This document shows positions 1 to 64,000 of a stretch of 64,000 bases of DNA, piece by piece; within the stretch, counting starts at the first letter, position 1, and the number at the start of each line of letters is the position of its first letter. The position numbers were made by a program, and so were the translations under genes. Source of the DNA: a virus. Taxonomy: Duplodnaviria > Heunggongvirae > Uroviricota > Caudoviricetes. The notes beneath the pieces are model-generated. The model was not told the origin of the DNA. It saw nothing but the letters and a program-made list of their open reading frames with translations, and made no database searches. The stretch is taken from the IMG/VR virus record IMGVR_UViG_3300031134_000466. One strand, written 5' to 3'.

Positions 1-42
1 ATCAACGGTAAGATTCGTCCTGTAGAAAAAGCTCAAGGAGCA

Positions 43-1527
43 ATGTTCCAGTTGCGTCCCCACCAGCAAGAAGGTGCAGACCTTATCAAGAAGGCAGGAG
101 CGACCGGTGGACGAGGTTTCATCGTTGCTGACGCCACTGGGGTAGGTAAGAGTCTTACAGGTCTTATAGGGGCGTCAGAGGCTGCAAGAGCTAAAGGCTT
201 CACAGCTCAGAAGAAAGCTAAAATGCTCATCATCTGCCCAAACGGGGCTGTTCCTCACTGGAAGAACACCATTCGTCACTCAGGTGTTGACAATCTTCGA
301 TGCCTGGTCATCAACTACGAGCAATACAAGAAACTACTTACCGTTCCCAAATCTGCTGAGACAGTGAAGAAGACAAAAACGAAGAACAAGCACATTGCTG
401 AATCAGGGAAACCTTACATTTTGTGGGACTTCATTATCTGTGACGAGTCGCATAAAATCAAAAATCAGACTTCCCAGCGAACGCAGGCATTCGAACGGGT
501 TGCTCAATACAGTGCTGACGCATCCCGTGCACCTTTCGTGATTTGGATGTCAGCTACCATCGGGCAGACACCCTTAGAGTTAGGTTACTTAGCCCCACTG
601 ATTGGTCAATTCGCTGGACAGAATTTGACTATGGAAACTTACCCTGCTTGGTTGCATGCGAATGGTTTCCATGTGAAGAAATCAAAGAGTGGCACTTGGA
701 CTTGGGTGAAACCAGCAAGTCCTGAAGATGCAGTATCCAGAGCTCAACAGAAGCAGGACGTTGAAAGACTTGCTGCTACTCTGTTCCATCCTAAAGCTCC
801 TTCCATCCGCCGTAAACCAGAAGACATTGCCGGCTGGCCATCAGTGAACCGCATTGCTTTGCCAGTTACTTTAGGCATGGAGGCAGAGAAGGAATACCAG
901 AAACTGTGGACAGAGTTCCGCAAAGCCATGAATTTGAAGATGAAAGGTAAAAACCCTACATCAGTTCTTGCTGAGCAACTCAGATTCTCGCAGAAAGCAT
1001 CTCTGTTACGAACTGCACAAACAGTTGACAACATTGTTGATTTGTTAGAAAACGGCTACCAGGTTGCTGTTTCGGTTCGATTCATTGAGAGTCTGGAAGC
1101 CATCAAAAGTTCACTGAGCAAACTGGGAGTGGATGTATCAGAATACTCTGGACGTAAATTCATCAACAAAGAGCATGAAAGAATTCTGTTCCAGAAAGGT
1201 GACAACAAAGTTATCTTGTTCACAGTTGAAGAAGCAGTTTCTTTCCATGCGAAAGAGCAACTCCCTGACGGTTCGTTAGCTTCGCCATTCCCACGAGCCA
1301 CTCTTATTCATGACATGCGTTACTCCGCATTGTCCATGACTCAAATTATTGGTCGTACCCACCGTGATGGCCAGTTAGCTAACGCTTACTTCTTGTACGC
1401 AGAGGGTACTGTGGAGAAGACAATTATGGATATCATGCTGAACAAGATGGAGAATATGACTATTTTGTCGGGGGATGAAGAGGAAGATTCCATTATGGAA
1501 ATCATGGAGTCTGTCCTGGCAGGCTAA
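43..1527 (+). CDS. SNF2/DEAH-family DNA helicase. The reading frame is open to the window edge, so the gene may be 5' partial.
   Basis: LRPHQxEG Q-motif, Walker A GVGKS, DESH box, motif VI QIIGRTHRDGQ; frame has no stop back to nt 1. Confidence 0.8.
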   Translation: MFQLRPHQQEGADLIKKAGATGGRGFIVADATGVGKSLTGLIGASEAARAKGFTAQKKAKMLIICPNGAVPHWKNTIRHSGVDNLRCLVINYEQYKKLLTVPKSAETVKKTKTKNKHIAESGKPYILWDFIICDESHKIKNQTSQRTQAFERVAQYSADASRAPFVIWMSATIGQTPLELGYLAPLIGQFAGQNLTMETYPAWLHANGFHVKKSKSGTWTWVKPASPEDAVSRAQQKQDVERLAATLFHPKAPSIRRKPEDIAGWPSVNRIALPVTLGMEAEKEYQKLWTEFRKAMNLKMKGKNPTSVLAEQLRFSQKASLLRTAQTVDNIVDLLENGYQVAVSVRFIESLEAIKSSLSKLGVDVSEYSGRKFINKEHERILFQKGDNKVILFTVEEAVSFHAKEQLPDGSLASPFPRATLIHDMRYSALSMTQIIGRTHRDGQLANAYFLYAEGTVEKTIMDIMLNKMENMTILSGDEEEDSIMEIMESVLAG

Positions 1528-1534
1528 CTATAAT

Positions 1535-1568
1535 GGATAAGGGTCCTCCAAAATAAGGACCCTTATCC
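1535..1568 (+). terminator. Rho-independent-type hairpin after the helicase gene
   Basis: ggataagggtcct/aaggacccttatcc perfect stem. Confidence 0.6.
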
Positions 1569-1635
1569 ATTCATGAGTATGAATTGACCGATAAAGAGTA
1601 AGTAATTTCCTTTATCCCCTTGAAAGTTTCTATTC

Positions 1636-2751
1636 ATGCTTGCCCTCAATAAGGTTTTGCAGTCCTCTAAAGCTGCTATTGATTTAGCATCAATTATGGT
1701 TGGTGTCATCATCATTGGTTTGATCGGTGGTGTTATCGCTGCTACTGTTTTCGCTGTCATTCCTTGGTCTCAAGACAAAGCAGCGAAGCAGCAGCTGGAT
1801 TCTGTCCATACTGCAGAGAACGCGTTCTTTGGTTTATCCTCTGACCCAAGCCAGAATCTTGTTGGAGGCAAAAAGAACAGCTTTACGAACTCAGCTGAAT
1901 TAGCTTCAAATAATTTGCTGACTTCAAATGCTAACTACTGCGCAGTGAACACTGTTGACGGCAAAGACTACCACGCTTATGCTAAGTCTAGTTCAGGTAA
2001 AACATTCTATGCTTTGAACAGTAACAAACAAGCCCAGGTCTTCACTGGTGCCTACCCTTGTATCACTGATGCTAACGGAGTAGTTATTGTTGACCCTACC
2101 GTCGATAACGGCACAACTCCAGTGGGAACAACTCCTGGAACTGCCCCAACTACTCCTACCCCAACACCTGGTTCAGATTACGGAGTACCAGTCGGCACAG
2201 TAGTTTATTCTACTGATTTTGAAGGAGAAGCTTTCAACGCTCTTCCAGCTGGCTGGAATTACTATAATTCCAGCGGTACTAATGGCACTGGTGCGAACTT
2301 GAAAGTTAAGACAACAGACTCTAACGCAATATCCGCTAACCGGGCTCAATACTCTGGATTGTACGCAAACTTCAGTAGAATAAACGCCACAAAAGCCCTC
2401 GAAATGCGAAACGCAGCAAATAATGGTTATATAACCGGACCTACAGTAACTCTTACTCCAGGTACATATTCAGCTTCTGGTTATACGGCAAAAGGTGCAA
2501 ACGGTTCTTGGAACACCTGGACTTTGAGTGCTAAAAAAACTACTGGTGCAACAGTAGCATCGACAACATGGACTCCAGGGTTCCAATCTAACGGAGGGAC
2601 TTCAGCTTATGTTTGGGAGACCCATGGAGTAGATTTCACTGTAACAGAAGAAGGCACTTACTATCTCAACTGGACTGGAACTGATGCAGGGGAGACTACT
2701 TCTTATCTCATGATTGACGACGTGAAGATTATTAAGACCGGAACACTCTAA
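1636..2751 (+). CDS. Membrane-anchored surface protein, paralogue A: N-terminal signal anchor, G/T/P-rich linker, unknown C-terminal beta-rich domain
   Basis: N-terminal 130 aa near-identical to the ORF at 2847; hydrophobic helix IMVGVIIIGLIGGVIAATVFAVIPW followed by IPWSQDKAAKQQL (pilin-like); TPTPTPG linker. Confidence 0.7.
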   Translation: MLALNKVLQSSKAAIDLASIMVGVIIIGLIGGVIAATVFAVIPWSQDKAAKQQLDSVHTAENAFFGLSSDPSQNLVGGKKNSFTNSAELASNNLLTSNANYCAVNTVDGKDYHAYAKSSSGKTFYALNSNKQAQVFTGAYPCITDANGVVIVDPTVDNGTTPVGTTPGTAPTTPTPTPGSDYGVPVGTVVYSTDFEGEAFNALPAGWNYYNSSGTNGTGANLKVKTTDSNAISANRAQYSGLYANFSRINATKALEMRNAANNGYITGPTVTLTPGTYSASGYTAKGANGSWNTWTLSAKKTTGATVASTTWTPGFQSNGGTSAYVWETHGVDFTVTEEGTYYLNWTGTDAGETTSYLMIDDVKIIKTGTL

Positions 2752-2846
2752 GTTATATAAAAATACGATAGAGATTCCAACAGTCAACTTAGAATCGTCG
2801 CAACCAATATCTTATCAAAATTATCCCCTAAAGAAAGTACCTAACT

Positions 2847-4235
2847 ATGCTTACCCTGAATAAGGTTTTGCAGTCCTCCAAAGCTGCTATTGACTTAGCT
2901 TCCATTATGGTTGGTGTCATCATCATTGGTTTAATCGGTGGAGTCATCTCAGCAACAGTTTTTGCTGTTATCCCTTGGTCCCAGGACAAAGCAGCAAAAC
3001 AGCAGTTAGAATCAATTCACACAGCTGAGAACGCTTTCTACGGCTTTAGTGCTGATGCGTCGACTACGCTGAAAAATAAAACAAACAGCACCCGCGAACT
3101 CAGGAATACATTTGCCGATTCAGCTGAACTGGCTTCCAACGCACTCCTGACATCAAACCCTAACTATTGTGTTGTACCTACTGCTGATGGCAAAGACTAT
3201 CACGCTTATTCAAAGTCTGGTTCAGGTAAGACTTTCTATGCTTTGAACAGCAACAAGCAAGCACAAGTTTTCACAGGCGCTTTCCCCTGTGTCGTTGACG
3301 CCTCTACTGGTGTTGTGGGTGTCGACCCAGCTGTAGACAACGGAACCTCCCCTGTAGGTGTTACTCCAGGAAGCACTGGCGGAACAGGTGGCGGAACAAC
3401 TGCACCTGGCACTGGTTCTGGTGGCACTGGCGGAGGAACAACTCCTACGGCTCCTGTGAATCCTCTTGCTTTGACCATCAACTGCCCTGCAAATATCAAT
3501 AAATATGCAACCCCAACAATTGATTTTGTCGGTAAAGCCCTTCTCAGCGATGGAGTAGAAAAAACTTACACGTCTCCTTCTAACCCAATTTTTGATGTCA
3601 CCCCAGGCAAAACTTACACTATTCAGATGACTGGTACTTACAGTCAGATGAGCAGTATTAGTGTAGCCAGTGCCCCTTGCTTGGTAAGTGTCGATTCATG
3701 GGGAGATACTTCTAAGTTCAACAACATCGCAAACGGTTTTTACGGTTCTACTAACTTAGTATCAGTTCCAGATACATTACCTCCGCTTATTACTACTTTA
3801 GCAAACACCTTTTACGGGGCAACTAAGTTCAACAGTCCCAACGTATCCAAATGGGACACCAGTAACGTAACAAAGATGAACAACACTTTCCGAGAAAATA
3901 CTGTGTTCAACCAAGATTTGAGCAAGTGGAACACCAGTAACGTAACAGATATGGTTGGTATGTTCTGGTTAGCTAATGCTTTCAATAGCAACATTAGTTC
4001 ATGGGACACCAGTAAAGTGACTGATATGTTTGCAATGTTCTACAAAGTGACATCGTTCAACCAAGACATCAGTGGATGGAACACCGTCAATGTGACTCGT
4101 ATGGCATCTATGTTTGATGGGGCTAAAGCTTTCAAGCAAAACCTGAGTGGATGGAATGTAGCGAAAGTTACAAATTATTCCAGCTTCAATACGAACGGCT
4201 TGTTGGTTGCAGCTGAACTTCCTAAGTTCAAGTAA
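2847..4235 (+). CDS. Membrane-anchored surface protein, paralogue B, with C-terminal DUF285/BspA-like repeats
   Basis: Same N-terminal anchor as 1636; Gly/Thr linker; at least 5 tandem repeats FNQDLSKWNTSNVTDMxxMF matching the DUF285 consensus. Confidence 0.75.
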   Translation: MLTLNKVLQSSKAAIDLASIMVGVIIIGLIGGVISATVFAVIPWSQDKAAKQQLESIHTAENAFYGFSADASTTLKNKTNSTRELRNTFADSAELASNALLTSNPNYCVVPTADGKDYHAYSKSGSGKTFYALNSNKQAQVFTGAFPCVVDASTGVVGVDPAVDNGTSPVGVTPGSTGGTGGGTTAPGTGSGGTGGGTTPTAPVNPLALTINCPANINKYATPTIDFVGKALLSDGVEKTYTSPSNPIFDVTPGKTYTIQMTGTYSQMSSISVASAPCLVSVDSWGDTSKFNNIANGFYGSTNLVSVPDTLPPLITTLANTFYGATKFNSPNVSKWDTSNVTKMNNTFRENTVFNQDLSKWNTSNVTDMVGMFWLANAFNSNISSWDTSKVTDMFAMFYKVTSFNQDISGWNTVNVTRMASMFDGAKAFKQNLSGWNVAKVTNYSSFNTNGLLVAAELPKFK

Positions 4236-4247
4236 CACTAATTAAAT

Positions 4248-4283
4248 AGTTGAAGCCCTACTGAATTCAGTAGGGCTTCAACT
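4248..4283. terminator. Bidirectional hairpin terminator between convergent genes
   Basis: agttgaagccctactg/cagtagggcttcaact perfect palindrome. Confidence 0.6.
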
Positions 4284-4285
4284 AT

Positions 4286-5107
4286 TTAACGACCGACATA
4301 ATGCTCTTTCAAAGCACTCCAAGACATAGGGATGATTTCCAAATCAAGAGTTGACAACTCCAAAAGAGCAAGGTTGTTTTTCGAACCATCCATGTCCAAC
4401 CCGATGCTGTGAAGAGTGTACTCATTCAGTCCATCATTCAGCACAGTTTCATGGTCTGCAAAGAAATGGTAATGACCATGAAGGAATAAGTCAGGTTTTA
4501 CTCCATCAACAGCTTGACGCATCATTGCACGTGACTGGTTTGCGTAACGCATCTCTGTTGGAGACCAGATACCATGGTCTTCTCGATGAGACCCGAACAG
4601 GTTCACCCCTGCAGGGCAGTCATGCGCCAGCATGATGTCAGCATGACCATGCATCACTGTCTTGAAGACATCATCCAGAGTAATCTGCTCAGCCTTCCAC
4701 CAGGTTCTATTCTCGGTACGACCAGTGAAGTCAATGCTGTTTGCTCCTCCAAGAGAGACAAAGGTACGACCATTCCACTCCCACCTTGCTCCACGGTCAG
4801 CTACAAGAATGTGAGGGTACTCAGGGTTGTAACGCCAGCCAGGGAACTGTGACGGTTGCAGCTGGCTGATTTGTACATAGTCCTCATGATTGCCCAAAGT
4901 CACGTACAAAACTTGCCCATTTGCCGCGAGACGTTTGTTAGTCTTGTAAAGATACTTTTGCCCATTGTTACCTGGCCAGAAACCGAAATCACCCAGATGA
5001 AGGATGTGCTTAATTCCAAGCTCAGCAAAACGTGCGATTGCGATACCAGCCCAGCCAGTATTACCATGCCAATCGCCTGCTACGCCAACAATGTCAAAAG
5101 TTTCCAT
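4286..5107 (-). CDS. Calcineurin-like metallophosphoesterase (lambda-PPase-like Ser/Thr phosphatase)
   Basis: GDWHG, LGDFGF, GNHEDY and GHYH motifs. Confidence 0.8.
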   Translation of the reverse strand: METFDIVGVAGDWHGNTGWAGIAIARFAELGIKHILHLGDFGFWPGNNGQKYLYKTNKRLAANGQVLYVTLGNHEDYVQISQLQPSQFPGWRYNPEYPHILVADRGARWEWNGRTFVSLGGANSIDFTGRTENRTWWKAEQITLDDVFKTVMHGHADIMLAHDCPAGVNLFGSHREDHGIWSPTEMRYANQSRAMMRQAVDGVKPDLFLHGHYHFFADHETVLNDGLNEYTLHSIGLDMDGSKNNLALLELSTLDLEIIPMSWSALKEHYVGR

Positions 5108-5148
5108 GACACAAGTGTATCACAGATGTTTGAAGAAAAGAACAAGAC

Positions 5149-5838
5149 TTAAGAACGCACAGCGATAGGGTTCAGTAAACCGTCAGTAGTTGGTGCCACT
5201 GGAGGGTTCTGCTCATCCCGTTCGGAAGAATACTTATTGGCGTTATCCATGAAGTCTTGGAAGGTTGGTTCTGAGAAAGCCATGCATGTTTGAGTTGCTC
5301 CCCATTGACTGAAAGCAATCAAACGACCAGAAGGCATGTCAGCATCAGCTGGCCAACTCAGAACAAGTAGCTTATCTTCATGAGTGTCATTCCATTTGTC
5401 AGCAAAGTCTCGAACGAACTCATACCCATCATCAGGGTAGTTAGTGGAAGTCCAAATAACTTTGTGACCTTCCCATTCAGCACGAAGAATCTCTTCGTTA
5501 CTGTAAGGATTACCTCGTGGTTCGATGCTCTCTATAGAGTCAGCGTCAAACGGAGCGGGTGACATGTACCCGTAAGCAGGGATAATCATTGGATGGCGGG
5601 GAACTTCTTCAGTGTAGTCTTCAGGAATGGTCCCGTACTGACCGTCCTTAGGGCTGAACACGAAAGTGTCACCACACTGGGTCAGGATACCGTTAGATGC
5701 GGGCGGAACACTGATACTGCCATAAGCGCTGTTCTGCTCAAGATTAGCTGAAGGTTGACTCAACGCTCCGAAAGCAAGCATAGAAACACCTGCCAGCAGA
5801 AAGCCAGACAAGATAAGTTTAGTTCCACGGTATAGCAT
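5149..5838 (-). CDS. Secreted hypothetical protein
   Basis: N-terminal signal peptide MLYRGTKLILSGFLLAGVSMLAFGA; no recognised domain. Confidence 0.55.
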   Translation of the reverse strand: MLYRGTKLILSGFLLAGVSMLAFGALSQPSANLEQNSAYGSISVPPASNGILTQCGDTFVFSPKDGQYGTIPEDYTEEVPRHPMIIPAYGYMSPAPFDADSIESIEPRGNPYSNEEILRAEWEGHKVIWTSTNYPDDGYEFVRDFADKWNDTHEDKLLVLSWPADADMPSGRLIAFSQWGATQTCMAFSEPTFQDFMDNANKYSSERDEQNPPVAPTTDGLLNPIAVRS

Positions 5839-5887
5839 GATGACGTACTTATCGGCTTACACGTATAACCAGCCTATAATAGAGGTT

Positions 5888-6619
5888 ATGAATGATGTGG
5901 TTAGTGTCAACAGTCTGTTAGTGAAATACGAAGAGTTCACAGCAGTGAAAGATGTTTCTTTTTCCGTGGAAGCTGGTGAAGTGCGTGGTGTTCTGGGCGG
6001 AAACGGTGCAGGTAAATCCACAACCCTTCGAGTCCTTGGTGGAGTCATTAAACCCACCGCTGGTGAAATCACCATTGGAGGAGTGAGCACGAAAAGTTTC
6101 AAAGGCGCCAACAAAGCAAGAACGCTGACAGGGTATTGTCCTGACGTAGGTGGGCTTATTTCAGGAGCCACTCCTTTGGAACATGTTCGGCTTTTAGCTT
6201 CACTCCATCGAGACAAATCGCTGTATGAAAAAGGCCAAGTTGAAATCGAACGATTCAACTTAGCCGAATTTAAAAACACTCCAGTCTCTGGGTTCTCTCA
6301 CGGAATGATGAGACGACTCAGTGTTCTCCTTGCTTACATTTCAGCAGACAAATTACTCATTCTTGATGAGCCTTTCGACGGGGTTGACCCTCTTGGTGTT
6401 GACATTATTAACGCAGCTATCAGTGATGCTCGTGAAGCAGGCACAGCTGTCATTGTTTCCACACATCTTCAGAATCTTCTTGTTGATGTGTCAGACTCGG
6501 TAAACATCATGTCCAAAGGTGAACTGTTGCAGATTATCCCAGCTTCAGAGCTCATCGGTCCTGAAGGTGTGAACCGTTACACAACCATGCTGACTACCCA
6601 CACAGAGAAGAATGCATAA
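5888..6619 (+). CDS. ABC transporter ATP-binding protein
   Basis: Walker A GGNGAGKST, degenerate signature FSHGMMRRL, Walker B LLILDEPFDGVD. Start moved to the internal Met at 5888 because the ATG at 5837 would overlap the divergent gene's start. Confidence 0.75.
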   Translation: MNDVVSVNSLLVKYEEFTAVKDVSFSVEAGEVRGVLGGNGAGKSTTLRVLGGVIKPTAGEITIGGVSTKSFKGANKARTLTGYCPDVGGLISGATPLEHVRLLASLHRDKSLYEKGQVEIERFNLAEFKNTPVSGFSHGMMRRLSVLLAYISADKLLILDEPFDGVDPLGVDIINAAISDAREAGTAVIVSTHLQNLLVDVSDSVNIMSKGELLQIIPASELIGPEGVNRYTTMLTTHTEKNA

Positions 6620-8191
6620 ATGAAACTGTTCTTTGCTGGGTTGAACGACTCATTCACTTTACTTGCCTTCCGTTTCGCTAACGCAAAACCATGGATGCAA
6701 ATAGCAGGCTTACTCTTCTTGCTTGGTGCAATCGGGGCTATTGCAGCGTCGCTGCAGACAACCTCATTCATCAGAGCAATCATGACAGCAACTCTGCCCG
6801 ATGATCCGACAGCAGAGACAGCCAGAGAGTTACAACAATTCCTGTCTGTATACCTGGAAATGTATACGACAGGTAACATGGAAGTATTCGTAACAGTAGC
6901 TGTAGCTCTGCTGTTAGGTTCCATTATCTTCGTACCGTTCTCAGGGTACGTAATTCACGGTATGGTGTCCCATAGTGAAATGGTTATTGTCAAGAATGGT
7001 GACACTTATAAAATCGGTGACAGTGTTCTGTTCCAGGTTATTTCATCCTTCACCCTTATCCAGCTCACTGGGTTGACCATTGCTGCCCAGCTGATAACTT
7101 TCGACTCGGCCTACCCTTCCTACGCTGTCATTTTTGCTTGGGGTATCTGGGTGTTCATGACAATCGTTACTGCTTTAGTTTCCTGGGTTGTCGAGTTCAT
7201 TTCCCGTAAGTTCGGTCGCAAAATGAGACTGTTGTTCTTAGGCATGTTCGTAGCAGTACTTGGACTTGTTCTGCTGATTGACCCTAAGCACGGAACCACA
7301 TTGTTCGGTGGAGCTAACACCGTGTTCGACTTCTTGAATCAGTTAGCAACTGGTGATGGAAAACTGCTGGTTGCATCGTTGGTCATCATTGCAGGCTTGA
7401 CAGCTGTTGCCATTTCAGCGTTGTCTTTGATGGCGTCACATACATTACAAATTCCAGAACCTTTGACGGTTTCTAAGACCAATGAGAAGCAAATCTCTGG
7501 AAGCTCTGTTCCTTTGAGTCCATTAGTGCTACTTACTCGTTTACTCTTCCGTTACAGCACTGTAACCAAACCAGTCATGACTTCCCTTGCATTCTCTCTC
7601 ATCATTGTTCTTCTACTCAAAGGTGAAAATGCTTTAACCACAACAATGATTGTGTTACCTCTTGCTGTTGGTGTTTCTTTCGGAGCGAACATCTTTGGTC
7701 TGATTAGCGGTTCAATCAACTGGTTGTTGTCAATCAACAAATGGCGGAGCAAGATGTTGAACGCTGGAATGATTGTCATTCTTGCCTCAATCGTCATCAT
7801 CTACGCTATTGTTTACGGCGTTGGTTTAGCTATTGGAACCATCGAATGGGACCAGTTGGTAAAAGTGATTCCCGCACTTATTTCTGTGACATCAGCAACA
7901 ACAATCATCTCCATCTACCTTTCAGTGAAGAAGCCTTTACCATTCTCAGGTAAATCTCGTGAGAACCTCATTTCTTCACCCACAGCTTTGATTGGTTATG
8001 TGTTTGTGCTGCTTGTCGGTGCCGGCGGTGCTGGTAACGTTGCACTCTTTGCCCCATCCCCATCATCATGGATTATCGCAGGAACAACACTGTTCATCAG
8101 CGTCATGAGCTACTTGTTACTTTACCGTACATGGATGAATACTGAAAAGTACACTAAGCGACTGTTGAAAGAAACCATCAACGCCGGTTAA
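6620..8191 (+). CDS. ABC transporter permease (multi-TM, ABC-2-like)
   Basis: 523 aa with 10 or more hydrophobic helices; start directly abuts the ATPase stop. Confidence 0.65.
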   Translation: MKLFFAGLNDSFTLLAFRFANAKPWMQIAGLLFLLGAIGAIAASLQTTSFIRAIMTATLPDDPTAETARELQQFLSVYLEMYTTGNMEVFVTVAVALLLGSIIFVPFSGYVIHGMVSHSEMVIVKNGDTYKIGDSVLFQVISSFTLIQLTGLTIAAQLITFDSAYPSYAVIFAWGIWVFMTIVTALVSWVVEFISRKFGRKMRLLFLGMFVAVLGLVLLIDPKHGTTLFGGANTVFDFLNQLATGDGKLLVASLVIIAGLTAVAISALSLMASHTLQIPEPLTVSKTNEKQISGSSVPLSPLVLLTRLLFRYSTVTKPVMTSLAFSLIIVLLLKGENALTTTMIVLPLAVGVSFGANIFGLISGSINWLLSINKWRSKMLNAGMIVILASIVIIYAIVYGVGLAIGTIEWDQLVKVIPALISVTSATTIISIYLSVKKPLPFSGKSRENLISSPTALIGYVFVLLVGAGGAGNVALFAPSPSSWIIAGTTLFISVMSYLLLYRTWMNTEKYTKRLLKETINAG

Positions 8192-8192
8192 A

Positions 8193-8234
8193 CGAATGAA
8201 GGCTGGAAGCCATATGACTTCCAGCCTTCATTCG
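8193..8234. terminator. Hairpin terminator between convergent genes
   Basis: cgaatgaaggctggaag/cttccagccttcattcg followed by tttgtt. Confidence 0.6.
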
Positions 8235-8245
8235 TTTGTTACAGG

Positions 8246-8998
8246 TTAGCGAATCTGACGGTTTGCACGCTGCACCTGGATGTACTCAGGGTATTCGTCA
8301 AGGAGAGCGTTGTACAGCTCGGTGCTGGTCAGCTTGTCCACATCGCCAACAGGCTTGTAGTCAGCGTTGTCCACGTAACGAGTCTTCAGGTCGTCCAGCT
8401 TCACGAGGAAGGGGAACTCCTCGCTACCGATGGAGAGGAACTGCCAGAAGATGGGGACGAAGGAAGCCTTCACCAGGGACTCCTGGGCCAGCTTACGGCT
8501 GTCAGGGCTACCGTCTGTCAGGAAGGTGACGTGAACAGGAAGCTCAGCAGGAGCGGAGAGAGGAGCGTTAGGAGTGGCAGTCTTGCCGAAGAGGCCGCCG
8601 AGACCCTTCTTGGTGGGGAAGTAGTGGTCGCGGATGAGGTCGAAGGCAGCGTGGTAAGCGGTGCTGGTCTTGCGGCGGTTGCCAAGAAGCTTAGCGAGAC
8701 CGTCACGGAAGTTGTCGATGGTCAGTTCGCCCAGGTACTCAGCCTCACGACCGAAGATGAAGATGTCAATAGCACCATCATCGTCAATCTGCGAACCGAA
8801 AGCCAGAACCTTCTCAGCAAGACGCTGCATTGCACCGCTGTTGTAGTGGTTGGTCATGGACATGGAGAAGTCAAGGCAGAGGGCAACCTTCGCACGGTGA
8901 CCCTCCAGACCCTTGCTCTTCAGGGTGTGGTTAGCGTTCTTGGAGAGACTCAGAAGCTCAGGAGCCTTCTGCTCAATCTTATCAAGTGAAATAGCCAT
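8246..8998 (-). CDS. vWA-domain protein (TerY-like)
   Basis: MIDAS DxSxS motif (LDFSMSM) and downstream TDG motif. Confidence 0.65.
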   Translation of the reverse strand: MAISLDKIEQKAPELLSLSKNANHTLKSKGLEGHRAKVALCLDFSMSMTNHYNSGAMQRLAEKVLAFGSQIDDDGAIDIFIFGREAEYLGELTIDNFRDGLAKLLGNRRKTSTAYHAAFDLIRDHYFPTKKGLGGLFGKTATPNAPLSAPAELPVHVTFLTDGSPDSRKLAQESLVKASFVPIFWQFLSIGSEEFPFLVKLDDLKTRYVDNADYKPVGDVDKLTSTELYNALLDEYPEYIQVQRANRQIR

Positions 8999-9095
8999 AA
9001 CGGGTAAACCTTTCTAAAACTAATTGTTGTTACGTAAGTATTCGGTTCAAAACTGCAATAACTAAACCTTAGTCATCACAAAAGGGAAAGTCAAG

Positions 9096-9497
9096 TCAGT
9101 CCAGCAAAGACTCAATCTTTACTACCAACGGAGTCTTAGCAAGCCAGGTGTGAGCTGTCATGTCGATACATTTAGTTGCTTCTTCAATAAAATCTCGACG
9201 CTCCTGCTCAGAAGGCTTCAAATAATCATTCATGAACAGCATGATGTTAGTAGCATACCAGTCGATAATAGCAACCTGGTAATTTTCTGCTTCATTGAAG
9301 ATGAAACCCAGCACATTCACAAGGTAATCACGGTCCATTGATTCAAGCTTGAACACATCCCCTGTAATGTTCACCCAAAACTCATCCTGCATGAACACGC
9401 GTAAGTCAATACTACCATCAGTATGCTTTTCTTTAGGTTCAGGGAACTCTGGAAGCAAACCAGCTTCCACTAACCAAGTGTCATTCTGCACCTTCAA
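9096..9497 (-). CDS. Hypothetical protein
   Basis: ORF; probable TTG start 6 nt after a GGAGG SD, overlapping the stop of the upstream gene; no domain recognised. Confidence 0.45.
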   Translation of the reverse strand: MKVQNDTWLVEAGLLPEFPEPKEKHTDGSIDLRVFMQDEFWVNITGDVFKLESMDRDYLVNVLGFIFNEAENYQVAIIDWYATNIMLFMNDYLKPSEQERRDFIEEATKCIDMTAHTWLAKTPLVVKIESLLD

Positions 9498-10065
9498 GGG
9501 CTGCCTCCTTCTCCTTGAATGCAATCCACTTCGGGCTAACCTCATCCACGTAGGTGTTCACGTGGTCAAGAAGCTCGGCAAGGGTTGCGTACTGAATCTT
9601 ACCGTCAAAGCTCGGGGCGAAAGGCTGACCCTGCCATGTCATGCGACGGTAAACCCAGCCATGCTCACGCTTAGCGAAAGTGATGGTGTTGACACCAGAG
9701 TCGATGTCAAGCGAGCGGGCTTCAACCTGCTTCAGGTACCAACCAGTAAGCTGGGTCTTACGGTAACGGATGTACTGGGCGACAAGCTTAGCGTCTTCCT
9801 CATCAGGAGCAAGGTAGTTCATGTAGTTGCTGTACTCACTGCTGTTATCAGGAACCACCAGAGCAGCGATGAAGAACGTGCCTACATGCATGTCCCTAAC
9901 GACAGGGACACGGTACTGGGCGACCCACGGGTGGTTGATGTCAACCTGGCTCAGGGTGGTCTCAGTGTAACCTTCGGCAATATCTGTACTCATTTGAAGA
10001 ACTCCAATATGATGGGGAACAGGACGTATTAGCTCTACTCTACCAGACGCAGGTTCTAAAATCAA
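9481..10065 (-). CDS. Hypothetical protein
   Basis: ORF with ATGA overlap to the upstream gene (operon). Confidence 0.5.
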   Translation of the reverse strand: MILEPASGRVELIRPVPHHIGVLQMSTDIAEGYTETTLSQVDINHPWVAQYRVPVVRDMHVGTFFIAALVVPDNSSEYSNYMNYLAPDEEDAKLVAQYIRYRKTQLTGWYLKQVEARSLDIDSGVNTITFAKREHGWVYRRMTWQGQPFAPSFDGKIQYATLAELLDHVNTYVDEVSPKWIAFKEKEAALEGAE

Positions 10066-10685
10066 CCCTTGTTCTGTTTAGCCCATTCTACACCAGCAAG
10101 GAAAGCATCACGAGGACGCTCGTCCTTCCAGGAATCAGCAATGGCAGCAGCTTCAGGGTCAACATCGTCCTTCGTCTTCACGAAAACATCGCTCACCAGC
10201 ATGAAAGTGATACGAAGTCTATCCTGCATGAACATCACATCTCGGGAAATGTACTCAAGCCCATCTTTGTACTTGACCTGCATAGGACTCTCATTGAGAA
10301 TTCCATCAGAAATAAAGTCGTCAATCTCCCAGCCTTTTGCCTGAAGTCGCTCAGTGATTGTCGATGCGTACTCAGTACGGTAAGCGTAACGCTCTTTCTT
10401 CTTTCGGTCGAAGTACTTGTCGCCGTAGCGATATGCAACGTAAAGACCTGCTGCAATGACTGCAAAACCGATGACGGTGCCAAAGAACTCGTTCACTGTC
10501 TTACCGAACATGGTGAAAAAGGGAACAAGGATGACAAGCGAGCCCAGGATGCCGGCAAGCATGAACAGGTTAGCTCGAAGCTTCTCGTCCCAGTCACTGA
10601 GACCGTAGAATCGCTTCATGTCAGGGTCAAAACTAATCCACTGCTCTTTGTAACGAGGAACAGGCTTGAAAGTCTCTACAGACAT
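10062..10685 (-). CDS. Membrane protein (2 TM)
   Basis: GGGAG SD 8 nt upstream; two hydrophobic helices. Confidence 0.55.
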   Translation of the reverse strand: MSVETFKPVPRYKEQWISFDPDMKRFYGLSDWDEKLRANLFMLAGILGSLVILVPFFTMFGKTVNEFFGTVIGFAVIAAGLYVAYRYGDKYFDRKKKERYAYRTEYASTITERLQAKGWEIDDFISDGILNESPMQVKYKDGLEYISRDVMFMQDRLRITFMLVSDVFVKTKDDVDPEAAAIADSWKDERPRDAFLAGVEWAKQNKG

Positions 10686-10758
10686 TATGAATCTCCCAAA
10701 ATAAGTCTGGCGAATAATATAGTCGTCAGTCTACCAAGGAAAAGCAGGAAAAGCAACC

Positions 10759-11367
10759 TTAGTCGTCAGATACTTGCTGCCACGCAACTGCAGCATCATT
10801 CCACTCCAGAGCATTGTCGATGTCACCAACCCATTCTCTTACTGATGGCAGCCGGTCACCATTCAAGAAGTTCCGCTTGATTTTCAAGCGTGGGACATAG
10901 AAGCCACCGACTTTTTCTAAGGAACTATGCAAGTTCTCAGTGGGAAGGAACTTGTCAAGGATAGCTGCAAATTCGGGCACAGCTAACCATAGATTGTTCA
11001 CGGAAAGGAACGGAGCAGTGTCAACATGGATAGCACGGTAGAAGTTTACGTCTGAATCGTACATGTAACCGCTTGCTATCCCACCAAAGATTTGCGGTTC
11101 AAATTTGGGGCGGTAAGTGACTTTTCTTGTTTCACTCAACGGAGCATCAATTTTTATCAAGTCAGGAACATATCTTGATGCAGACTTCTCTGTTTTTAGG
11201 TGAAGCAGGTAACCTGTTTGGTCCCAAAAGATTAGACTGTTAGGTACGCTTTTCATCTGTTTCTTGCTCAATAAGTCAAGTTTCGCAAGTTCAGATTTTA
11301 GACTCAACCGACTGATGTCAGGATCGTTCGATAGCTCTTTTGTGTAAGAGTGTGAGGTAATGTTCAT
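10759..11367 (-). CDS. Hypothetical protein
   Basis: ORF in the same minus-strand operon. Confidence 0.5.
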   Translation of the reverse strand: MNITSHSYTKELSNDPDISRLSLKSELAKLDLLSKKQMKSVPNSLIFWDQTGYLLHLKTEKSASRYVPDLIKIDAPLSETRKVTYRPKFEPQIFGGIASGYMYDSDVNFYRAIHVDTAPFLSVNNLWLAVPEFAAILDKFLPTENLHSSLEKVGGFYVPRLKIKRNFLNGDRLPSVREWVGDIDNALEWNDAAVAWQQVSDD

Positions 11368-11369
11368 GA

Positions 11370-12155
11370 TTAGTTATTCACCGTTTCAAAGTAGTATCTA
11401 TTATCGTCATGTTCAACGAAGTGACGTTCAGAAATGTTCTCATTCCCATCTACATACACTTTCAGCTTCCCGCTTCGAACAGTTCCTTCTGTGATAACGG
11501 AAGACTCTCGTCTGGTGGTGCCGTATTCAGTAGAAGCAACATTGTAGTTAGTGAGAATCCATTTTTCGACATCAGTACTGCTGTTGTCAGTGAACCATCC
11601 ACCAGGTAGGAACACTGATACCACAGCCGCGACCGCAAAAATAGATGTCAGAAGAGCTACATGAGCTCCCAGCACATGACCAACAACCTCTTTCCTCTCA
11701 CCCTTAGAGAAGACAACAAAAACCATAGCTAACAAACCAGCAAAAATGACTATGGCCACAACTCGTGCCACCCAGGTGATGATAGACGTTGAACCATCAA
11801 CCCACTCTAAATATTGTGGGTTGGTATAGATCAGATGACCTTTTACCCGAGGTCCGAACAAACCAAGAGAAATAGAGGTGATGTAGAACACAACCCCCAG
11901 GATGGCTAACCAGATCAGTGCTTTTGATTTGGATTTAGAATAAGCAGTTCCAATGTCATTGGCAGTGTCTTTGAAAAATGCTTTACTGTCACCAATCATA
12001 TTTTCTGGACTCAGAGGATCAGTTGAAGTGTTGGAAACAGTTTTAGGCTCAGGCTTTTTCTCTTCAAAATCATTTTTGGAGAAGCCGGTAATAAGATCAT
12101 CAGACATAGTATGTGATCCTATCATGAGTGCATTAGACGCATGAATAAAAGTCAA
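11370..12155 (-). CDS. Membrane protein (4 TM)
   Basis: Hydrophobic helices; first gene of the minus-strand operon. Confidence 0.5.
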   Translation of the reverse strand: MTFIHASNALMIGSHTMSDDLITGFSKNDFEEKKPEPKTVSNTSTDPLSPENMIGDSKAFFKDTANDIGTAYSKSKSKALIWLAILGVVFYITSISLGLFGPRVKGHLIYTNPQYLEWVDGSTSIITWVARVVAIVIFAGLLAMVFVVFSKGERKEVVGHVLGAHVALLTSIFAVAAVVSVFLPGGWFTDNSSTDVEKWILTNYNVASTEYGTTRRESSVITEGTVRSGKLKVYVDGNENISERHFVEHDDNRYYFETVNN

Positions 12156-12331
12156 ATCTTTAGCAAAAGAAAGTGTTTTAGGGGAATCAAAAATACTTTC
12201 TTAGCGTTATACAAAGACCACCAATACCCGATAGTTATTAACCCCATACCGCTCAATTTATCAAGTCTCAAAAACGTGCCTCAAAACAGGACGATGGTAG
12301 ACTTCCCGTACTGAACTACTAAGAAGGAAAC

Positions 12332-13324
12332 ATGTCAGAAGAAAACAACCTCGAACCTCGTGAGCAGCAGCACCCAGCTTATGAGGCAATCAACTGGAAC
12401 AACGTCGATGAGTTCGACAACGCTGTTTGGCAGAAACTTACCAGTAACTTCTGGTTGCCAGAAAAAGTCTCTGTTTCCAACGACCGTAAAACATGGGAAA
12501 CCTTGTCTGATGCAGAAAAGAAGCTGGTTCTCCATGTCTTTACTGGTCTGACAATGCTTGACACCATTCAGGGTCGTTTCGGTGCTTTGAGTATTATGAA
12601 AGATGCAACTTCGTTGTTCGAAGAAGCTGTGTACACAAACATTGCGTTTATGGAGAATGTTCACGCTAAGAGCTACTCTTCTATCTTCTCTACTCTGTCC
12701 ACCACAAAGGACATTAACCAGTCCTTCAACTGGTCACAGCATAATGAGTTCCTTCGTAAGAAGGAAGAAATCATCATGTCCTACTACCGCGACACCGAGC
12801 ACCCTTTAGCTCCTCAGCGTCGTAAGATTGCTTCAACCCTGCTTGAATCCTTCTTGTTCTACTCAGGTTTCTACCTTCCTCTGTACATGAACTCACAGGC
12901 TAAGCTCACAAACTCAGCTGACATCATCAAGCTGATTATTCGTGACGAAGCAGTTCACGGTTTCTACATTGGTAAAAAGTACCAGGACAGCATTGAAGAA
13001 CTGGATGAGGCTACTAAAGCTGAACTCAAAGACTTCACCTACGAATTGCTTCTCGACTTGTTCGATAACGAAATTCGTTACACTCAGGACTTGTATGATG
13101 AGTTCGGTCTTACCGAAGACGTAATTGCTTTCTTGAAGTACAACGCAAACAAGGCTCTTGCTAACTTGGGCTATGAGCCTTTGTTCCCTGACCCTGAAGT
13201 ATCTGCAGCTATCACTTCGCAGCTCAACGCAGGTTCTGACACGCACGACTTCTTCAGTGGAAGTGGAGCATCCTACGTGATGACCACTCGTGAAGAGTTG
13301 GCTGAAGAGGACTGGGACTTCTAA
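12332..13324 (+). CDS. nrdF: Class Ib ribonucleotide reductase beta subunit
   Basis: Close match to the NrdF N-terminus (AINWN...WQKLTSNFWLPEKV...FTGLTMLDTIQG); AAGGAAA SD. Confidence 0.9.
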   Translation: MSEENNLEPREQQHPAYEAINWNNVDEFDNAVWQKLTSNFWLPEKVSVSNDRKTWETLSDAEKKLVLHVFTGLTMLDTIQGRFGALSIMKDATSLFEEAVYTNIAFMENVHAKSYSSIFSTLSTTKDINQSFNWSQHNEFLRKKEEIIMSYYRDTEHPLAPQRRKIASTLLESFLFYSGFYLPLYMNSQAKLTNSADIIKLIIRDEAVHGFYIGKKYQDSIEELDEATKAELKDFTYELLLDLFDNEIRYTQDLYDEFGLTEDVIAFLKYNANKALANLGYEPLFPDPEVSAAITSQLNAGSDTHDFFSGSGASYVMTTREELAEEDWDF

Positions 13325-13350
13325 TCTACACTGACATGTAGCTTCTTAGG

Positions 13351-13387
13351 AGGGCTGACACTGAATACAAATTTTCAGTGTCAGCCC
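13351..13387 (+). terminator. Hairpin terminator after nrdF
   Basis: agggctgacactga/tcagtgtcagccct 14-bp perfect stem. Confidence 0.6.
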
Positions 13388-13615
13388 TCCTTGTGTTAAC
13401 AGACCAGAAACGTATCCCATTAGCCGCAGACGCCCATCTGCTGCCCTAATACCCTTCATTCACTCAAGTGGACGGCTTACACTACCCAACCTCTTAGACG
13501 CCGTTTTAGTAAGAAACTGCTTTATAGGGTTACCGAGTTGCATTCTTCGGACCTTCCTGCTAAGGTAAGGAACATACAGTCCTTATTCGTTCCACCAGGA
13601 AGAAACAAAGCTTTT

Positions 13616-14050
13616 ATGTTTGATGAGATTGGCTCGGCGCCTCAGACCCGGTACAAGCCCCGTGCGGGCGTTGTGCAGTTCCCTGAGAAGACTGCTCTTT
13701 CCAACCGTCAGCGTTCCTACCTGGATATTGCTGTTCGCCTCGCTGAGTCCTCGGATGCAAGCTTCAAGCACGGAGCAGTTATTGTTCGTGGCGGCAGCGT
13801 TCTTGCTGTCGGAGTGAACAAGTGGAAGAATCGTGACCTTCCTCCGACTCCCCCTGATGTGTACAACCCTGACATCACTGTCCACGCTGAGATTGATGCT
13901 CTTTCCCGAGTGAAGGACGCTCGCGGAACCACTGTCTACATTGCCCGAGTCACCCGTAGCGGCGACGAGCGTTTCTCTCGCCCCTGCAACCGTTGCGAGA
14001 AGGCTCTCATCGAGGCTGGAGTCAAGCGGGTCGTCTACACGGTAGGCTAA
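13616..14050 (+). CDS. dCMP/cytidine deaminase family protein
   Basis: HAEIDAL and PCNRCEKAL zinc motifs; start chosen at the Met with an upstream AGGAAGAAA SD (the ORF is open from 13538). Confidence 0.75.
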   Translation: MFDEIGSAPQTRYKPRAGVVQFPEKTALSNRQRSYLDIAVRLAESSDASFKHGAVIVRGGSVLAVGVNKWKNRDLPPTPPDVYNPDITVHAEIDALSRVKDARGTTVYIARVTRSGDERFSRPCNRCEKALIEAGVKRVVYTVG

Positions 14051-14127
14051 GACAAATAATTCCTAAGGCTGAACGTTTTACTGATAAAGTAAACGTTCAG
14101 CCTTATCTGTTTAACGAAAGAACCCTG

Positions 14128-14343
14128 ATGACTTGTCCACACTGTGCAATGGTAAACGAATGGCATCAATACAATTGCCCCACTGTACCCAAATTCGAAG
14201 ACATCTATGATGGACACCATTATTGGATTGCCTTCATGGATAGCCCTTATGCTTCATGTGCCTGGTGTGGAAAGATGAAAGGCAAACTTTCGTCAGCCCC
14301 AGATGCCCAATGTCGAGGAATCGTAAGAGTAGGATTACGTTAA
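14128..14343 (+). CDS. Small Cys-rich (zinc-ribbon-like) protein
   Basis: CPHC...C-x-C...CAWC pattern; weak RBS. Confidence 0.35.
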   Translation: MTCPHCAMVNEWHQYNCPTVPKFEDIYDGHHYWIAFMDSPYASCAWCGKMKGKLSSAPDAQCRGIVRVGLR

Positions 14344-14386
14344 CTGAAAGAAGCCCTGACTTATAACCAGTCAGGGCTTCTTTCAG
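14344..14386. terminator. Bidirectional hairpin terminator
   Basis: ctgaaagaagccctgac/gtcagggcttctttcag. Confidence 0.6.
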
Positions 14387-14394
14387 TTAATCAG

Positions 14395-16512
14395 TTACAG
14401 TTCACGACGACCTGTACGCAGTTCACGAAGCATACGCTCGTAAGCATATCCTGTCATTTCAGCGTCATTGTAAGCACGGTGAGCGCCAAGGTAAGGAACA
14501 TTGTAGCGGGCAGTGAATGAAGAGAGCTTATCGTTCGGAACATCAGTCAGAAGACGACGAGACAGTTTCAAAGTGTCAAGAATTTTGATTTTCTTGTGCT
14601 TCACAGCATCAGCAAAACCAGGAACATGTGTGGACATCCAACGCTGTTCAAAAGTCTTGTTGTGAGCCATCATGATACCAACATTTGTCAGCTGGTCAAG
14701 AACAGCAGTACCTTCAGCAGGGTTCAAGAACTGACGCTTCTTCGCAATCTGAGTTTCAGTAATACCATGCACTTCACTGTTGCCTGTGCTGCGAGTCAGG
14801 AGAGCTTTCTTCGAAAGACCGTAAAGCTTGCTTGTCTTAGCTTTCTCAGTGTCATTACGAGTCAGAGTAGAGTTACGGTAGTTGGTACGAACGGATGCAC
14901 CATACTCGATGATGCTACCTGAAGTAGGCTGAGAACCGGCAGTTTCCAAATCAACACTCACATAGTCAGGAAGCGTTTCCTGCTTAGCTGCCGTGACGTA
15001 GAGGCTACGAAGCTGAGCCGCAACATAGGTTCGGTCTTTGCGATTCTCATCATCGAAGTTGCCAGCAAACTCCTGCTCAACAACCTTAGAATCAACACCA
15101 CGCATTGTTGCAACTTCAGTGAAGATTTCCTGCTTCTCTTTGTTACTCAAGCTGGAGTTCAGAGCGTTCTGAGAGAAACCACGAGCGCGGTTACGTCCTT
15201 CCCAAGTACCAGCCTTACGGGAAGCAAGCTCGGTGTTGAACTTCTTCACAGCTTCAAGGTTGCCAGCAGCTTCCTGCTCAAGCTCAGGAGTCATAGTGAA
15301 ATGGTATTCACGGTATTCACGGTCGTCAATGACAACTGCAACCATACCACGCTTGAAACCAGCAGCCTGAGCATACCAAAGAGTCTGAGCTCGGTAAGTG
15401 TCAGGAACACCATCCAAACCATCTTCAGGGTTACCCCATTTGCCAGCAACAGAAGCAGTCTTGATTTCGACAATACCGTCAGGGTTACCATCCTTGTCAG
15501 CCATCAGACCGTCAAAGTTAGCAAACTGGAACTCGTTCTCGTTGTGCTTCCAAGAAGACTTGCAGAAAGTGATGTTGTCGTCAGGGTTGTTCTGCACAAC
15601 CTGGAGGAAGATTCGCTTCTCCCAAGCGTTACCACGACCAGCCGCGCCAGCATACTCTTCGTTGTTCAGTGCCTGCTCAGCAACCTGCTCATCAGTGATG
15701 GGTTCAAGCTTGGACTGCATGATTTCTTCATAGCTGTTGTAAGCACCCTTGACTCGCTTGATGGCTCCAACATCTGAACCACCAATACCTTTCTGACGCT
15801 GCTCAAGCCATTCACGAGTACCTGACTCGAACTCAGCAGTCTTAGTGAGTTCATTCAGCGTCTCTTTGTCATACTCACGCCATTCGCCAGCTTCACGAAG
15901 ACGGTTCTCTTCAAGGTCGGCAAGGTGAGCCACAACAGGTGCTGCAACGTCTTTGTACTCGTTAATCTGACGGCGGAGGAGACTGACTTCTTCGTTGATG
16001 TCAATCATCGCAAGTTCCTTCTGACGAACATCTTCGTAAAGGAACGCAGGGTCTTCTTCCCACTTCTTCTTCAGAAGGTCACGGTCAGCTTTAGTCTCCT
16101 CAAGAAGCTGCATGTTTGCATCACGCTTCTCAAGCAGGGCAGTAAAGTCTTCAGAGTTGATACGGTCCTGGATGAAGCTTTCCATGGCTTCCTCATCACC
16201 TGATTCAATCAGGCGGGCAGCTTCAGCTTTATCCTCTTCAACGGTCTTCAGAGCTTTCTGGTGACCGTAGGAACTAACAGGAGTGTAGGTACGCTCCATA
16301 GCTTCCTTCAAAATAGACATAGCAAGCAGGCTCTCAACATCGTTTGTGTTGTTCAGCTGCTTCTCAACCAGCTCAGCATTCTTGTGCTGATGATACTGGT
16401 ACTCAGTCATGTGTTCTCCGTTTATCAGTGTGCATTTCTTCTGTGCAGGGCAACGGACCCAATCGCCTTGCCTCTTGCCTGATTGCTGTTTATGGTAGTT
16501 CTTCATGGTCAA
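14395..16512 (-). CDS. Fusion protein: coiled-coil N-terminus, YqaJ/lambda-exonuclease-like PD-(D/E)xK domain, and C-terminal DnaQ-like 3'-5' exonuclease
   Basis: YqaJ motifs DGxxDGIVEIKT and YRAQTLWYAQAAG; DEDD motifs DLETAG (Exo I), HNKTFEQRW (Exo II), HRAYNDAEM (Exo III). Confidence 0.75.
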   Translation of the reverse strand: MTMKNYHKQQSGKRQGDWVRCPAQKKCTLINGEHMTEYQYHQHKNAELVEKQLNNTNDVESLLAMSILKEAMERTYTPVSSYGHQKALKTVEEDKAEAARLIESGDEEAMESFIQDRINSEDFTALLEKRDANMQLLEETKADRDLLKKKWEEDPAFLYEDVRQKELAMIDINEEVSLLRRQINEYKDVAAPVVAHLADLEENRLREAGEWREYDKETLNELTKTAEFESGTREWLEQRQKGIGGSDVGAIKRVKGAYNSYEEIMQSKLEPITDEQVAEQALNNEEYAGAAGRGNAWEKRIFLQVVQNNPDDNITFCKSSWKHNENEFQFANFDGLMADKDGNPDGIVEIKTASVAGKWGNPEDGLDGVPDTYRAQTLWYAQAAGFKRGMVAVVIDDREYREYHFTMTPELEQEAAGNLEAVKKFNTELASRKAGTWEGRNRARGFSQNALNSSLSNKEKQEIFTEVATMRGVDSKVVEQEFAGNFDDENRKDRTYVAAQLRSLYVTAAKQETLPDYVSVDLETAGSQPTSGSIIEYGASVRTNYRNSTLTRNDTEKAKTSKLYGLSKKALLTRSTGNSEVHGITETQIAKKRQFLNPAEGTAVLDQLTNVGIMMAHNKTFEQRWMSTHVPGFADAVKHKKIKILDTLKLSRRLLTDVPNDKLSSFTARYNVPYLGAHRAYNDAEMTGYAYERMLRELRTGRREL

Positions 16513-16555
16513 TCTCTAACCTACCGCATTAACGTTTGAACCGCAAATCGAGCTT

Positions 16556-17479
16556 TTAGTGAAGATGGGAGAAGTTTTTTACAGCATCAACAGAAACACC
16601 GTTGACTAACGGCTCTAACTCTTTAAGGAAAGAGTTCAGTTCACCTTCATCAGTAGCATGGAGTGTTTTTGAAGCGATTGTCAAAGCTCTACGACCAAGA
16701 AGAAGAGCTGCAAACTGATTCAAACCGTAATCACTCACTGATCTGCCCAGAAGAGTCTCATATTCTTGACGAGCAACTGTCCACAGTTCAGGACGACGCA
16801 TCCGGTGAACCAGGTGAAGATACAGATGAGCTAAATCATATTCGCGTGGAGCAGCTCTTGATTCTTCGAAGGAAGTCCAGACAACACTGTAGTCTTCTTT
16901 CATCACTAAGTTCTCTGGTGTGGCACGTCCATGACTGACAACATTGATTTCAGGTGTTGAAGAAATCATGTTGGTAACAGGCTGAATAATTACTTTGAAC
17001 AAATCCCGTAAACGGTTCTGATTCTCAGCAGTCAAATACTTGAACGAAGGAGAACCCAGCTTCTCTCCGTAGCGTAAGTAGTCATCATTGGAGCTTTCAT
17101 TCAACTGAGGATACTTCAAGCTGTTGTGGATGTAGAACAGTTCCCGTGCTGCGTGAGCTGCTTGCATGGGGTTCATGTTAGTCCCAATTGGATACAGACG
17201 TTCCCATTCCCAAGCGGACAGTACAAGAGGTAACCCTCGTGATGACCTATGGTGAACATTGTCGAATAGAGGGTTTGTACCGTAAGTGGTGTTTACTGCG
17301 AAATCAATTTCTGTTTGCAGAGGAGCTGGGTTAGTTTCTGGCCGGAGGAGCTTGACAAATACACGTTCGTTATCACTGAGAATGTGATGAGGGGAACGGT
17401 TCAAAGAGTCTAATCTCACGATACCGTAGGTGATGTAATTCTGGCTAAGAATTCGGCACACTTCGTGAACAAGATTCAT
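16556..17479 (-). CDS. Kinase-like (APH/ChoK-fold) phosphotransferase, possibly catalytically divergent
   Basis: HGRATPEN in place of the HGDxxPxN catalytic loop; DLAHLY downstream. Confidence 0.4.
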   Translation of the reverse strand: MNLVHEVCRILSQNYITYGIVRLDSLNRSPHHILSDNERVFVKLLRPETNPAPLQTEIDFAVNTTYGTNPLFDNVHHRSSRGLPLVLSAWEWERLYPIGTNMNPMQAAHAARELFYIHNSLKYPQLNESSNDDYLRYGEKLGSPSFKYLTAENQNRLRDLFKVIIQPVTNMISSTPEINVVSHGRATPENLVMKEDYSVVWTSFEESRAAPREYDLAHLYLHLVHRMRRPELWTVARQEYETLLGRSVSDYGLNQFAALLLGRRALTIASKTLHATDEGELNSFLKELEPLVNGVSVDAVKNFSHLH

Positions 17480-17597
17480 GGGGGTTGGCGACTTCTTTCT
17501 TCCAGGTGCAAAGGCGTAACCCTTCTATTATCGGGTAATGAAAGCCTTACTGCAGAAACTGTGGCAAAAAGAGTTGATCCGATAGACTATTTTTACT

Positions 17598-18269
17598 ATG
17601 ACTGATAAGAAAACCTACCCCTCCCCTTCACTCCTGGTCCTTGCTTTCCACGAAACCTACGGCCAGCCTGTTCGCACTGAACCTGTTTATGATGTTCCTG
17701 AGAAGCTTATGCGATCCGAACTGATCCTTGAAGAAGCAAGCGAGTTCTGGGACGCCAACAAAGCTAACGATTTAGTCGAAATGGCTGATGCTTTAGCTGA
17801 CCTTGTTTACGTAGCTTACGGTGCAGCAATCACCCATGGTGTCGACGTTGACGCTTCCTTCGGTGGACACAAAGAAACCCCTGCTGAGGTCTTGCGTGTT
17901 GTTCACCGCCGCCAGCGTCAGAAGATTCGTCCAATTCCAACATTGAACGTTCTTTCCCGCAACATGACTGCCTCAGGTTTGAACAAAACAGCTGTTGCTT
18001 ACGACAACTACGTTCGTCACACTCTTGAAGGTAACCCAGACCAGATTCGTGCGTTATTGACCACAATCATCTCCAGTGCTTACTTTGCAGCTTTTTCCTT
18101 AGGCATCGACTTGGATGACGTTCTGGAAGAAGTGCAGCGTTCCAACATGTCCAAGCTTGGTGAAGACGGCAAGCCAATCTACCGTGAAGATGGAAAGGTT
18201 CTCAAAGGACCAAACTTCTTCACACCTGACATTGCAGCTGTTTTGAAGCGTCAAGGTTGGAAAGGCTGA
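17598..18269 (+). CDS. All-alpha NTP pyrophosphohydrolase (MazG / dimeric-dUTPase-like)
   Basis: ExxE and ExxD metal-binding helices (LILEEASEF, LVEMADALADL). Confidence 0.5.
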   Translation: MTDKKTYPSPSLLVLAFHETYGQPVRTEPVYDVPEKLMRSELILEEASEFWDANKANDLVEMADALADLVYVAYGAAITHGVDVDASFGGHKETPAEVLRVVHRRQRQKIRPIPTLNVLSRNMTASGLNKTAVAYDNYVRHTLEGNPDQIRALLTTIISSAYFAAFSLGIDLDDVLEEVQRSNMSKLGEDGKPIYREDGKVLKGPNFFTPDIAAVLKRQGWKG

Positions 18270-18293
18270 AAAGCCCTGAACATTGAATTGTAA

Positions 18294-18328
18294 TTTTGTC
18301 CCCCACAAGAACCTTGTGGGGGACAAAA
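18294..18328 (+). terminator. Hairpin terminator
   Basis: ttttgtcccccacaag/cttgtgggggacaaaa. Confidence 0.6.
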
Positions 18329-18429
18329 TACTTTAATAAACTTTCACTCACCCTTGGTTCAAACTGGCTTTTGTCGGAGGTTTCCGATAGAATAAAGTAA
18401 CCCAGTAAACAAGAAAGCAGGCACATTCG

Positions 18430-21147
18430 ATGGCCACCCTCATCGGCGTATCAGGAAAAATTGCGTCAGGTAAAGATTACTTGACTGACAAGCTTGTAAA
18501 CGAACTGAAACGTCTTGGTTTTACCATCGACTACACAGCCTTCGCTGCACCCCTGAAGCAGGAACTCAACGAAATCATCTCTCTGATTCGAGCTTTCCCT
18601 GAACAGGATGAACTGACTCTTTCTTTCTCCATCGCTCGTAATCTGGACATCAACTACGATGATGCTCTTCTGATTGCTACTAATCTGAGAACAGAAGTGC
18701 TTGCAGATGAAACTCTCAACGGTTACTCACGAACAGTCAAAATTCGTGAATCTCTTCAGTATCTTGGTACAGAGATTCGCAGGAAGCAGCGTCCTGAATA
18801 CTGGACTGACTTGTTCTTGAACTTCGTCAACAATTCAGAAACAGATTTCATTTTCGTTTCAGATGCACGTTTTCCTAATGAAATGGACACGGTTGTCGAC
18901 AATCAAGGTGTTGCTCTACGTCTTGACATTCCAGAAGAAGTTCTTGCAGAGCGTCGAAACAAGCGTGACGGCATCAAATACACTGATGAGCAGTTGAATC
19001 ATATCTCAGAAACTGCACTGGATGATTACACCAAATTTGACATGATGATTGGTGTGCAGTTCAACGAACGTGAAATCGTAGAGAATATCCTGAAAAAAGT
19101 TGAACGACTTCAGGAACTTCCTGCAAAAGCTTCTCGCGTCCTGAAAGCCAAAATCGCAGAGCATACACCTTCAGTGTCAGATAAGAAAGATGTTTACCCA
19201 GAGGTGAATTTACCTGAAGGCCAGTACAAAGTGTTGTCTTTGTTTGCAGGTGCAGGTGGATTAGATTTAGGTTTTGAGTTAGCTGGATTAGAAGCAGTTC
19301 ACGGTAAAGAAAAAGTGGACGCTGCTTACAAAGACAAAAAAGCATTTGACGAGCTCCGCAAAGAGAACCTCATTCACACGGTCTACGTAAATGACAACTT
19401 CAAAGATGCAATAGCTTCCTACCGTCAGAACTTTCCTGAAACGTTTATTGACGAACGAGATATCAAAAAAATCAGCAGCTTCCCTGATGCAGACCTTCTG
19501 TTAGGTGGATTCCCTTGCTTCCCTAAAGGAACAGGTGTAGCTACAGAGACAGGTTACAAAAACATTGAAGATGTCGAGAAAGGTGATTTTGTTCTCACTC
19601 ATGAAGGTCGTTACCGTGAAGTAACAGACACCATGACACGCAATGTGAACAAATCAGCCACTCTACATGCTTACGGTTCTCTTCCTTTGGTCTCAACGGT
19701 GAATCATCCTTACTGGGTGAAAGAAACTGTCGATTCTGAACCTAAATGGGTTCATGCTGAGAACATTCAGCCAGGTTGGTTTGTGTCTCATCCAATCAGC
19801 ACATTCAGTACAGATGAAGTAACCGAAAAAGAAGCCAAGTTTGCTTACTTAGCCGGCGTCTTCGCTCAGTGTGGTACAAAAACTTTGAACGACGAGCACA
19901 AGCCAAGCTATCTCACTCCTTACAATGATGAGGAGTTCCTGGCTTTGCTGGCTGAAATTGATGCTGTCTGTTCAAAAGAAGGCAAAAACGTCATCGTCCA
20001 CAGTGAACAGCTGAACAAGATGATGAAATTGTTCGGAACTACCAAATGGAACAAAGTCATTCCTGAAGAGGTCCACCAGAAACCACGAGCTTGGCAGAAA
20101 GCTTTCCTTGACGGCTTCCTGTTCCACAACTCTGACCAGGAAGTGCACAGCAAGAACTTGGCTGTTGGCGTGGCTCGAATTATTCGTAGTTTGAACCCTA
20201 CACAGGATGTTATCGTGTCCTCACCCAAATACAGTTCCTGGATTGTAACTGCAACTGACACTACCGTAGCTCATCATGATGACAACTATGTATGGGTTCC
20301 TGTGGAGCGTTTGCAAGTAAGAAACGAAATGGGAGTACTTCCTGTTTACGATATTACTGTAGCCGAAGACGAATCATTCGTAGCAGATGGATTTGTAGTT
20401 CACAACTGCCCTGGCTTCTCAGCAGCAGGTCTTCGCATGTTAGATGACCCTCGCAACTTCCTGTACCTGCATTTCGTACGAGCTGTTGTTGACGCTCAAC
20501 CAAAGATTTTCGTAGCAGAAAACGTAAAAGGTCTACTCACTCATGGTCAAGGTGAAGCTTTCAACCAGATAGTCGAAGACTTTGCAGCAGCAGGTTACAC
20601 CATCTACTACAAGCTGATGAAAGCAATTCAGCATGGTGTACCTCAGATGAGAGAGCGATTGATTATTGTTGGTGTGCGAAACGACATTGATTTTGAATAC
20701 CAGCATCCTGCTGCCACTCATGGTGAAGGTCTACTTCCATACAAAACTCAAAGAGACGCTTTCTACGATTTGAGGGACCTGAACGATGAACACTACGAAG
20801 GAGACTTCTCTTCTCGCTACCGTTCCAGAAGGTTCAAACTGGACTGGGATGTACCGTCAAAGACCATTTTGGCAACAGGGCGGCACCTGCCTTTGCACCC
20901 TGACGGAGTGCCTCAGGAGAAGCTGGAGCAGGACTTGTGGAGTTTAGACGCTGCAGACCGTAGATTCACTGTAAGAGAAGCTGCACGAATCCAGACATTC
21001 CCTGACTGGTATGATTTCGTGACAACCTCTCGCGGAACAACCAACACAGTCCTGGAGAAACAGTACCGTCAGATAGGTAACGCTGTTCCTGTCGAACTGG
21101 GACGAGTTGTTGCTGAACCTATTGTTCAGTTCCTGAAAAGTCTGTAA
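18430..21147 (+). CDS. dNMP-kinase-like P-loop domain fused to a C5-cytosine DNA methyltransferase interrupted by an intein
   Basis: GKIASGKD P-loop; MTase motif I FAGAGG, motif IV GGFP|C...N|CPGFSAAG split by the intein, motif VI ENV, motif VIII QHGVPQMRER, motif X GNAVP. Confidence 0.85.
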   Translation: MATLIGVSGKIASGKDYLTDKLVNELKRLGFTIDYTAFAAPLKQELNEIISLIRAFPEQDELTLSFSIARNLDINYDDALLIATNLRTEVLADETLNGYSRTVKIRESLQYLGTEIRRKQRPEYWTDLFLNFVNNSETDFIFVSDARFPNEMDTVVDNQGVALRLDIPEEVLAERRNKRDGIKYTDEQLNHISETALDDYTKFDMMIGVQFNEREIVENILKKVERLQELPAKASRVLKAKIAEHTPSVSDKKDVYPEVNLPEGQYKVLSLFAGAGGLDLGFELAGLEAVHGKEKVDAAYKDKKAFDELRKENLIHTVYVNDNFKDAIASYRQNFPETFIDERDIKKISSFPDADLLLGGFPCFPKGTGVATETGYKNIEDVEKGDFVLTHEGRYREVTDTMTRNVNKSATLHAYGSLPLVSTVNHPYWVKETVDSEPKWVHAENIQPGWFVSHPISTFSTDEVTEKEAKFAYLAGVFAQCGTKTLNDEHKPSYLTPYNDEEFLALLAEIDAVCSKEGKNVIVHSEQLNKMMKLFGTTKWNKVIPEEVHQKPRAWQKAFLDGFLFHNSDQEVHSKNLAVGVARIIRSLNPTQDVIVSSPKYSSWIVTATDTTVAHHDDNYVWVPVERLQVRNEMGVLPVYDITVAEDESFVADGFVVHNCPGFSAAGLRMLDDPRNFLYLHFVRAVVDAQPKIFVAENVKGLLTHGQGEAFNQIVEDFAAAGYTIYYKLMKAIQHGVPQMRERLIIVGVRNDIDFEYQHPAATHGEGLLPYKTQRDAFYDLRDLNDEHYEGDFSSRYRSRRFKLDWDVPSKTILATGRHLPLHPDGVPQEKLEQDLWSLDAADRRFTVREAARIQTFPDWYDFVTTSRGTTNTVLEKQYRQIGNAVPVELGRVVAEPIVQFLKSL
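19516..20406 (+). mobile_element. Intein (297 aa, Cys1 ... His-Asn, +1 Cys) inserted at the catalytic Cys of MTase motif IV
   Basis: N-terminal splicing block CFPKGTGVATETG...GDFVLTHEG; C-terminal VVHN followed by extein Cys; removal restores GGFPCPGFSAAG; degenerate LAGLIDADG-like blocks (YLAGVF, FLDGFLF). Confidence 0.8.
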
Positions 21148-21762
21148 TCAGTTGATGGCGTGAATGCGGTTCAACGGCCACATCACGAACTTAGGCTGGC
21201 CCAGGATGCTATCCACTGGCACGAAAGGGTCATTAGGGTGGTACCTGGAGTCAGCTGAGTTCAACCGGTTGTCGCCCAGGACAAACACTTGCCCTGCTGG
21301 GACAGTGTAAGAGAATTCTTTGTTGACATCGTTCACACCATCTTTGATGTAATTCTCATTAAGTTCCTCGCCATTGAGAAGAAGCTTCCCATCATCAGAG
21401 CAGCAAGAGATGGTGTCACCACCAACAGCTATCACACGTTTCACAAACACTGTTCCAGCAGGTTCACCCCAAGATGCTGGAGGGTTGAAAACGACAACAG
21501 TGCCACGGTCAGGAGCCTGCCTGTTGTCCAAAGCAGGAACAGATACCATGTAATCCTTGACTTGCAAAGTATTCGTCATGGAGGAAGAAGGGACAACATA
21601 GCTGTCCACGAAGAATAGATTCAGAATGATTCCTACTACCAGACCAAAGATGATCGTGTCGAGGAAACCAATTTTGTGTTTTTTCTTAGAACGAGTTACA
21701 ACCTCAGAGGAGGGGGTAATGTCGTCGTCCATCAAAATTCTTCCTATCATTACAGTAACCAT
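21148..21762 (-). CDS. lepB: Signal peptidase I (S26 family), actinobacterial-type
   Basis: SSMTNTL Ser box, VKRVIAVGGDTI box, GDNRLNSADSR box. Confidence 0.85.
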   Translation of the reverse strand: MVTVMIGRILMDDDITPSSEVVTRSKKKHKIGFLDTIIFGLVVGIILNLFFVDSYVVPSSSMTNTLQVKDYMVSVPALDNRQAPDRGTVVVFNPPASWGEPAGTVFVKRVIAVGGDTISCCSDDGKLLLNGEELNENYIKDGVNDVNKEFSYTVPAGQVFVLGDNRLNSADSRYHPNDPFVPVDSILGQPKFVMWPLNRIHAIN

Positions 21763-21881
21763 TCTGGGTACTGGATCGTTCTATATGTCTGCCGTGCTGA
21801 TATTAGAAACAGCAGCAAAGTGGGCTAAATCAGAAAAACTGTAGAATAGCTACAGTGTAACACAACAAATTAGGGTTTTCA

Positions 21882-23186
21882 TTGATTTCAACACTACGAC
21901 ACTCCCAGAAATTTCAAGACAGCTTTGTTGTCTGGATTTTTGTACTTCTTTTCGCCGGTCAGGGTTTCAGGAACCTAATCGGCCTCATCTGTTACGGCAC
22001 TATCAGCCTGGTGACTGTAAGCGTAGCCGTTTGGCTCTTTTGGAATACCTGGAGTAAACGCCGAACCCCGTTTTTGCTGGGTGCTTTTGTAACTTTAGCA
22101 GCTCTGTCCACAATTTGGTCCACTTACCGTCTGGAAACATTCATAGCCAGTATCATTCTGGCGGCCACCAGCCTCATAGGACTTTTAGTTGCCTCAGCTT
22201 ACAAATGGAAAAAACTGATAGTCCTTTTAGGTTACGGACTGCAAATCTGCGTGGTCGGCAGTTTAGTCTTTGAAACAATCGTCGCCACTGTGTTTAGGAG
22301 ACCAGTTCTACCTGTCTTCATGGAATTTGTGGGCCTTACTGACATTGAGAAAAATTCTGGTGTGTTGAACTGGTCAGAGAACAATTTGTTTGCAGGTGGT
22401 CCAATTCAGGGTTTCATGGGTAACAGAAACTTGTTAGGTTTTGTTGCATTGCTTCTAATTGTTGTGTCAGTAGTGACTTTGTTGGAGAAACTCACAAACA
22501 AATGGGTGAGCCTTAGCTGGATAGCTGTAGGGTTAGGAACACATTTTCTGACAGTCTCAGCTACCATCTCTTTGGCTCTGCTGGCTGTTGTCATCATCGT
22601 TGCTGGTGCGATGTTTATACGATTTACGCCAGAAAAGTTCAGACGGATAACATCCTGGTCCTTCGTGGGACTCTGTATCGTTCTTGGTGTTGCTGCGTTG
22701 AAGAACTACGACAAACTGTTTGGTGTTTTTGACCGTGACCCGAACCTTACTAACCGCACTGAAATCTGGAAACGAGTGGCTGATCTGGCTTTGCAGAAAC
22801 CTGAAGGTTGGGGATGGGTTAGTTACTGGCCTGTATGGAAAGAGCCTTTCAACGGAATACTCACATTAGGTGGAGTGCCTGTAGCTCATGCCCATAATGC
22901 ATATTTGGATGTATGGTTCCAACTGGGTGTAGTTGGCGTCATTCTTCTAGCAGCTATGACTTTGTACATTTTAGGAAGCTCTTGGCGTTTAGTGGAACAT
23001 GCAGGAAGGAGTTCAAGCTTCTTACCTCTTGGTTTGTTCCTTCTTGGTGGTTGCTTGTTCATTCAAGCTCTTACAGAATCCCGTCTGCTACTTGAGGGTA
23101 ATTGGATGCTGTTGACTGTGTTGCTTGTGTATACGCCATCTGCTTTCCGAAAAACAAACCTGAAGGCGTTAGAGCCGATATCGTAA
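21882..23186 (+). CDS. O-antigen ligase / Wzy-like polytopic membrane protein
   Basis: At least 10 TM helices; AHNAYLDVWFQLGVVGV O-antigen-ligase family motif. Confidence 0.65.
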   Translation: MISTLRHSQKFQDSFVVWIFVLLFAGQGFRNLIGLICYGTISLVTVSVAVWLFWNTWSKRRTPFLLGAFVTLAALSTIWSTYRLETFIASIILAATSLIGLLVASAYKWKKLIVLLGYGLQICVVGSLVFETIVATVFRRPVLPVFMEFVGLTDIEKNSGVLNWSENNLFAGGPIQGFMGNRNLLGFVALLLIVVSVVTLLEKLTNKWVSLSWIAVGLGTHFLTVSATISLALLAVVIIVAGAMFIRFTPEKFRRITSWSFVGLCIVLGVAALKNYDKLFGVFDRDPNLTNRTEIWKRVADLALQKPEGWGWVSYWPVWKEPFNGILTLGGVPVAHAHNAYLDVWFQLGVVGVILLAAMTLYILGSSWRLVEHAGRSSSFLPLGLFLLGGCLFIQALTESRLLLEGNWMLLTVLLVYTPSAFRKTNLKALEPIS

Positions 23187-23188
23187 CC

Positions 23189-23380
23189 ATGACTACGAAT
23201 GACCTTGCTCCCATGCAACTACCTCCTTTTAAAGAGGGGGAAATGAAGAAAGTTGCTTTAGGGTTCCGTGAAGTTGACGGTAAAGTGGAAGTGACAGTGA
23301 CTTCACACAATATGAACGATGATATTAACGAAATTGCTGTGTTCTTGTCATTTGCGTTGGAAAAAATGCTCGAAGACTGA
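23189..23380 (+). CDS. Small hypothetical protein
   Basis: ATG directly after the stop of the previous gene. Confidence 0.35.
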   Translation: MTTNDLAPMQLPPFKEGEMKKVALGFREVDGKVEVTVTSHNMNDDINEIAVFLSFALEKMLED

Positions 23381-23433
23381 TATGGTGTGCAGCAGATAAG
23401 ATTTTTCTTGCTATCTGTTAGGAATACAAAACT

Positions 23434-24246
23434 ATGTGCAAACGCAAACCATACCCTCGTTGCAGCTACCATGCTCGCATCAAACTTGAAGCTGCAGAAA
23501 AGTCTGGTGATCTTGAACGCATCAAGCTTGCAAGAAGGAACTATTTCACTTCATTAGCTGGTATTGCTGACCTCAAAGCTCAGGGTAAAGATGCATTAGC
23601 TGCAAAATATGAGACTCGTAGAGCAAATCTCATTGCTCAAGCTGAACGTGAGACTAACCTCCGCAAGACACCCCTGGTTTTGGCGTTGGATGTAGACAAC
23701 ACCAGTGGTGACTTCACAGAATCCATTCGTAACCATGTCATGAAGACACAAGGACTTACTCCTGAACAGGCTGAAACACTTCTTCCTAGCCCTCCAACTC
23801 ACTACTCTTTCGTAGACTCAGGCTGGTTCACTGACGTTAACTCATTCCTGGATGCTTTCCATTCAGCGGAAGAGAATGGTGTTTACTCCAAGATGAAAGC
23901 TTTTGACGGAGTAAGCAAGACTCTTCGCACTTTGGTCAGTAATCGTGACGTTGAAGTTCGTGTTGTGACGGCCCGTGGTAACAGATGGAATGAAGAGACC
24001 CGTCAGTGGTTGCGTCGTCATCGTATTCCTTTCACTTCCATCACTCACACTGAGGACAAAGAGAAAGTCCCAGGTATCGATGTGTACATTGATGACTCTG
24101 ACAAGCAGATTAACACTCTGCAGAAGAACGGTAAGACAGTTATTGCGTTCGAGAATGCATACAACGCAACTGTTCCTTCTAAGTATCGTGTAAAGAAGTG
24201 GAAAGAAGTGCCGGCAGTTCTGAAACTCATCGCACAAGCCAAATAA
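23434..24246 (+). CDS. Effector-family protein: Cys/His N-terminal module fused to a HAD-superfamily phosphatase (5'-nucleotidase-like)
   Basis: N-terminus MCKRKPYPRCSYHA shared with the ARTs at 30500 and 51758; HAD motif I ALDVDNT, motif IV IDDSDKQ. Confidence 0.7.
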   Translation: MCKRKPYPRCSYHARIKLEAAEKSGDLERIKLARRNYFTSLAGIADLKAQGKDALAAKYETRRANLIAQAERETNLRKTPLVLALDVDNTSGDFTESIRNHVMKTQGLTPEQAETLLPSPPTHYSFVDSGWFTDVNSFLDAFHSAEENGVYSKMKAFDGVSKTLRTLVSNRDVEVRVVTARGNRWNEETRQWLRRHRIPFTSITHTEDKEKVPGIDVYIDDSDKQINTLQKNGKTVIAFENAYNATVPSKYRVKKWKEVPAVLKLIAQAK

Positions 24247-24391
24247 CAAACCATCAATATGGCGGTCCAGGATGCTAATTGTCCTGGGCCGCCCTTGTTT
24301 TCTCAATTAGGTGTTATGGGAACCTGTGAAAAGCTTGTTAATTACCGATACTTTTTTCAGCTACCTAACCCCCTTAGAGAGAAGAATCTGT

Positions 24392-26083
24392 ATGTCTGCT
24401 GGCAGCACGCACCCGACTATTCAAAACTACACAAAAATACGAGCAGCTTTTAGCTCCTCACAAGCCGCTATCGACTTAGCTTCCATCATGGTGGGTGTCA
24501 TCGTAATCGGACTTATTGGTGGAGTAATCTCTGCCACAGTATTCGCTATCATTCCTTGGGCACAGGACAAAGCAGCGAAAGCATCTCTCTCCTCAGTACA
24601 CACAGCAGAATCAGCATATGCTGGGTTCAGTGTTGGTGATGACGGAGAGAAGAAACAAACTTTTGGTAACTACGACGACTTGAAAGCTGAACATGGAGGT
24701 TTGCTTCAAGAATCTGAACGTCTAATAGTTTCCACCGGAACAAACAACAAAGACTGCTATGTTGCTGTCATTACCTCAGAGACAGGAAACCGTTTCTGGA
24801 TTGACAACAAGATCAGTGCACCTCGCATGTACCAAGAAGGTGACCAGTCAGAGTGTCTGAACCTTGAAGACATGTTCGGTGATGACAACGGTGGTATTGG
24901 ATACAACTCCTCCCTTGATGGTACTTACTTCGAAGGGCAAGGTTTTGCAGCTGTTGTTCACATTCGTAACAGTGCAATCAACTATGGTGTTGAACCAGAC
25001 CCAACTTGTGAGCCTACTGACCCAGCCACACAGGTAACACAGGTAAAAGCTTACTTAGACAGTGAAGAAATTGAAATTGCTGGTAGCTGGGAATACATGC
25101 AATCATCAGACGGAATTCAGACAGCAGTAGGCATCCAAACCACTAACGGATACATTGGTGCTACCACAGAGGAAGCTCAAACTTTCGCTGAAAGAGGACA
25201 AGTAATTTTCTTACCAGCTGGTTGTGCTGATTCAATCACCATCAACGTATCAGGAACATCCACTCCTCCAGGTGGTGACGACGGCGGTGGTGACCAACCT
25301 GTTGAACTATGCAGCAAGTACAATAACATGTTCACTGACGCCCAAACAACCAGTGAAACCACTGGAACTACTTTCTATGTTGACCCAAGCTGCAACACCA
25401 GCATGACTGCAATGTTCACATCCTTTGAGTCGATGTTCCAAACAATGGGACAGCCAACACTTACCGCTCGTACTGACGGTTGCTGGTCAGAACAGGGAAC
25501 TTATAAGAAAGTTGCCTGTGACCCAACAGGACAAGCTTACTACTACAGCCCAGGAAGCATGGAACAGTTCTGGACTTCAGCTAACGGAACAACAGTTGAA
25601 TTGTACCTCAACGGTTCAAGTACCCCATTCTTCTCCCAGGCATCAAACACTCCAAGTGAGTTCTACTACGAAGTTCCTCGTGAAGATAGGACAGATTCCT
25701 ACACTCAGAGCTCATACAACGCTGACGCTCCAACTGTCGGAATTGATGTCACAAGTAGCTACAGAATGACCAACTTCTACCGTGCAGCTAAACCAGCTGC
25801 AGGAACAACTTCAAACTCTTGCTTGGATGAACTTCAAGCGGGTAAGCTTCCAACCACTTACCAAGGCGAGTATGGTGTAGCTAACTGCCAAGGTGAAGAT
25901 GACTTCCGTATCTATGACTGGGACATCTCAGGTAACTTCGGTAATGCCGATGAAGCAACTTACGAAAACATCAAAACAGTCAGTGAACAAGGCGGTATGG
26001 TCAAGTTCACAACAACAGAAGGTAAAACTTCAACCATCCAGCTGAACCCAGGAGCTTTGAACCCAGAACCACAAGCTTCATAA
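24392..26083 (+). CDS. Membrane-anchored surface protein, paralogue C, with a divergent C-terminal domain
   Basis: AIDLASIMVGVIVIGLIGGVISATVFAIIPWAQDKAAK matches the N-terminus of 1636 and 2847; GAGAGAAG SD before the Met at 24392. Confidence 0.7.
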   Translation: MSAGSTHPTIQNYTKIRAAFSSSQAAIDLASIMVGVIVIGLIGGVISATVFAIIPWAQDKAAKASLSSVHTAESAYAGFSVGDDGEKKQTFGNYDDLKAEHGGLLQESERLIVSTGTNNKDCYVAVITSETGNRFWIDNKISAPRMYQEGDQSECLNLEDMFGDDNGGIGYNSSLDGTYFEGQGFAAVVHIRNSAINYGVEPDPTCEPTDPATQVTQVKAYLDSEEIEIAGSWEYMQSSDGIQTAVGIQTTNGYIGATTEEAQTFAERGQVIFLPAGCADSITINVSGTSTPPGGDDGGGDQPVELCSKYNNMFTDAQTTSETTGTTFYVDPSCNTSMTAMFTSFESMFQTMGQPTLTARTDGCWSEQGTYKKVACDPTGQAYYYSPGSMEQFWTSANGTTVELYLNGSSTPFFSQASNTPSEFYYEVPREDRTDSYTQSSYNADAPTVGIDVTSSYRMTNFYRAAKPAAGTTSNSCLDELQAGKLPTTYQGEYGVANCQGEDDFRIYDWDISGNFGNADEATYENIKTVSEQGGMVKFTTTEGKTSTIQLNPGALNPEPQAS

Positions 26084-26097
26084 ATAACCAAACTGTT

Positions 26098-26134
26098 GAA
26101 GCCTCCCACCTGTAGTAATAAGGTGGGAGGCTTC
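26098..26134 (+). terminator. Hairpin terminator
   Basis: gaagcctcccacct/aggtgggaggcttc. Confidence 0.6.
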
Positions 26135-26180
26135 AACCATGCTAAGATGTATGAAACCCCATACCTAACGAAAGAAATCT

Positions 26181-26297
26181 ATGGACGAGTATTCAGCTTT
26201 TGAGAAACGAAACAAAGTAATTCGAGTCGTCGCAATTGTCACAGTAATAGCTGTTGCCGGCTCAGGAATCGCAGCAGCCTTCTTCGGAGCATTCTAA
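26181..26297 (+). CDS. 38-aa small membrane peptide (single TM)
   Basis: MDEYSAFEKRNKVIRVVAIVTVIAVAGSGIAAAFFGAF; below the ORF-track cutoff. Confidence 0.3.
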   Translation: MDEYSAFEKRNKVIRVVAIVTVIAVAGSGIAAAFFGAF

Positions 26298-26337
26298 AAA
26301 TACCTGATGAGAGCGTCTTTTTGATTCAAAATTAGAG

Positions 26338-26365
26338 TTGCAAACCTCCGAAAACGTGCTATAAT
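26338..26365 (+). promoter_or_regulatory. Sigma70/SigA-type promoter TTGCAA-N16-TATAAT with the predicted TSS at the ATG of the PARP gene (leaderless)
   Basis: Hexamers read directly; the -10 ends 6 nt before the ATG at 26372. Confidence 0.45.
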
Positions 26366-26371
26366 AAGAGC

Positions 26372-27676
26372 ATGGGAAAAATCATTGAAGAGACAATGCT
26401 TGTCATGGTTGACACAAAGAACAACAACAACAAGTTCTACCATGTCACATTGGATGATGCTAACGTCGTCACCAAGCGCTGGGGACGTGTAGGAGCTGAA
26501 GGAGCGAGTTCCGTCGAGACAACAGGCAAGATTGGTTACGAGCGAGCCATCAAGTCCAAAGAGAAAAAGGGCTACAAGGTCTCACCTATTGTTAGCACAG
26601 GTGTCACAGTCAAGAGTTCTGTCAACCACCTTGACGAAGTAGCTAAGAAGTTTCTGTCCAAGGACAGCGGAGACAGCCTTATCAGCAACCTCATTGACCG
26701 ACTCATCGCATCAAACCAGCACCAGATTATGGAGCAGTCCGGTGGTATGATTAAGATTACCGACGACGGAACCGTAAAGACCGCTCTCGGTGTTGTTGAC
26801 CTTTGCTCCATCAACTCTGCCCGAGACCTCATTGGTGAGATGCAGAAGAAGAAAACAGGGCAGACCAAGCTCCTGGAAGATTACCTCACCCTCATTCCTC
26901 AGAACATTGGGTACCGTCGTGGTTGGGAAGAGGACTTCCTGAAGACGGAAAACTTTGCCAAGCAGATGGACTTCTTGAAGCAGCTTGAGGATTCTGTGCA
27001 GTGGCGAAACACCACCGCACAGGTCACCACAGATGACGAAGACAAGTTCGACATCGATGCTCACAAAGACCTGTTCCGCATGAACCTTGCGAAGATTTCC
27101 GACAGCGGAAAAGACTTCGACCGTATCAACAAGATGTTTAAAGAAACACGCAACAACATGCACACATCACGTAACCTCAAACTTGTGAACGTGTATGCAG
27201 TGGAAGATGTCAAGGGCAAGGAAGCTTACGAAGCTGCTCAGAAGAAGTATGGAAACGTACGTGAACTCTGGCACGGAACAAAAGCCTCCAATGTTCTCTC
27301 CATTCTCACAAAGGGATTGTTCGTGCCTAACGCAGGTAGCGGTATCCCTGTGACAGGAAGAATGTTCGGTGATGGTGTCTACTTCAGTGACCAGAGCACC
27401 AAAAGCTTGAACTACGCCAACGGTTACTGGGATGGTTCACGCACCAGCCAGAACTGTTTCATGCTTCTGAACGATGTTGTCATGGGTCATGAGTACCGCC
27501 CTCAGCGTTGGGACTACAGCTCTCTCCGTCAGGCACACAAGGGCGTTGGAACTTCAGGTAAGCCTTACCAGTCCATCAGCGTTCGTGGTGGAACCTGTAA
27601 CGTTCGAAACAACGAAATGATTATTTGGAACACTGACCAGGTGGCTGTACGTTACCTCTGCGAATTTGGTAGCTAA
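26372..27676 (+). CDS. Poly(ADP-ribose) polymerase: WGR domain, helical domain and PARP catalytic domain
   Basis: WGR motif KRWGRVG; catalytic H-G-T, GDGVYFSD, KSLNYA and NNEMIIW aligning to the PARP1 HGS / Y / catalytic-Glu region. Confidence 0.85.
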   Translation: MGKIIEETMLVMVDTKNNNNKFYHVTLDDANVVTKRWGRVGAEGASSVETTGKIGYERAIKSKEKKGYKVSPIVSTGVTVKSSVNHLDEVAKKFLSKDSGDSLISNLIDRLIASNQHQIMEQSGGMIKITDDGTVKTALGVVDLCSINSARDLIGEMQKKKTGQTKLLEDYLTLIPQNIGYRRGWEEDFLKTENFAKQMDFLKQLEDSVQWRNTTAQVTTDDEDKFDIDAHKDLFRMNLAKISDSGKDFDRINKMFKETRNNMHTSRNLKLVNVYAVEDVKGKEAYEAAQKKYGNVRELWHGTKASNVLSILTKGLFVPNAGSGIPVTGRMFGDGVYFSDQSTKSLNYANGYWDGSRTSQNCFMLLNDVVMGHEYRPQRWDYSSLRQAHKGVGTSGKPYQSISVRGGTCNVRNNEMIIWNTDQVAVRYLCEFGS

Positions 27677-27745
27677 TTGACAGCTTTTAGCCTATCTGCT
27701 GAAAATCACCAGAAAAGAAATATCGTATCAGTGATGCTGGTAAAG

Positions 27746-28399
27746 CTAATTGTGTTTTTTTGCAGGTACAGGTCTACTCATTGAATTTGCACTTCCTAAT
27801 ATGAATATTAACGCTGTGCTGGCTAAATTCAATATATTACTAAACGTTAAAACTAAATTTAGCCTTGATTGTTTTGTTTCACGGATTTCAGGATTGTAAA
27901 CATATTCTGGTACTTCTGCCAAGCATTTTTCTTTAGGAGTTAGGTTGTTGTACCAGGCAGCTGTTTGGGGCATGGAACCGGCACTATTTGAAACATTCGC
28001 ACATCGTTCGGCGGGAGTCATATTCTCTATTCGGGCGTCATTCAAAGAAGTTCCAATTACAATACTTTGCAGAAGGAAAGATATAACACTCAAAGTCAAG
28101 ATAAGACCAGGTAATTTTGATAAAGATTTTGTGTCATTGCCTCTTCTAAACCATAGGCTAATTGTAGGGGCTAAAATAGCTATAGTGAATATCAACGTGA
28201 GTACGTAAAATTGTTTCGTACTTATAAACTCAGCATATCGCATAAGTAACAAAACGATATTTACAGAAACATAAAATAACATCCAATACCAAAATTCACT
28301 TTTACTGGCTGTTCCTTGGGGCTTGAAACTACGTTCAAATCCATGGCGTATTGCTCTGAAAAAATTAACAGATTCTGCAACAGGGGGTATATAAGTCAT
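27746..28399 (-). CDS. DUF805-family inner-membrane protein
   Basis: ASKSEFWYWMLF motif and 4 TM helices. Confidence 0.6.
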   Translation of the reverse strand: MTYIPPVAESVNFFRAIRHGFERSFKPQGTASKSEFWYWMLFYVSVNIVLLLMRYAEFISTKQFYVLTLIFTIAILAPTISLWFRRGNDTKSLSKLPGLILTLSVISFLLQSIVIGTSLNDARIENMTPAERCANVSNSAGSMPQTAAWYNNLTPKEKCLAEVPEYVYNPEIRETKQSRLNLVLTFSNILNLASTALIFILGSANSMSRPVPAKKHN

Positions 28400-28538
28400 A
28401 CATCTATATTCGGTTCAAAAGAACAAAATAACACTTAGATAACAGGCTATTGATCGGATGTAGAGAGGATGACATGTTTCTATAGTGCGTGTATCTCAGA
28501 TAATCTAAGGTTGTAATTCGCCTTGTTAGACATAAACT

Positions 28539-29579
28539 ATGACCACTGCTACTAAATGTGCCAAACCAAAAGGGGTATATTGCCGTTTGCACAACCCTGA
28601 ACCTCGTGGGTATGCTTCTGCATCAGAAGCGTTAAATAAAGCAGAGCAGGACTTCAACAAAGCCAACCCGATCAAATCTTCTTCTCCTGGTGTTTCTTTT
28701 CATAAAAACGGTGAGACTCGCACATTGCACAAAAGTGTTCCAGAGAACATTGCTGACCATATTGCTTTGAATCAAGAACAACTGTCTCACTTGTCAGACA
28801 TGCAGAAGAAAGCTTTGAACGGTTACACCGGCTTTGCTGCAGGTGTTTGCAATAGTGTGTTGTTAGCAAAAGAATTCGCTTATGAGTATTACGAAGATGC
28901 CCCTCTATGGAAAGAAGCCCCAGGAGGAGCGTGTGACTTTGTTTCTCGTGAAGATTTAGTTGACTACATGGAAACAATGGATGGTATCCTTGCTTCCCGC
29001 CAGGAACAATCCCGAGTTCTATACCGTGGTATTCCTATTTACTCAGAACTGCATGACGAGATTGGTAATGGCATAGGTAAAAAGCTGCCTTTCGCTGATG
29101 CTACTGGCTTAGCAGAGGGTTTGAGTGAATATTACAAGCCTGGTACTGTCATTAAGCATGACCATTACTTGTCCACAACAGCATCAGCGTATTATGCAGC
29201 TGACCGTACAGACAATTCCATCGGGACAAAAAAGAGCTATTACGATAGCAATGATGTACCAGTCGGTATTGTCTTTGAGCTGAAAACCAATGCTGGTTTG
29301 GATGTTACAGCTGCAGCTCGTCATCATTCTTATGAACGTGAAGTGGTGTTACCTCGTGAAACTTACTTCAAAGTTGTCAACGTGGACGTGAATCCACAAG
29401 CTTATGACACTGTTTCAGGATTCGATACGCTCAACCATCCTGAGGAGCGAGAGCAGAAAACTTTCACTCGCTTAGCTGCTGTTGTTCAGATGGTCGAAGT
29501 AGACAAAAACGGCAAAGAAATAACAGGTACTGCACCTCATAATCCAGAGAGAAAAATCAGCGACATCATTCCTGGATGA
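28539..29579 (+). CDS. Mono-ADP-ribosyltransferase (R-S-E class, C3/VIP2-like)
   Basis: YRG Arg, STT, and ExE loop YEREVVLPRETYFKVV; weaker version of the shared Cys/His N-terminus. Confidence 0.75.
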   Translation: MTTATKCAKPKGVYCRLHNPEPRGYASASEALNKAEQDFNKANPIKSSSPGVSFHKNGETRTLHKSVPENIADHIALNQEQLSHLSDMQKKALNGYTGFAAGVCNSVLLAKEFAYEYYEDAPLWKEAPGGACDFVSREDLVDYMETMDGILASRQEQSRVLYRGIPIYSELHDEIGNGIGKKLPFADATGLAEGLSEYYKPGTVIKHDHYLSTTASAYYAADRTDNSIGTKKSYYDSNDVPVGIVFELKTNAGLDVTAAARHHSYEREVVLPRETYFKVVNVDVNPQAYDTVSGFDTLNHPEEREQKTFTRLAAVVQMVEVDKNGKEITGTAPHNPERKISDIIPG

Positions 29580-29612
29580 CAGCACCTTTGTTGGATTACT
29601 CCAAATATAGTT

Positions 29613-29658
29613 AAAAAGCTGTGGCGCCACCTCTACAAAGGTGGCGCCACAGCTTTTT
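29613..29658. terminator. Bidirectional hairpin terminator
   Basis: aaaaagctgtggcgccacc/ggtggcgccacagcttttt. Confidence 0.65.
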
Positions 29659-29884
29659 AACTTCTCATTTTCCTCTTATTAGCCATCTCCAATATTCTGT
29701 TGTATTCAACAACCTGCAGTAGAGCAGCACGTAGAGTATCTTCTAAGAACGCACCGTCTTTGTTTCGGTAGTCGGTACTGACTGAGATGTGATTGCCGTT
29801 CACAGTGAAGCGGATGAAGTTGGCTTCATGAGGCTGTGAGGCCGGGGATGGTTTTCCGAGGTGGAGTGATACGTTTTTTGACAT
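29657..29884 (-). CDS. Hypothetical small protein
   Basis: AAAGGA SD before the internal Met; the ORF is open to 29953. Confidence 0.4.
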   Translation of the reverse strand: MSKNVSLHLGKPSPASQPHEANFIRFTVNGNHISVSTDYRNKDGAFLEDTLRAALLQVVEYNRILEMANKRKMRS

Positions 29885-30049
29885 GGTTATCCTTTCAGTT
29901 GGTGTTATTGACTGAAAAGATAAATTTGCGTTACATGTCTTAGATAGTATCACATTCGTTTAGGACTCGGACAGAATCACTTATCGGCTACTTGCTCGAA
30001 AGTGTGATGTTTTCAACTAAGCTGCATTCAAATATGGTAACCTGTAATT

Positions 30050-30460
30050 ATGACTAACGAAAACCTGACCATGCATGATGTCGAAGTTGATGACCAAGTA
30101 GAAATTATTTTCACTAACGGTGACCGAATCACAGGGACTGTGACTTCTCCTAACATCAGCTCCACAATGCGTATCCAGACCATTTTTGCTGGGGACACAT
30201 ACATCTCTTTGCACAACGTAGACAGCTACACGGTAAAGAAGGTCCACGACAAGCAGGAACCTTTCGAACCTGAAGGTGAAGGAGAAATCTGGGGTTACAT
30301 CCAGTACCAGGTTCGAGGTTTCGCTGCAATCAACAAGAAGCAGGTCCACCGTGACGCTAAGGGGCTATGGCACATGGATGGCAAGTCAGGAACCTGGGCG
30401 AGACTTCAGTTCAACATTGGTCAGGACTTCACATTTGTTCAGTTGGTGGAAGCTAACTGA
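30050..30460 (+). CDS. Hypothetical protein
   Basis: ORF only. Confidence 0.45.
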   Translation: MTNENLTMHDVEVDDQVEIIFTNGDRITGTVTSPNISSTMRIQTIFAGDTYISLHNVDSYTVKKVHDKQEPFEPEGEGEIWGYIQYQVRGFAAINKKQVHRDAKGLWHMDGKSGTWARLQFNIGQDFTFVQLVEAN

Positions 30461-30499
30461 GGTTGGTAGCATATGCTTACATCTTGTTAGAGATTAGGT

Positions 30500-31465
30500 A
30501 TGTGCTACCCCAAACCTGGTCCTCGCTGTTCAGCTCATGCTGCAGTTAAACTGGCGACTGTAAAACTCGCTTCTACCAGCGGTAGTCAAGATTTTGCCGA
30601 GTACTTAGCTCATCAGGAGCGTCTTGAAGAAGCTCAGCTGGAGTATGACATCACGCCAGCAGGTTTGAAAGATTTACAGGATTTAGTGGGTCAACGAAAT
30701 GACCCTGACGCTGAGCTCCGTTATTCCAAAGCTAAAGCCCTGAGAGCAAAGAAGTTGGCTTTGTTGCATGAAGACCAGAAACAAGAGCAAGGTCATACTC
30801 TTGCAAGGGTTCAAGGGGTAAATGAAGATTTTTGTTCTGATGAAATTGTTCGTTCTAACAAAGATGCTGGAATCACATCCGCAGCTTTAGTAGCTGAAGC
30901 TGAACCGTGGTTTAATCAGTTGAACGATGATGAACTTTCTCAAATGCACTGGATGACCGACTATGGTTCAATGGAAGCTAATACGCACATCGCAGGAACC
31001 AATGACCATAAACGTTTTGGTGGTCTATTCTCTGCAGAGAACTTGGAATCTCGTATGGTTCAAGTTGACTCGGCTTTGAGTAAGTTTGAGTCACATCATG
31101 ATGAAGTTGTCTACAGGGGCTTTCGTGAAGGCTCTCTTCCCTCTGCTATGGCAAACAACTACCGGGTATCAGATGATGTGAAGCAAGCTGCAGTTCTGAA
31201 ATCTTTCACCGTAGGTGAAGTCTACAAGTCTGATTTCTACATGCCAACTTCTGTACAGCCTGAAGAGGCTGCTCGTTTTGCTGATTTCGGTTGCGTCATG
31301 GAAATCAAAACCCGCAAAGCTGCTCCTGTATCTGCCATTTCTGAAGTTCCCCGTGAGTCAGAAAAACTGATTGGTCGTAACAGTGAATTCAAAGTCGTGG
31401 CAATCAAAGAGAACATCATGTACGGCATTAAGAGAATGACTGTTGTTCAGTTAGAGCAACTCTAA
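30500..31465 (+). CDS. Mono-ADP-ribosyltransferase (R-S-E class) with the Cys/His N-terminal module
   Basis: MCYPKPGPRCSAHA N-terminus; VYRGF, MPTSV, ESEKLIGRNSEFKVV. Confidence 0.8.
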   Translation: MCYPKPGPRCSAHAAVKLATVKLASTSGSQDFAEYLAHQERLEEAQLEYDITPAGLKDLQDLVGQRNDPDAELRYSKAKALRAKKLALLHEDQKQEQGHTLARVQGVNEDFCSDEIVRSNKDAGITSAALVAEAEPWFNQLNDDELSQMHWMTDYGSMEANTHIAGTNDHKRFGGLFSAENLESRMVQVDSALSKFESHHDEVVYRGFREGSLPSAMANNYRVSDDVKQAAVLKSFTVGEVYKSDFYMPTSVQPEEAARFADFGCVMEIKTRKAAPVSAISEVPRESEKLIGRNSEFKVVAIKENIMYGIKRMTVVQLEQL

Positions 31466-31547
31466 TTTTCATTCATAAGCCTTTTCTGAGGCGTTTCACA
31501 AGAATCTGCTAGGCTCCTGCTAAGAAACATTAGTTAAGGAGACTCTC

Positions 31548-32480
31548 TTGGTCGGTTTCATTATTTTTGCAGTGATCGCGTTCATCGCTGTTATTGTTTG
31601 GCGTAAATTCTCTAAACAGTCAAAACTTGTCAGTCGCACAGCCGGCGGTGCAGGTGTTCTGTTCGGTCTGATCGCTGCAGCATGCCTGGTAGGGGCTATG
31701 GCGTACACTCAGGACCCTGGTGAGGCTGTTGTGCAGCGTGACACCATCACAGGTAAGATCGTCGGTCAGACGACCACTGAAGGCTTGTACTTCAAAGCTC
31801 CTTGGGTTGACACTGTGACTTTCAACATTCGAAACCAGAAAGTATCTTTCGCTGGAAGTGCTGAGACCGGCTACAACGACAACGCTGGTGGTGCAGCTGA
31901 CGGAGCTCAGGTCACTGTGCAGGACAAAGAAGGTGTTTCTTCCAACATTGACATCACCTTACGTTATTCGATCAAAGCTGATTCAGTGACTGACATCTAC
32001 CGTCAGTTCAAAGATGAAGACAACTTCAAGAGTTCCTTCATTACTCAGGACATCCGTTCCGTAGTTCGTTCAGTGCCAACACAGTTCACAACCCTTGAAC
32101 TCATCACTAAGCGAGGCGAAATCGAAGCTCAGATTCTTGAAGCTTTGGAAGACCGTTGGAAATCAGAAGGCGTCATCATTGATTCAATCTCCTTACAGGA
32201 AATCCGAGTACCTGAAAGCGTGAAAGAAGCTTACGCTTCAGCCCAAGAAGCTCAGATTAACGTTGAGAAAGAACGATCCAACTTGGAAGCTGAAGAAGTG
32301 AAAGCTCAGCAGAAAGTCGCTAACGCTACAGCTGAAGCAGAAGCTAACCGACTGCTTACCGAATCTTTGAACGACAACGTTCTGAAGCAGCGATACCTGG
32401 ACACTTTGAGTGAACTTGGTAAAGACGGTAACGTCATTGTTGTTCCTGAAGGATTCAACGCTTTAGGTTCAATCAAGTAA
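31548..32480 (+). CDS. SPFH/Band-7 (HflK/C, stomatin-like) membrane protein
   Basis: N-terminal TM, SPFH core, C-terminal coiled coil AEAEANRLL. Confidence 0.7.
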   Translation: MVGFIIFAVIAFIAVIVWRKFSKQSKLVSRTAGGAGVLFGLIAAACLVGAMAYTQDPGEAVVQRDTITGKIVGQTTTEGLYFKAPWVDTVTFNIRNQKVSFAGSAETGYNDNAGGAADGAQVTVQDKEGVSSNIDITLRYSIKADSVTDIYRQFKDEDNFKSSFITQDIRSVVRSVPTQFTTLELITKRGEIEAQILEALEDRWKSEGVIIDSISLQEIRVPESVKEAYASAQEAQINVEKERSNLEAEEVKAQQKVANATAEAEANRLLTESLNDNVLKQRYLDTLSELGKDGNVIVVPEGFNALGSIK

Positions 32481-32488
32481 TTTCTCCT

Positions 32489-32540
32489 TAACTAAGTAAC
32501 GGGAACCCATAGATATTACTGGGTTCCCGTTACTTAGTTA
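32489..32540. terminator. Bidirectional hairpin terminator
   Basis: taactaagtaacgggaaccc/gggttcccgttacttagtta. Confidence 0.65.
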
Positions 32541-32545
32541 AGCTG

Positions 32546-32866
32546 TTAGTCGCAGCCGCCGCCTCCACCGCTGTCGCTACTGCCGCCTGAATCGCTTCCG
32601 CCAGAGTAACCTCCGCTGGAGCCGCTGTCACCAGAGTAGCTGCTGAACCAGGTGGAAGTTCCAGAATCTGAAGAACTTGAGCTGAAAGATGAACGAGACG
32701 AACGACCAGCGCTTGAACGGTGAGTGGTCTGAGTTGAGTTGAAACTCTCAGAAAGAGTAGGCTCTCGGTACGTCTGCGAAGATGACCTACTGCGGAACAC
32801 CAGCACTGCGATAACAGCTACAACAGCGATAGCTGCCAGAATCAGGATAATAGTAAGGGTTGTCAT
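32546..32866 (-). CDS. Small membrane protein with a Ser/Gly-rich low-complexity tail
   Basis: N-terminal TM helix; tail ...SGGYSGGSDSGGSSDSGGGGGCD. Confidence 0.45.
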   Translation of the reverse strand: MTTLTIILILAAIAVVAVIAVLVFRSRSSSQTYREPTLSESFNSTQTTHRSSAGRSSRSSFSSSSSDSGTSTWFSSYSGDSGSSGGYSGGSDSGGSSDSGGGGGCD

Positions 32867-32920
32867 GGTCTGATGCTAACATAGAAGGAAGGCAAAAGTC
32901 AACAACCCGATAAGGTAGAC

Positions 32921-33580
32921 ATGGTAGACGTAAAGATTTTAGACTCATTTCCTTCTTCTGAAGAGCTGCAAAAGCGTGCAGAGTTGTCAGTAGAGATTCA
33001 GTTAGCGTTAGAAGAAAGTCAAGGCTGGACTCATCCGTTCAGTAAGAAAGATTTGTTTTCTCAGAAGTCAGACTCGGTTGGTGGTTACACTGAATACCAT
33101 TGGGAAGATGGTGGTGGACAGTCACTGACAATTTTCTTTGCAGACAACCAAATTCTCTTACTGGCTTATGACCACGAATGCTCATCTAACTTCTATTCAG
33201 GGGAAGACGAAGATATTGCTAATCAAATTGCTATGTATGAAGGCGTACCAGAAAACCTGATGCGTTTTGTCTCTAACGTAGATGAAAATCCTTGGAATCT
33301 GAACATCGAACTGGATGATGACGGAGAAAAGACAATCTCTTCTGCTTCGTTCGTTGCATGGTTTGATGGTGAAAAGTGGAACCATGCACCTAACCTGGAA
33401 CAGTTACTGGGTAGATACAATGAAGACGGCGGGTTAGGGTATTGTTCAGCACATCTCGTCCCAGAAGAAAAGGTTCTGTCCGAAGAAAGCGTTCGTCAGT
33501 ACTATTTCGAAGCTGGTTATGACGAAGACGAACTGCTGGAGGTAGTTGTAGCAACGTACAGAAAGTTCATGGCTTCATGA
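32921..33580 (+). CDS. Hypothetical acidic protein
   Basis: ORF only. Confidence 0.5.
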   Translation: MVDVKILDSFPSSEELQKRAELSVEIQLALEESQGWTHPFSKKDLFSQKSDSVGGYTEYHWEDGGGQSLTIFFADNQILLLAYDHECSSNFYSGEDEDIANQIAMYEGVPENLMRFVSNVDENPWNLNIELDDDGEKTISSASFVAWFDGEKWNHAPNLEQLLGRYNEDGGLGYCSAHLVPEEKVLSEESVRQYYFEAGYDEDELLEVVVATYRKFMAS

Positions 33581-34143
33581 GAGAACAAGAAGAACTGTTC
33601 TTCCAAGCACTAAGAGCTAAACACAACAAAGCAGCCATCCTCAAAGAAGTCACCATGCCTGACGAACCAGCTGCATTAATTTACCGCACTCGTCAAGCAC
33701 AATCGTCTCCACGGTACAGAGCCTGGTTCGATAAAAAAGGACTTACTTACGATGGTGTGGTTCCTGATGATTACGACATGGCTAAAGCTAAGCTCACCAG
33801 ACGTATTGACTTTCTCATGTTCGAAGGCCCCTCAGTAACAGCCATCGAGATGAAAGTTTCCAAAGCTGATTTCAGAAGAGATACTGAGGACAAAAGGAGA
33901 GCTTGGAAAGCTGTCACAAACCGATTTGTTTACCTCACGCCTAAAGGATTGTTATCCCCTGAGGATATCCCCGAAGGTTGCGGGTTGTGGGAGTTTGAGA
34001 ATGGAAAAATTGTTGTCATCAAAAAGTCTAAAACGAATAACGATCCAGAGCCTTTCCCAGCATCCATGGTGAAATATTTTGCTTGGAGAGCCTTCGCTGC
34101 TGAAGCAACTAATCCAAGAAGAGCCAGAAGACGTAGACGCTAA
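33577..34143 (+). CDS. Hypothetical protein, possible PD-(D/E)xK nuclease, with a basic C-terminal tail
   Basis: D...EMKVSK motif; ATGA overlap with the upstream gene; RRARRRRR tail. Confidence 0.4.
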   Translation: MREQEELFFQALRAKHNKAAILKEVTMPDEPAALIYRTRQAQSSPRYRAWFDKKGLTYDGVVPDDYDMAKAKLTRRIDFLMFEGPSVTAIEMKVSKADFRRDTEDKRRAWKAVTNRFVYLTPKGLLSPEDIPEGCGLWEFENGKIVVIKKSKTNNDPEPFPASMVKYFAWRAFAAEATNPRRARRRRR

Positions 34144-34350
34144 ATCGCTGAAAATGACTTTACCTCAAAAAAGCTGTTAAACTTATGGGGCAGTAGAAAA
34201 ACGGCAAGCGTCATCAAATTTCTTTTGAAGAAAATACCTTTTAGTTCGGTTAAGGATGAAAATCGTCCGATAACATTAAAAGGTTAGTTCTTCTTGATTC
34301 GGGGGATAAAGAAAACTGATGACATGTGTAACTTTCTTCCGTTACACACT

Positions 34351-34391
34351 GCGGGGCCCAGGTACTAAGTACTTGGGCCCCGCATCTTTTT
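34351..34391. terminator. Bidirectional hairpin terminator with a T-tract
   Basis: gcggggcccaggtact/agtacttgggccccgc followed by tttttt. Confidence 0.7.
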
Positions 34392-34403
34392 TACCTGTAA
34401 CAG

Positions 34404-35891
34404 TTAGCCTACGAAGGTTACTCCAGTAGTGGTTCTGTCATACTGTGTCCATGTTGTTCCGTTGGATGGTCCATAGAAATGGGTAGTCAAACTACCTGTC
34501 TTTGTATCAAACTCCAGAGTTCGTACAGGGTTGGTGGTGTTTGAATGGAATGTTCCCAGGTAAGAAACAATCTTGTTGCCGTTCACTCCCACATCTTCAC
34601 GGTAACCAGCTTCACCGACATGGCCAGATAAGACAACTTTGATGTTTGGGTACTGCTTGACAAGGTTGTCATACACATACTGAGCTGAGTTACTTCCATA
34701 ACTGGCTGACTGGTCAATACTTCCATCACCGTTCAAATACGAATGAGTGGAAACAATAACATTGTAGTCAGGATGTGCAGCTACGACAGTTTTTGCCCAG
34801 TCAACGACCTCAGTGCGTGGCCAGAGTTCCAGAGTCAAAACCAACCACTTTTTGTCAGCAGCGTTGAAAGTCTGGTAAGCATTGTCAACTTTTCCAGTTT
34901 CGAAGGTTGTGATACCTGGGTAACGTGAAGGACTGAAGTAGCTATTGAAAGTGGTGGTGTTTCGCACTAAAGTGCGAGTGTTCTTAGGGTCAGCAGCAGA
35001 ACCGCCAACACCTACAGCAGCTGTATCATGGTTTCCGATGGTAAGAGAATTCTGGATTTTGTTGTCATCTAACACCTTCATGGCTTTGGATGCAACAGCG
35101 TACTGTTCGTGATTTGGAGTATCCCAATTGACGACATCACCAGTATGGTTCACATATCGCAAATCTAAAGCGTTTTTGTTATCAACAAGCCATTGTGTAC
35201 GGTTCACAAATCGAGTGTCTGTTCCAACTTCTTGTTGGGTGTCTGGAATCACAGCCATTGTGAACTTGCCGTCAGCATCAGCAGGATTTACTGGCGGAGT
35301 TGTTGGTGGTGTAACAACAGGGGAAGGTTTAGCTCCGTAGAATGAGATTCCTTCGGCTGCCCAGCCGGCTGTTGTCAGGGCAGTTCTTTCGGCTTCAGTT
35401 GTCGCATAACGATGCTTACCACTTTTTTGGAAACGGTAGACTGGTTGGCTGCCAGAAAGGTTTTTGGTTGAAGCGTAGAAATTGATTCCTTGCTCTGTGT
35501 AACCATATTTACTTTGGGCAACGGCAAGTTCATTAGAGGAAGAAGATTTTGCTATCCAGATGAAATCGCCGTTCTTGTGAAGACGGTAGACTGGCACTAA
35601 CCCTGTTTTTTGGTCGTGGTTAGCTTTGAAAACAATCCCTTTGGTTTCTGTGAAGCCATAGCTGTTTTTAGCACTGTCAATTTCTTTTGAGTTGACAGTG
35701 AGTAGATTAGCTTGGCTTTTAGGGTTGATTGACTGATAAACATCTGTCGTCATTGAAGACAGAATAGATGCATCAGAGGGAGCGGTCGCAGCTGAAGCGG
35801 ATGTAGCTGTAGCGAAAGGTAGAACAAGTGTAGCTAATAGTACGACGCCTAAAGTCCTAAATCGGACAGGTTGCGTTTGATTGTGGTTCAC
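34404..35891 (-). CDS. Secreted metallophosphoesterase with three N-terminal tandem repeats of about 55 aa
   Basis: Signal peptide; repeats VYRxxKxG...TxAERTALTTAGWAAEGISFY; catalytic motifs DTQ, GDVVN, GNHD, GHVG. Confidence 0.65.
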   Translation of the reverse strand: MNHNQTQPVRFRTLGVVLLATLVLPFATATSASAATAPSDASILSSMTTDVYQSINPKSQANLLTVNSKEIDSAKNSYGFTETKGIVFKANHDQKTGLVPVYRLHKNGDFIWIAKSSSSNELAVAQSKYGYTEQGINFYASTKNLSGSQPVYRFQKSGKHRYATTEAERTALTTAGWAAEGISFYGAKPSPVVTPPTTPPVNPADADGKFTMAVIPDTQQEVGTDTRFVNRTQWLVDNKNALDLRYVNHTGDVVNWDTPNHEQYAVASKAMKVLDDNKIQNSLTIGNHDTAAVGVGGSAADPKNTRTLVRNTTTFNSYFSPSRYPGITTFETGKVDNAYQTFNAADKKWLVLTLELWPRTEVVDWAKTVVAAHPDYNVIVSTHSYLNGDGSIDQSASYGSNSAQYVYDNLVKQYPNIKVVLSGHVGEAGYREDVGVNGNKIVSYLGTFHSNTTNPVRTLEFDTKTGSLTTHFYGPSNGTTWTQYDRTTTGVTFVG

Positions 35892-35979
35892 GTATTACCC
35901 CTTTATTATCCCCTGTTTAGGTTGCAAAGGTAATCGGCTTCTATCCCTCGTTTGGGGGTCAAGAACGTGAATTTATTAT

Positions 35980-36441
35980 TTAATACTCTGTACGCAGCTG
36001 ATACTCGCCCCAAGTCGTGAAAGGCTGAACAGAATTGTCCAGGATAATTCGTTCAGCAACATCACCAGATGCAAGCTTCTCATAAAATGCTGCATCGTCA
36101 AAACCAGCATTCGCCGCATCATAACGGTCAGCAGAAAACACAATACGGTCAACACGAGACCATAAAGCAGCACCTAAACACATAGGGCAAGGTTCACAGG
36201 ATGAATAAAGAACACATCCTTCCAGGTTGAACACTTTAGCCTTGGCACAAGCAGCCCTAATAGCATTCACTTCCGCATGAGCGGTAGGGTCAATCGTGGT
36301 GGTGACAGAGTTTCCCGCAGCAACCGTGCTGCCGTTAGGGAAAAGGATTACAGCCCCAAAAGGTCCACCATTGCCGCTTTCCACGTTCTTTACAGCTGTA
36401 TCAATAGCAAGCTTAAGATAGTCAGCGTCGTTCATATTCAA
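35980..36441 (-). CDS. CDA-fold guanine deaminase / tRNA adenosine deaminase-like protein (GuaD/TadA family)
   Basis: GGPFGAVI, HAEVNAIR and CEPCPMCLGA motifs, closely resembling Bacillus GuaD. Confidence 0.75.
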   Translation of the reverse strand: MNMNDADYLKLAIDTAVKNVESGNGGPFGAVILFPNGSTVAAGNSVTTTIDPTAHAEVNAIRAACAKAKVFNLEGCVLYSSCEPCPMCLGAALWSRVDRIVFSADRYDAANAGFDDAAFYEKLASGDVAERIILDNSVQPFTTWGEYQLRTEY

Positions 36442-36526
36442 AACTCCTCAATAGTGACAACTTCATTTTATGGCACTTTTCAGGTAAAAGCAAATCGCAG
36501 CAACAAACCTGTTAGAATGAATCATC

Positions 36527-37519
36527 ATGCTTACAGTCTCCTCTTCCCTGAAAAGCTATAAAGCGTCAGGGTTATTCTTTGGGAGTCTACTACTCATACT
36601 GGCAGCGTTTGCTCTACTCCCTAAGAAGAGCTTCACTGGGTTGCTGAATGATTTCTTCATGCTTAGCTTCAGTGTGATTGTTGAATCTGTGCCGTTCTTG
36701 ATCCTGGGTAGCGTCCTTGCTGCACTGGTGCAAATTTTTGTCTCGTTTACCTGGCTGACAAGAATACTCCCTAACAACCCTCACCTGAAACGCTTCTTCC
36801 TGTCATTGTTCGGTGTTTTCTTACCGGTATGCGAATGCGGGAACATTCCTATGGCTCGGGGACTGATGCTAAAAGGATTCACTGTGTCAGAAGCAATGGT
36901 CTTTTTGCTCGCTGCACCCATTGTTAACCCTGTCACCATAATCACAACCCATCAAGCTTTTGGATGGGATTCAGGCATCCTCATTTGCCGTATTTTAGGT
37001 GGACTTGCCATAGCGAACTTCATTGGCTGGCTCTTCTCCCGCCAACAAGATGCAACCCAGTTTCTCACCCCTTCATTCGAACATTCATGTCGAGTTGAAG
37101 CAGGCGTTGTAGAAAAGAAAAGCATTTTCAACATAGCAAACAAAACAGCCTCGGAGCTGATCCTTCTATTCCCAGCTTTGATCGTGGGTGCAGGCATTGC
37201 TGCGTTCATTCAAGTGATTGTACCGAGGAGTACATTGTTAGCCATTGGTGAAGACCCAGTACTCTCAGTTCTTGTTATGCTCCTACTGGGAATCATCGTA
37301 GCAATATGTTCAAACGTGGATTCATTCTTTGCTCTATCATTCGCTAGCACTTTCACGAATGGAAGCCTCATCACATTCCTTCTGGCAGGTCCCTTAGTCG
37401 ATGTGAAGATGATCGCATTGATGAAATCCACTTTCACATCCAGAGCTGTCCTATATATTGTACTACTGGTGGTATGTGCCAGCGTTAGCATTGGGTTAGG
37501 AGTCAATCTTGTCTCTTGA
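36527..37519 (+). CDS. DUF318/ArsP-type permease (YcgR-like)
   Basis: Polytopic membrane protein; CECGNIP motif. Confidence 0.65.
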   Translation: MLTVSSSLKSYKASGLFFGSLLLILAAFALLPKKSFTGLLNDFFMLSFSVIVESVPFLILGSVLAALVQIFVSFTWLTRILPNNPHLKRFFLSLFGVFLPVCECGNIPMARGLMLKGFTVSEAMVFLLAAPIVNPVTIITTHQAFGWDSGILICRILGGLAIANFIGWLFSRQQDATQFLTPSFEHSCRVEAGVVEKKSIFNIANKTASELILLFPALIVGAGIAAFIQVIVPRSTLLAIGEDPVLSVLVMLLLGIIVAICSNVDSFFALSFASTFTNGSLITFLLAGPLVDVKMIALMKSTFTSRAVLYIVLLVVCASVSIGLGVNLVS

Positions 37520-38231
37520 TAAGATAACTAAAACCCTACAATGGGTGACACTTGCAGTAACTATGAGCTTCATCCTCTGGCTCATATTCACAGGTAAGCT
37601 GTCATTGTTCATTCATCCTCGATATAACCTCTTCACCGCCATCATGGTTATTCTGGGAGCAGCTTTAGTGACAATAAGCTTTACTAAGAAGCAACCTTCA
37701 GGACATGAACATCAGCATGATGAGAAAAAGAACCCAAAACAGAAGCTGGTGATTGCTGCAATCGTTTTGGTAGCCACTTCCAGCATGTTCGTTGTCGCCC
37801 CAGGAGCTTTATCTTCCACCTTTGCTTCAGATAAAGTTGTCAACGGAGGGGTAGTGTCCACAAATCAAGACCTTGCTAATCCTGAAGGAGACTACCAAGA
37901 TTTTACTGTCAAAGACTGGGCTTTACTTGCCGAATCTGACATCAAGTATGAGTTCACAGGAAAAGAAGTCGATTTAGTAGGATTTGTTGTTCCCATTGAT
38001 GAAAACAATTTCTACTTGTCTCGATTTGTTGTGTACTGCTGTGCTGTTGACGCCCAACCAGTTGGTGTGCCAGTACATCAAGAGAATTGGCAGCAAGATT
38101 TCCAAGAAAATGATTGGGTTGAAGTGAAAGGGGAGTTCAGTGATACTACAAGTAACAGCGGTTATCAAGCTGAGCTCATCCCTGTTCGTGTTACTAAAAC
38201 TGTAGAACCAGAGGCTCCTTATGAGTACTGA
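37509..38231 (+). CDS. TIGR03943-like membrane protein (partner of the DUF318 permease)
   Basis: 2 TM N-terminus; C-terminal VVYCCAVD Cys-Cys motif; overlaps the permease gene. Confidence 0.55.
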   Translation: MSLDKITKTLQWVTLAVTMSFILWLIFTGKLSLFIHPRYNLFTAIMVILGAALVTISFTKKQPSGHEHQHDEKKNPKQKLVIAAIVLVATSSMFVVAPGALSSTFASDKVVNGGVVSTNQDLANPEGDYQDFTVKDWALLAESDIKYEFTGKEVDLVGFVVPIDENNFYLSRFVVYCCAVDAQPVGVPVHQENWQQDFQENDWVEVKGEFSDTTSNSGYQAELIPVRVTKTVEPEAPYEY

Positions 38232-39276
38232 ACAAACCAAATCTCAGCATAGTCTAAACCGCAGTATAGTGGTGTCATTGTTACTCGTCCTGGCGTTAGT
38301 TGCTGCTTTGTTCGTCAAAGATGGCATCGCTCAGCAAACAAAAGTAAACAATGTTGACGGCTACTATTTAGCTGATTCCTCTTTCTACCATCAAAAAGGA
38401 ACCAACCCAGGTGAGGAAGTCTACTCTGGTCCAGAGTCAATTCTTTCTTTTTCATTGACTCATTCACATGCGTTACTCGTTACCTCTGCCCAGAAGATAC
38501 TACTTGTAGATTTAGCTTCAGGTAAATCTGAGGACATCACTACTCCTGGTTGTTCTGTACTTCAGACCAGCTCTGCATTCGACAGGTATTTTGTGTACCT
38601 AAACTCTTGCGATACAGACACAACAGCCCAACGTTTTGTTTCATATGACACTCAAACGAATAAGGAAACAACAACAGAAGTACAAGCATCCTCACAATGG
38701 CAAGTGAACCCTAAAACAGGAAACGTTGTATACCAGGCTGGTTTGACCAGTACTGTTTATTCAGGAAACATGGATAAGTCTGGCCAATGGCAACCGTTTG
38801 TGCAGTTAGGTCAGATGGGTTATCTCGGAGGTTTCTACAACAAAGGGAACACTTTGTTCTTATGGGGAACCGAAGCTGATGCTTCAACCCCAATCTCGTA
38901 TAACCTAAACGACTTGAATACTGTGAAGCTAGTTTTACCTGAAGCTGCAGATTCTAAAACACAGATAGCGTCAGGAACAACTGCTATTGATAGAACCAGT
39001 ATTTTGTGGGCTGTGACCGCTTATTCTCCAGAAGAAGATGCATATTACGAGTACGTCATCAAAGACACAAATCTTGGAGCTACTTTACTGGTTGACTTAT
39101 CTACTCTCGGGTATACGTTAGGTAACCGATTATCGTATGATGCAAAGAATGATGTAGTTGCAATTCCGGTGACACAGTACAACGGCGGGGATGTGTCTAC
39201 ACTGTTTGCTGATGCAGAAACAGGAAAAATTCTTTACCAGTTGCAGTTCACTACAGCGTTTCAATTTGCACCTTAA
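38221..39276 (+). CDS. Membrane-anchored beta-rich hypothetical protein
   Basis: N-terminal TM helix; start overlaps the upstream stop. Confidence 0.5.
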   Translation: MSTEQTKSQHSLNRSIVVSLLLVLALVAALFVKDGIAQQTKVNNVDGYYLADSSFYHQKGTNPGEEVYSGPESILSFSLTHSHALLVTSAQKILLVDLASGKSEDITTPGCSVLQTSSAFDRYFVYLNSCDTDTTAQRFVSYDTQTNKETTTEVQASSQWQVNPKTGNVVYQAGLTSTVYSGNMDKSGQWQPFVQLGQMGYLGGFYNKGNTLFLWGTEADASTPISYNLNDLNTVKLVLPEAADSKTQIASGTTAIDRTSILWAVTAYSPEEDAYYEYVIKDTNLGATLLVDLSTLGYTLGNRLSYDAKNDVVAIPVTQYNGGDVSTLFADAETGKILYQLQFTTAFQFAP

Positions 39277-39279
39277 ATT

Positions 39280-39324
39280 ATGAAAGCCGACCCGACAGAA
39301 ATTCTTTGTCAGGTCGGCTTTCAT
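39280..39324. terminator. Bidirectional hairpin terminator
   Basis: atgaaagccgacc/ggtcggctttcat. Confidence 0.6.
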
Positions 39325-39327
39325 AAT

Positions 39328-40449
39328 TCAGTCAGCAGTTTTTCCGTTCAAGTTCCAGAATGGCTTCTCAAACTCAGGCTGAATCATTTTCCAGATGATG
39401 TCAGAGATTTTCTTCTCAGACCTGGTATCAAAATGACCTCCGCTGTGACGAGAGAATAACAAACCAGTAATGCGTTTGTCTTCTTTCTGTACAGCTGCAG
39501 CGTAGTCCTTCTGAGTGTATCCTTCAGGAAGTTCAGAAAGAATACGGTTGTAAGTTTCCTCAACTGTTGCACGCAATTCAGCATGCTCTGCAAGTAGTCG
39601 GTCACGAGTTGTTTCGACATACTCAACGAACTCATCAGGGAGACCAACAATCCATGAAGTGAAGTCACCGTCAGCTACAAGCAGCTCCCAGATGCGACGC
39701 GAAGAAGCACCTGTGATGACACGGTGAAGCTGAACGTAGTCATCCTGTTTCACTTTCACTCGAACATCACTATCCAGGAAGTGAACAACAACGCCTTCTT
39801 TGTTCTCACGACCAGGAGCGGCCAAAGCTTCAGTAAGGCTGTTGTATTCAAACTGCTCAACCTTCAACCAAGTCCATTCATCAACCTGTGATGCTGGTAC
39901 AGAGCGACCTGTTGCTGTGTTCACTCGGGCAATCAAGATGAGGTCATCCAAATCACCGTAGTTAACAACGATACGGTTTGTAGGGTAGATGATTTCCCAG
40001 ATGTAAGTTTCACCAGCAAGTGGCTCCCATTTTCCGTCGTACAGCTCCTGGTAACGTGCTGTGGCATGCAGAGCCTGCTCAGAGCTGAATGAACCTCGTG
40101 TGGAGATGTTCAGTCGACCAGTTTCAGGGTTTACATATGAAACACCCATAGAACCATCTGCTTTGTCTGTGACAACGATAGGTCCAGTCAGTGCATCCTG
40201 AGGAACATCTGGTTCGCCGTGGTTAAAGAACTTACCAAGAGGGCGGGAGACAATCTCCTGGGTGGAACCGTCAACGATAAGTCCTCGTGAAGCTAATGTT
40301 GCAGCGTTCCAGGCTCGGTCAAACTGGCATACCTGTGAGTAGTCAAAGATAGCCAGGTCAAGCGTAGGGTGAACCTGACGATTGATGTGCTTGTTCTGGA
40401 ATTCAGCTGCCCAAAGTTCAGCAGGAGCGATATCGTAAATGTGTACCAT
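39328..40449 (-). CDS. ATP-dependent RNA ligase, paralogue 1
   Basis: Nucleotidyltransferase motif I VTDKADGSMG (KxDG); shared block LASRGLIVDG...RPLGKFFNHGEPDVP with the ligase at 54122. Confidence 0.75.
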   Translation of the reverse strand: MVHIYDIAPAELWAAEFQNKHINRQVHPTLDLAIFDYSQVCQFDRAWNAATLASRGLIVDGSTQEIVSRPLGKFFNHGEPDVPQDALTGPIVVTDKADGSMGVSYVNPETGRLNISTRGSFSSEQALHATARYQELYDGKWEPLAGETYIWEIIYPTNRIVVNYGDLDDLILIARVNTATGRSVPASQVDEWTWLKVEQFEYNSLTEALAAPGRENKEGVVVHFLDSDVRVKVKQDDYVQLHRVITGASSRRIWELLVADGDFTSWIVGLPDEFVEYVETTRDRLLAEHAELRATVEETYNRILSELPEGYTQKDYAAAVQKEDKRITGLLFSRHSGGHFDTRSEKKISDIIWKMIQPEFEKPFWNLNGKTAD

Positions 40450-40536
40450 GATGGTTCTTTCGTTAGATCAGTATTTCATCAACGATAGCAGAAGACAGGT
40501 CTCCAAGTCAACTAATATGCATCCGATTGTTTAGAG

Positions 40537-40809
40537 ATGGATGTTAGAAGAATGAGCGTTACTGATTTAGTAGCGATTGTCGTGGCTGCGGGCAAAAAAC
40601 CTCGACATGCTCAAAATGTTTTGCTTCGTCATGTTGTTACTGAACAGGTTGCTGTTACTTCCGATCATTACATTGAAGACAGTGAAGGCTCAGTATCAAC
40701 AATGCTATTGTTCTTTTTTGCTAAGTATAAGATTGATTACGATAAGCTCATCGATCATCCGGAGTTGAGTTTCGAAATCAAACAAAGGCTTTATCAACTT
40801 ACGGTATAA
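40537..40809 (+). CDS. Hypothetical protein
   Basis: ORF only. Confidence 0.4.
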   Translation: MDVRRMSVTDLVAIVVAAGKKPRHAQNVLLRHVVTEQVAVTSDHYIEDSEGSVSTMLLFFFAKYKIDYDKLIDHPELSFEIKQRLYQLTV

Positions 40810-40813
40810 AAGA

Positions 40814-41173
40814 TTGGTTATGACGTTTATGAATACTACAACACTATGGCGCCCAGTAGGACCAAAAGAACTGGAACTAATAGCTCAGACTGGATTTACC
40901 CATTTCCCACCCAGATTACCAGAACAACCCATTTTTTATCCTGTGCTGAATCAGGAATACGCAGTAAAGATTGCTAAAGAATGGAACGTAAAACATGATG
41001 GTGCTGGTTATGTGAGCGAATTCCAAGTAGAAACCAGCTTTTTGTCTAATTACCCTATCCAGCAAGCTGGAGGTAGAACCATTCTCGAATATTGGATACC
41101 TGCAGAGGATTTAGATGCTTTCAACGATTCGATAGTGGGTATTATTAAAATCGTCAACACTTTTCTTTCTTGA
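40814..41173 (+). CDS. Hypothetical protein
   Basis: ORF with a hairpin terminator at its 3' end (around 41166-41212). Confidence 0.45.
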   Translation: MVMTFMNTTTLWRPVGPKELELIAQTGFTHFPPRLPEQPIFYPVLNQEYAVKIAKEWNVKHDGAGYVSEFQVETSFLSNYPIQQAGGRTILEYWIPAEDLDAFNDSIVGIIKIVNTFLS

Positions 41174-41293
41174 AACCTTTATGTTGTAGTTTTTTACAGA
41201 TACTACAACATAAGGAACCGCCTAATTTGCTTGTCATTGAAATATAATGTAAGCTGGTGCTAACGTTCAAAATACGGAAAGATTACTGTTATT

Positions 41294-42706
41294 ATGCCAA
41301 TTGGTCAAAAAATTGTAGGAGTAGCTGTAGCAGCTACAGTTTCATTAAGTGCGGTAGCTTTTGTGGCTTCTCCAGCACTTGCTGATGAGGCAGCTCCTAC
41401 GACAACACAAGACGTTCCTACGGAAGTAGAAACTGGGACTGAGGGAGTTGCTCCAGCAGCTGACCCTGTTGAGGAAGAAGTACCTGCTCCTGAGGTTGCA
41501 GTACCAGAAGAGACTGAACCTGAAGTAGTTGTTCCATCTGAAGAAGCACCAGTAGAAGAAGTACCTACTGAAGAAGCACCTGTTGAAGAAGTTCCTGTCG
41601 AAGAGGTCCCTGCAGAGGAAAATGCTTTGGTAGCAACAACATTTGCTTTGACTTTTGGTGGTGACACATCAACTGTTCCTGAAAACCTGACACTTGAAGT
41701 TCACTATACTTCTTTGGTGAATGATGAAGTGCAGGATAATGTTGTTTACCTAACCCGCGATGTCCCTCCTACTGCCATTGACATCCCTGAAGGTTCTACA
41801 GTTCAGGTTTCAGTAACTGGTTTACCTGACATCGAAAACACAACACTAAACCCAGTTGTTCTGCTCAATGGGAATCCTTTGCCTGCTGATGGTGTTACAT
41901 TAGTGTCTGGTGAAGTGTATGATTTTTCTGTAGCTATTGATGCAGTAACAGAAAACCCTGCACCTTCAGACGCTCCTGCTATTCAGCAGGATGAAGCTCT
42001 TCCTGTTGATGTAGAAAACCTTATTTCTGTAAATGCTGCAGTTGCTTTCCCTGGTGACACTATAACTGTTTCTGCTTCAAGCGTTGCTACTCCTGAATCT
42101 TGGGTTTCAGTATGGCTTCATTCCACTCCTGTGCTTCTCGCTGGTTGGGTTCAGACTGACGTGAATGGAAACATTGATGTCACAATTCCAGCAGGTACCG
42201 AAACTGGTGAACACCGTATTGTTGTGTCTGACGCAGACAACAACATTGTAGGTTGGACAAGCATTCTTGTTGTCAACCAGGATGATGAAGTTATCGTTCC
42301 TGGAGAAGACCCTGAAACCCCTGTAGACCCTGAAACGCCTACAGACCCTACCCTTCCTGTGGACCCTACAACTCCTACTGACCCAGAAGTGCCAGTTACT
42401 CCTACAAACCCAGATGCAGGAGTAACTCCTGAGACTGAACCAGAAACAACTCCTCGTGACCCTTCTTCTGGCGGAGTATCCATCATTCCTGAGGAAGAGT
42501 TCAACACTGGAGGTTACGACAATGATGAGTTGGGTAACGTAACAGACCGTGGTGACCGCTCAGACATTAACACCAGAGCTTTGGCTTACACTGGTTCTGA
42601 CTCCAACTCCACGGTGTTCCTCACCTTCATGGGTGGTCTCATGTTGATTGGTGGTTTCGTCCTCCGCAGACTTCCTCGTCTGCGTGCTGCACGTCGCAAT
42701 AGCTGA
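41294..42706 (+). CDS. Sortase-anchored cell-wall surface protein (LAXTG sorting signal) with a Glu/Pro/Val-rich stalk and PT-rich linker
   Basis: Signal peptide; EEVPxEEAP repeats; C-terminal LAYTG motif, hydrophobic helix, RRLPRLRAARRNS tail. Confidence 0.7.
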   Translation: MPIGQKIVGVAVAATVSLSAVAFVASPALADEAAPTTTQDVPTEVETGTEGVAPAADPVEEEVPAPEVAVPEETEPEVVVPSEEAPVEEVPTEEAPVEEVPVEEVPAEENALVATTFALTFGGDTSTVPENLTLEVHYTSLVNDEVQDNVVYLTRDVPPTAIDIPEGSTVQVSVTGLPDIENTTLNPVVLLNGNPLPADGVTLVSGEVYDFSVAIDAVTENPAPSDAPAIQQDEALPVDVENLISVNAAVAFPGDTITVSASSVATPESWVSVWLHSTPVLLAGWVQTDVNGNIDVTIPAGTETGEHRIVVSDADNNIVGWTSILVVNQDDEVIVPGEDPETPVDPETPTDPTLPVDPTTPTDPEVPVTPTNPDAGVTPETEPETTPRDPSSGGVSIIPEEEFNTGGYDNDELGNVTDRGDRSDINTRALAYTGSDSNSTVFLTFMGGLMLIGGFVLRRLPRLRAARRNS

Positions 42707-42720
42707 GAATAGCAAATAAG

Positions 42721-42751
42721 AAAAACCTGAGTCACCACGACTCAGGTTTTT
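42721..42751 (+). terminator. Hairpin terminator
   Basis: aaaaacctgagtc/gactcaggttttt. Confidence 0.6.
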
Positions 42752-42792
42752 CTTATTTAATTTGTCTTATCCCCCAAAATGGTGTACTATGA

Positions 42793-44685
<1,893 letters not shown>

Positions 44686-44700
44686 TTTCTGAGATACTCT

Positions 44701-44797
44701 GAAAGGGACGCTACTGTGATAATGGTAGCGTCCCTTTCAGATTGCATTTAAACGATAAAGTAGAAAGGCCCTGACTAAAGAGTCAGGGCCTTTCTAC
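44701..44797. terminator. Two tandem hairpins after dnaK (44701-44738 and 44760-44797)
   Basis: gaaagggacgctac/gtagcgtccctttc and gtagaaaggccctgac/gtcagggcctttctac. Confidence 0.6.
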
Positions 44798-45427
44798 TTA
44801 GTTCTTTTTAGCTATGTATTCCCAGGTGATGATACCTTTTTCACAAGTCAGAACATAATGGCTATTGTACCATTCTCCACCTGCGTTGTAGTTATATTCA
44901 TGATAACCAGTTGTGTATCCTTTTGCTACCCATGTGTCTGCAGATGGAGGAACATCTTGATGAGGTCGAGCGTCAGAAGGCTGGAAGCTTTGTACCTGAT
45001 TGATTCGTAACTTCAATTCCTTATGAAGTTCTTCGAACTTGATAGCGACAGACTTACGTCCCTGTTCATCTTCATTCACATACAGAGAAGTATCACTTTC
45101 GTTCCAACCATTGCTGTCACCTAACATGCTCAGGCGGTAAGAAATAACCACAGTAACCTGAAGTTCTGCTCCTGTGCGTTGAGCTTCAAAGATTTCATCT
45201 AAAGTCAATGCAGTGACTACTCGTGTAGCTTCAGGAACTGGGATAAGCTTAGCCCATTCGCCATGAGCGTAATGAGCAAGTTCTCTTTTAGGTAATGTGC
45301 CGAGGACATCAGCTATTTTAGCTGGTCGTTTGTTCGTTTCTTTAGCCATTAGGTGTTTCAACCATTCTGTCTTGGTATCCAAGTATATCAAACAAATTAG
45401 GTAAAAGGCATAAATAGTGTGGAACAA
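44798..45427 (-). CDS. Hypothetical protein
   Basis: ORF only. Confidence 0.5.
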   Translation of the reverse strand: MFHTIYAFYLICLIYLDTKTEWLKHLMAKETNKRPAKIADVLGTLPKRELAHYAHGEWAKLIPVPEATRVVTALTLDEIFEAQRTGAELQVTVVISYRLSMLGDSNGWNESDTSLYVNEDEQGRKSVAIKFEELHKELKLRINQVQSFQPSDARPHQDVPPSADTWVAKGYTTGYHEYNYNAGGEWYNSHYVLTCEKGIITWEYIAKKN

Positions 45428-45511
45428 AGAAATGGCATAGTTCGGCCTGGGTCATCACCATTGTGTTACAATTGACCTGTACAACACCAATAAAGCGTAA
45501 CAGGAGTTACC

Positions 45512-46171
45512 ATGGACAACATTAAAGTAGAAGCTAACGGTAAATGGGTCAAGCTGGTAGAAAAAGCAGCATATGATGCACCTCCTACGTGGCATTTGGA
45601 AACCCCAGAGGGCGAGTTCCATATTTCTGTACCTATGCAGTCCACTCAGTTTGAATTGGTAAAACAATACCAGCGTGTATATGACAGTCAGAAAGATATA
45701 GGAATTCCTATTGCTGACGACTTAATGGTTGAGTTAGTTGAATCCGACTGGGGTTTTGTCGGTAACGAAGATGATGTATGGAAGTTCATCTTTACTTCTG
45801 TTGGTTATGACCAGAAGAATCTGATTGAGGACAAAGCAGAGCTGAAAGAACTGGTTCAGGATGCAGCTGAGCAGTTAGAAATCCTCAAACATGATGTTGA
45901 AGCCTCTGCTATCAGCTTCGACCCTGAAGTTGACACTAACACTGGCGATTTCTTTGAGTTTACATCTGCAACATTGAGTGATATGACAAAGCTACTTGCT
46001 GAAACTAAAAAGTCTTTGAAGCGTTACAAGGTACTTTTAGAAGCAGCTGAAAGATGGGTAGCTAAAGAATCGATGGGCCTGAACTGGACTAACGAGACAT
46101 TCCTTAGTAACTATGGTGAAACTCCTGAAGCTAAAAGGCTAATGGCTACGTACGAAGCACACCAAAAGTAG
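45512..46171 (+). CDS. Hypothetical acidic protein
   Basis: ORF only. Confidence 0.5.
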   Translation: MDNIKVEANGKWVKLVEKAAYDAPPTWHLETPEGEFHISVPMQSTQFELVKQYQRVYDSQKDIGIPIADDLMVELVESDWGFVGNEDDVWKFIFTSVGYDQKNLIEDKAELKELVQDAAEQLEILKHDVEASAISFDPEVDTNTGDFFEFTSATLSDMTKLLAETKKSLKRYKVLLEAAERWVAKESMGLNWTNETFLSNYGETPEAKRLMATYEAHQK

Positions 46172-46365
46172 CGAACAACATACCAAAAAGTTGTCAGAGT
46201 GGAGTAAAGATGGTAGACTTGTCTCAGTTGGCGATAACAGTCGCCCGTCTCAAGTGGTTACTCCTACGCGGTTTCGCTGTTGAGAGCAAGGTCCCGAGGA
46301 TTCTGTTATCTCACCATCATTCTATTTGACGGTTGAGCGTAGGTTGACTGTCAGAAAATAGGTAA

Positions 46366-47154
46366 ATGATGACTACAAACAGTTTCCAGAAAAAAGCCAT
46401 TCGTGAACGAATGAAGCACACTGGTGAACCGTACCTCGAAGCTTCCCGCCAGCTTTATGGAACCTCTGACAAGTTTCCTACTCCATGGTCTGAACTCAAT
46501 AAAGTTTTGGACGGTGGACTAAGAAAAGGTTCAGTTACTCTTCTTGGCTCTGGACCAGGAGGAGGTGCCACAAGCACAGCTATCAGCATCGCAGAAGGTG
46601 CTAAAAATAAGAGAGCTTTGTATGTTTCCTCGGAAATCTATGGACAAGAATTTCGCACTTTGGACAGTAAGCGGGATGATGATTCTTCTGACCTTATTTT
46701 CATCTACATCGGGCGAGAACAGTTTGGTAACTTAGTCGGCTCTTTGAAAGGGATGGTGTCATCAGTACATGACATCAAAGATGAACCTGATGTCGAGCTT
46801 ATTGTTATTGACTCTTTCGACTTTCTGACTCCTGAACTGCCTACGGTCCAAGAAGCAGCTGCTATGTCTGCTCAAATTAAGAAAATGGCTATCGAGCTTA
46901 ACCTTCCAGTAGTTCTTCTTACTCATTTGAGTACACAATCTGCACACGAAAAAAACCACTTCAGACATTCTTCTGATTTGGTCCAAGACTCTGATGTAAT
47001 ACTCACCTCTCATGTTGAAGGAGAGGGTGTCAACTTAGTTGTTCGCAAAAACAGATTCGGGGACTACGGTCAAAAGATTGCTTTAGATTGGGACAAAAAG
47101 AACTGCTTAATGACATCGAAAAAGTCTACTAATAACTCCTCAGAAACCAACTGA
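46366..47154 (+). CDS. RecA-fold (DnaB-C / KaiC / RadA-like) protein with a degenerate Walker A
   Basis: TLLGSGPGGGATS replaces GxxxxGK(S/T); Walker-B-like LIVIDSFD. Confidence 0.5.
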   Translation: MMTTNSFQKKAIRERMKHTGEPYLEASRQLYGTSDKFPTPWSELNKVLDGGLRKGSVTLLGSGPGGGATSTAISIAEGAKNKRALYVSSEIYGQEFRTLDSKRDDDSSDLIFIYIGREQFGNLVGSLKGMVSSVHDIKDEPDVELIVIDSFDFLTPELPTVQEAAAMSAQIKKMAIELNLPVVLLTHLSTQSAHEKNHFRHSSDLVQDSDVILTSHVEGEGVNLVVRKNRFGDYGQKIALDWDKKNCLMTSKKSTNNSSETN

Positions 47155-47200
47155 CGTTAGATATAGTAGTGCAGGTAAAACTGTGTTATCTAACTCCTTT

Positions 47201-47232
47201 ATTGCGCCGCCTTCTCACTGAGGCGGCGCAAT
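47201..47232 (+). terminator. Hairpin terminator
   Basis: attgcgccgcct/aggcggcgcaat. Confidence 0.6.
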
Positions 47233-47248
47233 TGGTTAAATTGCCGAC

Positions 47249-47668
47249 ATGAAGAAAACAAGCTATAATCATTGCATGCTCCCTGAAGGTATAATCACCC
47301 ATCGTAAGATCATTCAACTGCAATTTACTGATATTGCAGGCGATAATTACAGTATTGCTCAAATGGATGACAGCAATGCAGCTGTTGGACATTGCGAAGA
47401 TGTTTCCAGAACCATTCTCAACTCAGGTCTTCTTGAAAATGCTGAGTTAGTAAGTGTCGAAGCTCTCACAGGGAGTGAAGTCTGGTGGCATGTAGCGGTA
47501 GGTATCACTGATCCTGTTTCAGAAGAGCTCACAGTGTACGACTACACTGCACGTCAATTCAGTGCTAATTTGCCTTTCCCTTTAATTCAGCATTATGACA
47601 CATGGGTAAACACCATTGAAACACACGCTAAGAAAGGAACGCTGGCTTTCAGCGAACTCGTATGGTAA
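47249..47668 (+). CDS. Hypothetical protein
   Basis: ORF only. Confidence 0.45.
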   Translation: MKKTSYNHCMLPEGIITHRKIIQLQFTDIAGDNYSIAQMDDSNAAVGHCEDVSRTILNSGLLENAELVSVEALTGSEVWWHVAVGITDPVSEELTVYDYTARQFSANLPFPLIQHYDTWVNTIETHAKKGTLAFSELVW

Positions 47669-48114
47669 ACATGACCCCAACACTTGACTTGAAAGAAAGT
47701 TTCACAGTCCAACGCTTCTACTCTGAGCTGAAAAGGCTAATCAGTTCTTTGGAAGCTGGCACACCAGTTACTGATGACGAGCGTATTTGGCTTATCGTGT
47801 TGAATGCAGGACTTGATAACTTCCAAGGCAGTTTCTATGCAGCAGAAGAACCTCAGCCAGACACTGTAGAAAACTGGTTACTTTTTGCGAACAACATTCA
47901 GATTAGCTTGTACGCATTATCCGATGAACAAGGATGGTTCTTCTTTAGAACAGGAACTCCAGGTGCAACGGTAAAAGAACTGCTCAAGTCTGAAGTGTCA
48001 TCCAACCTTCTTTCATCTACTGATTGGGATGCTTTGGTGTCCCAGCTGGAGAATGATGAGAGTAACGAAATGTTTATCGATGGCGAAGTGTACGTTTGTA
48101 ACGTGCGGTTCTAA
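47662..48114 (+). CDS. Hypothetical protein
   Basis: ORF overlapping the upstream stop. Confidence 0.45.
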   Translation: MVNMTPTLDLKESFTVQRFYSELKRLISSLEAGTPVTDDERIWLIVLNAGLDNFQGSFYAAEEPQPDTVENWLLFANNIQISLYALSDEQGWFFFRTGTPGATVKELLKSEVSSNLLSSTDWDALVSQLENDESNEMFIDGEVYVCNVRF

Positions 48115-48133
48115 GAATCCGATATAGGTCGAC

Positions 48134-48655
48134 ATGAATAAACTTGTAGTTGCCTGTGATGGTTCATGCCTAAAAAATCCAGGCGGCGCAATTGGATGGT
48201 CCTGGGCGGACAGCAAAGGACGCTGGCAAGCAAACGGTTTACCCACCGGGACAAACCAGGTAGCTGAACTTATTGGGTTATTGTCTGTCCTTTACGCTTT
48301 TCCTAATACAGACCTTCACATCAAAATTGACTCACGTTACGCTATGGACATCTCAACCAAATGGATGTTTACCTGGAAGAAGAATGGTTGGTGGCGTGAC
48401 ACTCAGCAGACAAAAGCAGTTAGCAACCTCACCCACGTGAAAGCTCTTTATGAAGCTCTTCGAATTAGAAAAAAGAAGAACCTTGTAACAACATTCGAAT
48501 GGGTGAAAGGCCATGCTTCTGACACTTTGAACAACAAAGCCGACAAAGAAGCTCAAGCAGCTGCCAGGCGAGTCAAAGCCGGCAAACTAGCGTATGCTGA
48601 CTCAGCAAAGAACACAACTTCTGAACGACAAACAAGAATGTTAGAAACCCTGTGA
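48134..48655 (+). CDS. rnhA: Ribonuclease HI
   Basis: CDGSCLKNPGG, TNQVAEL, and a C-terminal His/Asp. Confidence 0.8.
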   Translation: MNKLVVACDGSCLKNPGGAIGWSWADSKGRWQANGLPTGTNQVAELIGLLSVLYAFPNTDLHIKIDSRYAMDISTKWMFTWKKNGWWRDTQQTKAVSNLTHVKALYEALRIRKKKNLVTTFEWVKGHASDTLNNKADKEAQAAARRVKAGKLAYADSAKNTTSERQTRMLETL

Positions 48656-49461
48656 CTCTCACTATTGCTTCATACAACATCCAAGTGCCTGCCGCTAAAG
48701 CTGAATTCCATGGCTGGGAGGGGAGGAAAGAAGAACTGTTGGCAACGTTGCCAACTTTAGGTGATCTGTTTGGTTTACAAGAAGTTTCATACGTAGATAC
48801 TCAAGGGTCAGAGGTTTCAACCCAGCTACGTAACAACGGATTTGATGGTTATGAACCTTCACATAACGACTTTAGCGAATATGATGACGAATTCCATCAG
48901 AGAAATCCTATCTTCTGGAAAGCTGACAAATTTGAACTCAAACAAAGCCATGTAAGGCTACTCACTACAGGAACTGTCGAAGAGCAGCAAGAGCTTCCCA
49001 ATATTGAAAACAGATACAGCACTCACGTATTGCTGGAGCATGTTTCAGGTGATTTGATCCATTTCTTCAACCTTCACCAGCAGCATGTTCCCATTGAACT
49101 AACAGATGAAGAACTCATTGCCAAATATGCAGCGGTGCAGGTAAAAGGTCTGATAGCTTTGCACGAATTTGCTCAGGAAGTCAACCCAGAAAATAATCCT
49201 GCAATCATTGTTGGAGATTTCAACTCTGTTTCCCCAACTGTCATGGGGTTCACCTGTGCCAAGAAAGCCGCTAACGAAAACGTGAATGGCCAGTACAACA
49301 GCTACCACGGCTATGTAGAAGAAACGGCTGCTAACGGTGACTACATAATTGACCATATACTGTCAAATTTCCCAGCTGGTGACATTCTTCGCACTGAGAC
49401 TTTGATAGAAGACAAAGGCAGCGACCATTACCCTCTGCAAGCATCATTCAAACACTGCTGA
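48652..49461 (+). CDS. Endonuclease/exonuclease/phosphatase (EEP) family protein
   Basis: IIVGDFNS, DHIL and GSDHYPL motifs. Confidence 0.7.
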   Translation: MTLTIASYNIQVPAAKAEFHGWEGRKEELLATLPTLGDLFGLQEVSYVDTQGSEVSTQLRNNGFDGYEPSHNDFSEYDDEFHQRNPIFWKADKFELKQSHVRLLTTGTVEEQQELPNIENRYSTHVLLEHVSGDLIHFFNLHQQHVPIELTDEELIAKYAAVQVKGLIALHEFAQEVNPENNPAIIVGDFNSVSPTVMGFTCAKKAANENVNGQYNSYHGYVEETAANGDYIIDHILSNFPAGDILRTETLIEDKGSDHYPLQASFKHC

Positions 49462-49519
49462 CGATAGTAAAAAATAGACTTCCGGTAGACTTGAACTCTG
49501 CCTAACCAGATTTGGAACC

Positions 49520-50176
49520 ATGAGAATAGTAGTAGCTGATTGTTCAGTCATTTACACAGGAAGAGGAGACACCCGTCTTCCCCGAGCAGTCCGAGCGATC
49601 ATTGTCAAAGATGATGGTTCAATCTCAGTGCATAACGACAAAAGTAACAAACCTTTGAACTATATGGGTAAAGGTAACGAGCTTTCAGAAGTTGAGCTGG
49701 AAGATTGTAAACTATGGTTCTTTGACACAAGGCAAGAAAGTCTCCGCATTACTTTACATGAAGTTATTTCTGACACTGATTTCCTCCTTGATCGAAACGA
49801 TGAAGGACTGATCCGTGACGGCACAGAGAAGCAGCTGCAGGCTTGGTTAGCAGAGAACCCAGAAGCATTAGGTGAAGGCTATACTTTCGTTCAAAGAGAA
49901 TATCAGACAGGTGCAGGAGCTGTTGATTTGTTAGTCACTGACCCTGAAGGTAACCCTGTGGCGGTAGAAGTGAAACGAGTGGCCATGATTAACAGTGTGA
50001 GCCAGACACAACGTTATGTTGAGTCGATGAAAGAGGACCCTGAGTTTGCCAATACCACTGGCATTATCGCCGCTTTAGACATTCGACCTAACACTGTGAA
50101 GTTAGCGGACAAAAAGAAAATCCGCTGTGTCACTTTACCAACATGGTGGCGTGACCCAGCGGATACTTCAATGTAA
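49520..50176 (+). CDS. NucS/EndoMS-like PD-(D/E)xK endonuclease
   Basis: GAGAVDLLVTDPEGNPVAVEVKR nuclease motif. Confidence 0.6.
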   Translation: MRIVVADCSVIYTGRGDTRLPRAVRAIIVKDDGSISVHNDKSNKPLNYMGKGNELSEVELEDCKLWFFDTRQESLRITLHEVISDTDFLLDRNDEGLIRDGTEKQLQAWLAENPEALGEGYTFVQREYQTGAGAVDLLVTDPEGNPVAVEVKRVAMINSVSQTQRYVESMKEDPEFANTTGIIAALDIRPNTVKLADKKKIRCVTLPTWWRDPADTSM

Positions 50177-50177
50177 T

Positions 50178-50666
50178 TCAGCCGTCAAACTTTTCGACAT
50201 CTTGAGGTGCTACACGGTAAGCGTATTCTGTTTTTGCTGACAGGTAGTACACGTACAGCTTGTCAGTTTTGTCAGTACTGGTTTCCAGAATGTAATTACG
50301 TTTTGCATCTTCATCCAAGAACCCGTTCTGATTGTGAAGCATCTCAAGCGATTCTTCTTTTGTAAGGCCAAGATAAGAGTAGTTCTTGTCAAACCATTTC
50401 AAATAGCTTTTTTCTGAAATAGCTACTTTCTGTTGGGGCTGGAAGAATGAAATGTGCCAGAAGCTGAAACCGGCAGCTCCTACAAGAAGGAGAGTGAATA
50501 GCCAGGTCAGGATAACAGGAAGTTGCCTGATGGCAGGGATAATCATGCCCAGGATGAGTAACCCTGCTGGGATGAGGAGGAACCAGAAGTTGAAGTTCTC
50601 ATACCCAGATAGATCATGAGGAGGCAACCAACCAGTGAGGTCTTCCAGTGTGATGTCGTTGGGCAT
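50178..50666 (-). CDS. Membrane protein (3 TM)
   Basis: Hydrophobic helices. Confidence 0.45.
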   Translation of the reverse strand: MPNDITLEDLTGWLPPHDLSGYENFNFWFLLIPAGLLILGMIIPAIRQLPVILTWLFTLLLVGAAGFSFWHISFFQPQQKVAISEKSYLKWFDKNYSYLGLTKEESLEMLHNQNGFLDEDAKRNYILETSTDKTDKLYVYYLSAKTEYAYRVAPQDVEKFDG

Positions 50667-50800
50667 GATTCTAATGTTCCTTAATCGTTGTCAGCTTTAT
50701 GAGCGGTCAAAGAATTCTATCATCAACGGCTAAAGCACATAGTATTTGACAGCTGGCTGGGTTTCATGGTAAGTTGGAGTATCTTAAGTTAGGAAACAAA

Positions 50801-51706
50801 ATGTCACAGATAATGCGGATTCACCGTGGAGTGCAAGGCTCTGGTAAATCCACAGAAGCCATCCGTTGGGTGAACCAGGACCCGTTAAACCGTGCCCGTG
50901 TGAACCGTGATGACATTCGTCTCAGCCAGTTCGGCTCCTACGAGCTTCCTCAGGAACTCGAAGTTGCTGTTACCAAAGTAGAGCATGCCATCATCACCGC
51001 ACTTCTTGCTGCACGCAAAAGTGTTGTTGTTGACAATGTGAACCTGAAAGCCAAGTACGTTAAAGAGTACCTGCTTATTGCGGAGAAAGCCAACGTACCT
51101 GTTGTGCATCAGGACTTCCCTGTGGAGTTGGAGACAGCTCTTGCTCGTAACGCTGCTCGTGACCGTAAAGTCCCTGCACATGTGATTGAGACAACATTCA
51201 AGCGTTACATTCAGAGTGGCAAGTTCCCTCCGTTCCCCGTACTTGACTACGAAGCCGCTGCAGCAGGAATCTATGTTCCTGATGAGACTCTGCCTAAAGC
51301 TATCCTTTTGGATGTTGACGGCACAGCCATGAAGATGGGTTCACATCGTGGACCGTTTGACTGGCACAAAGTCATTGATGACGAGCCTAACCCGCCTGTT
51401 GTTGAAACAGTAAAAGCTTTGCATGCTCAGGGCTACAAAGTTGTTGTCATGTCTGGTCGTGATGAAGTCTGCAAAACAGACACGTTACTTTCTCTGGAAG
51501 TAGCTGGTGTTCCTGTGGATGAAATCTACATGAGACCCCACAACGATTACCGTAAAGACAACATCATCAAGCGTGAACTTTTTGATGCTCACATTCGGGA
51601 GCGTTTCAACATCCTGTTAGCTTTGGATGACCGGAACCAGGTTGTGGACGCTTACCGTCGTGAGCTGGGTCTTCCTGTCTTTCAGGTTGACTACGGAGAC
51701 TTCTAA
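50801..51706 (+). CDS. pnk: Polynucleotide 5'-kinase/3'-phosphatase (T4 Pnk-like)
   Basis: N-terminal P-loop GVQGSGKST kinase; C-terminal HAD LLDVDGT...SGRD...LDDR; AGGAAA SD. Confidence 0.8.
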   Translation: MSQIMRIHRGVQGSGKSTEAIRWVNQDPLNRARVNRDDIRLSQFGSYELPQELEVAVTKVEHAIITALLAARKSVVVDNVNLKAKYVKEYLLIAEKANVPVVHQDFPVELETALARNAARDRKVPAHVIETTFKRYIQSGKFPPFPVLDYEAAAAGIYVPDETLPKAILLDVDGTAMKMGSHRGPFDWHKVIDDEPNPPVVETVKALHAQGYKVVVMSGRDEVCKTDTLLSLEVAGVPVDEIYMRPHNDYRKDNIIKRELFDAHIRERFNILLALDDRNQVVDAYRRELGLPVFQVDYGDF

Positions 51707-51717
51707 GTCAGCATGAG

Positions 51718-51750
51718 TAAAGCCCCGAATCGTAACTTGATTCGGGGCTT
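51718..51750. terminator. Bidirectional hairpin terminator
   Basis: aaagccccgaatc/gattcggggcttt. Confidence 0.65.
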
Positions 51751-51757
51751 TACCTGT

Positions 51758-52729
51758 TTAAATTTCTCGCAGCTGCACAATTGTCAGTTCAGTTGCTTCA
51801 CCTTTTTTATTGACCCTTTTGACTTTCACATCATTAGCAACAACTTCGAATTTTGCACCACGAGGAATGATGAACTCATACTCTCTTGGACCTTGCGATG
51901 AAATAGCTGTGATTGGGGCTCCACTTTTTGTAAGAATCTGTAAAGAAACATTGATGTTGTCTTTGGAAGGTAAATCTTGAGGATTCAAACTTGTCGATAA
52001 GAAGAATTTAGGTTCGTAAGTGCTACCAACAGGGAAATGTTTGTCGAGGTTTTGAGCGTCATCACTTGAATGATATCCTTTTTCATCATAAAGATGATGA
52101 CGGCGGTAAACCATCACGCCTTCTTCTGCTGGTTCGTGTTTAGCAAAAGCATCATCCAGGATAGTTACAGCTGCATCCAACGTTTCAGGTGCAACATTTT
52201 TTGCGTACGGATTTGTTGAAGCTGAAAGATGGCCGTTGATGTCAGCATAGCCATCTTCTGAATACCAGCGAAGAGTAGCTATTTCAGTATCATCCAGTTT
52301 GGCACTCCAGTTTTGGGAATCTGCCATGCTGTTCAACAGGTCAGCATGTTTGTAATGCATCTCTTCAAGAGTGTCACCAGTTTCGAAAAACGTCGGAGAA
52401 GTGTAAGCAGCTTTTTGTGCTTTTTTGTGGGTGATGACTTTACGATCCGCAACAGCAGCTAATCTTCTGGCTCGTTCTTGAGAAAGCGCTTCGTATTCTT
52501 CTGCATGCCATTCCTGCGTTGGATTCTTTTTGATCTGTCTTTCCAAAGACTTTAGATAAGCTGGTGTTAGTTTGTACTCTGCTTCAGCTTTTCTTCTTAC
52601 CGCTATTAGCTTCTCAAGCTCTGGGTCTTTGCGGTTGTCCATGAAAGCACTGAGAACCGCTTGATGAGCTTTAGCGTAGGTGGCTGCAGCATGAGCTGAA
52701 CAACGGGGACCAGGTTTTGGGTAACACAT
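51758..52729 (-). CDS. Mono-ADP-ribosyltransferase (R-S-E class) with the Cys/His N-terminal module
   Basis: MCYPKPGPRCSAHA N-terminus; VYRR, LSTSL, PREYEFIIPRGAKFEVV. Confidence 0.8.
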   Translation of the reverse strand: MCYPKPGPRCSAHAAATYAKAHQAVLSAFMDNRKDPELEKLIAVRRKAEAEYKLTPAYLKSLERQIKKNPTQEWHAEEYEALSQERARRLAAVADRKVITHKKAQKAAYTSPTFFETGDTLEEMHYKHADLLNSMADSQNWSAKLDDTEIATLRWYSEDGYADINGHLSASTNPYAKNVAPETLDAAVTILDDAFAKHEPAEEGVMVYRRHHLYDEKGYHSSDDAQNLDKHFPVGSTYEPKFFLSTSLNPQDLPSKDNINVSLQILTKSGAPITAISSQGPREYEFIIPRGAKFEVVANDVKVKRVNKKGEATELTIVQLREI

Positions 52730-52811
52730 GCTCCATTTCTAACAGCTTGACATCCCATCATTTATCCGATACTGTTGTTACTATACGAACCGAATAGCAG
52801 ATTGAGGTTAT

Positions 52812-53015
52812 ATGCCTGGAATGATGGCTTCCAACAAGAACCGTGCCGTGAACAACGTTGACAGCACTATGTTCGATGATGGTTTCTGGCAGCACCGACA
52901 CTTCAAAGGTAAGCGTCGCACTGGAGCTGCAACTGGTGGTCGCGGTTGGCGTCGAGCTCTTCGCAAGAAGGAGAAGCAGAGCGTCAAAAAGGACATCCGT
53001 AACGACGAAATGTGA
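52812..53015 (+). CDS. Small, highly basic protein (67 aa)
   Basis: GAGG SD 6 nt upstream; followed on the + strand by a hairpin and T-tract; preferred over the antisense ORF. Confidence 0.4.
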   Translation: MPGMMASNKNRAVNNVDSTMFDDGFWQHRHFKGKRRTGAATGGRGWRRALRKKEKQSVKKDIRNDEM

Positions 53016-53025
53016 ACTGTAAATA

Positions 53026-53061
53026 GGGTCAAAATCCTGATAAACTCAAGGATTTTGACCC
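53026..53061 (+). terminator. Hairpin terminator with a T-tract
   Basis: gggtcaaaatcc/ggattttgaccc followed by tattttgtt. Confidence 0.65.
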
Positions 53062-53146
53062 TATTTTGTTGCTGGATACCGTGTTCTGTGGTAGACTTGA
53101 GTAACATACAACGCAGCATCACACAGTTCACTGAAAGGGTTCCATT

Positions 53147-54028
53147 ATGACTACAAATTTAGGTTTCAGAGCTGAGGTCTCATACGACGCAGTGAAAGAT
53201 TTGACTCTCATGAGTTCATCATCTTCAGACTTCTCTTCTCCTCTTAACTTTGCCCTCACACGAGGTTCTGACGAGGACAAAGCCGTCAGGGCTCTCCTCG
53301 AAGACCAGGGACGAGTAGAATTCGTCAAGTCAGCGGTTTCTTTGAACAACCTTTCCCAGGTAGGTTCTTTCGGTGTTAGAACAGACGGTAATCCTTCCCG
53401 AGCTGACCTGGGTGTTCACAAGAACCTCACTATCGCAGGTAAAGATGGTTCAGGTGTTCTGAACTTCGTCAGAAACTATCTTCTTTGGGCTTACGCTACA
53501 AACACTCGAATCTATGCTGTGAACGCTCCAGCTGACATGTACGGTGCTGTGAATTACTTGCGTACTGACAAACTGGTTCGTATCGACTCAGGAGATGAGC
53601 CGAACATTGATTCCATCTGGAGTCAGTACGATGCTGATGTTGCTGCTGGTCGTCCTGTGCTTGTGTTGGTGAACAGCATTGGTGATATCGAAGACCAGGA
53701 TGAGGTGGTTGCAAGTTTCCTTGCCCATGTTGACACACGCAAGTTCGAAGTTTACGCTCTTTCTTTCTCAACATTCCAGGAAGAGCTTCCAGAAGACACT
53801 CATTACGAGAACTTCTTCTGGCGAGTTGGTGTTGACGCTGAGCACACTACAGGTTTCATTGGTGACACTCTTCCTGAGATTGCATCTTACATGATGAAAG
53901 AACATGTAGGAATTCCTCATGAGAACCCTCGTGGCGTGCTGTGGTTAAACAGAAATGCTGAGCGTTACGAACGAGTTATCACCTATGTGGTGCCTCGTCG
54001 TTTCTGGGAAGACAGCCTGAACTTCTGA
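53147..54028 (+). CDS. Hypothetical protein
   Basis: ORF only. Confidence 0.5.
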   Translation: MTTNLGFRAEVSYDAVKDLTLMSSSSSDFSSPLNFALTRGSDEDKAVRALLEDQGRVEFVKSAVSLNNLSQVGSFGVRTDGNPSRADLGVHKNLTIAGKDGSGVLNFVRNYLLWAYATNTRIYAVNAPADMYGAVNYLRTDKLVRIDSGDEPNIDSIWSQYDADVAAGRPVLVLVNSIGDIEDQDEVVASFLAHVDTRKFEVYALSFSTFQEELPEDTHYENFFWRVGVDAEHTTGFIGDTLPEIASYMMKEHVGIPHENPRGVLWLNRNAERYERVITYVVPRRFWEDSLNF

Positions 54029-54036
54029 TTTCAGAC

Positions 54037-54081
54037 AATTGAGGGACCTGTGCTTGTAATTAAAGTGCAGGTCCCTCAATT
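54037..54081 (+). terminator. Hairpin terminator with a T-tract
   Basis: aattgagggacctg/caggtccctcaatt followed by ttttgt. Confidence 0.7.
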
Positions 54082-54121
54082 TTTTGTATTCTGCTGTCTG
54101 TTTCTTTGTTAGTAATAGGGC

Positions 54122-55363
54122 ATGTCAACTACAAGAAAACCTCCTTATCATCACAGCGATGGTACAAACTGCTGGACTAAAGATTGTTCGATCAGAGGCC
54201 GTGAAGATACAGAAAAAGCTGCTTTCTTCAAGCAAGTAGAAACAGCTGCTGAGACTGTTGTTCCAACCAATGAATTGCCTCCTCTGTCAGCTTTTCAGAA
54301 AGCCTATGATGATGGTCGCATTGAGTGCAGCCGCCACCCTGAACATCCTTATGTGACTTACAAGTATTCCAGAACAACTCAGTTTGCTTCTGACTGGGAT
54401 GATGTGACCTTAGCGTCTCGTGGTGTCATCTTCAATGAGGAGACAGGCGAGATTGTTGCTCGTCCATTTGCTAAGTTCTTCAACCATAACGAACCGTCAG
54501 TTCCCAGAGACAAATTACATGGCCGTATTAGTGTAACTGACAAGCTGGACGGTTCTTTAGGAATTGGTTATGTTGATGAGAACGGTAAGTTCAACATTGC
54601 AACCTCTGGAAGCTTTATCTCTGAACAGGCAAAACGTTCTACAGAGCTCTATCATGAGCGTTATGAAGGCAACTGGAAGCCAAATCCTAAGTTGACCTAC
54701 ATGTGGGAAATCATCTACCCAGAAAATCGTGTCGTGGTCAACTATGGCGATGAAGATGACTTGCATCTCATCGGTGCTGTCAACAAACGAACTGGTAAAT
54801 CAGTTCCGTTGCGTGACATCAAAGAATGGAAGTGGAAAAGAGCTGAAGAGTACAAAGACTTCTCCTCCTTGGATGCTGTTCTTCACTCTCCTGAAAGAGA
54901 AAACCGTGAAGGTTTCATTGTTCATTACATCGATACTGATACCCGCGTGAAATACAAGCATGCAGATTATCTTGAGCTCCATCGTAACCGTACTGGCGTG
55001 ACTTCCAAAACTATCTGGCGTAAAATGCGTATGGGTGAAGATATGGCAGGTTGGAAAGAGAACATGCCTGAAGAGTTCAGTGAGTTCGTATCCACTCGTC
55101 AAGCTAAAATCACTGCCGGATATAACAAAGAAATTGCCCAAATTACTGATGAGCATGGCACTTTCAAAGCAACTCTTCCTGCTGGTTATGACCGTAAGAC
55201 TTTTGCTACCACTTTGAAAAACTCACCTCTTGTACCAGCCGAAAACAAAGCTTTCGTCATGAACCTTGAGTTCAACGGCAGTGCTGTTGGAAGTGTTGTT
55301 CAATCTCATAAGATTTGGGACCGTGTGAAACCTGAGGACGAGAACACCTTGTGGAACATGTAA
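54122..55363 (+). CDS. ATP-dependent RNA ligase, paralogue 2
   Basis: VTDKLDGSLG motif I; paralogous to the ligase at 39328. Confidence 0.75.
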   Translation: MSTTRKPPYHHSDGTNCWTKDCSIRGREDTEKAAFFKQVETAAETVVPTNELPPLSAFQKAYDDGRIECSRHPEHPYVTYKYSRTTQFASDWDDVTLASRGVIFNEETGEIVARPFAKFFNHNEPSVPRDKLHGRISVTDKLDGSLGIGYVDENGKFNIATSGSFISEQAKRSTELYHERYEGNWKPNPKLTYMWEIIYPENRVVVNYGDEDDLHLIGAVNKRTGKSVPLRDIKEWKWKRAEEYKDFSSLDAVLHSPERENREGFIVHYIDTDTRVKYKHADYLELHRNRTGVTSKTIWRKMRMGEDMAGWKENMPEEFSEFVSTRQAKITAGYNKEIAQITDEHGTFKATLPAGYDRKTFATTLKNSPLVPAENKAFVMNLEFNGSAVGSVVQSHKIWDRVKPEDENTLWNM

Positions 55364-55364
55364 T

Positions 55365-55652
55365 TCAAGTAAAGAGGTTCCACAAAAAGTCTCCGACCCC
55401 GAAGATAATAAAGAACAAGTTTATCATTAGAGCAGAAAAGAAAATTTTTTGCGAAACATTGGAGGCTTGACTTTGATTATCAATAAGATTACCAGCTCCA
55501 GCAAATAAGAGGACCAAACCCCACCAAGCCGCTCCCTTAAAAACAAAAATATAAATTACAGCCAGAACAACCAAGATAACATAATAAAACGCGGCAAAAT
55601 AAAGAAGTGCTTGAGTATCTTGTTGTTCTTCATTGGTAGAATTAGTTTTCAC
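55365..55652 (-). CDS. Small membrane protein (3 TM)
   Basis: Hydrophobic helices. Confidence 0.4.
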   Translation of the reverse strand: MKTNSTNEEQQDTQALLYFAAFYYVILVVLAVIYIFVFKGAAWWGLVLLFAGAGNLIDNQSQASNVSQKIFFSALMINLFFIIFGVGDFLWNLFT

Positions 55653-55746
55653 CTTGGACCTCCTAATTTTAAATCGGCTGATTATTTTACGAATTGTACT
55701 GTAATTATAGTCATTCTGACGATAAAGATGGTATGATTAGGATGTT

Positions 55747-56412
55747 ATGAAGAACACATACGGAATTCTCGGCGGATATGGGGCGGTAGCCACCCTACAT
55801 CTCCAGCAGCTGCTCGTGAAGCGAGTCCTCAGCACTGGACAGTACGCTGATATTGCCTTCCCTCGTATGGTAATTTCCAATCTGCCTGAAGACATCATCA
55901 ATGCTGAAGGACATATCAGCAGCCTTGGTAGCCTGCGGACTGAACTTGGTAAAACAGCTCCTCTATTCCAAGGAGCCACAGATGTTTATGTCATTTGTAA
56001 CACCTTCCATGTCGAAGAAGAGTTCATGCAGCGAGTCTTCGCTAACAAACTACATTCTGTTCCGGCTTTAACCAGTCAAGCTGTCGTAGATGCTGGATAC
56101 TCCAAACCTCTTATCGTAGGTTCCAAGCTGACTTCTCAGGATAACCTGTACAGTCATACAGCTTACACCTCAACTAACATGTTTGCGGATGAGCTAATCA
56201 CTGCTGGAATGAAGTACCAGACATCTCACTCTCAGCTGGCAGATGTCATAGCTGCTGCCAAACAGGCTAGCTCAGACTGCATTGTTTTAGGTTGCACAGA
56301 TTTGTCCGTGATGGCTGACACTCTCCGAACCATGACTGCACTTCCCGTAATCGACTCCGTTGAAGCAGTCGCCAACCATATTTACAACTCCCATACGAAA
56401 GATGAATCGTGA
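55747..56412 (+). CDS. Asp/Glu/hydantoin racemase superfamily protein (aspartate-racemase-like)
   Basis: GILGGYGAVAT, catalytic VICNTFH and VLGCTDL, PVIDSVE. Confidence 0.7.
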   Translation: MKNTYGILGGYGAVATLHLQQLLVKRVLSTGQYADIAFPRMVISNLPEDIINAEGHISSLGSLRTELGKTAPLFQGATDVYVICNTFHVEEEFMQRVFANKLHSVPALTSQAVVDAGYSKPLIVGSKLTSQDNLYSHTAYTSTNMFADELITAGMKYQTSHSQLADVIAAAKQASSDCIVLGCTDLSVMADTLRTMTALPVIDSVEAVANHIYNSHTKDES

Positions 56413-57374
56413 AAGTCTACAACGACACAGTAACCATGACTGCAGAGCTGGCTCAGACCTTAGAGCAATTGAGAGCTGTGCGGGCTTTTGACGCTACAGA
56501 ATGGATTGAGCGTAAGGTTGTCCTAATCAACCAGTACTTCGCTCAGAACAAGCTCTCAGGGGCTGTAGTAGGTGTTTCTGGTGGCATCGACTCAGCTGTA
56601 GCCCTTTCACTTCTTGTCAAAGCATCCCAGCAAGACAACAGCCCAATTCAGAAGATTGTCCCTCTTCTACTTCCTGCTCTTTCTTACGAAGGTGCAACTA
56701 ACCAAGACGGGGCAGTTCAGCAGGCTACTGACCTATGCCAGAACCTTGGACTGAAGCCAGCTGTTTTCACTAAGCTCACATCTCTTTCCCAAGTGATTAC
56801 TTCTGAACTGGAAGACATTCTGGACATCAAATCAACAGACTGGGCTAAAGGACAGCTAGTGGCTTACACCAGAACCCCAGTCCTGTACAACACCTGCTCA
56901 ATCCTTACTGACGCCGGCTACCCTGCACTGGTTGTAGGAACCACAAACCTTTCCGAAGGTGGATACCTCGGTTATGTCGGAAAAGCTTCAGATGGTATGG
57001 TTGACCTGCAAGTAATTTCTGATTTGTACAAGTCAGAAGTGTACAAAGTCGCAGCTTTACTTGAAGTTCCTGAAAGCGTTATGAAAGCTACTCCTACAGG
57101 GGACATGTACGACGGTCGTGAAGATGAAACAGTTTTCGGAGCTTCTTACGACTTCGTAGAGCTGTTTCATCTATGGCTACAGGCACGCAGCGTCCCATTG
57201 AAACTTCTTCGAGATGCCCACTTTGTCACAGGAGCTAAAAACCTGCAAAAACTGCACGACTACAACGCACATAAGTACACCTACGGAACTCCATCCATTC
57301 ACCTGGACATTATGAACGCAGCAATCCCAAACGGATGGAACAATCAGCCTTGGAGGCCCCAGAATGGCAACTAA
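56409..57374 (+). CDS. NAD synthetase-like PP-loop ATP pyrophosphatase (divergent NadE)
   Basis: VGVSGGIDSAV PP-loop; NadE-like length; ATGA overlap with the upstream gene. Confidence 0.65.
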   Translation: MKVYNDTVTMTAELAQTLEQLRAVRAFDATEWIERKVVLINQYFAQNKLSGAVVGVSGGIDSAVALSLLVKASQQDNSPIQKIVPLLLPALSYEGATNQDGAVQQATDLCQNLGLKPAVFTKLTSLSQVITSELEDILDIKSTDWAKGQLVAYTRTPVLYNTCSILTDAGYPALVVGTTNLSEGGYLGYVGKASDGMVDLQVISDLYKSEVYKVAALLEVPESVMKATPTGDMYDGREDETVFGASYDFVELFHLWLQARSVPLKLLRDAHFVTGAKNLQKLHDYNAHKYTYGTPSIHLDIMNAAIPNGWNNQPWRPQNGN

Positions 57375-58104
57375 ATTCGTAAACCAAGTCAACTTCGAAA
57401 TCCCTACTGTTGCTCACACAGTTCAAGTGAGACCGTTCCCTGAACTTGACCGTACAGCGGTAGTGATTCCTGAACTCGTCCCTGCCGAGGAAAAAGTCAG
57501 TATCATGGCAGCGTTGGAAGACTCCAACTGGCAGCCAGTGTCAGTGACAGGAATGTCAGGAAACTGGAAAGAAGGTGACCCTATTGGTTCTTACCGTGCT
57601 TCCAACTACACTCCTGAGTATGCTGAAGTTCTGTGGAACAGAATCAAACACGGTTTCCCTACTGTACGCACATTCACAGATGCTGATAACACCGACTTCG
57701 ATGGTCATGAGCTGTGGGAACCCATTGGCGTGTCACCTCTTCTTCGATTCATCAAATATGAAGAAGGCGGCTGGCTTGTAGTTCATTACGATGCTCCGTA
57801 TGTCGAATCAGAAGATGTTCGCACACTCCAAAGCCTTGTCGTATATCTGGAACACCCAGGTGAACTTCACGGAGGAGCAACCCGCTACCTTCATGACCCT
57901 CAGGCTCATCTTCCTGTTACTCAGCGTGAACTCAACGACGAATACCGTGCTGCTGAAGAAGATGAAGTGAGACTCCGCTTCGCTCCTGAAGATGGAACAG
58001 CTGTAGTCTTCGACCACCGCCTTCTGCATGACGCTGAAAAGGTCACAGGAACTGGCACAAAAACAATCATTCGAACAGACATTATGTACAGGAAAGTACG
58101 ATGA
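57364..58104 (+). CDS. 2OG-Fe(II) oxygenase family protein
   Basis: H-x-D (HYDAPY) and distal His (RLLHDAE) facial triad. Confidence 0.55.
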   Translation: MATKFVNQVNFEIPTVAHTVQVRPFPELDRTAVVIPELVPAEEKVSIMAALEDSNWQPVSVTGMSGNWKEGDPIGSYRASNYTPEYAEVLWNRIKHGFPTVRTFTDADNTDFDGHELWEPIGVSPLLRFIKYEEGGWLVVHYDAPYVESEDVRTLQSLVVYLEHPGELHGGATRYLHDPQAHLPVTQRELNDEYRAAEEDEVRLRFAPEDGTAVVFDHRLLHDAEKVTGTGTKTIIRTDIMYRKVR

Positions 58105-59624
58105 ATTTAGACAGATACTTCCAGGCTCTTTACGAAAGAACCAATAGTAAGCAGGACTTAGTAACAGCAGGTTGGATTGAAAACAAGCCGCTACGCATCA
58201 ACCCGCATGTGCGATTCTACACAACCCCTCTGCAAGCTATTCGTGACGCGGGCAAAAAGGACGTATCTGTCTTGTTCTACCCTGGTTGTTTCGCTCCAGT
58301 CCATGAAGGTCACCTTGGGGCTATGAGGCTGGCCAAAGAAGCAATTGAAACCCAGACAGGCGAGACTGTAGCTGCAGGCTATTTCACCCCTGACCATGAT
58401 AACTACATCATGCGTAAAACTCATGACGAACGTTTCATCGCACCTAACCGCATCGCTCTTCTCCATGAAGCAGTAGAAAATGAACCCTGGATGCAGGTGG
58501 ACGACTGGGCTTCACTGTACGCTCCCACTGATTTGAACTTCACAACACTATATGACAGGTTCAACCTTTACCTGAAGCGTTGGTTACCTGACTTGAACAT
58601 CAAGCTGTACATGGTTTTTGGTGGAGACAACTACATGTTTGCGAACAGTTTCACTGAATACGGACACGGTGTTTGTGTGCCAAGAGAAGGAGCTCAGATG
58701 GACTTGAGCTTAGTTCACCCTGATGCCAAAAAGCGGGTTATTTTCAGCGAAAAAGTCTGTACAGACCATTCTTCTACAGCTGCACGAGCAGCAAACCCTG
58801 GAGCTATCGATATCCACGGCAGAAGTGCATTAGGTTCCACCTATGTACTTCGTGAAGACTTGGACTTAGCTTTCCGAGAGAACCCTACTACTTACTCGAA
58901 CAAAATTATTGCTGACTCTGTAGCTATTCTTTTGCAGGCGCATGTGCCGTACGAGAAAGTCAAAGTGAAAAGAGTTCCCATTATCAGGCAGATGGCTAAC
59001 CATACTGAGACAGAGAATGTGATTTCCTTAGACTGTTTCTGGAAAGCAGAGCAGAACCTTGAAATTTCTCGCCTGTTTTCAACTGGAGGCAGTCAGCACC
59101 ATGCCATCAAATACGTCAACCGTCCTGGCTCGCCGGCTCTTCAAGAGCAGGTAGAAGCAATTCCTGCTGGAGTGTACACTCTCGTAGATGATGACATTGC
59201 TACTGGGGAGACAATGAGTTTTGTTTCCAACATGCTGGAAACGCACGATGTTGTTGTTGATAAGCAGGACAGCCTGATTTCCGAGCTGGGTTCTGACTTG
59301 TACGATGTAGTTGATTTGCGAGACTTTGTTCTTGGAACCGAACACGGCGGACTGACGGTTGCAACTCCTACAGGAGAAACGACAAGAATGCCTTACATCG
59401 CTCCTTATGTGAATCTTGTAAGCCGTGCTCGCATTAACCCTGACCGGGTGTTCAGTTTCTCCACCGAACTGTGGAAATTGAACTATGCACTTTACCGTAA
59501 TACGAAAACTACAGTAGGTGACATCAAAGAACATCAGGACTTCACCATGTTCGGTTTTGCCGAAGACATGACAGTGGCTGACTTGTGCCAAAAGCATCTT
59601 CAATTGATGACTGAATTGCAGTAA
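58101..59624 (+). CDS. Bifunctional protein: NMN/NaMN adenylyltransferase-like domain fused to a type-I phosphoribosyltransferase (Prs/PRT-like) domain
   Basis: N-terminal GCFAPVHEGH (HxGH nucleotidyltransferase motif); C-terminal PRPP-binding loop VYTLVDDDIATGETM. Confidence 0.65.
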   Translation: MNLDRYFQALYERTNSKQDLVTAGWIENKPLRINPHVRFYTTPLQAIRDAGKKDVSVLFYPGCFAPVHEGHLGAMRLAKEAIETQTGETVAAGYFTPDHDNYIMRKTHDERFIAPNRIALLHEAVENEPWMQVDDWASLYAPTDLNFTTLYDRFNLYLKRWLPDLNIKLYMVFGGDNYMFANSFTEYGHGVCVPREGAQMDLSLVHPDAKKRVIFSEKVCTDHSSTAARAANPGAIDIHGRSALGSTYVLREDLDLAFRENPTTYSNKIIADSVAILLQAHVPYEKVKVKRVPIIRQMANHTETENVISLDCFWKAEQNLEISRLFSTGGSQHHAIKYVNRPGSPALQEQVEAIPAGVYTLVDDDIATGETMSFVSNMLETHDVVVDKQDSLISELGSDLYDVVDLRDFVLGTEHGGLTVATPTGETTRMPYIAPYVNLVSRARINPDRVFSFSTELWKLNYALYRNTKTTVGDIKEHQDFTMFGFAEDMTVADLCQKHLQLMTELQ

Positions 59625-59641
59625 GATGATAGACATGATGC

Positions 59642-60238
59642 ATGCTTGAAATACTTACAGCGGTAGGTCTTGCTTTAGCGGCAGGGTTGAACGCTTACAT
59701 TCCTCTGATTGCTGTCAGTTTGTTATCAAAGTTCACTGATTTTTTCACTCTTCCAGGAAACTGGTCATGGATGGAAGACAACTGGACATTAGCGATCTTG
59801 ATTGCTTTAGCTTTAGTAGAGTTCTTTGCTGACAAAATAGCTGCAGTTGACTCGTTGAATGATGTCATCCAAACAGCAGTCCGTCCAACATCAGGCGGAT
59901 TGCTGTTTGCTGCAGGTACCCATGTAACAGATGTTCCTGTGACTCAGATTAGTAATTTTGTGAGTTCTCCAGGCTTTCCTATGTTCATCATTGGTTTGAC
60001 TGTTGCTTTGCTTCCTCATTTGATGAAGATGTTCATCAGGCCGCTTATTAACGCAACGATGAGTGGAATGGTGACACCCATTGTCAGTTTTGGTGAAAAC
60101 ATTCTTACAGTAGGTTTGGTTGCTATGGCTATATTCATTCCAGTGCTGGTACCAGTAGCAGTAATACTGGTCATTGTTATAGGAGTACGGATTTTCCGAA
60201 ACCTCACCGCGAAAAAGAGTAAAACAGCAACAGCCTGA
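59642..60238 (+). CDS. Polytopic membrane protein (DUF4126-like)
   Basis: 4-5 TM helices. Confidence 0.45.
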   Translation: MLEILTAVGLALAAGLNAYIPLIAVSLLSKFTDFFTLPGNWSWMEDNWTLAILIALALVEFFADKIAAVDSLNDVIQTAVRPTSGGLLFAAGTHVTDVPVTQISNFVSSPGFPMFIIGLTVALLPHLMKMFIRPLINATMSGMVTPIVSFGENILTVGLVAMAIFIPVLVPVAVILVIVIGVRIFRNLTAKKSKTATA

Positions 60239-60330
60239 AGTTGTTCCGATAGACTGAGTTAGCATGCTTAGCATGTCTGCCCTGGCAGTAAACCAGTTTA
60301 TTCGATTTAGACAACAAAGGAGTACCTATC

Positions 60331-61548
60331 ATGGTGCAAAAACCAGAACGCGGGCGTTACTTAGAGCTTGAAGGTGTACGTGTTTCGTATAAACACAAAG
60401 ATGATTCCATCCACCTCACAGCAACAGACCCAGATGTTCCTCAGATAAACATCACCCTAAACAAAGGGACAGCGACAGAAGATTCGCTTAGAGATTTGCT
60501 CGTAGAGTACGGTTTAATTAGAGAATCAGAGTCTAATGCTGTTACCGAAATGGAACCTATCCCATATTACGCGGGTAACCCATTCTCAGCATTGCTGGCA
60601 GAATCACATATCCCGTCAGACAGAGCCAAGAACATTCTTCTTACAGGACAGCCAGGTTCAGGTAAAACCGTGGCCGCATCCTATGCAGCATTTCTTGCAC
60701 AAGGAATGAACATGCCTACTTTCGTCATGGGGCTTGCAGTTGACTATCTGAAAACGCTCAATGAAGACACCCAGGTTCTGATGCTGACAAAAATGGAATC
60801 AGGCTACCTGAATCCATTCAAAACAAAAATGTCAACAGAGCAGATTCTTCACTTTATCAACACTTTGACACTTCCAAGAGATGCTTACTATCAAGCACGA
60901 GCAAACCAGACGATAACAACACTCATCAAACAACAGTATGAAACTAAGCAGCCTTCATTGACTGGACTGCTACAAGTAATCAGCAAGTATGAAGAACTCC
61001 AATATGAAACAGCTGCTCTTTCCCATTTGGGTCTTAGCCCTGTAGGAGCTCCATTCTTTGGATACTCAGAGAACGTATTAGTGATTGATCCTGACAAGGA
61101 TTATGTCTTTGATGCCGCTGAAGTTCCGCTTGTAGCACCAGTAGAAGCATTGGACACTACTCAGGCAAGACAGAACACTGCAATCATTCAAGCAGTGTTC
61201 CATTTTGTTAGACAGCATTCACGACCAAGTAGTCAACCAAAAATGCTGATTGTCGACGGGAGGAATTACCAGTATGTTACTGAACTGAACCAGCTCAGTA
61301 GGTTAGCCCGAAGCCTAAATTTGGTTATGCTCACAGTAGGTGAACTTGAAGAAAATAACAGTCAATACTCTGACTTCATGGCTTACCGCTCTTCAACCGC
61401 AGAGACATCTGAACTTTTTGGTAAAAGGCTTGACACGCTTTCTTCAGGTCAATCTTATTGGAGAAACGAAGACGGAGAGGTCTTCTTTGTCCCTCGACCT
61501 ACCCTTCCAGCATCGTTTGCAAGAATTTTTGACACAATACCCAGATAA
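60331..61548 (+). CDS. P-loop NTPase of unknown function
   Basis: Walker A LLTGQPGSGKTV; Walker-B-like MLIVDG. Confidence 0.55.
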   Translation: MVQKPERGRYLELEGVRVSYKHKDDSIHLTATDPDVPQINITLNKGTATEDSLRDLLVEYGLIRESESNAVTEMEPIPYYAGNPFSALLAESHIPSDRAKNILLTGQPGSGKTVAASYAAFLAQGMNMPTFVMGLAVDYLKTLNEDTQVLMLTKMESGYLNPFKTKMSTEQILHFINTLTLPRDAYYQARANQTITTLIKQQYETKQPSLTGLLQVISKYEELQYETAALSHLGLSPVGAPFFGYSENVLVIDPDKDYVFDAAEVPLVAPVEALDTTQARQNTAIIQAVFHFVRQHSRPSSQPKMLIVDGRNYQYVTELNQLSRLARSLNLVMLTVGELEENNSQYSDFMAYRSSTAETSELFGKRLDTLSSGQSYWRNEDGEVFFVPRPTLPASFARIFDTIPR

Positions 61549-61590
61549 TACCTGCCAAACACACAGGTTATCTCATGGTAGAATAGTTAA

Positions 61591-62238
61591 ATGAACACCA
61601 TCCAGTTCCACGCCCAACACGGTGAAGACCCAAACACTGTAACTATTCAGCCCAGTGAAAGTAGCAAGTTTGCTGACATTATCAACAATATAGGTAAAGC
61701 TTTTCTTCAGCCTGCCTGGAATCAAGACATCCTTCGTAAAGCAATAGCAGCAGAGAACTCTCTTTCGCAAGAGACAAGAGATATAGTGCGCTGGGCTGAA
61801 CAGTTCACCACTAAGTTCAATAACAAGGAATTCAACCTTGTTGTAGAAGAGCAGGTATTGGATAGTTACAGTATCAACTTGAACACAGTGCAAAGCGTTG
61901 GCAACAACAGTATGAAACTCCTTGCCAGGCTTCACCATGCGACCCGAATGTGGATTGCTGTAGAAGATACAGACTGGGTAGCAGATATCATCCAAGATGC
62001 CCACCCCGACATCTTTCAGAAGGACAAAGGCTGGCTGGATGTCATCAATCTTCTCAGACAGAATCATGCTGTCCCTGTCATTGTCACCAGTAATAACAAC
62101 AGTTGGAATTGGAACACAGATAAGGCTGAAGAGTTGACGTTTGAACAGCAGCTCACTCCGCACACATGGGAAAGTTACATGTATGGGCACGGATATGATG
62201 CATTGGCAGTCGTTCGAAAACTTTCTCAAAGGAAATAG
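61591..62238 (+). CDS. Hypothetical protein
   Basis: ORF only. Confidence 0.5.
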
Positions 62239-62312
62239 TCACAAAAACGTGCTTTTTCGTCAATATGACGATATACTGTAATAAGAATGGTCTAAGGAAG
62301 GAAACCCGTATC

Positions 62313-63158
62313 ATGACCAAGCTCCAGAAACAGATTATTAACACTCTTGGGGTAAAACCCGTCATCAATGCCGAACAGGAGCTACGCACTCGTGTAGATT
62401 TCCTCAAAGACTTCACCCGTAATGCTGGCACCAGAGGATTTGTACTTGGAATCAGTGGTGGACAGGACTCTGCTCTTGCCGGCTACATTGCACAGACAGC
62501 TGTCCGTGAACTCCGCGACGAGACGGGTGAGAACTACCAGTTCTTAGCTCTTCTTCTTCCTTACGGGACTCAGAAAGACGCTGATGATGCAATCACCATC
62601 GCCCGTGACTTCATCAAGGCTGACCAGGTAATTGAGTACAACATCAAGCCTGCAGTGGATGCTTTCACTGACCAGTACAATGACATCGCTGGCTGGTCAG
62701 GCGATGAAGCTGATAACCTCAGCGATTACCATAAAGGTAACGTCAAAGCCCGCACCCGTGCCGTAACACAGTACGCTTACGCTGGTACCCATCAGCTGCT
62801 TGTTGTAGGTACAGACCATGCTGCTGAGGCAGTATCAGGCTTCTTCACCAAGTTCGGTGACGGTGCAGCTGACGTTCTCCCTTTGAGCGGTTTGAACAAA
62901 CGTCAGGGCAAAGAGCTTCTTCGCTTGGCAGGTGCTCCCGAGTTCGTCATCACCAAAGCTCCCACAGCGGACCTTCTGGACAACAAAGCAGGTCAGGCTG
63001 ATGAGACTGAGCTGGGTATTACATACGATGTTCTTGACGACTACCTTGAAGGTAAAGATGTCAATGTAGTTGCAGCTCAGAAAATTGAACTGCGTTACCT
63101 GATGACAGAACACAAGCGTCAACTCCCAGTTGACCCTGCAGCAACATGGTGGAAGTGA
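62313..63158 (+). CDS. nadE: NH3-dependent NAD+ synthetase
   Basis: [15 protein letters not shown]-loop; close to B. subtilis NadE along its whole length; AAGGAAGGAAA SD. Confidence 0.9.
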
Positions 63159-63174
63159 CCCTCTACTGAACAAT

Positions 63175-63223
63175 AGCGTTAGTGCTACAACTCCGTGTGA
63201 TATGGATTTGTAGCACTAACGCT
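63175..63223 (+). terminator. Hairpin terminator
   Basis: agcgttagtgctaca/tgtagcactaacgct. Confidence 0.6.
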
Positions 63224-63269
63224 ACTTAATGGGTGTGTCAACTAAGTGTGGGCTACTCTTGAATAGAGA

Positions 63270-63632
63270 ATGCTGTTACCTACAATTCGAGGTAGCAAAG
63301 TTGACAAGTTGAGCAAAGGTAAAAACGTGGACAGTTACATCTTTTGGAGAGTGTCCAACTCAGAAGACAATATCTCATGGATAGCCGCTCAAGAAGATTT
63401 TGGTGAACACCGAATTTTCGTGTGGGTAGGCAATACAAGACTTTGGCATCATCACGACGATTTGGAAAATGATTTCTATAACCGTGACAGAATAATGACC
63501 TACCTAAGGATCACTGCTGAAGAAGTAAATAGTCAGCTACCGTTCCAAGCATTGTTTGGTGAACGAACTGAGTGGATTTTGGACATTCTAAAGCAAGCTC
63601 CTGTTCGAACACATCAAGAAATAGGGTTATAA
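63270..63632 (+). CDS. Hypothetical protein
   Basis: ORF only. Confidence 0.45.
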   Translation: MLLPTIRGSKVDKLSKGKNVDSYIFWRVSNSEDNISWIAAQEDFGEHRIFVWVGNTRLWHHHDDLENDFYNRDRIMTYLRITAEEVNSQLPFQALFGERTEWILDILKQAPVRTHQEIGL

Positions 63633-63655
63633 CAATTTGACTTACTTTCAACTGA

Positions 63656-63973
63656 ATGGTAGAATCAGATATGACTATCAATATTGCTATTAACAGTCCC
63701 CTTACCGAGAACTATTCTTTGGATCAGAAGAACGCTTTAGCTAAACAAATTCTTGCTTTGATTGAAGCCAACAAAATCGATTTTGTCACCACTGTTGGAG
63801 AAGCTCGTCCTTACATTGGTCGGAATATCAGCATGTGGAGTTTTTCTGGGAACGATATTGAAGGTGTCCTGGAGCAGGTTGGATTCTCCGCTCAGGATAA
63901 TCGAGACTACGTTGTCGTAGACGGTAAAACTCATTACACTATCAAATCTTTCCCTATTACTGTAAAGCCTTAG
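63656..63973 (+). CDS. Hypothetical protein
   Basis: ORF only. Confidence 0.45.
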   Translation: MVESDMTINIAINSPLTENYSLDQKNALAKQILALIEANKIDFVTTVGEARPYIGRNISMWSFSGNDIEGVLEQVGFSAQDNRDYVVVDGKTHYTIKSFPITVKP

Positions 63974-64000
63974 CCTGGAGTCCCCTACCCTCATCATGAT

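Follow-up and report, generated by a model that had tools for sequence, protein, structure and literature searches.

Candidate modular type IV pilins with different heads in a giant phage-like genome

Organization of the locus

The window (the whole 64-kb stretch of DNA analysed here) contains the three open reading frames of the preliminary description, A, B and C, all on the forward strand. Gene C is assigned the ATG at 24392 as its start because a CCCCT..GAAAG/GAGAG sequence just 5' of the ATG is common to A, B and C; the mechanically called ORF opens earlier, at a GTG at 24311. The features of the locus are as follows.

1535..1568, + strand: terminator-like inverted repeat GGATAAGGGTCC...GGACCCTTATCC, read from the sequence, between the SNF2 helicase gene and A
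1588..1594, + strand: promoter-like motif CCGATAA, 48 nt 5' of the ATG of A
1636..2751, + strand: gene A, 371 aa, modular type IV pilin as predicted from the translation
1636-1674, + strand: leader of A, MLALNKVLQSSKA, 13 aa
1675-1788, + strand: conserved alpha1 of A, AIDLAS...IPWSQDKAAK
to ~aa 152 (nt ~2091), + strand: pilin module of A, with Cys102/Cys142
~2092-2205, + strand: T/P-rich linker of A
~2206-2748, + strand: beta-rich, possibly jelly-roll-like head of A
2847..4235, + strand: gene B, 462 aa, modular type IV pilin as predicted from the translation
2847-~3326, + strand: leader of B (the same 13 aa as in A) and pilin module
~3327-3461, + strand: G/T/P linker of B
~3462-4232, + strand: DUF285/PARCEL-repeat head of B (PF03382, TIGR02167)
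24261..24293, + strand: terminator-like G+C-rich inverted repeat GGCGGTCCAGGA...TCCTGGGCCGCC, then CTTGTTTTCT, read from the sequence, between the NT5C gene and C
24345..24351, + strand: CCGATAC, variant of the CCGATAA promoter-like motif, 47 nt 5' of the ATG of C
24392..26083, + strand: gene C, 563 aa, modular type IV pilin as predicted from the translation
24392-24466, + strand: leader of C, 25 aa, ending SSSQA
24467-~24856, + strand: pilin module of C
~24857-26080, + strand: Cys-rich head of C, ~410 aa, without a family match

Given the terminator-like repeats upstream of them, A and C probably each begin their own transcript. When the window and the loci of a related 788-kb contig (see below) are counted together, CCGATA[AC] lies within 100 nt upstream of 16 of 27 pilin genes and 15 of 192 other genes (Fisher p 2e-9). 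In those 16 genes, which include both short and modular pilins, it is found 47-65 nt upstream, a hint of co-regulation.

A common N-terminus with a divergent pilin signature

In tblastn searches within the window, A and B are 77% identical over aa 1-165 (E 3e-69) and 93% identical in the first 60 aa, while A and C are 49% identical over aa 4-128 (E 4e-27) and 75% identical in the first 57-60 aa. This likeness is far above chance. No fourth copy was found in the 64-kb window by tblastn (next best match E 0.13). The preliminary description had all three proteins share about 60 aa, with A and B alike beyond that. The longer A-B likeness is borne out and so is the identity of the common segment, but its length was underestimated for C, where it reaches aa 128 and takes in the whole pilin module. 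As had also been described, the linkers of A and B are rich in G/T/P and the three heads are mutually unrelated.

The N-terminus of A and B reads MLxLNKVLQSSKA|AIDLASIMVGVIIIGLIGGVIxATVFAVIPW, and the 25-aa leader of C ends in QA|. All three proteins have the makeup of a class III signal, namely a hydrophilic leader, a small last residue and then at least 21 mostly hydrophobic residues, and the hydrophobic helix AIDLASIMVG...IPW(S/A)QD is invariant among them. The prepilin profiles against which they were to be checked, PF07963 and TIGR02532, gave no match to A, B or C (E<=1, Pfam and NCBIfam), and the curated N-terminal motif (PF07963/TIGR02532/IPR012902; GFxxxE, with Glu5) is absent; in the hhalign register, the Asp occupies +3 (or +2) and the position equivalent to Glu5 is taken by Ser. 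The missing match, named in the preliminary description as a sign against the pilin reading, appears to reflect a divergent signature ([G/A]|AIDLAS, Asp +3, no Glu5) in proteins that would be pilins nonetheless. GspG (TIGR01710) matches only the N-terminal 45 residues of A, B and C, at 15-18 bits and thus below the equivalog cut-off of 88.85. Profile comparison with PulG and PilA gave low probability and suggested a register one residue off.

Residues 1-165 of A, modelled from a 122-sequence alignment, give a predicted structure (pLDDT 83) with a 67-residue N-terminal helix and a beta-sheet, in agreement with the 'lollipop' fold of a ~50-residue N-terminal alpha-helix on an antiparallel beta-sheet. 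Pilins rank top in a Foldseek search of the PDB, without significance (E 0.3-0.6). With a pilin module, a linker and an extra functional module of a kind not restricted to pilus biology, A, B and C have the architecture of modular pilins as defined by Raynaud et al. 2021.

Head modules

The DUF285 repeats previously noticed in the head of B are confirmed by Pfam (PF03382, E 1.3e-54; 183.5 bits against a cut-off of 25) and by the NCBIfam PARCEL repeat TIGR02167 (E 2.4e-30, five repeat matches). B alone of the three has these tandem ~25-residue repeats; among related elements, the cluster to which its head belongs counts 7 members. The head of C has no match in Pfam, PHROG or PDB; full-length orthologues of C exist at 40% identity, and the gene for one of them lies in a syntenic setting on a contig of 858,429 bp. 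The head of A may be jelly-roll-like; the full-length model of A is poor (pLDDT 48). Assigned heads across the family comprise DUF285 (x6), CBM_4_9 (x6), He_PIG (x4), RCC1 propeller (x3) and Sortilin/BNR (x1), that is, domains of predicted binding type.

Distribution of the family and its association with pilus machinery

By sequence, A, B and C are assigned to an unannotated actinobacterial (Microbacteriaceae-type) pilin family, which replaces the Firmicute affinity proposed earlier. Among 185,579 GTDB species genomes scanned, the highly repeated pilin motif occurs only in high-GC Microbacteriaceae and in one 1.5-kb contig labelled Armatimonadota, and in no low-GC genome. In Leifsonia and other Microbacteriaceae the family adjoins PilB/PilT/PilC and a prepilin-peptidase-like gene. 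Homologues form tandem arrays beside T2SSE/T2SSF genes and an A24-peptidase-like gene both on Microbacteriaceae chromosomes and in relatives of the element that carries the window. A T2SSE-T2SSE-T2SSF order is found upstream of the pilin in a Leifsonia locus (L013) and a MAG (L002), with the A24-like gene between these genes and the pilin in Leifsonia. Two giant contigs, of 788 kb (L064) and 637 kb (L015), carry T2SSE/T2SSF genes 48-60% identical to the cellular ones and a peptidase-like protein 26-31% identical to its Microbacteriaceae counterpart. After their machinery genes come short-pilin arrays and a set of proteins whose N-termini are pilin-like but of other types, the latter read here as minor pilins. 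At the family level, the association with T2SSE, T2SSF and A24 is supported by these four loci, two cellular and two on giant elements; the peptidase-like protein scores 22.3 bits against Peptidase_A24, below the Pfam cut-off of 26.5.

Part of the larger contig (788,683 bp, metagenomic) is syntenic with the window at 94-96% identity, and this contig encodes PilB, PilT, PilC and a PilD-like protein together with at least 5 short and at least 18 modular pilins. The three paralogues first described are therefore the count for the window and not the total. No pilus machinery genes lie in the 64-kb window itself, so its link to the machinery rests on this relative. The prepilin peptidase that had been suggested as a search target thus has a candidate in the relative's PilD-like gene, and the rest of the machinery is apparently element-encoded as well. 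Together with the weak GspG matches, the arrays adjoining pilus machinery uphold the earlier view of a noncanonical type IV pilin-like N-terminus with diversified heads. The relative has a fourth pilin copy inserted directly after B; the family shows expansion and turnover, with strain-level gain or loss of a paralogue.

Nature of the element

The window encodes a RecE/YqaJ exonuclease, a T4-type dNMP kinase, PNKP, two RNA ligases, a PARP and an intein. The best phage matches are actinophages. The 788,683-bp contig adds rIIA (2e-64), two rIIB, a T7 gp5.9-like protein, three homing endonucleases, three ADP-ribosyltransferases and a 10-tRNA array that includes a CTA suppressor. The G+C content of the element is 45%, compared with 59-66% in Microbacteriaceae cellular genomes. 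Judged by gene content, the element looks like a giant (~0.8 Mb) actinobacterial bacteriophage. Neither capsid nor terminase, portal or tail genes turned up in the ~224 kb examined, and the giant elements were not found in the scanned IMG/VR subset, so that we infer the phage identity rather than observe it. Size is a further reason for caution, since a genome of 0.79-0.88 Mb would be larger than any reported for a phage, the current maximum being 735 kb (PMC13282480).

An improbable alternative is that the 0.64-0.88 Mb contigs represent an unbinned small-genome bacterium, such as an episymbiont, or a giant plasmid, with A, B and C as its own adhesins comparable to PilX1/PilX2 of Saccharibacteria. 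Besides the missing virion genes and IMG/VR records, it would account for a pilus locus that looks complete and for genome-sized contigs that recur across several assemblies, those of 878 kb and 883 kb being circular permutations of one another. Jelly-roll- and RCC1-headed pilins with noncanonical signals are proposed to serve as adhesins in Saccharibacteria, whose genomes are of similar size (PMC11623550). Against a cellular origin, no ribosomal-protein or aminoacyl-tRNA synthetase family appears in the ~224 kb among the families listed (25 of 41 Pfam and 25 of 60 PHROG families; 100 sampled ORFs), the phage-type genes named above are present, the tRNAs stand in a phage-style array with a suppressor, and the repeated pilin motif is missing from every low-GC GTDB genome scanned.

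Proposed function

The explanation we favour, and consider probable, takes A, B and C to be modular type IV pilins with different heads, encoded in a giant phage-like genome with its own pilus machinery. The N-terminal hydrophobic helix would place them in the cytoplasmic membrane, where an A24-type prepilin peptidase would remove the hydrophilic leader at [K/R/Q]A|AIDLAS. A PilB/PilC-type machine would then extract the subunits and polymerise them, via the invariant alpha1, with short 'G|AIDLAS' major pilins. The heads (jelly-roll/CBM-like, DUF285 and novel) would then be exposed on the surface of the resulting pilus or at the tip, where they could bind ligands. Judged from the 94-96% identical relative, whose predicted set comprises its own PilB, PilT, PilC, PilD-like protein, major and minor pilins and ~20 modular pilins, an infected cell would gain virus-encoded pili with diverse adhesins. 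Most likely the virus would benefit because infected cells could adhere to glycans, to particles or to host cells nearby; alternatively, it could exclude competitors that depend on pili. Such pilins, with private pilus-building machinery, have no earlier description for a virus.

Ala in place of the near-invariant Gly before AIDLAS, together with the lack of Glu5, raises an improbable alternative, slightly less likely than a cellular origin, namely that A, B and C are uncleaved signal anchors, serving in bitopic surface display or as dominant-negative decoys that jam the host prepilin peptidase or pilus platform. Ala is found in 3/3 window copies and, as [K/R]A, in 40/41 modular members of the giant elements, whereas 119 of 120 database homologues have Gly, behind a hydrophilic leader that is 25 aa long in 85 of the 120. 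The lack of prepilin HMM matches would fit, as would TM7x PilX1/PilX2, which likewise have no predicted PilD signal (PMC11623550). Class III leaders, however, end by definition in either Gly or Ala (PMC8179133). The [K/R]A class also occurs in Leifsonia chromosomal genes (352-1070 aa) beside a normal pilus operon, which points to a standing feature of the system rather than a poison invented by the virus. Strom and Lory reportedly found in 1991 that P. aeruginosa PilD tolerates a single substitution at -1, namely Ala. A plain anchor would need neither ~30 near-invariant helix residues nor a pilin-fold globular module, and a thick Gram-positive wall would leave little of a membrane-tethered 200-400-aa head exposed. 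Short and modular pilins hardly differ in their N-terminal 30-45 residues but are only ~25-45% identical elsewhere; this fits subunits that co-pack in one filament core, and the constant part, first taken for a mere anchor, is better regarded as a polymerisation module.

It is more doubtful still that the pilins serve receptor masking or superinfection exclusion by replacing or capping host subunits and so blocking pilus-binding phages. The preliminary description had put forward superinfection exclusion, alongside host-surface remodelling, as a possible role. This proposal concerns purpose only and is compatible with the pilin mechanism outlined above. It has a precedent in phage-encoded FimU and PilA homologues, including a prophage FimU in Pseudomonas, which enter type IV pili, where they block phages that bind the tip (PMC12952977). 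Diverse heads and strain-level gain or loss of a paralogue would suit an arms race, but one or a few pilins would suffice for masking, not ~20 modular ones with heads of carbohydrate-binding type and a private PilB/PilT/PilC/PilD. To our knowledge, nothing has been reported on pilus-dependent phages of these hosts.

A role as tail fibre or receptor-binding protein finds no support. An N-terminal transmembrane helix is present and the neighbours are nucleotide-metabolism genes; a search of 50,697 phage records gave no protein match for A, PHROG gave none for A or C (B matches only via DUF285), and no BFVD fold match is significant.

Comparison with known systems

Streptococcus sanguinis has modular type IV pilins, PilB carrying a vWA module and PilC a lectin module, and the catalogue of Raynaud et al. 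2021 lists more than 1,200 modular pilins (PMC8179133; PMC9934059). These proteins resemble A, B and C in the class III signal, the small pilin module, the short flexible linker, the grafted ligand-binding module, the monoderm host and heads that include lectin/CBM-like folds. They are defined by IPR012902/GFxxxE, have Glu5 and carry Gly as the last leader residue, whereas the signature here is [G/A]|AIDLASIMVG with Asp at +3 and a hydrophobic tract ~7 residues longer. They also reside in bacterial chromosomes, in contrast to ~20 copies per genome in a phage-like element.

P-FimU and the phage PilA-like proteins (Sztanko et al., Cell Rep 2026, PMC12952977) are likewise virus-encoded, host-resembling pilus subunits, for which incorporation is expected and whose diversity suggests conflict. 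They are single, non-modular, wholly dependent on host machinery in Gram-negative hosts and assigned an exclusion role, unlike the many modular, adhesin-headed pilins of this actinobacterial element, whose close relative has its own PilB/PilT/PilC/PilD-like proteins and major and minor pilins. TM7x PilX1 (jelly-roll) and PilX2 (RCC1 beta-propeller), proposed adhesins that bind actinobacterial cell-wall glycans, are also modular, with noncanonical signals and head types found in the present family (PMC11623550). Their genes lie on the chromosome of an episymbiotic bacterium, with one in each pilus system, and the likeness drawn here is one of architecture.

The Microbacteriaceae operon (Leifsonia sp. 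Leaf264, Frigoribacterium, Curtobacterium and freshwater MAGs) has the same pilin N-terminus, operon order and two leader classes, G| in short and RA| in modular pilins; it belongs to cellular genomes of 59-66% GC, with head sets unlike those of the 45% GC element. The head of B is a strong member (E 1e-54) of the DUF285/BspA-like/PARCEL proteins, known from Mycoplasma and Listeria lipoproteins; those surface proteins are lipoprotein- or wall-anchored, whereas B has its repeats fused to a pilin module. Finally, GspG/PulG (TIGR01710) shows weak N-terminal likeness and the same fold class, and JGI annotates homologues as 'PulG'; the monoderm setting, the second, PilT-type T2SSE ATPase gene and the pilin arrays argue for a pilus rather than a secretion pseudopilus.

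Three modular genes with unrelated heads

Three ORFs, A, B and C, were found where the preliminary description had placed them:

1636-2751, gene A, 371 aa
2847-4235, gene B, 462 aa
24392-26083, gene C, 563 aa counted from ATG

The shared N-terminus claimed for them is real: the first ~60 residues are 93% identical between A and B and 75% between A and C. When compared inside the window, A is 77% identical to B over residues 1-165 and 49% identical to C over residues 4-128; no further copy of the module occurs elsewhere in the 64 kb. The heads had been called unrelated, and the three sequences indeed have no relationship past a T/P/G-rich linker. The DUF285 repeats reported in B are borne out by matches of its head to PF03382 (E 1.3e-54) and TIGR02167, the PARCEL repeat (E 2.4e-30). 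The head of A has a choice-of-anchor-J match only, below threshold; a word-index search using it alone gave no matches, and BLAST against the CBM-headed pilins of L015, a locus on a 637-kb giant-element contig, gave no alignment. No family match was found for the head of C and a PDB search with C was likewise empty; this head has orthologues at 40% identity, one in conserved synteny on an 858-kb contig. The structure model of full-length A is poor (pLDDT 48). A similar CCCCT..GAAAG leader lies upstream of all three genes, and a terminator-like hairpin precedes both A and C.

Probable pilin identity of the constant module

The preliminary description had named a match to prepilin profiles as a check on pilin identity, and none appeared: the curated models PF07963 and TIGR02532 do not match A, B or C. 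The GspG pseudopilin model gives weak N-terminal matches in all three (E 0.002-0.02), and the list of pilin-type matches to the module continues with ComP, the S. oneidensis pilin, the K122-4 pilin, GspK, PilX, PilV, EpsG, S. sanguinis PilA and others. In Foldseek, pilins rank at the top without significance; BFVD contains no significant viral fold match to the module, and a PDB sequence-profile search returned chance matches only. Among 50,697 phage records, A has no match at either the DNA or the protein level.

A search with residues 1-159 of A retrieved 223 homologues, mostly 160-200 aa long, without a Pfam domain and labelled 'pseudopilin PulG' by JGI. Their leader is long, hydrophilic and Gly-ended (25 aa in 85 of the 120 examined), and is followed in the homologue alignment by an invariant AIDLASIMVG(I/V)I(V/I)IGLIGGVIAATVFAVIPWAQD and then by a helix-forming AAKQQLDS...A..A. 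Gly directly precedes AIDLAS in 119 of these 120 sequences; the sole exception, P0049, shares its short leader with A and B. The leaders of A and B end in ..SSKA| and that of C in ..SSQA| (| marks the predicted cleavage site), which places them in the modular, or A|, class. A Cys pair is present in the pilin module of modular members, including A, B and C, and absent from the short pilins, whose leaders end in G|. Since the accepted definition of the class III leader has Gly or Ala as its last residue (PMC8179133), A, B and C are read as genuine type IV pilins of the modular type, though divergent ones. The idea that Ala at -1 is a phage-specific 'poison' change was rejected because the same class is present in Leifsonia chromosomes.

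If the assignment is correct, [G/A]|AIDLASIMVG, with Asp at +3, defines an actinobacterial type IV pilin family that the Pfam and NCBIfam prepilin models miss; its two leader classes divide short pilins from modular adhesin pilins, and surveys of pili in Actinobacteria would undercount such systems.

Pilus locus and pilin expansion on giant relatives

A metagenome scan placed a protein 99% identical to A on JGI contig Ga0308164_10000007 (788,683 bp), with which the window DNA is syntenic and 94-96% identical. One difference was seen: directly after B (window ~4236) the contig has a 1.4-kb insertion (L021 12603-14022) encoding a fourth tandem paralogue of 425 aa with a He_PIG-type and CBM-like head. 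This gene sits exactly between B and a metallophosphatase gene and is missing from the window, a strain-level gain or loss within the pilin family.

Pilus machinery is documented on this 94-96% identical relative, the window itself having no machinery record. The prepilin peptidase that the preliminary description had proposed to seek elsewhere in the genome has a candidate there, a PilD-like protein recognized by sequence similarity. The locus, at 145-166 kb of the contig, comprises:

two T2SSE (PilB/PilT-type) ATPases, 438 and 716 aa
a T2SSF (PilC-type) platform protein
a 267-aa protein, the peptidase candidate, 60% identical to the A24-like peptidase of L015
at least five short G-class pilins
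four proteins with other pilin-like N-termini, one of 844 aa, read as minor pilins
a DUF4379 homing-endonuclease gene, L064 6159-7877, 572 aa

The DUF4379 gene follows T2SSF and lies two genes ahead of the peptidase-like gene; in the cellular operons L013 (Leifsonia) and L002 (a MAG), T2SSF and the pilus gene after it lie too close together to accommodate one.

Modular A-class pilins number at least 18 in the 160 kb read of the 788-kb contig, in arrays of up to seven, and the same pattern recurs on two sister contigs of 878,612 and 883,042 bp and on contigs of 637,770 and 858,429 bp. The heads of 47 modular pilins form 11 clusters, with the Pfam names DUF285 (6), CBM_4_9 (6), He_PIG (4), RCC1 propellers (3) and Sortilin/BNR (1).

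Other surface and possible glycosylation genes

Three further window genes bear on the cell surface:

21148-21762, minus strand, type I signal peptidase (S26), E 1e-36
21882-23186, plus strand, membrane protein of the Wzy_C 'O-antigen ligase' family, E 7e-17
41294-42706, plus strand, LAXTG surface protein, 470 aa, with a Sec signal peptide (..ASPALA|DEAAP) and acidic Pro/Glu-rich repeats

The first two lie just upstream of NT5C and C, and the order S26, Wzy_C, NT5C and C-orthologue is kept on the 858-kb relative, whose C orthologue has just 40% identity. S26 was rejected as the enzyme processing the pilins: their cleavage site precedes the hydrophobic region, and a type I peptidase would cut on its other side. 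The pilin O-glycosyltransferases PilO/PglL are Wzy_C members and the A/B linkers are Thr/Ser/Pro-rich, so pilin glycosylation is a possibility; a PDB search with the Wzy_C protein found nothing.

The 470-aa protein ends in an LAYTG motif, a transmembrane segment and an Arg-rich tail, and is predicted to be an actinobacterial sortase-E (LAXTG) cell-wall-anchored surface protein of the element. Its presence would hint that the host is a Gram-positive actinobacterium and would give the element a second means of remodelling the host surface.

A shared upstream motif

CCGATA[AC] occurs 47-65 nt ahead of the start codon in 16 of 27 pilin genes of both classes, versus 15 of 192 other genes (p 2e-9). 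Its sites in the window are:

1588-1594, 48 nt before the A start codon
24345-24351, 47 nt before the C start codon
5849(-), 17528(-), 29981(-), 32907(+) and 34267(+), other sites

It also occurs in L015, L017, L020, L023, L024 and L064. A few non-pilin genes are also preceded by it, one being a 307-aa kinase-like ORF (16556-17479). The motif is possibly a -10-like promoter element or the regulator site of a regulon, and its sharing points to co-regulation of the pilin genes.

The family in cellular genomes

In a GTDB scan covering one genome per species, the pilin motif was matched in Microbacteriaceae only, plus one 1.5-kb contig labelled Armatimonadota. The carriers are Leifsonia sp. Leaf264 (eight loci), Frigoribacterium, Curtobacterium and freshwater MAGs, with a GC content of 59-66%; low-GC giant elements are absent from the genomes scanned. 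The gene order in Leifsonia (L013) is T2SSE, T2SSE, T2SSF, A24-like peptidase, pilin. The MAG locus L002 has two T2SSE genes and T2SSF upstream of the pilin, and no A24-like match was detected in it. In the cellular genomes, the leader of short pilins (153-213 aa) ends in G|. In the long modular pilins, which are 352-1070 aa and dispersed over the chromosome, it mostly ends in RA|; two exceptions of 345 and 392 aa have G|. The Firmicute affinity earlier read from DUF285 was rejected: homologues and machinery are Microbacteriaceae-type, and a neighbouring gene has the actinobacterial LAXTG sortase signal. Saccharibacteria were also rejected as the source, no such genome appearing in the GTDB scan and phage markers being present.

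An exhaustive profile search gave 718 representatives of the pilin family, the best 150 of which are mostly 300-900 aa long with the pilin module N-terminal. The extended pilins P0006 and P0003, on a 21-kb Logan contig (L017, GC 52%) and a 5.4-kb JGI contig (L020, GC 57%), are 256-275 aa long with a G| leader and a Cys-rich C-terminal extension. Their surroundings have almost no Pfam matches and nothing else in common with the window, and the CCGATAAC-CCCTTTGAC motif is present upstream in both loci. The source of these two pilins may be other mobile elements or phages that possess the A/B/C pilin family.

Phage or cellular origin

The source elements are, in our judgement, quite probably giant phages. 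The window encodes an SNF2 helicase, a RecE/YqaJ-RNase T exonuclease, RNR, two dCMP deaminases, NT5C, Hsp70, NucS, PNKP, two RNA ligases and two NAD synthases, together with:

17598-18269, plus strand, PRA-PH/MazG-like pyrophosphatase
18430-21147, plus strand, 905 aa, T4-type dNMP kinase joined through a Hint/intein domain to a C5 cytosine DNA methylase
26372-27676, 28539-29579, 30500-31465 and 51758-52729, PARP catalytic plus WGR and three ADP-ribosyltransferase (exoenzyme/toxin-type) genes

It contains no translation genes, tRNAs or Rfam RNAs. The 858-kb relative has the kinase as a gene of its own (223 aa), and no methylase lies beside it.

From the 788-kb contig, 100 non-pilin ORFs at eight loci were sampled. 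They include rIIA (E 2e-64), two copies of rIIB, a T7 gp5.9 RecBCD inhibitor, three homing endonucleases, class Ib RNR, an NAD ligase and three more ADP-ribosyltransferases, and no ribosomal or synthetase family is among the 25 of 41 Pfam and 25 of 60 PHROG families listed. The ADP-ribosylation toolkit is unusually rich, with four window genes and these three in other loci of the relative. A PurZ-like adenylosuccinate-synthetase homologue also lies elsewhere on the relative (phrog_1211, E 5e-65). MazG-like proteins and PurZ are paired in phages that replace adenine by 2-aminoadenine, and a modified genome is possible.

At ~655-668 kb of the contig (L055 7570-20475; also L056), 10 tRNA genes with small ORFs interspersed occupy 13 kb. 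They have four different Leu anticodons, and the tRNA with anticodon CTA, called 'Pyl' by ARAGORN, is an amber suppressor; such an array is typical of huge phages. The best phage matches of window proteins are to actinophages of Streptomyces, Gordonia, Rhodococcus and Propionibacterium.

Three points speak against a phage origin. The element would be larger than the 735 kb that a 2026 review gives for the largest phage genome (PMC13282480). The window and ~20% of the 788-kb contig showed no capsid or terminase gene. Scans of an IMG/VR subset, with the pilin alignment, the RecE-like exonuclease and the PARP protein as queries, yielded no relatives.

Ga0308164_10000004 (878,612 bp) and Ga0308161_1000006 (883,042 bp) are independent assemblies of near-equal length, 97-98% identical over the region compared (L054 versus L053) and circularly permuted to each other, base 1 of one corresponding to a position 5.7 kb into a locus that lies near 671 kb in its counterpart. 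The near-equal lengths and different start points suggest complete genomes of ~0.88 Mb, circular or circularly permuted. If they are phages, source genomes of 0.79-0.88 Mb, apparently complete and circularly permuted, widen the phage size range.

Possible role and comparison with known systems

We infer both phage identity and pilus assembly. Most likely, the modular pilins would insert into the membrane via alpha1N and lose their leader to the A24-like peptidase; PilB/PilC would then extract and polymerise them along with the short pilins, putting the heads on display. The strongest indirect argument for such co-polymerisation, rather than mere anchoring, is a set of ~30 helix residues that hardly vary between the short and the modular pilins, proteins only 25-45% identical elsewhere.

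By family, the head types are carbohydrate-binding or protein-binding, and Saccharibacteria have pilins with non-canonical signals and jelly-roll or RCC1 heads that are proposed to act as their adhesins on actinobacterial wall glycans (PMC11623550). On these grounds, virus-encoded pili may tether infected cells to surfaces or new hosts. The main alternative purpose is the exclusion of competing phages, as with the phage-encoded pilin FimU of a prophage (PMC12952977).

The tethering role belongs to a broader reading that we advance tentatively, at slightly less than an even chance. A phage of 0.8-0.9 Mb, beyond any reported, infecting Microbacteriaceae-like actinobacteria, would carry a complete host-derived type IV pilus system (PilB, PilT, PilC, a PilD-like peptidase, and major and minor pilins) with about twenty modular adhesin pilins that diversify rapidly, the window having three, and would raise virus-encoded pili on the host cell during infection. 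If so, the pili would, for example, tether the infected cell to glycans or uninfected hosts, aiding transmission of a poorly diffusing giant virion.

Modular pilins are already known, S. sanguinis PilB and PilC having been described as such, and so are single phage-borne pilins; the literature searched did not yield a description of a pilus machine encoded by a phage or of an enlarged pilin family in one. The only T2SSF matches among the 50,697 phage records are mislabelled bacterial contigs or unannotated fragments. If the element is a phage, re-engineering of the occupied cell's adhesion or motility by giant phages becomes testable, and it would be the first virus with a whole type IV pilus machine and an expanded adhesin-pilin repertoire, far more than the single pilin decoys described to date.

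Follow-up and report, generated by a model that had tools for sequence, protein, structure and literature searches.

A class-1 intein at the catalytic Pro-Cys motif of a kinase-fused C5-cytosine methyltransferase, and intein reading frames at sister loci where the methyltransferase has decayed or been deleted

What a 297-residue block is doing inside the catalytic motif of a C5-cytosine methyltransferase (MTase), and what becomes of it when the enzyme is lost, are questions raised by a single gene in the 64,000-nucleotide stretch of DNA analysed here (the window). The gene (18430..21147, + strand) encodes a 905-aa chain with a computed mass of 102.9 kDa. Its translation, Pfam matches and junctions divide it into a dNMP-kinase-like domain, a linker, the N-terminal half of a C5-MTase, an intein and the C-terminal MTase half, so that on profile and motif evidence the host protein is a dNMP-kinase/C5-cytosine-MTase fusion.

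The kinase-like P-loop domain (residues 1-229; 18430..19116, + strand; Walker A motif GVSGKIASGKD at nt 18445-18477) matched the phrog_139 deoxynucleoside monophosphate kinase profile over its full length (E 6.7e-28) and Pfam DNMK (PF21448) partially, at 30.6 bits versus a gathering cutoff of 27.1; 73 columns are invariant in an alignment of seven orthologues. These profile matches place the domain among the P-loop NMP kinases, as the original prediction of an N-terminal dNMP-kinase-like fusion partner had it. Against the PDB the kinase profile retrieved phosphomevalonate kinase alone, and weakly (E 0.004), so that a dNMP substrate is only putative. The coupling of nucleotide metabolism to DNA modification at which the original note hinted is not supported as an obligatory one, for sister genomes possess the kinase without the MTase.

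The MTase (PF00145) was recognized by Pfam DNA_methylase with an E-value of 5.6e-60 in two stretches, one on either side of the 297-aa block. The N-extein part (19201..19515, + strand) contains motif I, LFAGAGGLD, at nt 19240-19266 and the GGFP of motif IV, which ends at 19515. The C-extein (20407..21147, + strand; Pfam stretch at residues 660-899) runs from Cys660, the MTase catalytic Cys and at the same time the +1 nucleophile, through the target-recognition domain (TRD) to the stop codon, and carries motifs VI (ENV, 20518-20535), VIII (QMRER, 20644-20658) and X (GNAVP, 21076-21090). With the intein removed, motifs I (FxGxG), IV (PC), VI (ENV), VIII (QxRxR) and X (GNAV) and the TRD are all found.

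The block that separates the two halves is exactly 297 aa long and lies between Pro362 and Cys660: GGFP (residues 359-362) is followed by Cys363, and Asn659 by Cys660 and the rest of CPGFSAAG. This insert (19516..20406, + strand; 33.5 kDa) scored 33.3-34.4 bits with Pfam Hint_2 (gathering cutoff 28.4) and 33.9 bits with the NCBIfam C-terminal intein model TIGR01443 (intein_Cterm; cutoff 15.6). The latter match spans intein positions 276-297 and covers blocks F and G (20344..20406, + strand; VYDITV...FVVHN, with Asp279, His296 and Asn297 in intein numbering). Pfam Intein_splicing reached 28.9-30.8 bits, under its 35.8 cutoff, and the N-terminal intein model of NCBIfam did not match the insert; the intein-profile check proposed at the outset thus succeeded with Hint_2 and TIGR01443 and fell short with Intein_splicing. 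The AlphaFold2 (AF2) model of the intein (pLDDT 88.8, pTM 0.85) had as its best Foldseek matches the full-length LAGLIDADG inteins PhoVMA, TliVMA, PI-SceI and PI-PfuI (E 6e-15 to 1e-10). The insert has blocks A, B, F and G and the full set of class-1 residues: C1 (Cys363), TxxH (T423-V-N-H426), the block-F Asp, His658-Asn659 and the +1 Cys660. The THEG (residues 390-393) originally assigned to the N-block is not block B, which is instead the S-T-V-N-H stretch at 19693..19707 (+ strand; TxxH = intein T61 to H64), which aligns with TDNH, TKNH and TEEH of related MTase inteins.

An allele that lacks the insert is also available. The syntenic intein-free orthologue P0002 (TIGR00675, 210 bits versus a cutoff of 100.65) is 609 aa long, compared with 608 aa predicted for the spliced product, and reads an unbroken GGFPCPGFSAAG where the window gene is interrupted, just as expected if removal of the insert restores the motif. 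Because DNA_methylase is split at this point, Hint_2 and TIGR01443 are above their cutoffs, and P0002 is intein-free, the match is not attributable to chance. With its first Cys, TxxH, HN followed by Cys, Hint fold and in-frame insertion relative to an empty allele, the insert is a class-1 intein; the profiles, the fold and P0002 all uphold the original reading of such an element in the PC motif, its +1 residue being the catalytic Cys.

Splicing would begin from translation of the single 102.9-kDa precursor. Cys363, helped by block-B His426, would undergo an N-S acyl shift, the thioester would then be transferred to Cys660, and cyclization of Asn659 would free the 33.5-kDa intein; ligation of Pro362 to Cys660 would recreate GGFPCPGFSAAG in a 69.4-kDa kinase-MTase, with a junction peptide spanning ...LLLGGFPCPGFSAAGLR. 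The masses first proposed (about 100 kDa giving about 67 and about 33 kDa) follow the same scheme and are corrected by these computed values. Methylation should depend on splicing because the +1 nucleophile is the catalytic Cys and the catalytic loop is interrupted by 297 residues, so that splicing should act as an obligatory switch for DNA methylation and might provide post-translational control. Pro at the -1 position stops cleavage in some engineered inteins (NEB IMPACT guidance, Sce VMA); here the -1 Pro is set by the MTase motif and is common to the related MTase inteins examined. Indirect support for splicing comes from the strong purifying selection on both MTase halves and on the intein: among three strains (dS 0.3-0.6), omega was 0.06-0.12 for the N-terminal half, 0.004-0.011 for the C-terminal half and 0.02-0.045 for the intein.

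Two other accounts of the insert were weighed against this evidence. That some other kind of domain, for example a target-recognition insertion, merely happens to have Cys and Asn at its ends has next to no probability: the insert passes the thresholds of curated intein and Hint profiles, its fold resembles that of inteins of known structure, it lacks none of blocks A, B, F and G, there is an allele empty at exactly this point, and a TRD belonging to the MTase itself already lies between motifs VIII and X. A target-recognition insertion was accordingly rejected. That it is a splicing-dead relic, leaving a gene that yields kinase only or a permanently interrupted MTase, has precedent in relatives such as P0003 and P0005, where the reading frame persists after loss of splicing residues. 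For the window gene we consider this highly unlikely, since all splicing residues are intact in it and in two sister strains, and omega values of 0.004-0.12 in the MTase halves are unexpected for a disabled enzyme. We infer that the window intein splices, and hold with considerable confidence that it is a bona fide class-1 LAGLIDADG-fold intein of the Pro-Cys C5-MTase family, chromosomal and vertically inherited, whose homing has probably been lost.

The loss of homing is suggested by the endonuclease core (intein 98-250; 19807..20265, + strand), a reduced LAGLIDADG fold. AF2 secondary structure and matches to I-DmoI and PI-SceI show two alpha-beta-beta-alpha-beta-beta-alpha half-domains. Neither LAGLIDADG helix retains its catalytic acid: motif 1 (LAGVFAQCG, nt 19849-19875, + strand) has an invariant Cys119 in place of Asp, and motif 2 (LDGFLFHNS, nt 20107-20133, + strand) has Asn205, which is Ser in relatives. 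In canonical relatives each motif still has its catalytic Asp, as part of a conserved Asp-Gly pair (e.g., ..GDGW, ..ADGY). The LAGLIDADG-like blocks had been called degenerate at first reading, and these replacements bear that out. LAGLIDADG Pfam profiles, including LAGLIDADG_3, did not match the window intein even at E<=10; LAGLIDADG_3 does match P0006 (6e-11) and P0007 (1e-5). The core is 153 aa long with trimmed beta-hairpins, and its pI is 5.9 (range 5.1-6.1) versus 9.0-9.6 in canonical cores. Its omega of 0.019-0.045 is as tight as that of the Hint lobes and tighter than that of the kinase (0.06-0.09). Since both catalytic acidic residues are gone, the endonuclease is probably dead and the intein probably no longer homes. 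Vertical inheritance is indicated by intein identities that follow those of the kinase and by a GC content nearly equal in intein (44.6%) and exteins (45.0%).

The neighbourhood of the gene points to a cellular setting. Pfam scans of about 50 window ORFs found virus-like nucleotide and RNA-repair genes mixed with cellular housekeeping genes (DnaK, an S26 signal peptidase, Wzy_C, an ABC transporter, a permease pair, a racemase and NAD synthases) and detected no virion or packaging genes. Megablast of window positions 15000-25000 against phages gave no match, and searching the window for Rfam families and tRNAs was equally negative. Contigs of 0.70-0.88 Mb carry alleles that are nearly identical or related to this gene. 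A kinase-profile search of genome contigs gave relatives at 23-35% identity only, in unrelated MAGs, and a whole-protein search of those contigs gave no match. The gene thus looks chromosomal, in a deoxynucleotide-salvage neighbourhood of a small-genome bacterium; a giant mobile element is a less likely source. The phage and anti-restriction framing with which the locus was introduced is not sustained by the cellular genes, the large contigs, or the lack of virion genes and phage matches, and a phage was rejected as the likelier origin.

Sister genomes add a further layer, in that at the same syntenic slot the MTase is decayed or deleted and the intein ORF is intact. P0004 encodes kinase, intein, 'CS' and a stop; P0003 and P0005 encode kinase fused in frame to an intein with mutated splicing residues; and P0015 is a free-standing 314-aa intein ORF. 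At locus L012, an MTase-N remnant of about 383 nt has at least three stops, two frameshifts and deletions, and the adjoining 891-nt intein has none of these. The intein is exactly 297 aa, without gaps, in four lineages. Omega between P0003 and P0015 is about 0.14; dN/dS for deep pairs lies near synonymous saturation (pS 0.68-0.82) and is qualitative only. Polymorphic codons in the splicing-dead P0005 lineage number 13 synonymous and 10 replacement, where neutrality would predict an excess of replacement of about 3:1; the lineage's omega of 0.11-0.48, from small counts, indicates that selection is clearly relaxed. A flanking-gene tree suggests at least two independent losses of the MTase, although its root depends on a long outgroup branch and the identities of individual genes give a mixed picture.

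Why, then, is the core so well conserved? Ongoing homing would likewise impose strong purifying selection, and other members of the family have canonical LAGLIDADG motifs and a patchy spread over phages, plasmids and bacteria. That the window intein is still actively homing into empty C5-MTase alleles by means of its endonuclease is nevertheless very improbable: both metal-binding acidic positions are replaced (Cys119; Asn205 or Ser) in every clade member, the core is acidic with trimmed hairpins, intein divergence follows the host locus, and composition is fully ameliorated. Homing of the WHO kind was also rejected for the MTase-less loci, which lack the catalytic residues. Another possibility, compatible with the preferred reading of a splicing intein that has lost homing, is that the intein, or the core derived from its endonuclease, has taken on a separate role for which selection maintains it independently of the MTase; we rate this as only just short of an even chance. 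Exaptation is suggested because the intein ORF stays intact where the MTase has decayed or been deleted (P0003, P0004, P0005, P0015), and beside the broken remnant at L012. It is also favoured by the low omega of a core dead in its nuclease motifs, the gapless length in four lineages, the P0003/P0015 omega, the P0005 codon counts and the suggested repetition of MTase loss. Weighing against it are the relaxed selection in the P0005 lineage, the near-saturated dS of the deep comparisons, the weak rooting and mixed identities of the tree, and the acidity of the 153-aa core, which argues against DNA binding, the obvious role; a DNA-binding role of the retained core was down-weighted for this acidity and its shortening. 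Our more specific proposal for the clade is correspondingly more tentative: a bacterial intein may have been exapted, with strong purifying selection on a nuclease-dead, short, acidic core, and with an intein ORF that outlives the MTase (probably through at least two losses), either joined in frame to the kinase, its splicing residues being lost afterwards, or free-standing. This would be a prokaryotic domestication of the HO type without the nuclease, and probably without DNA binding.

The insertion site itself is a heavily used one, contrary to the initial view that an intein in an MTase active site is uncommon. Of the 147 top-ranking non-self cluster representatives in an exhaustive profile search, 90 are C5-MTases and about 60 have the identical junction (P followed by C, HN followed by C); the nearest non-self intein relatives occupy the same Pro-Cys junction in other C5-MTases. 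Judged by sequence, the window intein is another member of this large Pro-Cys motif IV family. Deposited phage MTases with an intein at this site include those of Nyseid, Yoloswag, AD1, fHe-Yen9-02, Escherichia jumbo phages and Pseudomonas phage Lana; none of these inteins, whether in the clusters or in the deposited phages, is annotated as such. Our literature search for an intein in a C5-cytosine MTase found no description, only unrelated co-occurrences or technology papers; the methylase inteins in print lie in N6/N4 MTases. The catalytic Pro-Cys of C5-cytosine MTases therefore seems to be a much-used, apparently undescribed and unannotated intein site. Many 'cytosine methyltransferases' of 600-750 aa would be intein precursors, which bears on the annotation of phage and bacterial methylases and on predicting when such MTases are active.

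The closest structural counterparts of the window intein are PI-SceI/VMA1, PhoVMA, TliVMA, PI-PfuI and PI-TkoII, which have the same Hint fold with an inserted LAGLIDADG-fold domain, share C1, TxxH, HN and the +1 Cys, and likewise interrupt a nucleic-acid enzyme at a catalytic motif. Sequence identity to these best structural matches is only 10-17%, and the window intein differs in its host, a C5-MTase, and in a 153-aa acidic core without both catalytic acids. Inteins at the identical site occur in Lactobacillus phage Nyseid, Erwinia phage Yoloswag (gp43), Dickeya phage AD1 (AD1_048), Yersinia phage fHe-Yen9-02 (gp275), Escherichia jumbo phages ph0011, A4 and UE-S1, Pseudomonas phage Lana, a Euzebya plasmid and about 60 metagenomic clusters. 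Profile searching groups them with the window intein, and all have the N-terminal signature GYKNIED..GD.VLTH.GRY. Most have canonical Asp-Gly pairs and basic cores and are presumably still homing, whereas the window copy (22-29% identity) is dead in its nuclease motifs, chromosomal and vertically inherited, and its MTase host has a dNMP kinase as fusion partner.

Actinophage DNA methylases are also interrupted by inteins, in hosts of the N6_N4_Mtase family (Kelley et al. 2016, PMC5050341; Gogarten lab 2023, 2025, PMC9957025, PMC11855218); those insertion sites are different, and neither C5-MTases nor the PC motif are involved. BIL and polymorphic-toxin HINT domains share the Hint fold outside canonical splicing and match the window element weakly in sequence, but they have no endonuclease core and do not lie in conserved enzyme motifs, whereas the window element is built like a complete intein.

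The HO and WHO proteins of yeasts are intein-derived and stand outside any spliced host; they are eukaryotic, active LAGLIDADG nucleases with a zinc finger (Coughlan et al. 2020, PMC7282813). P0003, P0004, P0005 and P0015 resemble that state, and only they do, the window copy being still a conventional intein. Unlike HO and WHO, with their nuclease and C-terminal zinc finger, the clade described here has neither the catalytic acids nor a zinc-finger domain, and its inteins are fused to or lie beside a bacterial dNMP kinase. What is unusual is the retention of the intein after MTase loss. At one syntenic locus, the clade offers a rare natural series from empty, to invaded, to host gene decayed with the intein kept, a series relevant to the old debate over whether inteins are nothing but selfish or can come to serve the cell.

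The 905-residue precursor, a single long ORF on the plus strand (18430-21147), carries motif IV of a C5-cytosine methyltransferase (MTase), interrupted after GGFP (residues 359-362) by a 297-residue block (Cys363 to Asn659; nt 19516-20406, plus strand) and resuming as C660PGFSAAG. The Pfam DNA_methylase match (E = 5.6e-60) was divided into two stretches flanking the block. Hint_2 matched from the first residue of the block (33.3-34.4 bits; gathering cutoff 28.4), the NCBIfam intein C-terminal model spanned its final 22 residues (33.9 bits; cutoff 15.6), and Intein_splicing fell slightly under its cutoff (28.9-30.8 versus 35.8 bits). These matches bear out the original prediction that the insert splitting motif IV is real and not a chance pattern. 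The full class-1 set is present: Cys1, block B TxxH, block F Asp279, block G His296-Asn297, and Cys+1. Block B is T61-V-N-H64 in intein numbering (residues 423-426 of the precursor); the THEG at residues 390-393, previously taken for the class-1 N-block motif, is not block B and belongs to an N-terminal β-hairpin signature, GD.VLTH.GRY, common to related inteins. An AF2 model derived from six members of the clade (the window intein and close relatives at the same syntenic slot) was confident (pLDDT 88.8, pTM 0.85). In the PDB, Foldseek matched the model best to full-length inteins bearing an endonuclease: PhoVMA and TliVMA (E from 6e-15 to 5e-13, TMq 0.65-0.71), PI-SceI, PI-TkoII, and PI-PfuI; the central domain of the model also matched I-DmoI. 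The window intein is a conventional class-1 intein and probably splicing-competent.

A related protein, P0002, has the identical kinase-plus-MTase architecture, an unbroken motif IV (GGFPCPGFSAAG), and a length of 609 residues, versus 608 predicted for the spliced window protein. Its locus and the window share the gene order RNR small subunit, YqaJ/RNase_T fusion, 307-321-residue protein, MazG-like pyrophosphatase, kinase-MTase, convergent S26 signal peptidase, NT5C. The two are thus a textbook presence/absence pair for an intein, which refutes the alternative that the insert is a target-recognition insertion; the MTase exteins contain motifs I, IV, VI, VIII, and X as well as a TRD. The proposed fusion to an N-terminal dNMP-kinase-like domain also held, residues 1-229 matching phrog_139 (deoxynucleoside monophosphate kinase; E = 6.7e-28). 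Pfam DNMK gave a partial match above cutoff, and a PDB profile search returned phosphomevalonate kinase alone, weakly. Because intein-free P0002 is fused too, the fusion is older than the intein. The gene lies in a deoxynucleotide-metabolism neighborhood (12332-18269 and 23434-24246), syntenic in all relatives, with an RNR small subunit, dCMP deaminase, MazG-like pyrophosphatase, NT5C deoxyribonucleotidase, and a 705-residue fusion of YqaJ/RecE-like and RNase_T/DnaQ-like exonucleases.

When 1.84 billion cluster representatives were searched exhaustively with a profile, 6,632 matched; three clade-specific representatives scored ~500 bits, after which scores dropped to ~150 bits. A C5-MTase HMM matched 90 of the 147 representatives ranking next, and in ~60 of the 147 the intein begins around residue 73-100 and the junction reads P|C...HN|C..[FILVM]S. 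Translation confirmed an intein at P|C, between Pro and the catalytic Cys, in Nyseid, Yoloswag gp43, AD1_048, and fHe-Yen9-02 gp275; the MTase of a Euzebya plasmid has one as well. The ten phage records matching the window intein over ≥99% of its length did so, every one, in a cytosine-MTase gene or in an unannotated gene of the same phage group. The annotations of these phage and plasmid records do not mention an intein. Actinophage methylase inteins have been described in N6/N4-family enzymes (PMC5050341, PMC9957025, PMC11855218); we found no description of others in the literature searched, and methylases go unmentioned in the large survey of inteins by Novikova et al. The P|C site of C5-MTases thus seems to be undescribed so far, and the window intein is a member of a large, undescribed C5-MTase family; the view that an intein in a DNA methyltransferase active site is uncommon is wrong for sequence space. 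Tandem mini-Hint proteins occur elsewhere (L044 3086-5308, L045 1527-4580, L046 1467-4589, L047 1145-4474, and P0016), with three or four domains, each running from Cys to His-Asn and separated by Lys-Gly-Gly-Gly alone ('...VHNKGGGCFPAGTG...'). The array follows a signal-peptide-like N-terminus and precedes a Ser/Gly-rich tract, a transmembrane segment, and a ~400-residue C-terminal domain; these look like mini-intein arrays with nearly no extein in between.

The LAGLIDADG-fold (HEN-like) core was aligned to MTase inteins in which both motifs retain the catalytic Asp (..GDGW / ..ADGY). Motif 1 in the clade is LAGVFAQCG, where all six sequences have Cys119 in place of Asp; in motif 2, LDGFLFHNS, Asn205 takes that position (Ser in relatives). 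The β-hairpins are shorter, and the core has 153 residues and a pI of 5.1-6.1, versus 176-209 residues and 9.0-9.6 in motif-intact relatives. LAGLIDADG Pfam models did not match the window intein even at E ≤ 10. Metal-dependent cleavage by LAGLIDADG enzymes requires the acidic motif residues; because these are replaced, we infer that the nuclease is dead. The intein diverges in parallel with the adjacent kinase domain and has the same GC content as the exteins, indicating that it has long been inherited vertically at the locus. The PC-site inteins of jumbo phages (Erwinia phage Yoloswag gp43, L035 381-2489, and relatives) likewise have degenerate motifs (LCGHWVSNGT / FIYGFQSRCAS) and an acidic core (pI 5.7), so the nuclease was lost more than once at this site.

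Among three strains (the window and related loci L039 and L040; dS 0.3-0.6), ω was 0.06-0.09 for the kinase, 0.06-0.12 and 0.004-0.011 for the N- and C-halves of the MTase, 0.02-0.04 for the Hint lobes, and 0.019-0.045 for the core, whose polymorphic codons were 41 synonymous-only versus 6 replacement. Such strong conservation of the two MTase halves indirectly supports their being joined into a functional enzyme, i.e., the occurrence of splicing. The standard homing cycle would not predict a nuclease-dead core as tightly constrained as the MTase halves.

Relatives that have lost the MTase show four other states at the same syntenic slot. P0004, present in three samples, is a complete gene comprising kinase, short linker, intact intein, 'CS', and stop. 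P0003 and P0005 are in-frame kinase fusions, the former with C1 replaced by Arg, the block-B His by Asn, and the terminal Asn by Cys, the latter with C1 replaced by Gly and a degenerate C-terminus (four close variants, three on contigs of 112-883 kb). At locus L012 the kinase is its own gene and the intein, P0015, a free-standing 314-residue ORF in which a trace of motif IV remains (FPKADVVLDGFS|C) and whose end reads HN|CP-stop. Between them the MTase N-half persists as a pseudogene, its ~383 nt containing deletions, 2 frameshifts, and 3 or more stops; no lesions occur in the neighboring 891-nt intein, where an equal rate would predict about a dozen. The intein is exactly 297 residues, gap-free, in four lineages. 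A neighbor-joining tree of four flanking genes placed P0003 together with P0015 (100% bootstrap) and the window together with P0005 (98%), which implies at least two MTase losses, although its root falls on a long branch to the outgroup and identities gene by gene are mixed.

Megablast of 15000-25000 against phages gave no match, and no virion or packaging genes were found among ~50 scanned window ORFs. Cellular-type genes comprised DnaK, signal peptidase, Wzy_C, an ABC transporter, an ArsP/DUF1980 permease pair, a racemase, two NAD synthases, NucS, and RNase H; virus-like genes were two T4-type RNA ligases, PNKP, ADP-ribosyltransferases, and PARP. Near-identical and related alleles of the kinase-MTase gene sit on 0.70-0.88 Mb contigs. 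For these reasons a small cellular genome is a more likely host than a phage. The window mixes cellular housekeeping with virus-like nucleotide and RNA enzymes. The ligases and polynucleotide kinase-phosphatase, an RNA-repair set commoner in phages, lie within 16 kb (39328-40449, minus; 50774-51706 and 54122-55363, plus). ADP-ribosylation enzymes are unusually dense (26372-27676, 30500-31465, 51758-52729), comprising a protein with PARP catalytic domain and WGR, syntenic also in the related locus L008, and two exoenzyme-like ADP-ribosyltransferases. The NAD synthase paralogues (56409-57374 and 62265-63158) are 5 kb apart and adjoin a cytidylyltransferase-like protein (58101-59624). No tRNA genes or Rfam families (gathering threshold) were detected across 1-64000. 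In L008 the kinase-intein and S26 peptidase genes converge on a GC-rich hairpin with a T-run after it (9650-9710; AAAAGCGCCGCTTC...GAAGCGGCGCTTTT), which looks like a bidirectional intrinsic terminator of bacterial type, consistent with a prokaryotic host.

The unusual part of the case is the signs of selection on the intein ORF itself. Because the dead core is highly constrained and the intein outlives its host gene in several lineages, exaptation, with the ORF selected for its own sake, is a plausible reading that stops somewhat short of probable; slow decay, or some other constraint, is the chief alternative. Comparison of P0003 with P0015 gave ω ~0.14, with synonymous sites near saturation. 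In the P0005 lineage, which is splicing-dead, polymorphic codons of the intein-derived part were 13 synonymous versus 10 replacement (kinase, 13 versus 2), a constraint relaxed relative to the kinase yet short of neutrality; decay there is greatest in the C-terminal Hint lobe and least in the core. Since catalytic residues, hairpins, and positive charge are all gone, the role of a retained intein would probably not be DNA binding. The nearest precedent for exaptation is the domestication of HO/WHO in yeast; those intein-derived proteins are, however, active nucleases (PMC7282813), unlike the clade described here.

Follow-up and report, generated by a model that had tools for sequence, protein, structure and literature searches.

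Three open reading frames in the window analysed here (the whole 64 000-nt stretch of DNA) begin with a Cys/His module that marks a large, previously uncatalogued protein family, and we tentatively propose, at rather less than an even chance, that this module is a putative trafficking or adaptor tag handing diverse enzymes to the DNA-transfer machinery of a mobile element. The conserved start MC[YK][PR]KP[GY]PRCS[AY]HA was common to the translations of ORF 23434 (23434-24246, + strand; N-terminus MCKRKPYPRCSYHA), ORF 30500 (30500-31465, + strand; MCYPKPGPRCSAHA) and ORF 51758 (51758-52729, - strand; MCYPKPGPRCSAHA), the latter two, both ADP-ribosyltransferases (ARTs), being identical over their N-terminal residues (14/14). 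A six-frame regular-expression scan of the window located the block solely at these three ORF starts, plus a weaker KCAKPKGVYCRLH at 28539. The likeness continues to about residue 95, taking in Y-x-[IL]-TPAG-x-K-x-L, with pairwise identities of 41% and 32% over ~100 amino acids, and a module HMM derived from 80 diverse family members matched ORFs 51758, 30500 and 23434 with E-values of 6.7e-26, 6.5e-26 and 1e-13 respectively. The match in ORF 23434 spans HMM positions 1-93, and its short 'KPYPRC' variant is seen again in P0068, P0080 and P0121. Translations and HMM thus bear out the near-identical N-terminal block that the initial annotation had pointed to on these ORFs:

23434..23664, + strand: N-terminal module (aa 1-77, short variant MCKRKPYPRCSYHA) of ORF 23434-24246 (translation, module HMM)
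30500..30784, + strand: N-terminal module (aa 1-95) of ART 30500-31465 (translation, module HMM)
52430..52729, - strand: N-terminal module (aa 1-100) of ART 51758-52729, MCYPKPGPRCSAHA knuckle plus four helices (translation, module HMM, AF2)

The AF2 model of the 51758 module (pLDDT 94.8) places helices at residues 11-31, 36-53, 56-68 and 73-99, and the module is confidently predicted to be a four-helix domain of ~95 amino acids capped by a Met1-Cys2...Pro8-Arg9-Cys10 loop (C-x7-C-x2-H). The full-length model of ORF 51758 (pTM 0.91, pLDDT 93) suggests that the module is packed in a fixed way on the ART domain rather than forming a free leader.

An exhaustive profile search (E <= 1e-3) retrieved 481 protein clusters (50% identity level) with the module, which takes the N-terminal likeness beyond its source genome, structural conservation being predicted by the pLDDT given above. 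Among the matches listed, the module begins at residue 1 in 150 out of 150; positions M1, C2, P8, R9 and C10 are invariant and His13 is present in 131/150 members (87%), while a possible fourth metal ligand (GD-x-H near residue 100) occurs in 48/150 (32%), leaving three conserved putative metal ligands only. The inter-helix motif reads [YFW]-x-x-T-P-x-G. Some modules (84-116 amino acids) stand alone without any head. Paralogues are frequent, with three copies in the window, at least 11 tandem copies in L040 and six in L032, and module genes turn over rapidly between genomes that are ~92% identical. We found no model covering the module in Pfam, NCBIfam, PHROGs or PADLOC, no matching fold in PDB and BFVD, and no matching paper in a literature string search; the earlier suggestion that the family is undescribed therefore stands against curated domain libraries and this literature search, in which no known housekeeping domain was matched.

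As had also been proposed, the module is fused to different catalytic heads, recognized by ART and NT5C Pfam matches:

23662..24234, + strand: HAD-superfamily NT5C-type phosphatase/nucleotidase domain, DVDNT motif (PF06941, PHROGs)
30902..31438, + strand: ADP-ribosyltransferase domain of ORF 30500-31465 (YRG, P-T-S, E-S-E; PF03496 2e-15, PF01129 1.7e-6)
51809..52327, - strand: Alt/Vip2-type ADP-ribosyltransferase domain of ORF 51758-52729 (PF03496, PDB phmmer, Foldseek, BLASTP)

Three ARTs had been named in the initial annotation. PF03496 (ADPrib_exo_Tox; gathering cut-off 23.4 bits) matched ORF 51758 (74.6 bits, 8.7e-21) and ORF 30500 (57.1 bits), whereas ORF 28539 fell below the cut-off at 19.9 bits. 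Likewise, the S-T-S and ExE-PRG motifs ascribed to all three are exact in ORF 51758 only (YRR, STS, EYE; R209, S-T-S 243-245, E283-x-E285), ORF 30500 having YRG, PTS and ESE, with E-S-E...GRN, and ORF 28539 YRG, S-T-T and ERE (E-R-E...PRE). Residues R209, E283 and E285 are invariant in an alignment of 45 sequences. With the ART domain of ORF 51758, PDB phmmer matched Vip2, CdtA and iota Ia, and BLASTP matched residues 420-619 of T4 Alt (25% identity, 5e-7); Foldseek matched its AF2 model to Vip2 (8.5e-11), E-values against Vip2, Certhrax, Plx2a, CDTa, iota Ia, C3 and Tre1 being given as 1e-8 to 1e-10. The ART domains matched phrog_802 in PHROGs, and ORF 30500 matched Vip2 in PDB (4e-4). ORF 23434 matched PF06941 (NT5C) with 63.7 bits (2.6e-17; cut-off 24.8), its LDVDNT motif (DxDxT nucleophile) occupying residues 85-90, and its HAD domain matched phrog_420 (3.5e-20) and phrog_415 (polynucleotide kinase family, 1.2e-10). 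ARTs (Alt/Vip2-type or polyvalent-type) are the commonest heads of the family, for which a Pfam census was made, the others including HAD phosphatase, RecE/DEDDh exonuclease, RNA ligase, GNAT, REase-like nuclease, LRV/HEAT repeats and DUF7226, and the C-termini of 135 module proteins fell into 42 BLAST clusters. ART-PolyVal (PF18760) was detected in L032:4404 (2e-17) and GNAT in L033:10001, both being hallmark heads of injected polyvalent proteins (PMC5512222).

Further genes in the window encode other N-terminal Cys elements:

28539..29579, + strand: ART with sister N-terminal knuckle (KCAKPKGVYCRLHNPEP, C-x7-C-x2-H; PF03496 4.9e-4, below cut-off)
14395..16506, - strand: YqaJ/RecE-like plus DEDDh exonuclease, N-terminal Cys pair (RCPAQKKC; Pfam YqaJ, RNase_T; PHROGs)
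54122..55363, + strand: T4 Rnl1-like RNA ligase, N-terminal NCWTKDCS knuckle (RNA_lig_T4_1 1.6e-14; phrog_562 4.5e-58)

ORF 28539 had been taken for a weaker version of the module, but it went undetected by the module HMM and gave an hhalign probability of 4%. Its resemblance to the module is limited to the C-x7-C-x2-H spacing, the Gly found at +5 and the DNA motif upstream, and we rejected it as a fourth member in favour of a sister knuckle type. This knuckle is also kept in L019:16231 and in the paralogue L029:8104, in which PF03496 reaches 4.2e-13 (49.5 bits). The window exonuclease, whose true ATG lies at 16506, downstream of the DNA motif, shares 30% identity over 673 alignment columns with the module-bearing P0133; some of its orthologues elsewhere bear the canonical module and others, like the window copy, do not. 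The knuckle of the RNA ligase is kept in L009, L010 and L020. Since ART, Rnl1 and DUF7226 heads also occur fused to sister C-x7/8-C-x2-H knuckles, the knuckle would be the common functional element, and we consider it a candidate recognition element, either a small metal-binding one (probably for Zn) or one that depends on the N-terminus in some other way.

Within low-GC giant genomes, these genes have in common a 9-nt motif, GTTA[GT]NNAT, exactly 5 nt ahead of the ATG. Of the 42 sites combining motif and ATG with an ORF of at least 80 amino acids, 41 code for a protein with an N-terminal Cys pair, the background frequency being 149/777. Its occurrences in the window are as follows:

16512..16520, - strand: motif GTTAGAGAT, 5 nt before the exonuclease ATG (16506)
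23417..23425, + strand: promoter-like motif GTTAGGAAT, 8 nt before the ATG of ORF 23434
28525..28533, + strand: motif GTTAGACAT, 5 nt before the ATG of ORF 28539
30486..30494, + strand: motif GTTAGAGAT, 5 nt before the ATG of ORF 30500
52735..52743, - strand: motif GTTAGAAAT, 5 nt before the ATG (52729) of ORF 51758-52729
54108..54116, + strand: motif GTTAGTAAT, 5 nt before the RNA ligase ATG

The GTTAGNNAT element is a putative -10-type promoter that would yield leaderless mRNAs, in which case the Cys-knuckle genes would form one co-regulated class.

Module carriers are phage-like metagenomic genomes of 0.2-0.9 Mb, the window matching portions of a contig of 788,683 bp at ~92% identity, together with plasmids of Rhodococcus and Kineococcus and two chromosomes of Actinobacteria; cultured carriers are Actinobacteria in every case. 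The genes are multi-copy and often tandem on giant phage-like genomes, actinobacterial conjugative plasmids and integrated elements; a Demequina carrier encodes TrbL/VirB6, and FtsK/SpoIIIE and ParA adjoin the module gene of pROB02. The module was absent from the cultured phages of INPHARED (50,697 records), and a search of IMG/VR returned no contig with it. Neither the window nor the flanking sequence retrieved for the analysis showed a gene for capsid, portal or terminase. From the phage-like make-up of the carrier, whose genomes hold tRNA arrays, tmRNA and SRP RNA, we infer that it is probably a phage. In the window, module genes are surrounded by genes for replication, RNA repair and NAD metabolism rather than forming part of a structural module; their downstream neighbours encode an SPFH protein (31548), a pilin-like protein of 590 amino acids (24311) and, in convergent orientation, PNKP (50774-51706). 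Neighbour clustering revealed no conserved small downstream ORF, and recurrent neighbours of tag genes are pilin-like, R2K ATP-grasp/FGase and Hsp70 genes. Missed in the initial annotation were the promoter-like motif, the knuckle-bearing genes for the exonuclease (14395-16506) and the RNA ligase (54122-55363), and the fact that conjugative plasmids of Actinobacteria are among the carriers.

As a trafficking tag, the module would hand potentially toxic enzymes to one conserved partner (the capsid interior or a transfer channel); the tagged enzymes would enter a new host along with the DNA or immediately afterwards, and might there act as first-line takeover or anti-defence effectors. Support for this role comes from the family size, the strict N-terminal position, selection at the protein level, the confident but relative-less fold, the variable heads, paralogue expansion and rapid turnover, the presence on both phage-like giants and conjugative elements, the shared cis-element, the sister knuckles on the same heads, and the precedent of T4 Alt and polymorphic toxins. 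Against it, RNA ligase, RecE-like exonuclease and nucleotidase heads have typical intracellular functions, the window exonuclease works without the module, stand-alone modules exist, and the pTM of 0.91 suggests fixed packing of the module on its head; the gene setting is non-structural, upstream likeness to T4 Alt and MuF domains are lacking, the conserved putative metal ligands are only three, and the phage-like carriers are all uncultured.

Several of these points would suit intracellular docking, a serious possibility to which we give somewhat less weight, in which an undelivered module tethers nucleic-acid- or NAD-using enzymes (ART, phosphatase, exonuclease, RNA ligase, nucleotidyltransferase, nuclease) to one hub in the infected or recipient cell, such as DNA or RNA ends, a replication/repair factory, or a conserved host machine (RNA polymerase, ribosome). 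Nucleic acids or nucleotides are what the majority of identifiable heads act on, the module has a moderately basic character (median pI 9.1, net charge +4), its genomic setting is one of replication, RNA-repair and NAD genes, the pTM implies an integrated two-domain enzyme, and exonuclease orthologues with and without the module are as expected of an optional recruitment domain. LRV/HEAT-repeat heads and stand-alone modules fit enzyme recruitment poorly, however, an ordinary docking domain needs no strict position at residue 1, and the huge paralogue arrays resemble conflict effectors more than factory components.

It is unlikely that the module is instead a regulatory or stability tag, with the Cys pair serving as a redox or metal switch, autoinhibitor or degron that restrains toxic heads in the producing cell or sets the time of their destruction. 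The potential toxicity of many heads (ARTs, nucleases), the lack of an immunity gene next to the module genes in the window, the invariance of C2 and C10 beside a variable His13, the confidently predicted packing of the module on the ART domain, and a dependence on the N-terminus that is typical of degrons (N-degron pathways) would all fit, but a folded 95-aa domain far exceeds degron size and is borne also by non-toxic heads (LRV repeats, RNA ligase).

Less probable still is a cellular nature of the carriers, as ultra-small genomes of 0.8-0.9 Mb (for example from Saccharibacteria-like epibionts living on Actinobacteria) whose tagged proteins would be effectors secreted through a pilin-associated machine. 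Contigs of 0.79 and 0.88 Mb recur across samples, type IV pilin-like genes adjoin tag genes in eight loci, the window encodes proteins of cellular type (DnaK, an ABC transporter, Wzy and a permease), and both the actinobacterial identity of all cultured carriers and the absence of the module from IMG/VR would fit. The redundant arrays of 48 tRNAs with adjoining tmRNA and SRP RNA are nevertheless typical of huge phages rather than cells; ~75-80% of neighbouring genes have no Pfam match, genes for ribosomal proteins, aaRS or rRNA were found neither in the window nor in ~280 kb of flanking DNA screened for RNAs, and the RecE-like exonuclease, Rnl1, PNKP and intein-bearing methylase of the window are phage-type.

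A trivial origin of the common N-terminus, through recent duplication or a conserved nucleotide element (a recombination handle or translation signal) and without protein-level function, is scarcely credible, despite the 14 residues that two ARTs share and the conserved DNA motif directly upstream. It is refuted by the 14 N-terminal codons of 68 distinct genes, in which first and second positions are fixed and third (synonymous) positions vary freely to the point of full randomization, so that neither nucleotide-level conservation nor recent intragenomic duplication accounts for the resemblance; the family's GC range (37% to 69%, several host lineages) and the domain's AF2 pLDDT of 95 also speak against it.

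Returning to the trafficking tag, the module marks hundreds of variable putative effector proteins and points to a putative common delivery or docking route. A broader and more doubtful proposition is that the knuckle, with or without the four-helix domain, and the GTTAGNNAT promoter together represent a putative new effector-delivery or targeting pathway of phage-like ~0.8-0.9 Mb genomes and actinobacterial conjugative megaplasmids. If so, the tag would be the address label for an arsenal of ARTs, nucleases and RNA-modifying enzymes, and the pathway would have its own recognition machinery, possibly tied to the pilin-like, R2K ATP-grasp/FGase and Hsp70 neighbours.

Among known systems, T4 Alt and the internal proteins of T4 are packaged via N-terminal targeting sequences, and polymorphic toxin families are defined by N-terminal trafficking domains. 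T4 Alt has the same Alt/Vip2-type ART domain as the module ARTs and, as here, the T4 CTS is an N-terminal block common to unrelated cargo proteins of one element. The parallel drawn with T4 Alt in the initial annotation does not extend beyond the ART domain (hhalign probability of 0.1% with the module profile), and the CTS is a phage-specific peptide of 10 amino acids, whereas the tag is a predicted folded Cys-knuckle helical domain of 95 amino acids in hundreds of divergent genomes. Polymorphic toxins of the LXG/WXG100 type (type VII secretion) likewise join a helical ~100-aa N-terminal module to variable toxin-like heads, and share with the module family the paralogue arrays and an Actinobacteria-rich host range. 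However, Pfam gave no match to LXG/WXG100 even at E <= 1 and the module has no W-x-G motif, those domains lack the invariant Cys pair at the extreme N-terminus, and polymorphic toxins have an immunity gene downstream, unlike the module genes of the window. MuF-fused ARTs and polyvalent proteins (Iyer et al. 2017, PMC5512222; PMC9503650) have effectors overlapping with those of the module family (ART-PolyVal, GNAT, nucleases), the same distribution across phages and conjugative elements, and the same predicted early-phase role. The comparison with MuF made earlier failed at the domain level, as neither the window proteins nor 150 family members gave a Pfam match to MuF, portal or other head domains, and polyvalent proteins are giants of 2-15 domains, whereas module proteins consist of the tag and one head, their diversity being spread across many paralogous genes. 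Finally, the C3, Vip2, iota, CDTa and Certhrax toxins match the module ARTs in catalytic fold and R / S-T-S / E-x-E motifs, but carry an ART-like adaptor domain or a signal peptide at the N-terminus where the module ARTs carry the knuckle-helical module.

The four ORFs (named by their lower window coordinate) on which the initial annotation had placed a shared N-terminal block, three carrying ADP-ribosyltransferase (ART) domains and one a HAD phosphatase, are all present as it gave them, and ORFs 30500 and 51758 start identically:

23434-24246, + strand, HAD phosphatase ORF, N-terminus MCKRKPYPRCSYHA
28539-29579, + strand, ART ORF with the weaker block, KCAKPKGVYCRLH
30500-31465, + strand, ART ORF, N-terminus MCYPKPGPRCSAHA
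51758-52729, - strand, ART ORF, N-terminus MCYPKPGPRCSAHA

A six-frame regular-expression scan of the 64-kb window found the block elsewhere only in the weaker form of ORF 28539. Among ORFs 23434, 30500 and 51758, the three module gene copies of the window, likeness extends over approximately 95 residues, including a helical region with the motif Y-x-[IL]-T-P-A-G-x-K-x-L; we call this N-terminal domain the module or tag, and the variable C-terminal domain behind it the head. Pfam recovered the proposed heads: two ARTs exceed the curated cut-off, the HAD phosphatase is of NT5C type, and the third ART (ORF 28539) stays sub-threshold, though its paralogue in a related genome passes. Catalytic residues of the R / S-T-S / E-x-E triad occur in all three ARTs, but two of the three carry P-T-S and S-T-T variants and not the S-T-S originally described. 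The ART domain of ORF 51758 is akin, by sequence and by predicted fold, to Vip2, CdtA and iota Ia. The catalytic domains themselves are unexceptional, belonging to the known R-S-E ART and HAD NT5C families.

The module reaches well beyond this genome. An exhaustive search of 1.84 billion cluster representatives, using a profile of the three window N-termini, matched 481 proteins at E <= 1e-3, of which 45 reached E <= 1e-10; this search was needed, word-index homology searches having returned just 2 and 8 short proteins. Among the matches listed, all 150 begin at residue 1. Alignments of 80-150 members show M1, C2, P8, R9 and C10 to be invariant and Y3, P6, G7, S11, H13, A14, T55, P56, G58, L62 and R86 to be at least 90% conserved, with the C-x7-C spacing kept in 149/150 members and His13 present in 131/150. 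The AlphaFold2 model (pLDDT 94.8; 80-sequence alignment) comprises a 10-residue loop followed by helices 11-31, 36-53, 56-68 and 73-99. Judging from its conservation, the N-terminal C-x7-C-x2-H knuckle may bind metal; the family alignment contains no universal fourth metal ligand. The earlier impression that the module is undescribed holds for Pfam, NCBIfam, PHROGs and PADLOC, none of which has a model covering it, and literature searches on the motif strings and on huge-phage ART N-terminal domains returned nothing relevant.

The N-termini of ART 28539, the window exonuclease and an RNA ligase (ORF 54122) were considered as module members and rejected for want of HMM or hhalign support, ART 28539 being detected by neither the module HMM nor hhalign; they are treated here as sister knuckles. 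The ART 28539 motif, C-[AS]-K-P-x-G-x-Y-C-R-L-H-N-P, is kept in other genomes and has the C-x7-C-x2-H spacing of the module. The other sister types and the exonuclease are:

N-terminal C-x-A-K-[DN]-P-x-x-C-R-[YH]-H-G, with ARTs as heads
N-terminal M-C-x-S-K-x-x-G-G-x-R-C, with Rnl1 and DUF7226 heads
N-terminal N-C-W-T-K-x-C-S, with Rnl1 heads, including window ORF 54122
14395-16506, - strand, RecE/DEDDh exonuclease with a C-x5-C pair only

The second of these motifs also lies just inside a long ORF of a related locus (L007) that contains a HELAH motif, and the exonuclease is orthologous to canonical-module proteins (30% identity over 673 alignment columns). We counted C-x7/8-C-x2-H in 777 unique ORFs (150 aa or longer) of the window and 62 related loci: 85 occurrences fell in the first 45 residues and 6 elsewhere. 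This concentration at N-termini argues that the common denominator lies in the knuckle more than in the helical domain. The window also holds an RNA-repair set, consisting of a T4 PseT-like polynucleotide kinase-phosphatase (50774-51706, + strand) and two Rnl1-like RNA ligases (39328-40449, - strand; 54122-55363, + strand), just one of which has both an N-terminal Cys knuckle and the upstream motif described below.

The three module genes share the sequence GTTAGRNAT just 5' of their ATG. Eight copies were observed in the window versus three expected, and five of the eight sit just ahead of a gene start (ORFs 23434, 28539, 30500, 51758 and the exonuclease), with a gap to the start codon of 5 nt in four and 8 nt in one; the RNA ligase 54122 is preceded by a sixth motif site, GTTAGTAAT. 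In the window and all loci together, GTTA[GT]NNAT-N5-ATG occurs at 45 unique sites; 42 of these start an ORF of 80 aa or longer, and an N-terminal Cys pair is encoded by 41 of the 42, versus a background of 149/777. No Shine-Dalgarno sequence is present in the 5-nt gap between motif and ATG; higher-GC relatives have the motif 30-40 nt upstream, with a Shine-Dalgarno sequence after it. We infer that the motif is a -10-type promoter without a -35 element, an arrangement known from T4 late promoters, which in low-GC genomes would give rise to leaderless mRNAs and would place one class of genes under common control. Two copies (47156-47164, + strand; 26161-26169, - strand) are followed by no ORF and have a strong GC-rich hairpin within ~25-40 nt; these could mark small RNAs from the same promoter type, or be due to chance.

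Heads are diverse. Pfam assigned ADPrib_exo_Tox to 55 and ART to 24 of 150 representatives and, to others, LRV/HEAT repeats, RNase_T, YqaJ, T4-type RNA ligase, RlaP and DUF7226; ART-PolyVal, GNAT and a type II REase-like nuclease were additional heads. Most tagged proteins lack any annotation, and the 135 C-termini of at least 80 aa fell into 42 BLAST clusters, 31 of which are singletons. Head-less stand-alone modules (84-116 aa) also occur, one of them 73 bp upstream of a separate DUF7226 gene, with a module-DUF7226 fusion found elsewhere. Module genes are often in tandem: a 20-kb stretch of L040, a contig from a human-skin metagenome, contains at least 11 of them, and a 10-kb stretch of another locus, L032, contains six. 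The repertoires turn over fast: in a ~92%-identical genome an additional ART gene of 1 kb stands in place of ~90 bp of the window, and in L029 the orthologue of ORF 30500 is broken into two ORFs. Gene-sized indels between ~92%-identical genomes fall at window positions 27675-28519 and ~29570-29660 (compared with L029 and L031); in this comparison a DUF805 membrane-protein gene (27746-28399, - strand) is found in the window only, and a 336-aa ART with a type-B knuckle (L029:8104-9114) is missing from it.

Several neighbouring genes deserve mention. Between tagged genes lies a gene (26372-27676, + strand) for a PARP catalytic domain of eukaryote type plus a WGR domain, and two NAD synthases and an NMNAT-like cytidylyltransferase are encoded downstream (56409-57374, 58101-59624 and 62265-63158, + strand), setting NAD-consuming and NAD-making genes beside three or four ARTs. 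The 905-aa ORF 18430-21147 (+ strand) joins a dNMP-kinase-like N-terminus to a C-5 cytosine DNA methylase, into which an intein with Hint and intein-splicing domains is inserted. Large proteins with a pilin-like N-terminal hydrophobic segment (…AAIDLASIMVGVIIIGLIGGVI…) are encoded in the window (1636-2751, 2847-4235 and 24311-26083, + strand), L001:724-2442 and L014:7429-8979, one of the set having DUF285 repeats. In the window and in L001 a homologue is encoded immediately downstream of a module gene, and in L014 ~1 kb upstream of one, so that the pairing is seen in three different genomes. Classical type IV prepilin-like genes (GFTLIELLVV) occur near module genes in eight loci, including Demequina. 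Full-length Hsp70/DnaK (Pfam score 772 bits) is encoded near tag genes in three genomes (window 42826-44685, + strand; L028:4719-6551; L046:15542-17410), in L046 directly before a type-E knuckle protein. R2K-type ATP-grasp amidoligase genes are found ~0-2.5 kb from tag genes in several genomes, and on Rhodococcus plasmids an N-formylglutamate amidohydrolase gene overlaps the module-gene start; these linkages (L024:2909-3757, L004:7577-8437, L044:7056-7865, L048:7592-8500 and L063:8208-9008) could hint at a peptide-type modification of the tag or its targets.

The window had no megablast match among cultured phages, and no module carrier was found in INPHARED cultured phages or in IMG/VR scans. 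It is 90-93% identical to parts (L010, L029) of one JGI metagenome contig, Ga0308164_10000007 (788,683 bp); further carrier contigs measure 791, 879-885, 603 and 240 kb, with others of 89-215 kb from the human-skin metagenome. The 791-kb and 879-885-kb sibling contigs, among them Ga0265797_10000002 (791,393 bp) and Ga0308158_10000009 (885,359 bp), recur across samples and are absent from IMG/VR. Huge phages of up to 841 kb have been reported (bioRxiv 10.1101/2025.01.14.633092), and the 788-885-kb contigs, if phages, are at or above this size. Module-gene flanks contain redundant tRNA arrays (48 tRNAs in L037, 2269-19712, ~17.5 kb, including seven tRNA-Leu genes; 18 with tmRNA and SRP RNA in L044, 123-14201; 13 with SRP RNA in L016, 3250-19659; 7 in L046), together with gyrase, DnaB and CCA-adding enzyme genes, and most neighbouring genes lack Pfam matches. 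The tmRNA and bacterial SRP RNA sit inside the tRNA arrays, SRP RNA genes occurring in two unrelated elements; an Rfam search of the window itself found nothing. The window encodes SNF2, RNR-beta, PNKP, two Rnl1-like ligases, two NadE, an NMNAT-like protein, a PARP-WGR protein, Hsp70 and the intein-split kinase-methylase. No phage structural genes were seen in the window or the retrieved flanks, but the gene and RNA profile fits huge phages, and the carriers are probably phages. Among cultured Actinobacteria, the module occurs on the chromosome of Agrococcus sediminis, on that of Demequina sediminis, where a 20-kb stretch close to a TrbL/VirB6 gene has three copies, on 23 Rhodococcus plasmids and on one Kineococcus plasmid. 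On the linear plasmid pROB02, a 379-aa module gene (N-terminus MCKPKPGPRCTPH; complement of ~26,435-27,574) overlaps at its start the end of the N-formylglutamate amidohydrolase gene, with FtsK/SpoIIIE and ParA genes near.

By analogy with T4 CTS and Alt, MuF fusions, polyvalent proteins and polymorphic toxins, and given the polyvalent-type heads, we tentatively favour a trafficking or adaptor role, in which the tag would bring heads to the element's DNA-transfer machinery and the heads would then act early in the new host. The constrained N-terminal tag, the variable and often toxic heads, the arrays with their turnover, the cis-element and the presence on both phage-like and conjugative elements together fit the pattern of effector families that one shared N-terminal module directs. 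The main rival, an intracellular docking domain recruiting nucleic-acid- and NAD-using enzymes to one hub, is in our view only somewhat less likely. In its favour are the gene context, which is not structural, the kinds of activity found among many heads, the mild basicity of the module and the high pTM (0.91) of the full-length model. A regulatory or stability tag is improbable, and carriage by cellular (CPR-like) epibionts unlikely, since the tRNA arrays are redundant and include tmRNA and SRP RNA, and few genes match Pfam. Recent duplication or a conserved DNA or RNA element is refuted as the source of the shared N-terminus, since across 68 distinct genes every base occurs at the third position of the 14 N-terminal codons while first and second positions stay fixed, synonymous sites being randomised and selection acting on the protein.

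If the tag is an address label of the trafficking kind, its sequence gives a simple means of cataloguing the effectors that the largest known phage-like genomes and actinobacterial megaplasmids encode. It also hints at a receptor or partner, and possibly at a new promoter class with leaderless expression in these elements. Members occur in culturable Rhodococcus (R. jostii RHA1; R. opacus B4, on pROB02), which makes the family approachable without isolating a giant phage. As a docking domain, too, it would be a large, strongly conserved and uncatalogued family deserving a curated model.

The module represents a new domain family inside a known kind of system, accompanied by sister knuckle types and a promoter-like element; it goes beyond being one more member, yet is not demonstrably a new category. 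Homology to the upstream regions of T4 Alt was considered and ruled out, the phrog_802 match arising because the ART domain aligns with T4 Alt (residues 420-619 against that of ORF 51758). Unlike the respective known systems, the module has no homology to Alt or CTS, its proteins have no MuF or polyvalent architecture, it falls outside LXG/WXG100 when tested for membership, and its genes lack the immunity-gene feature of polymorphic toxin systems; what it shares with each of them is the design principle.
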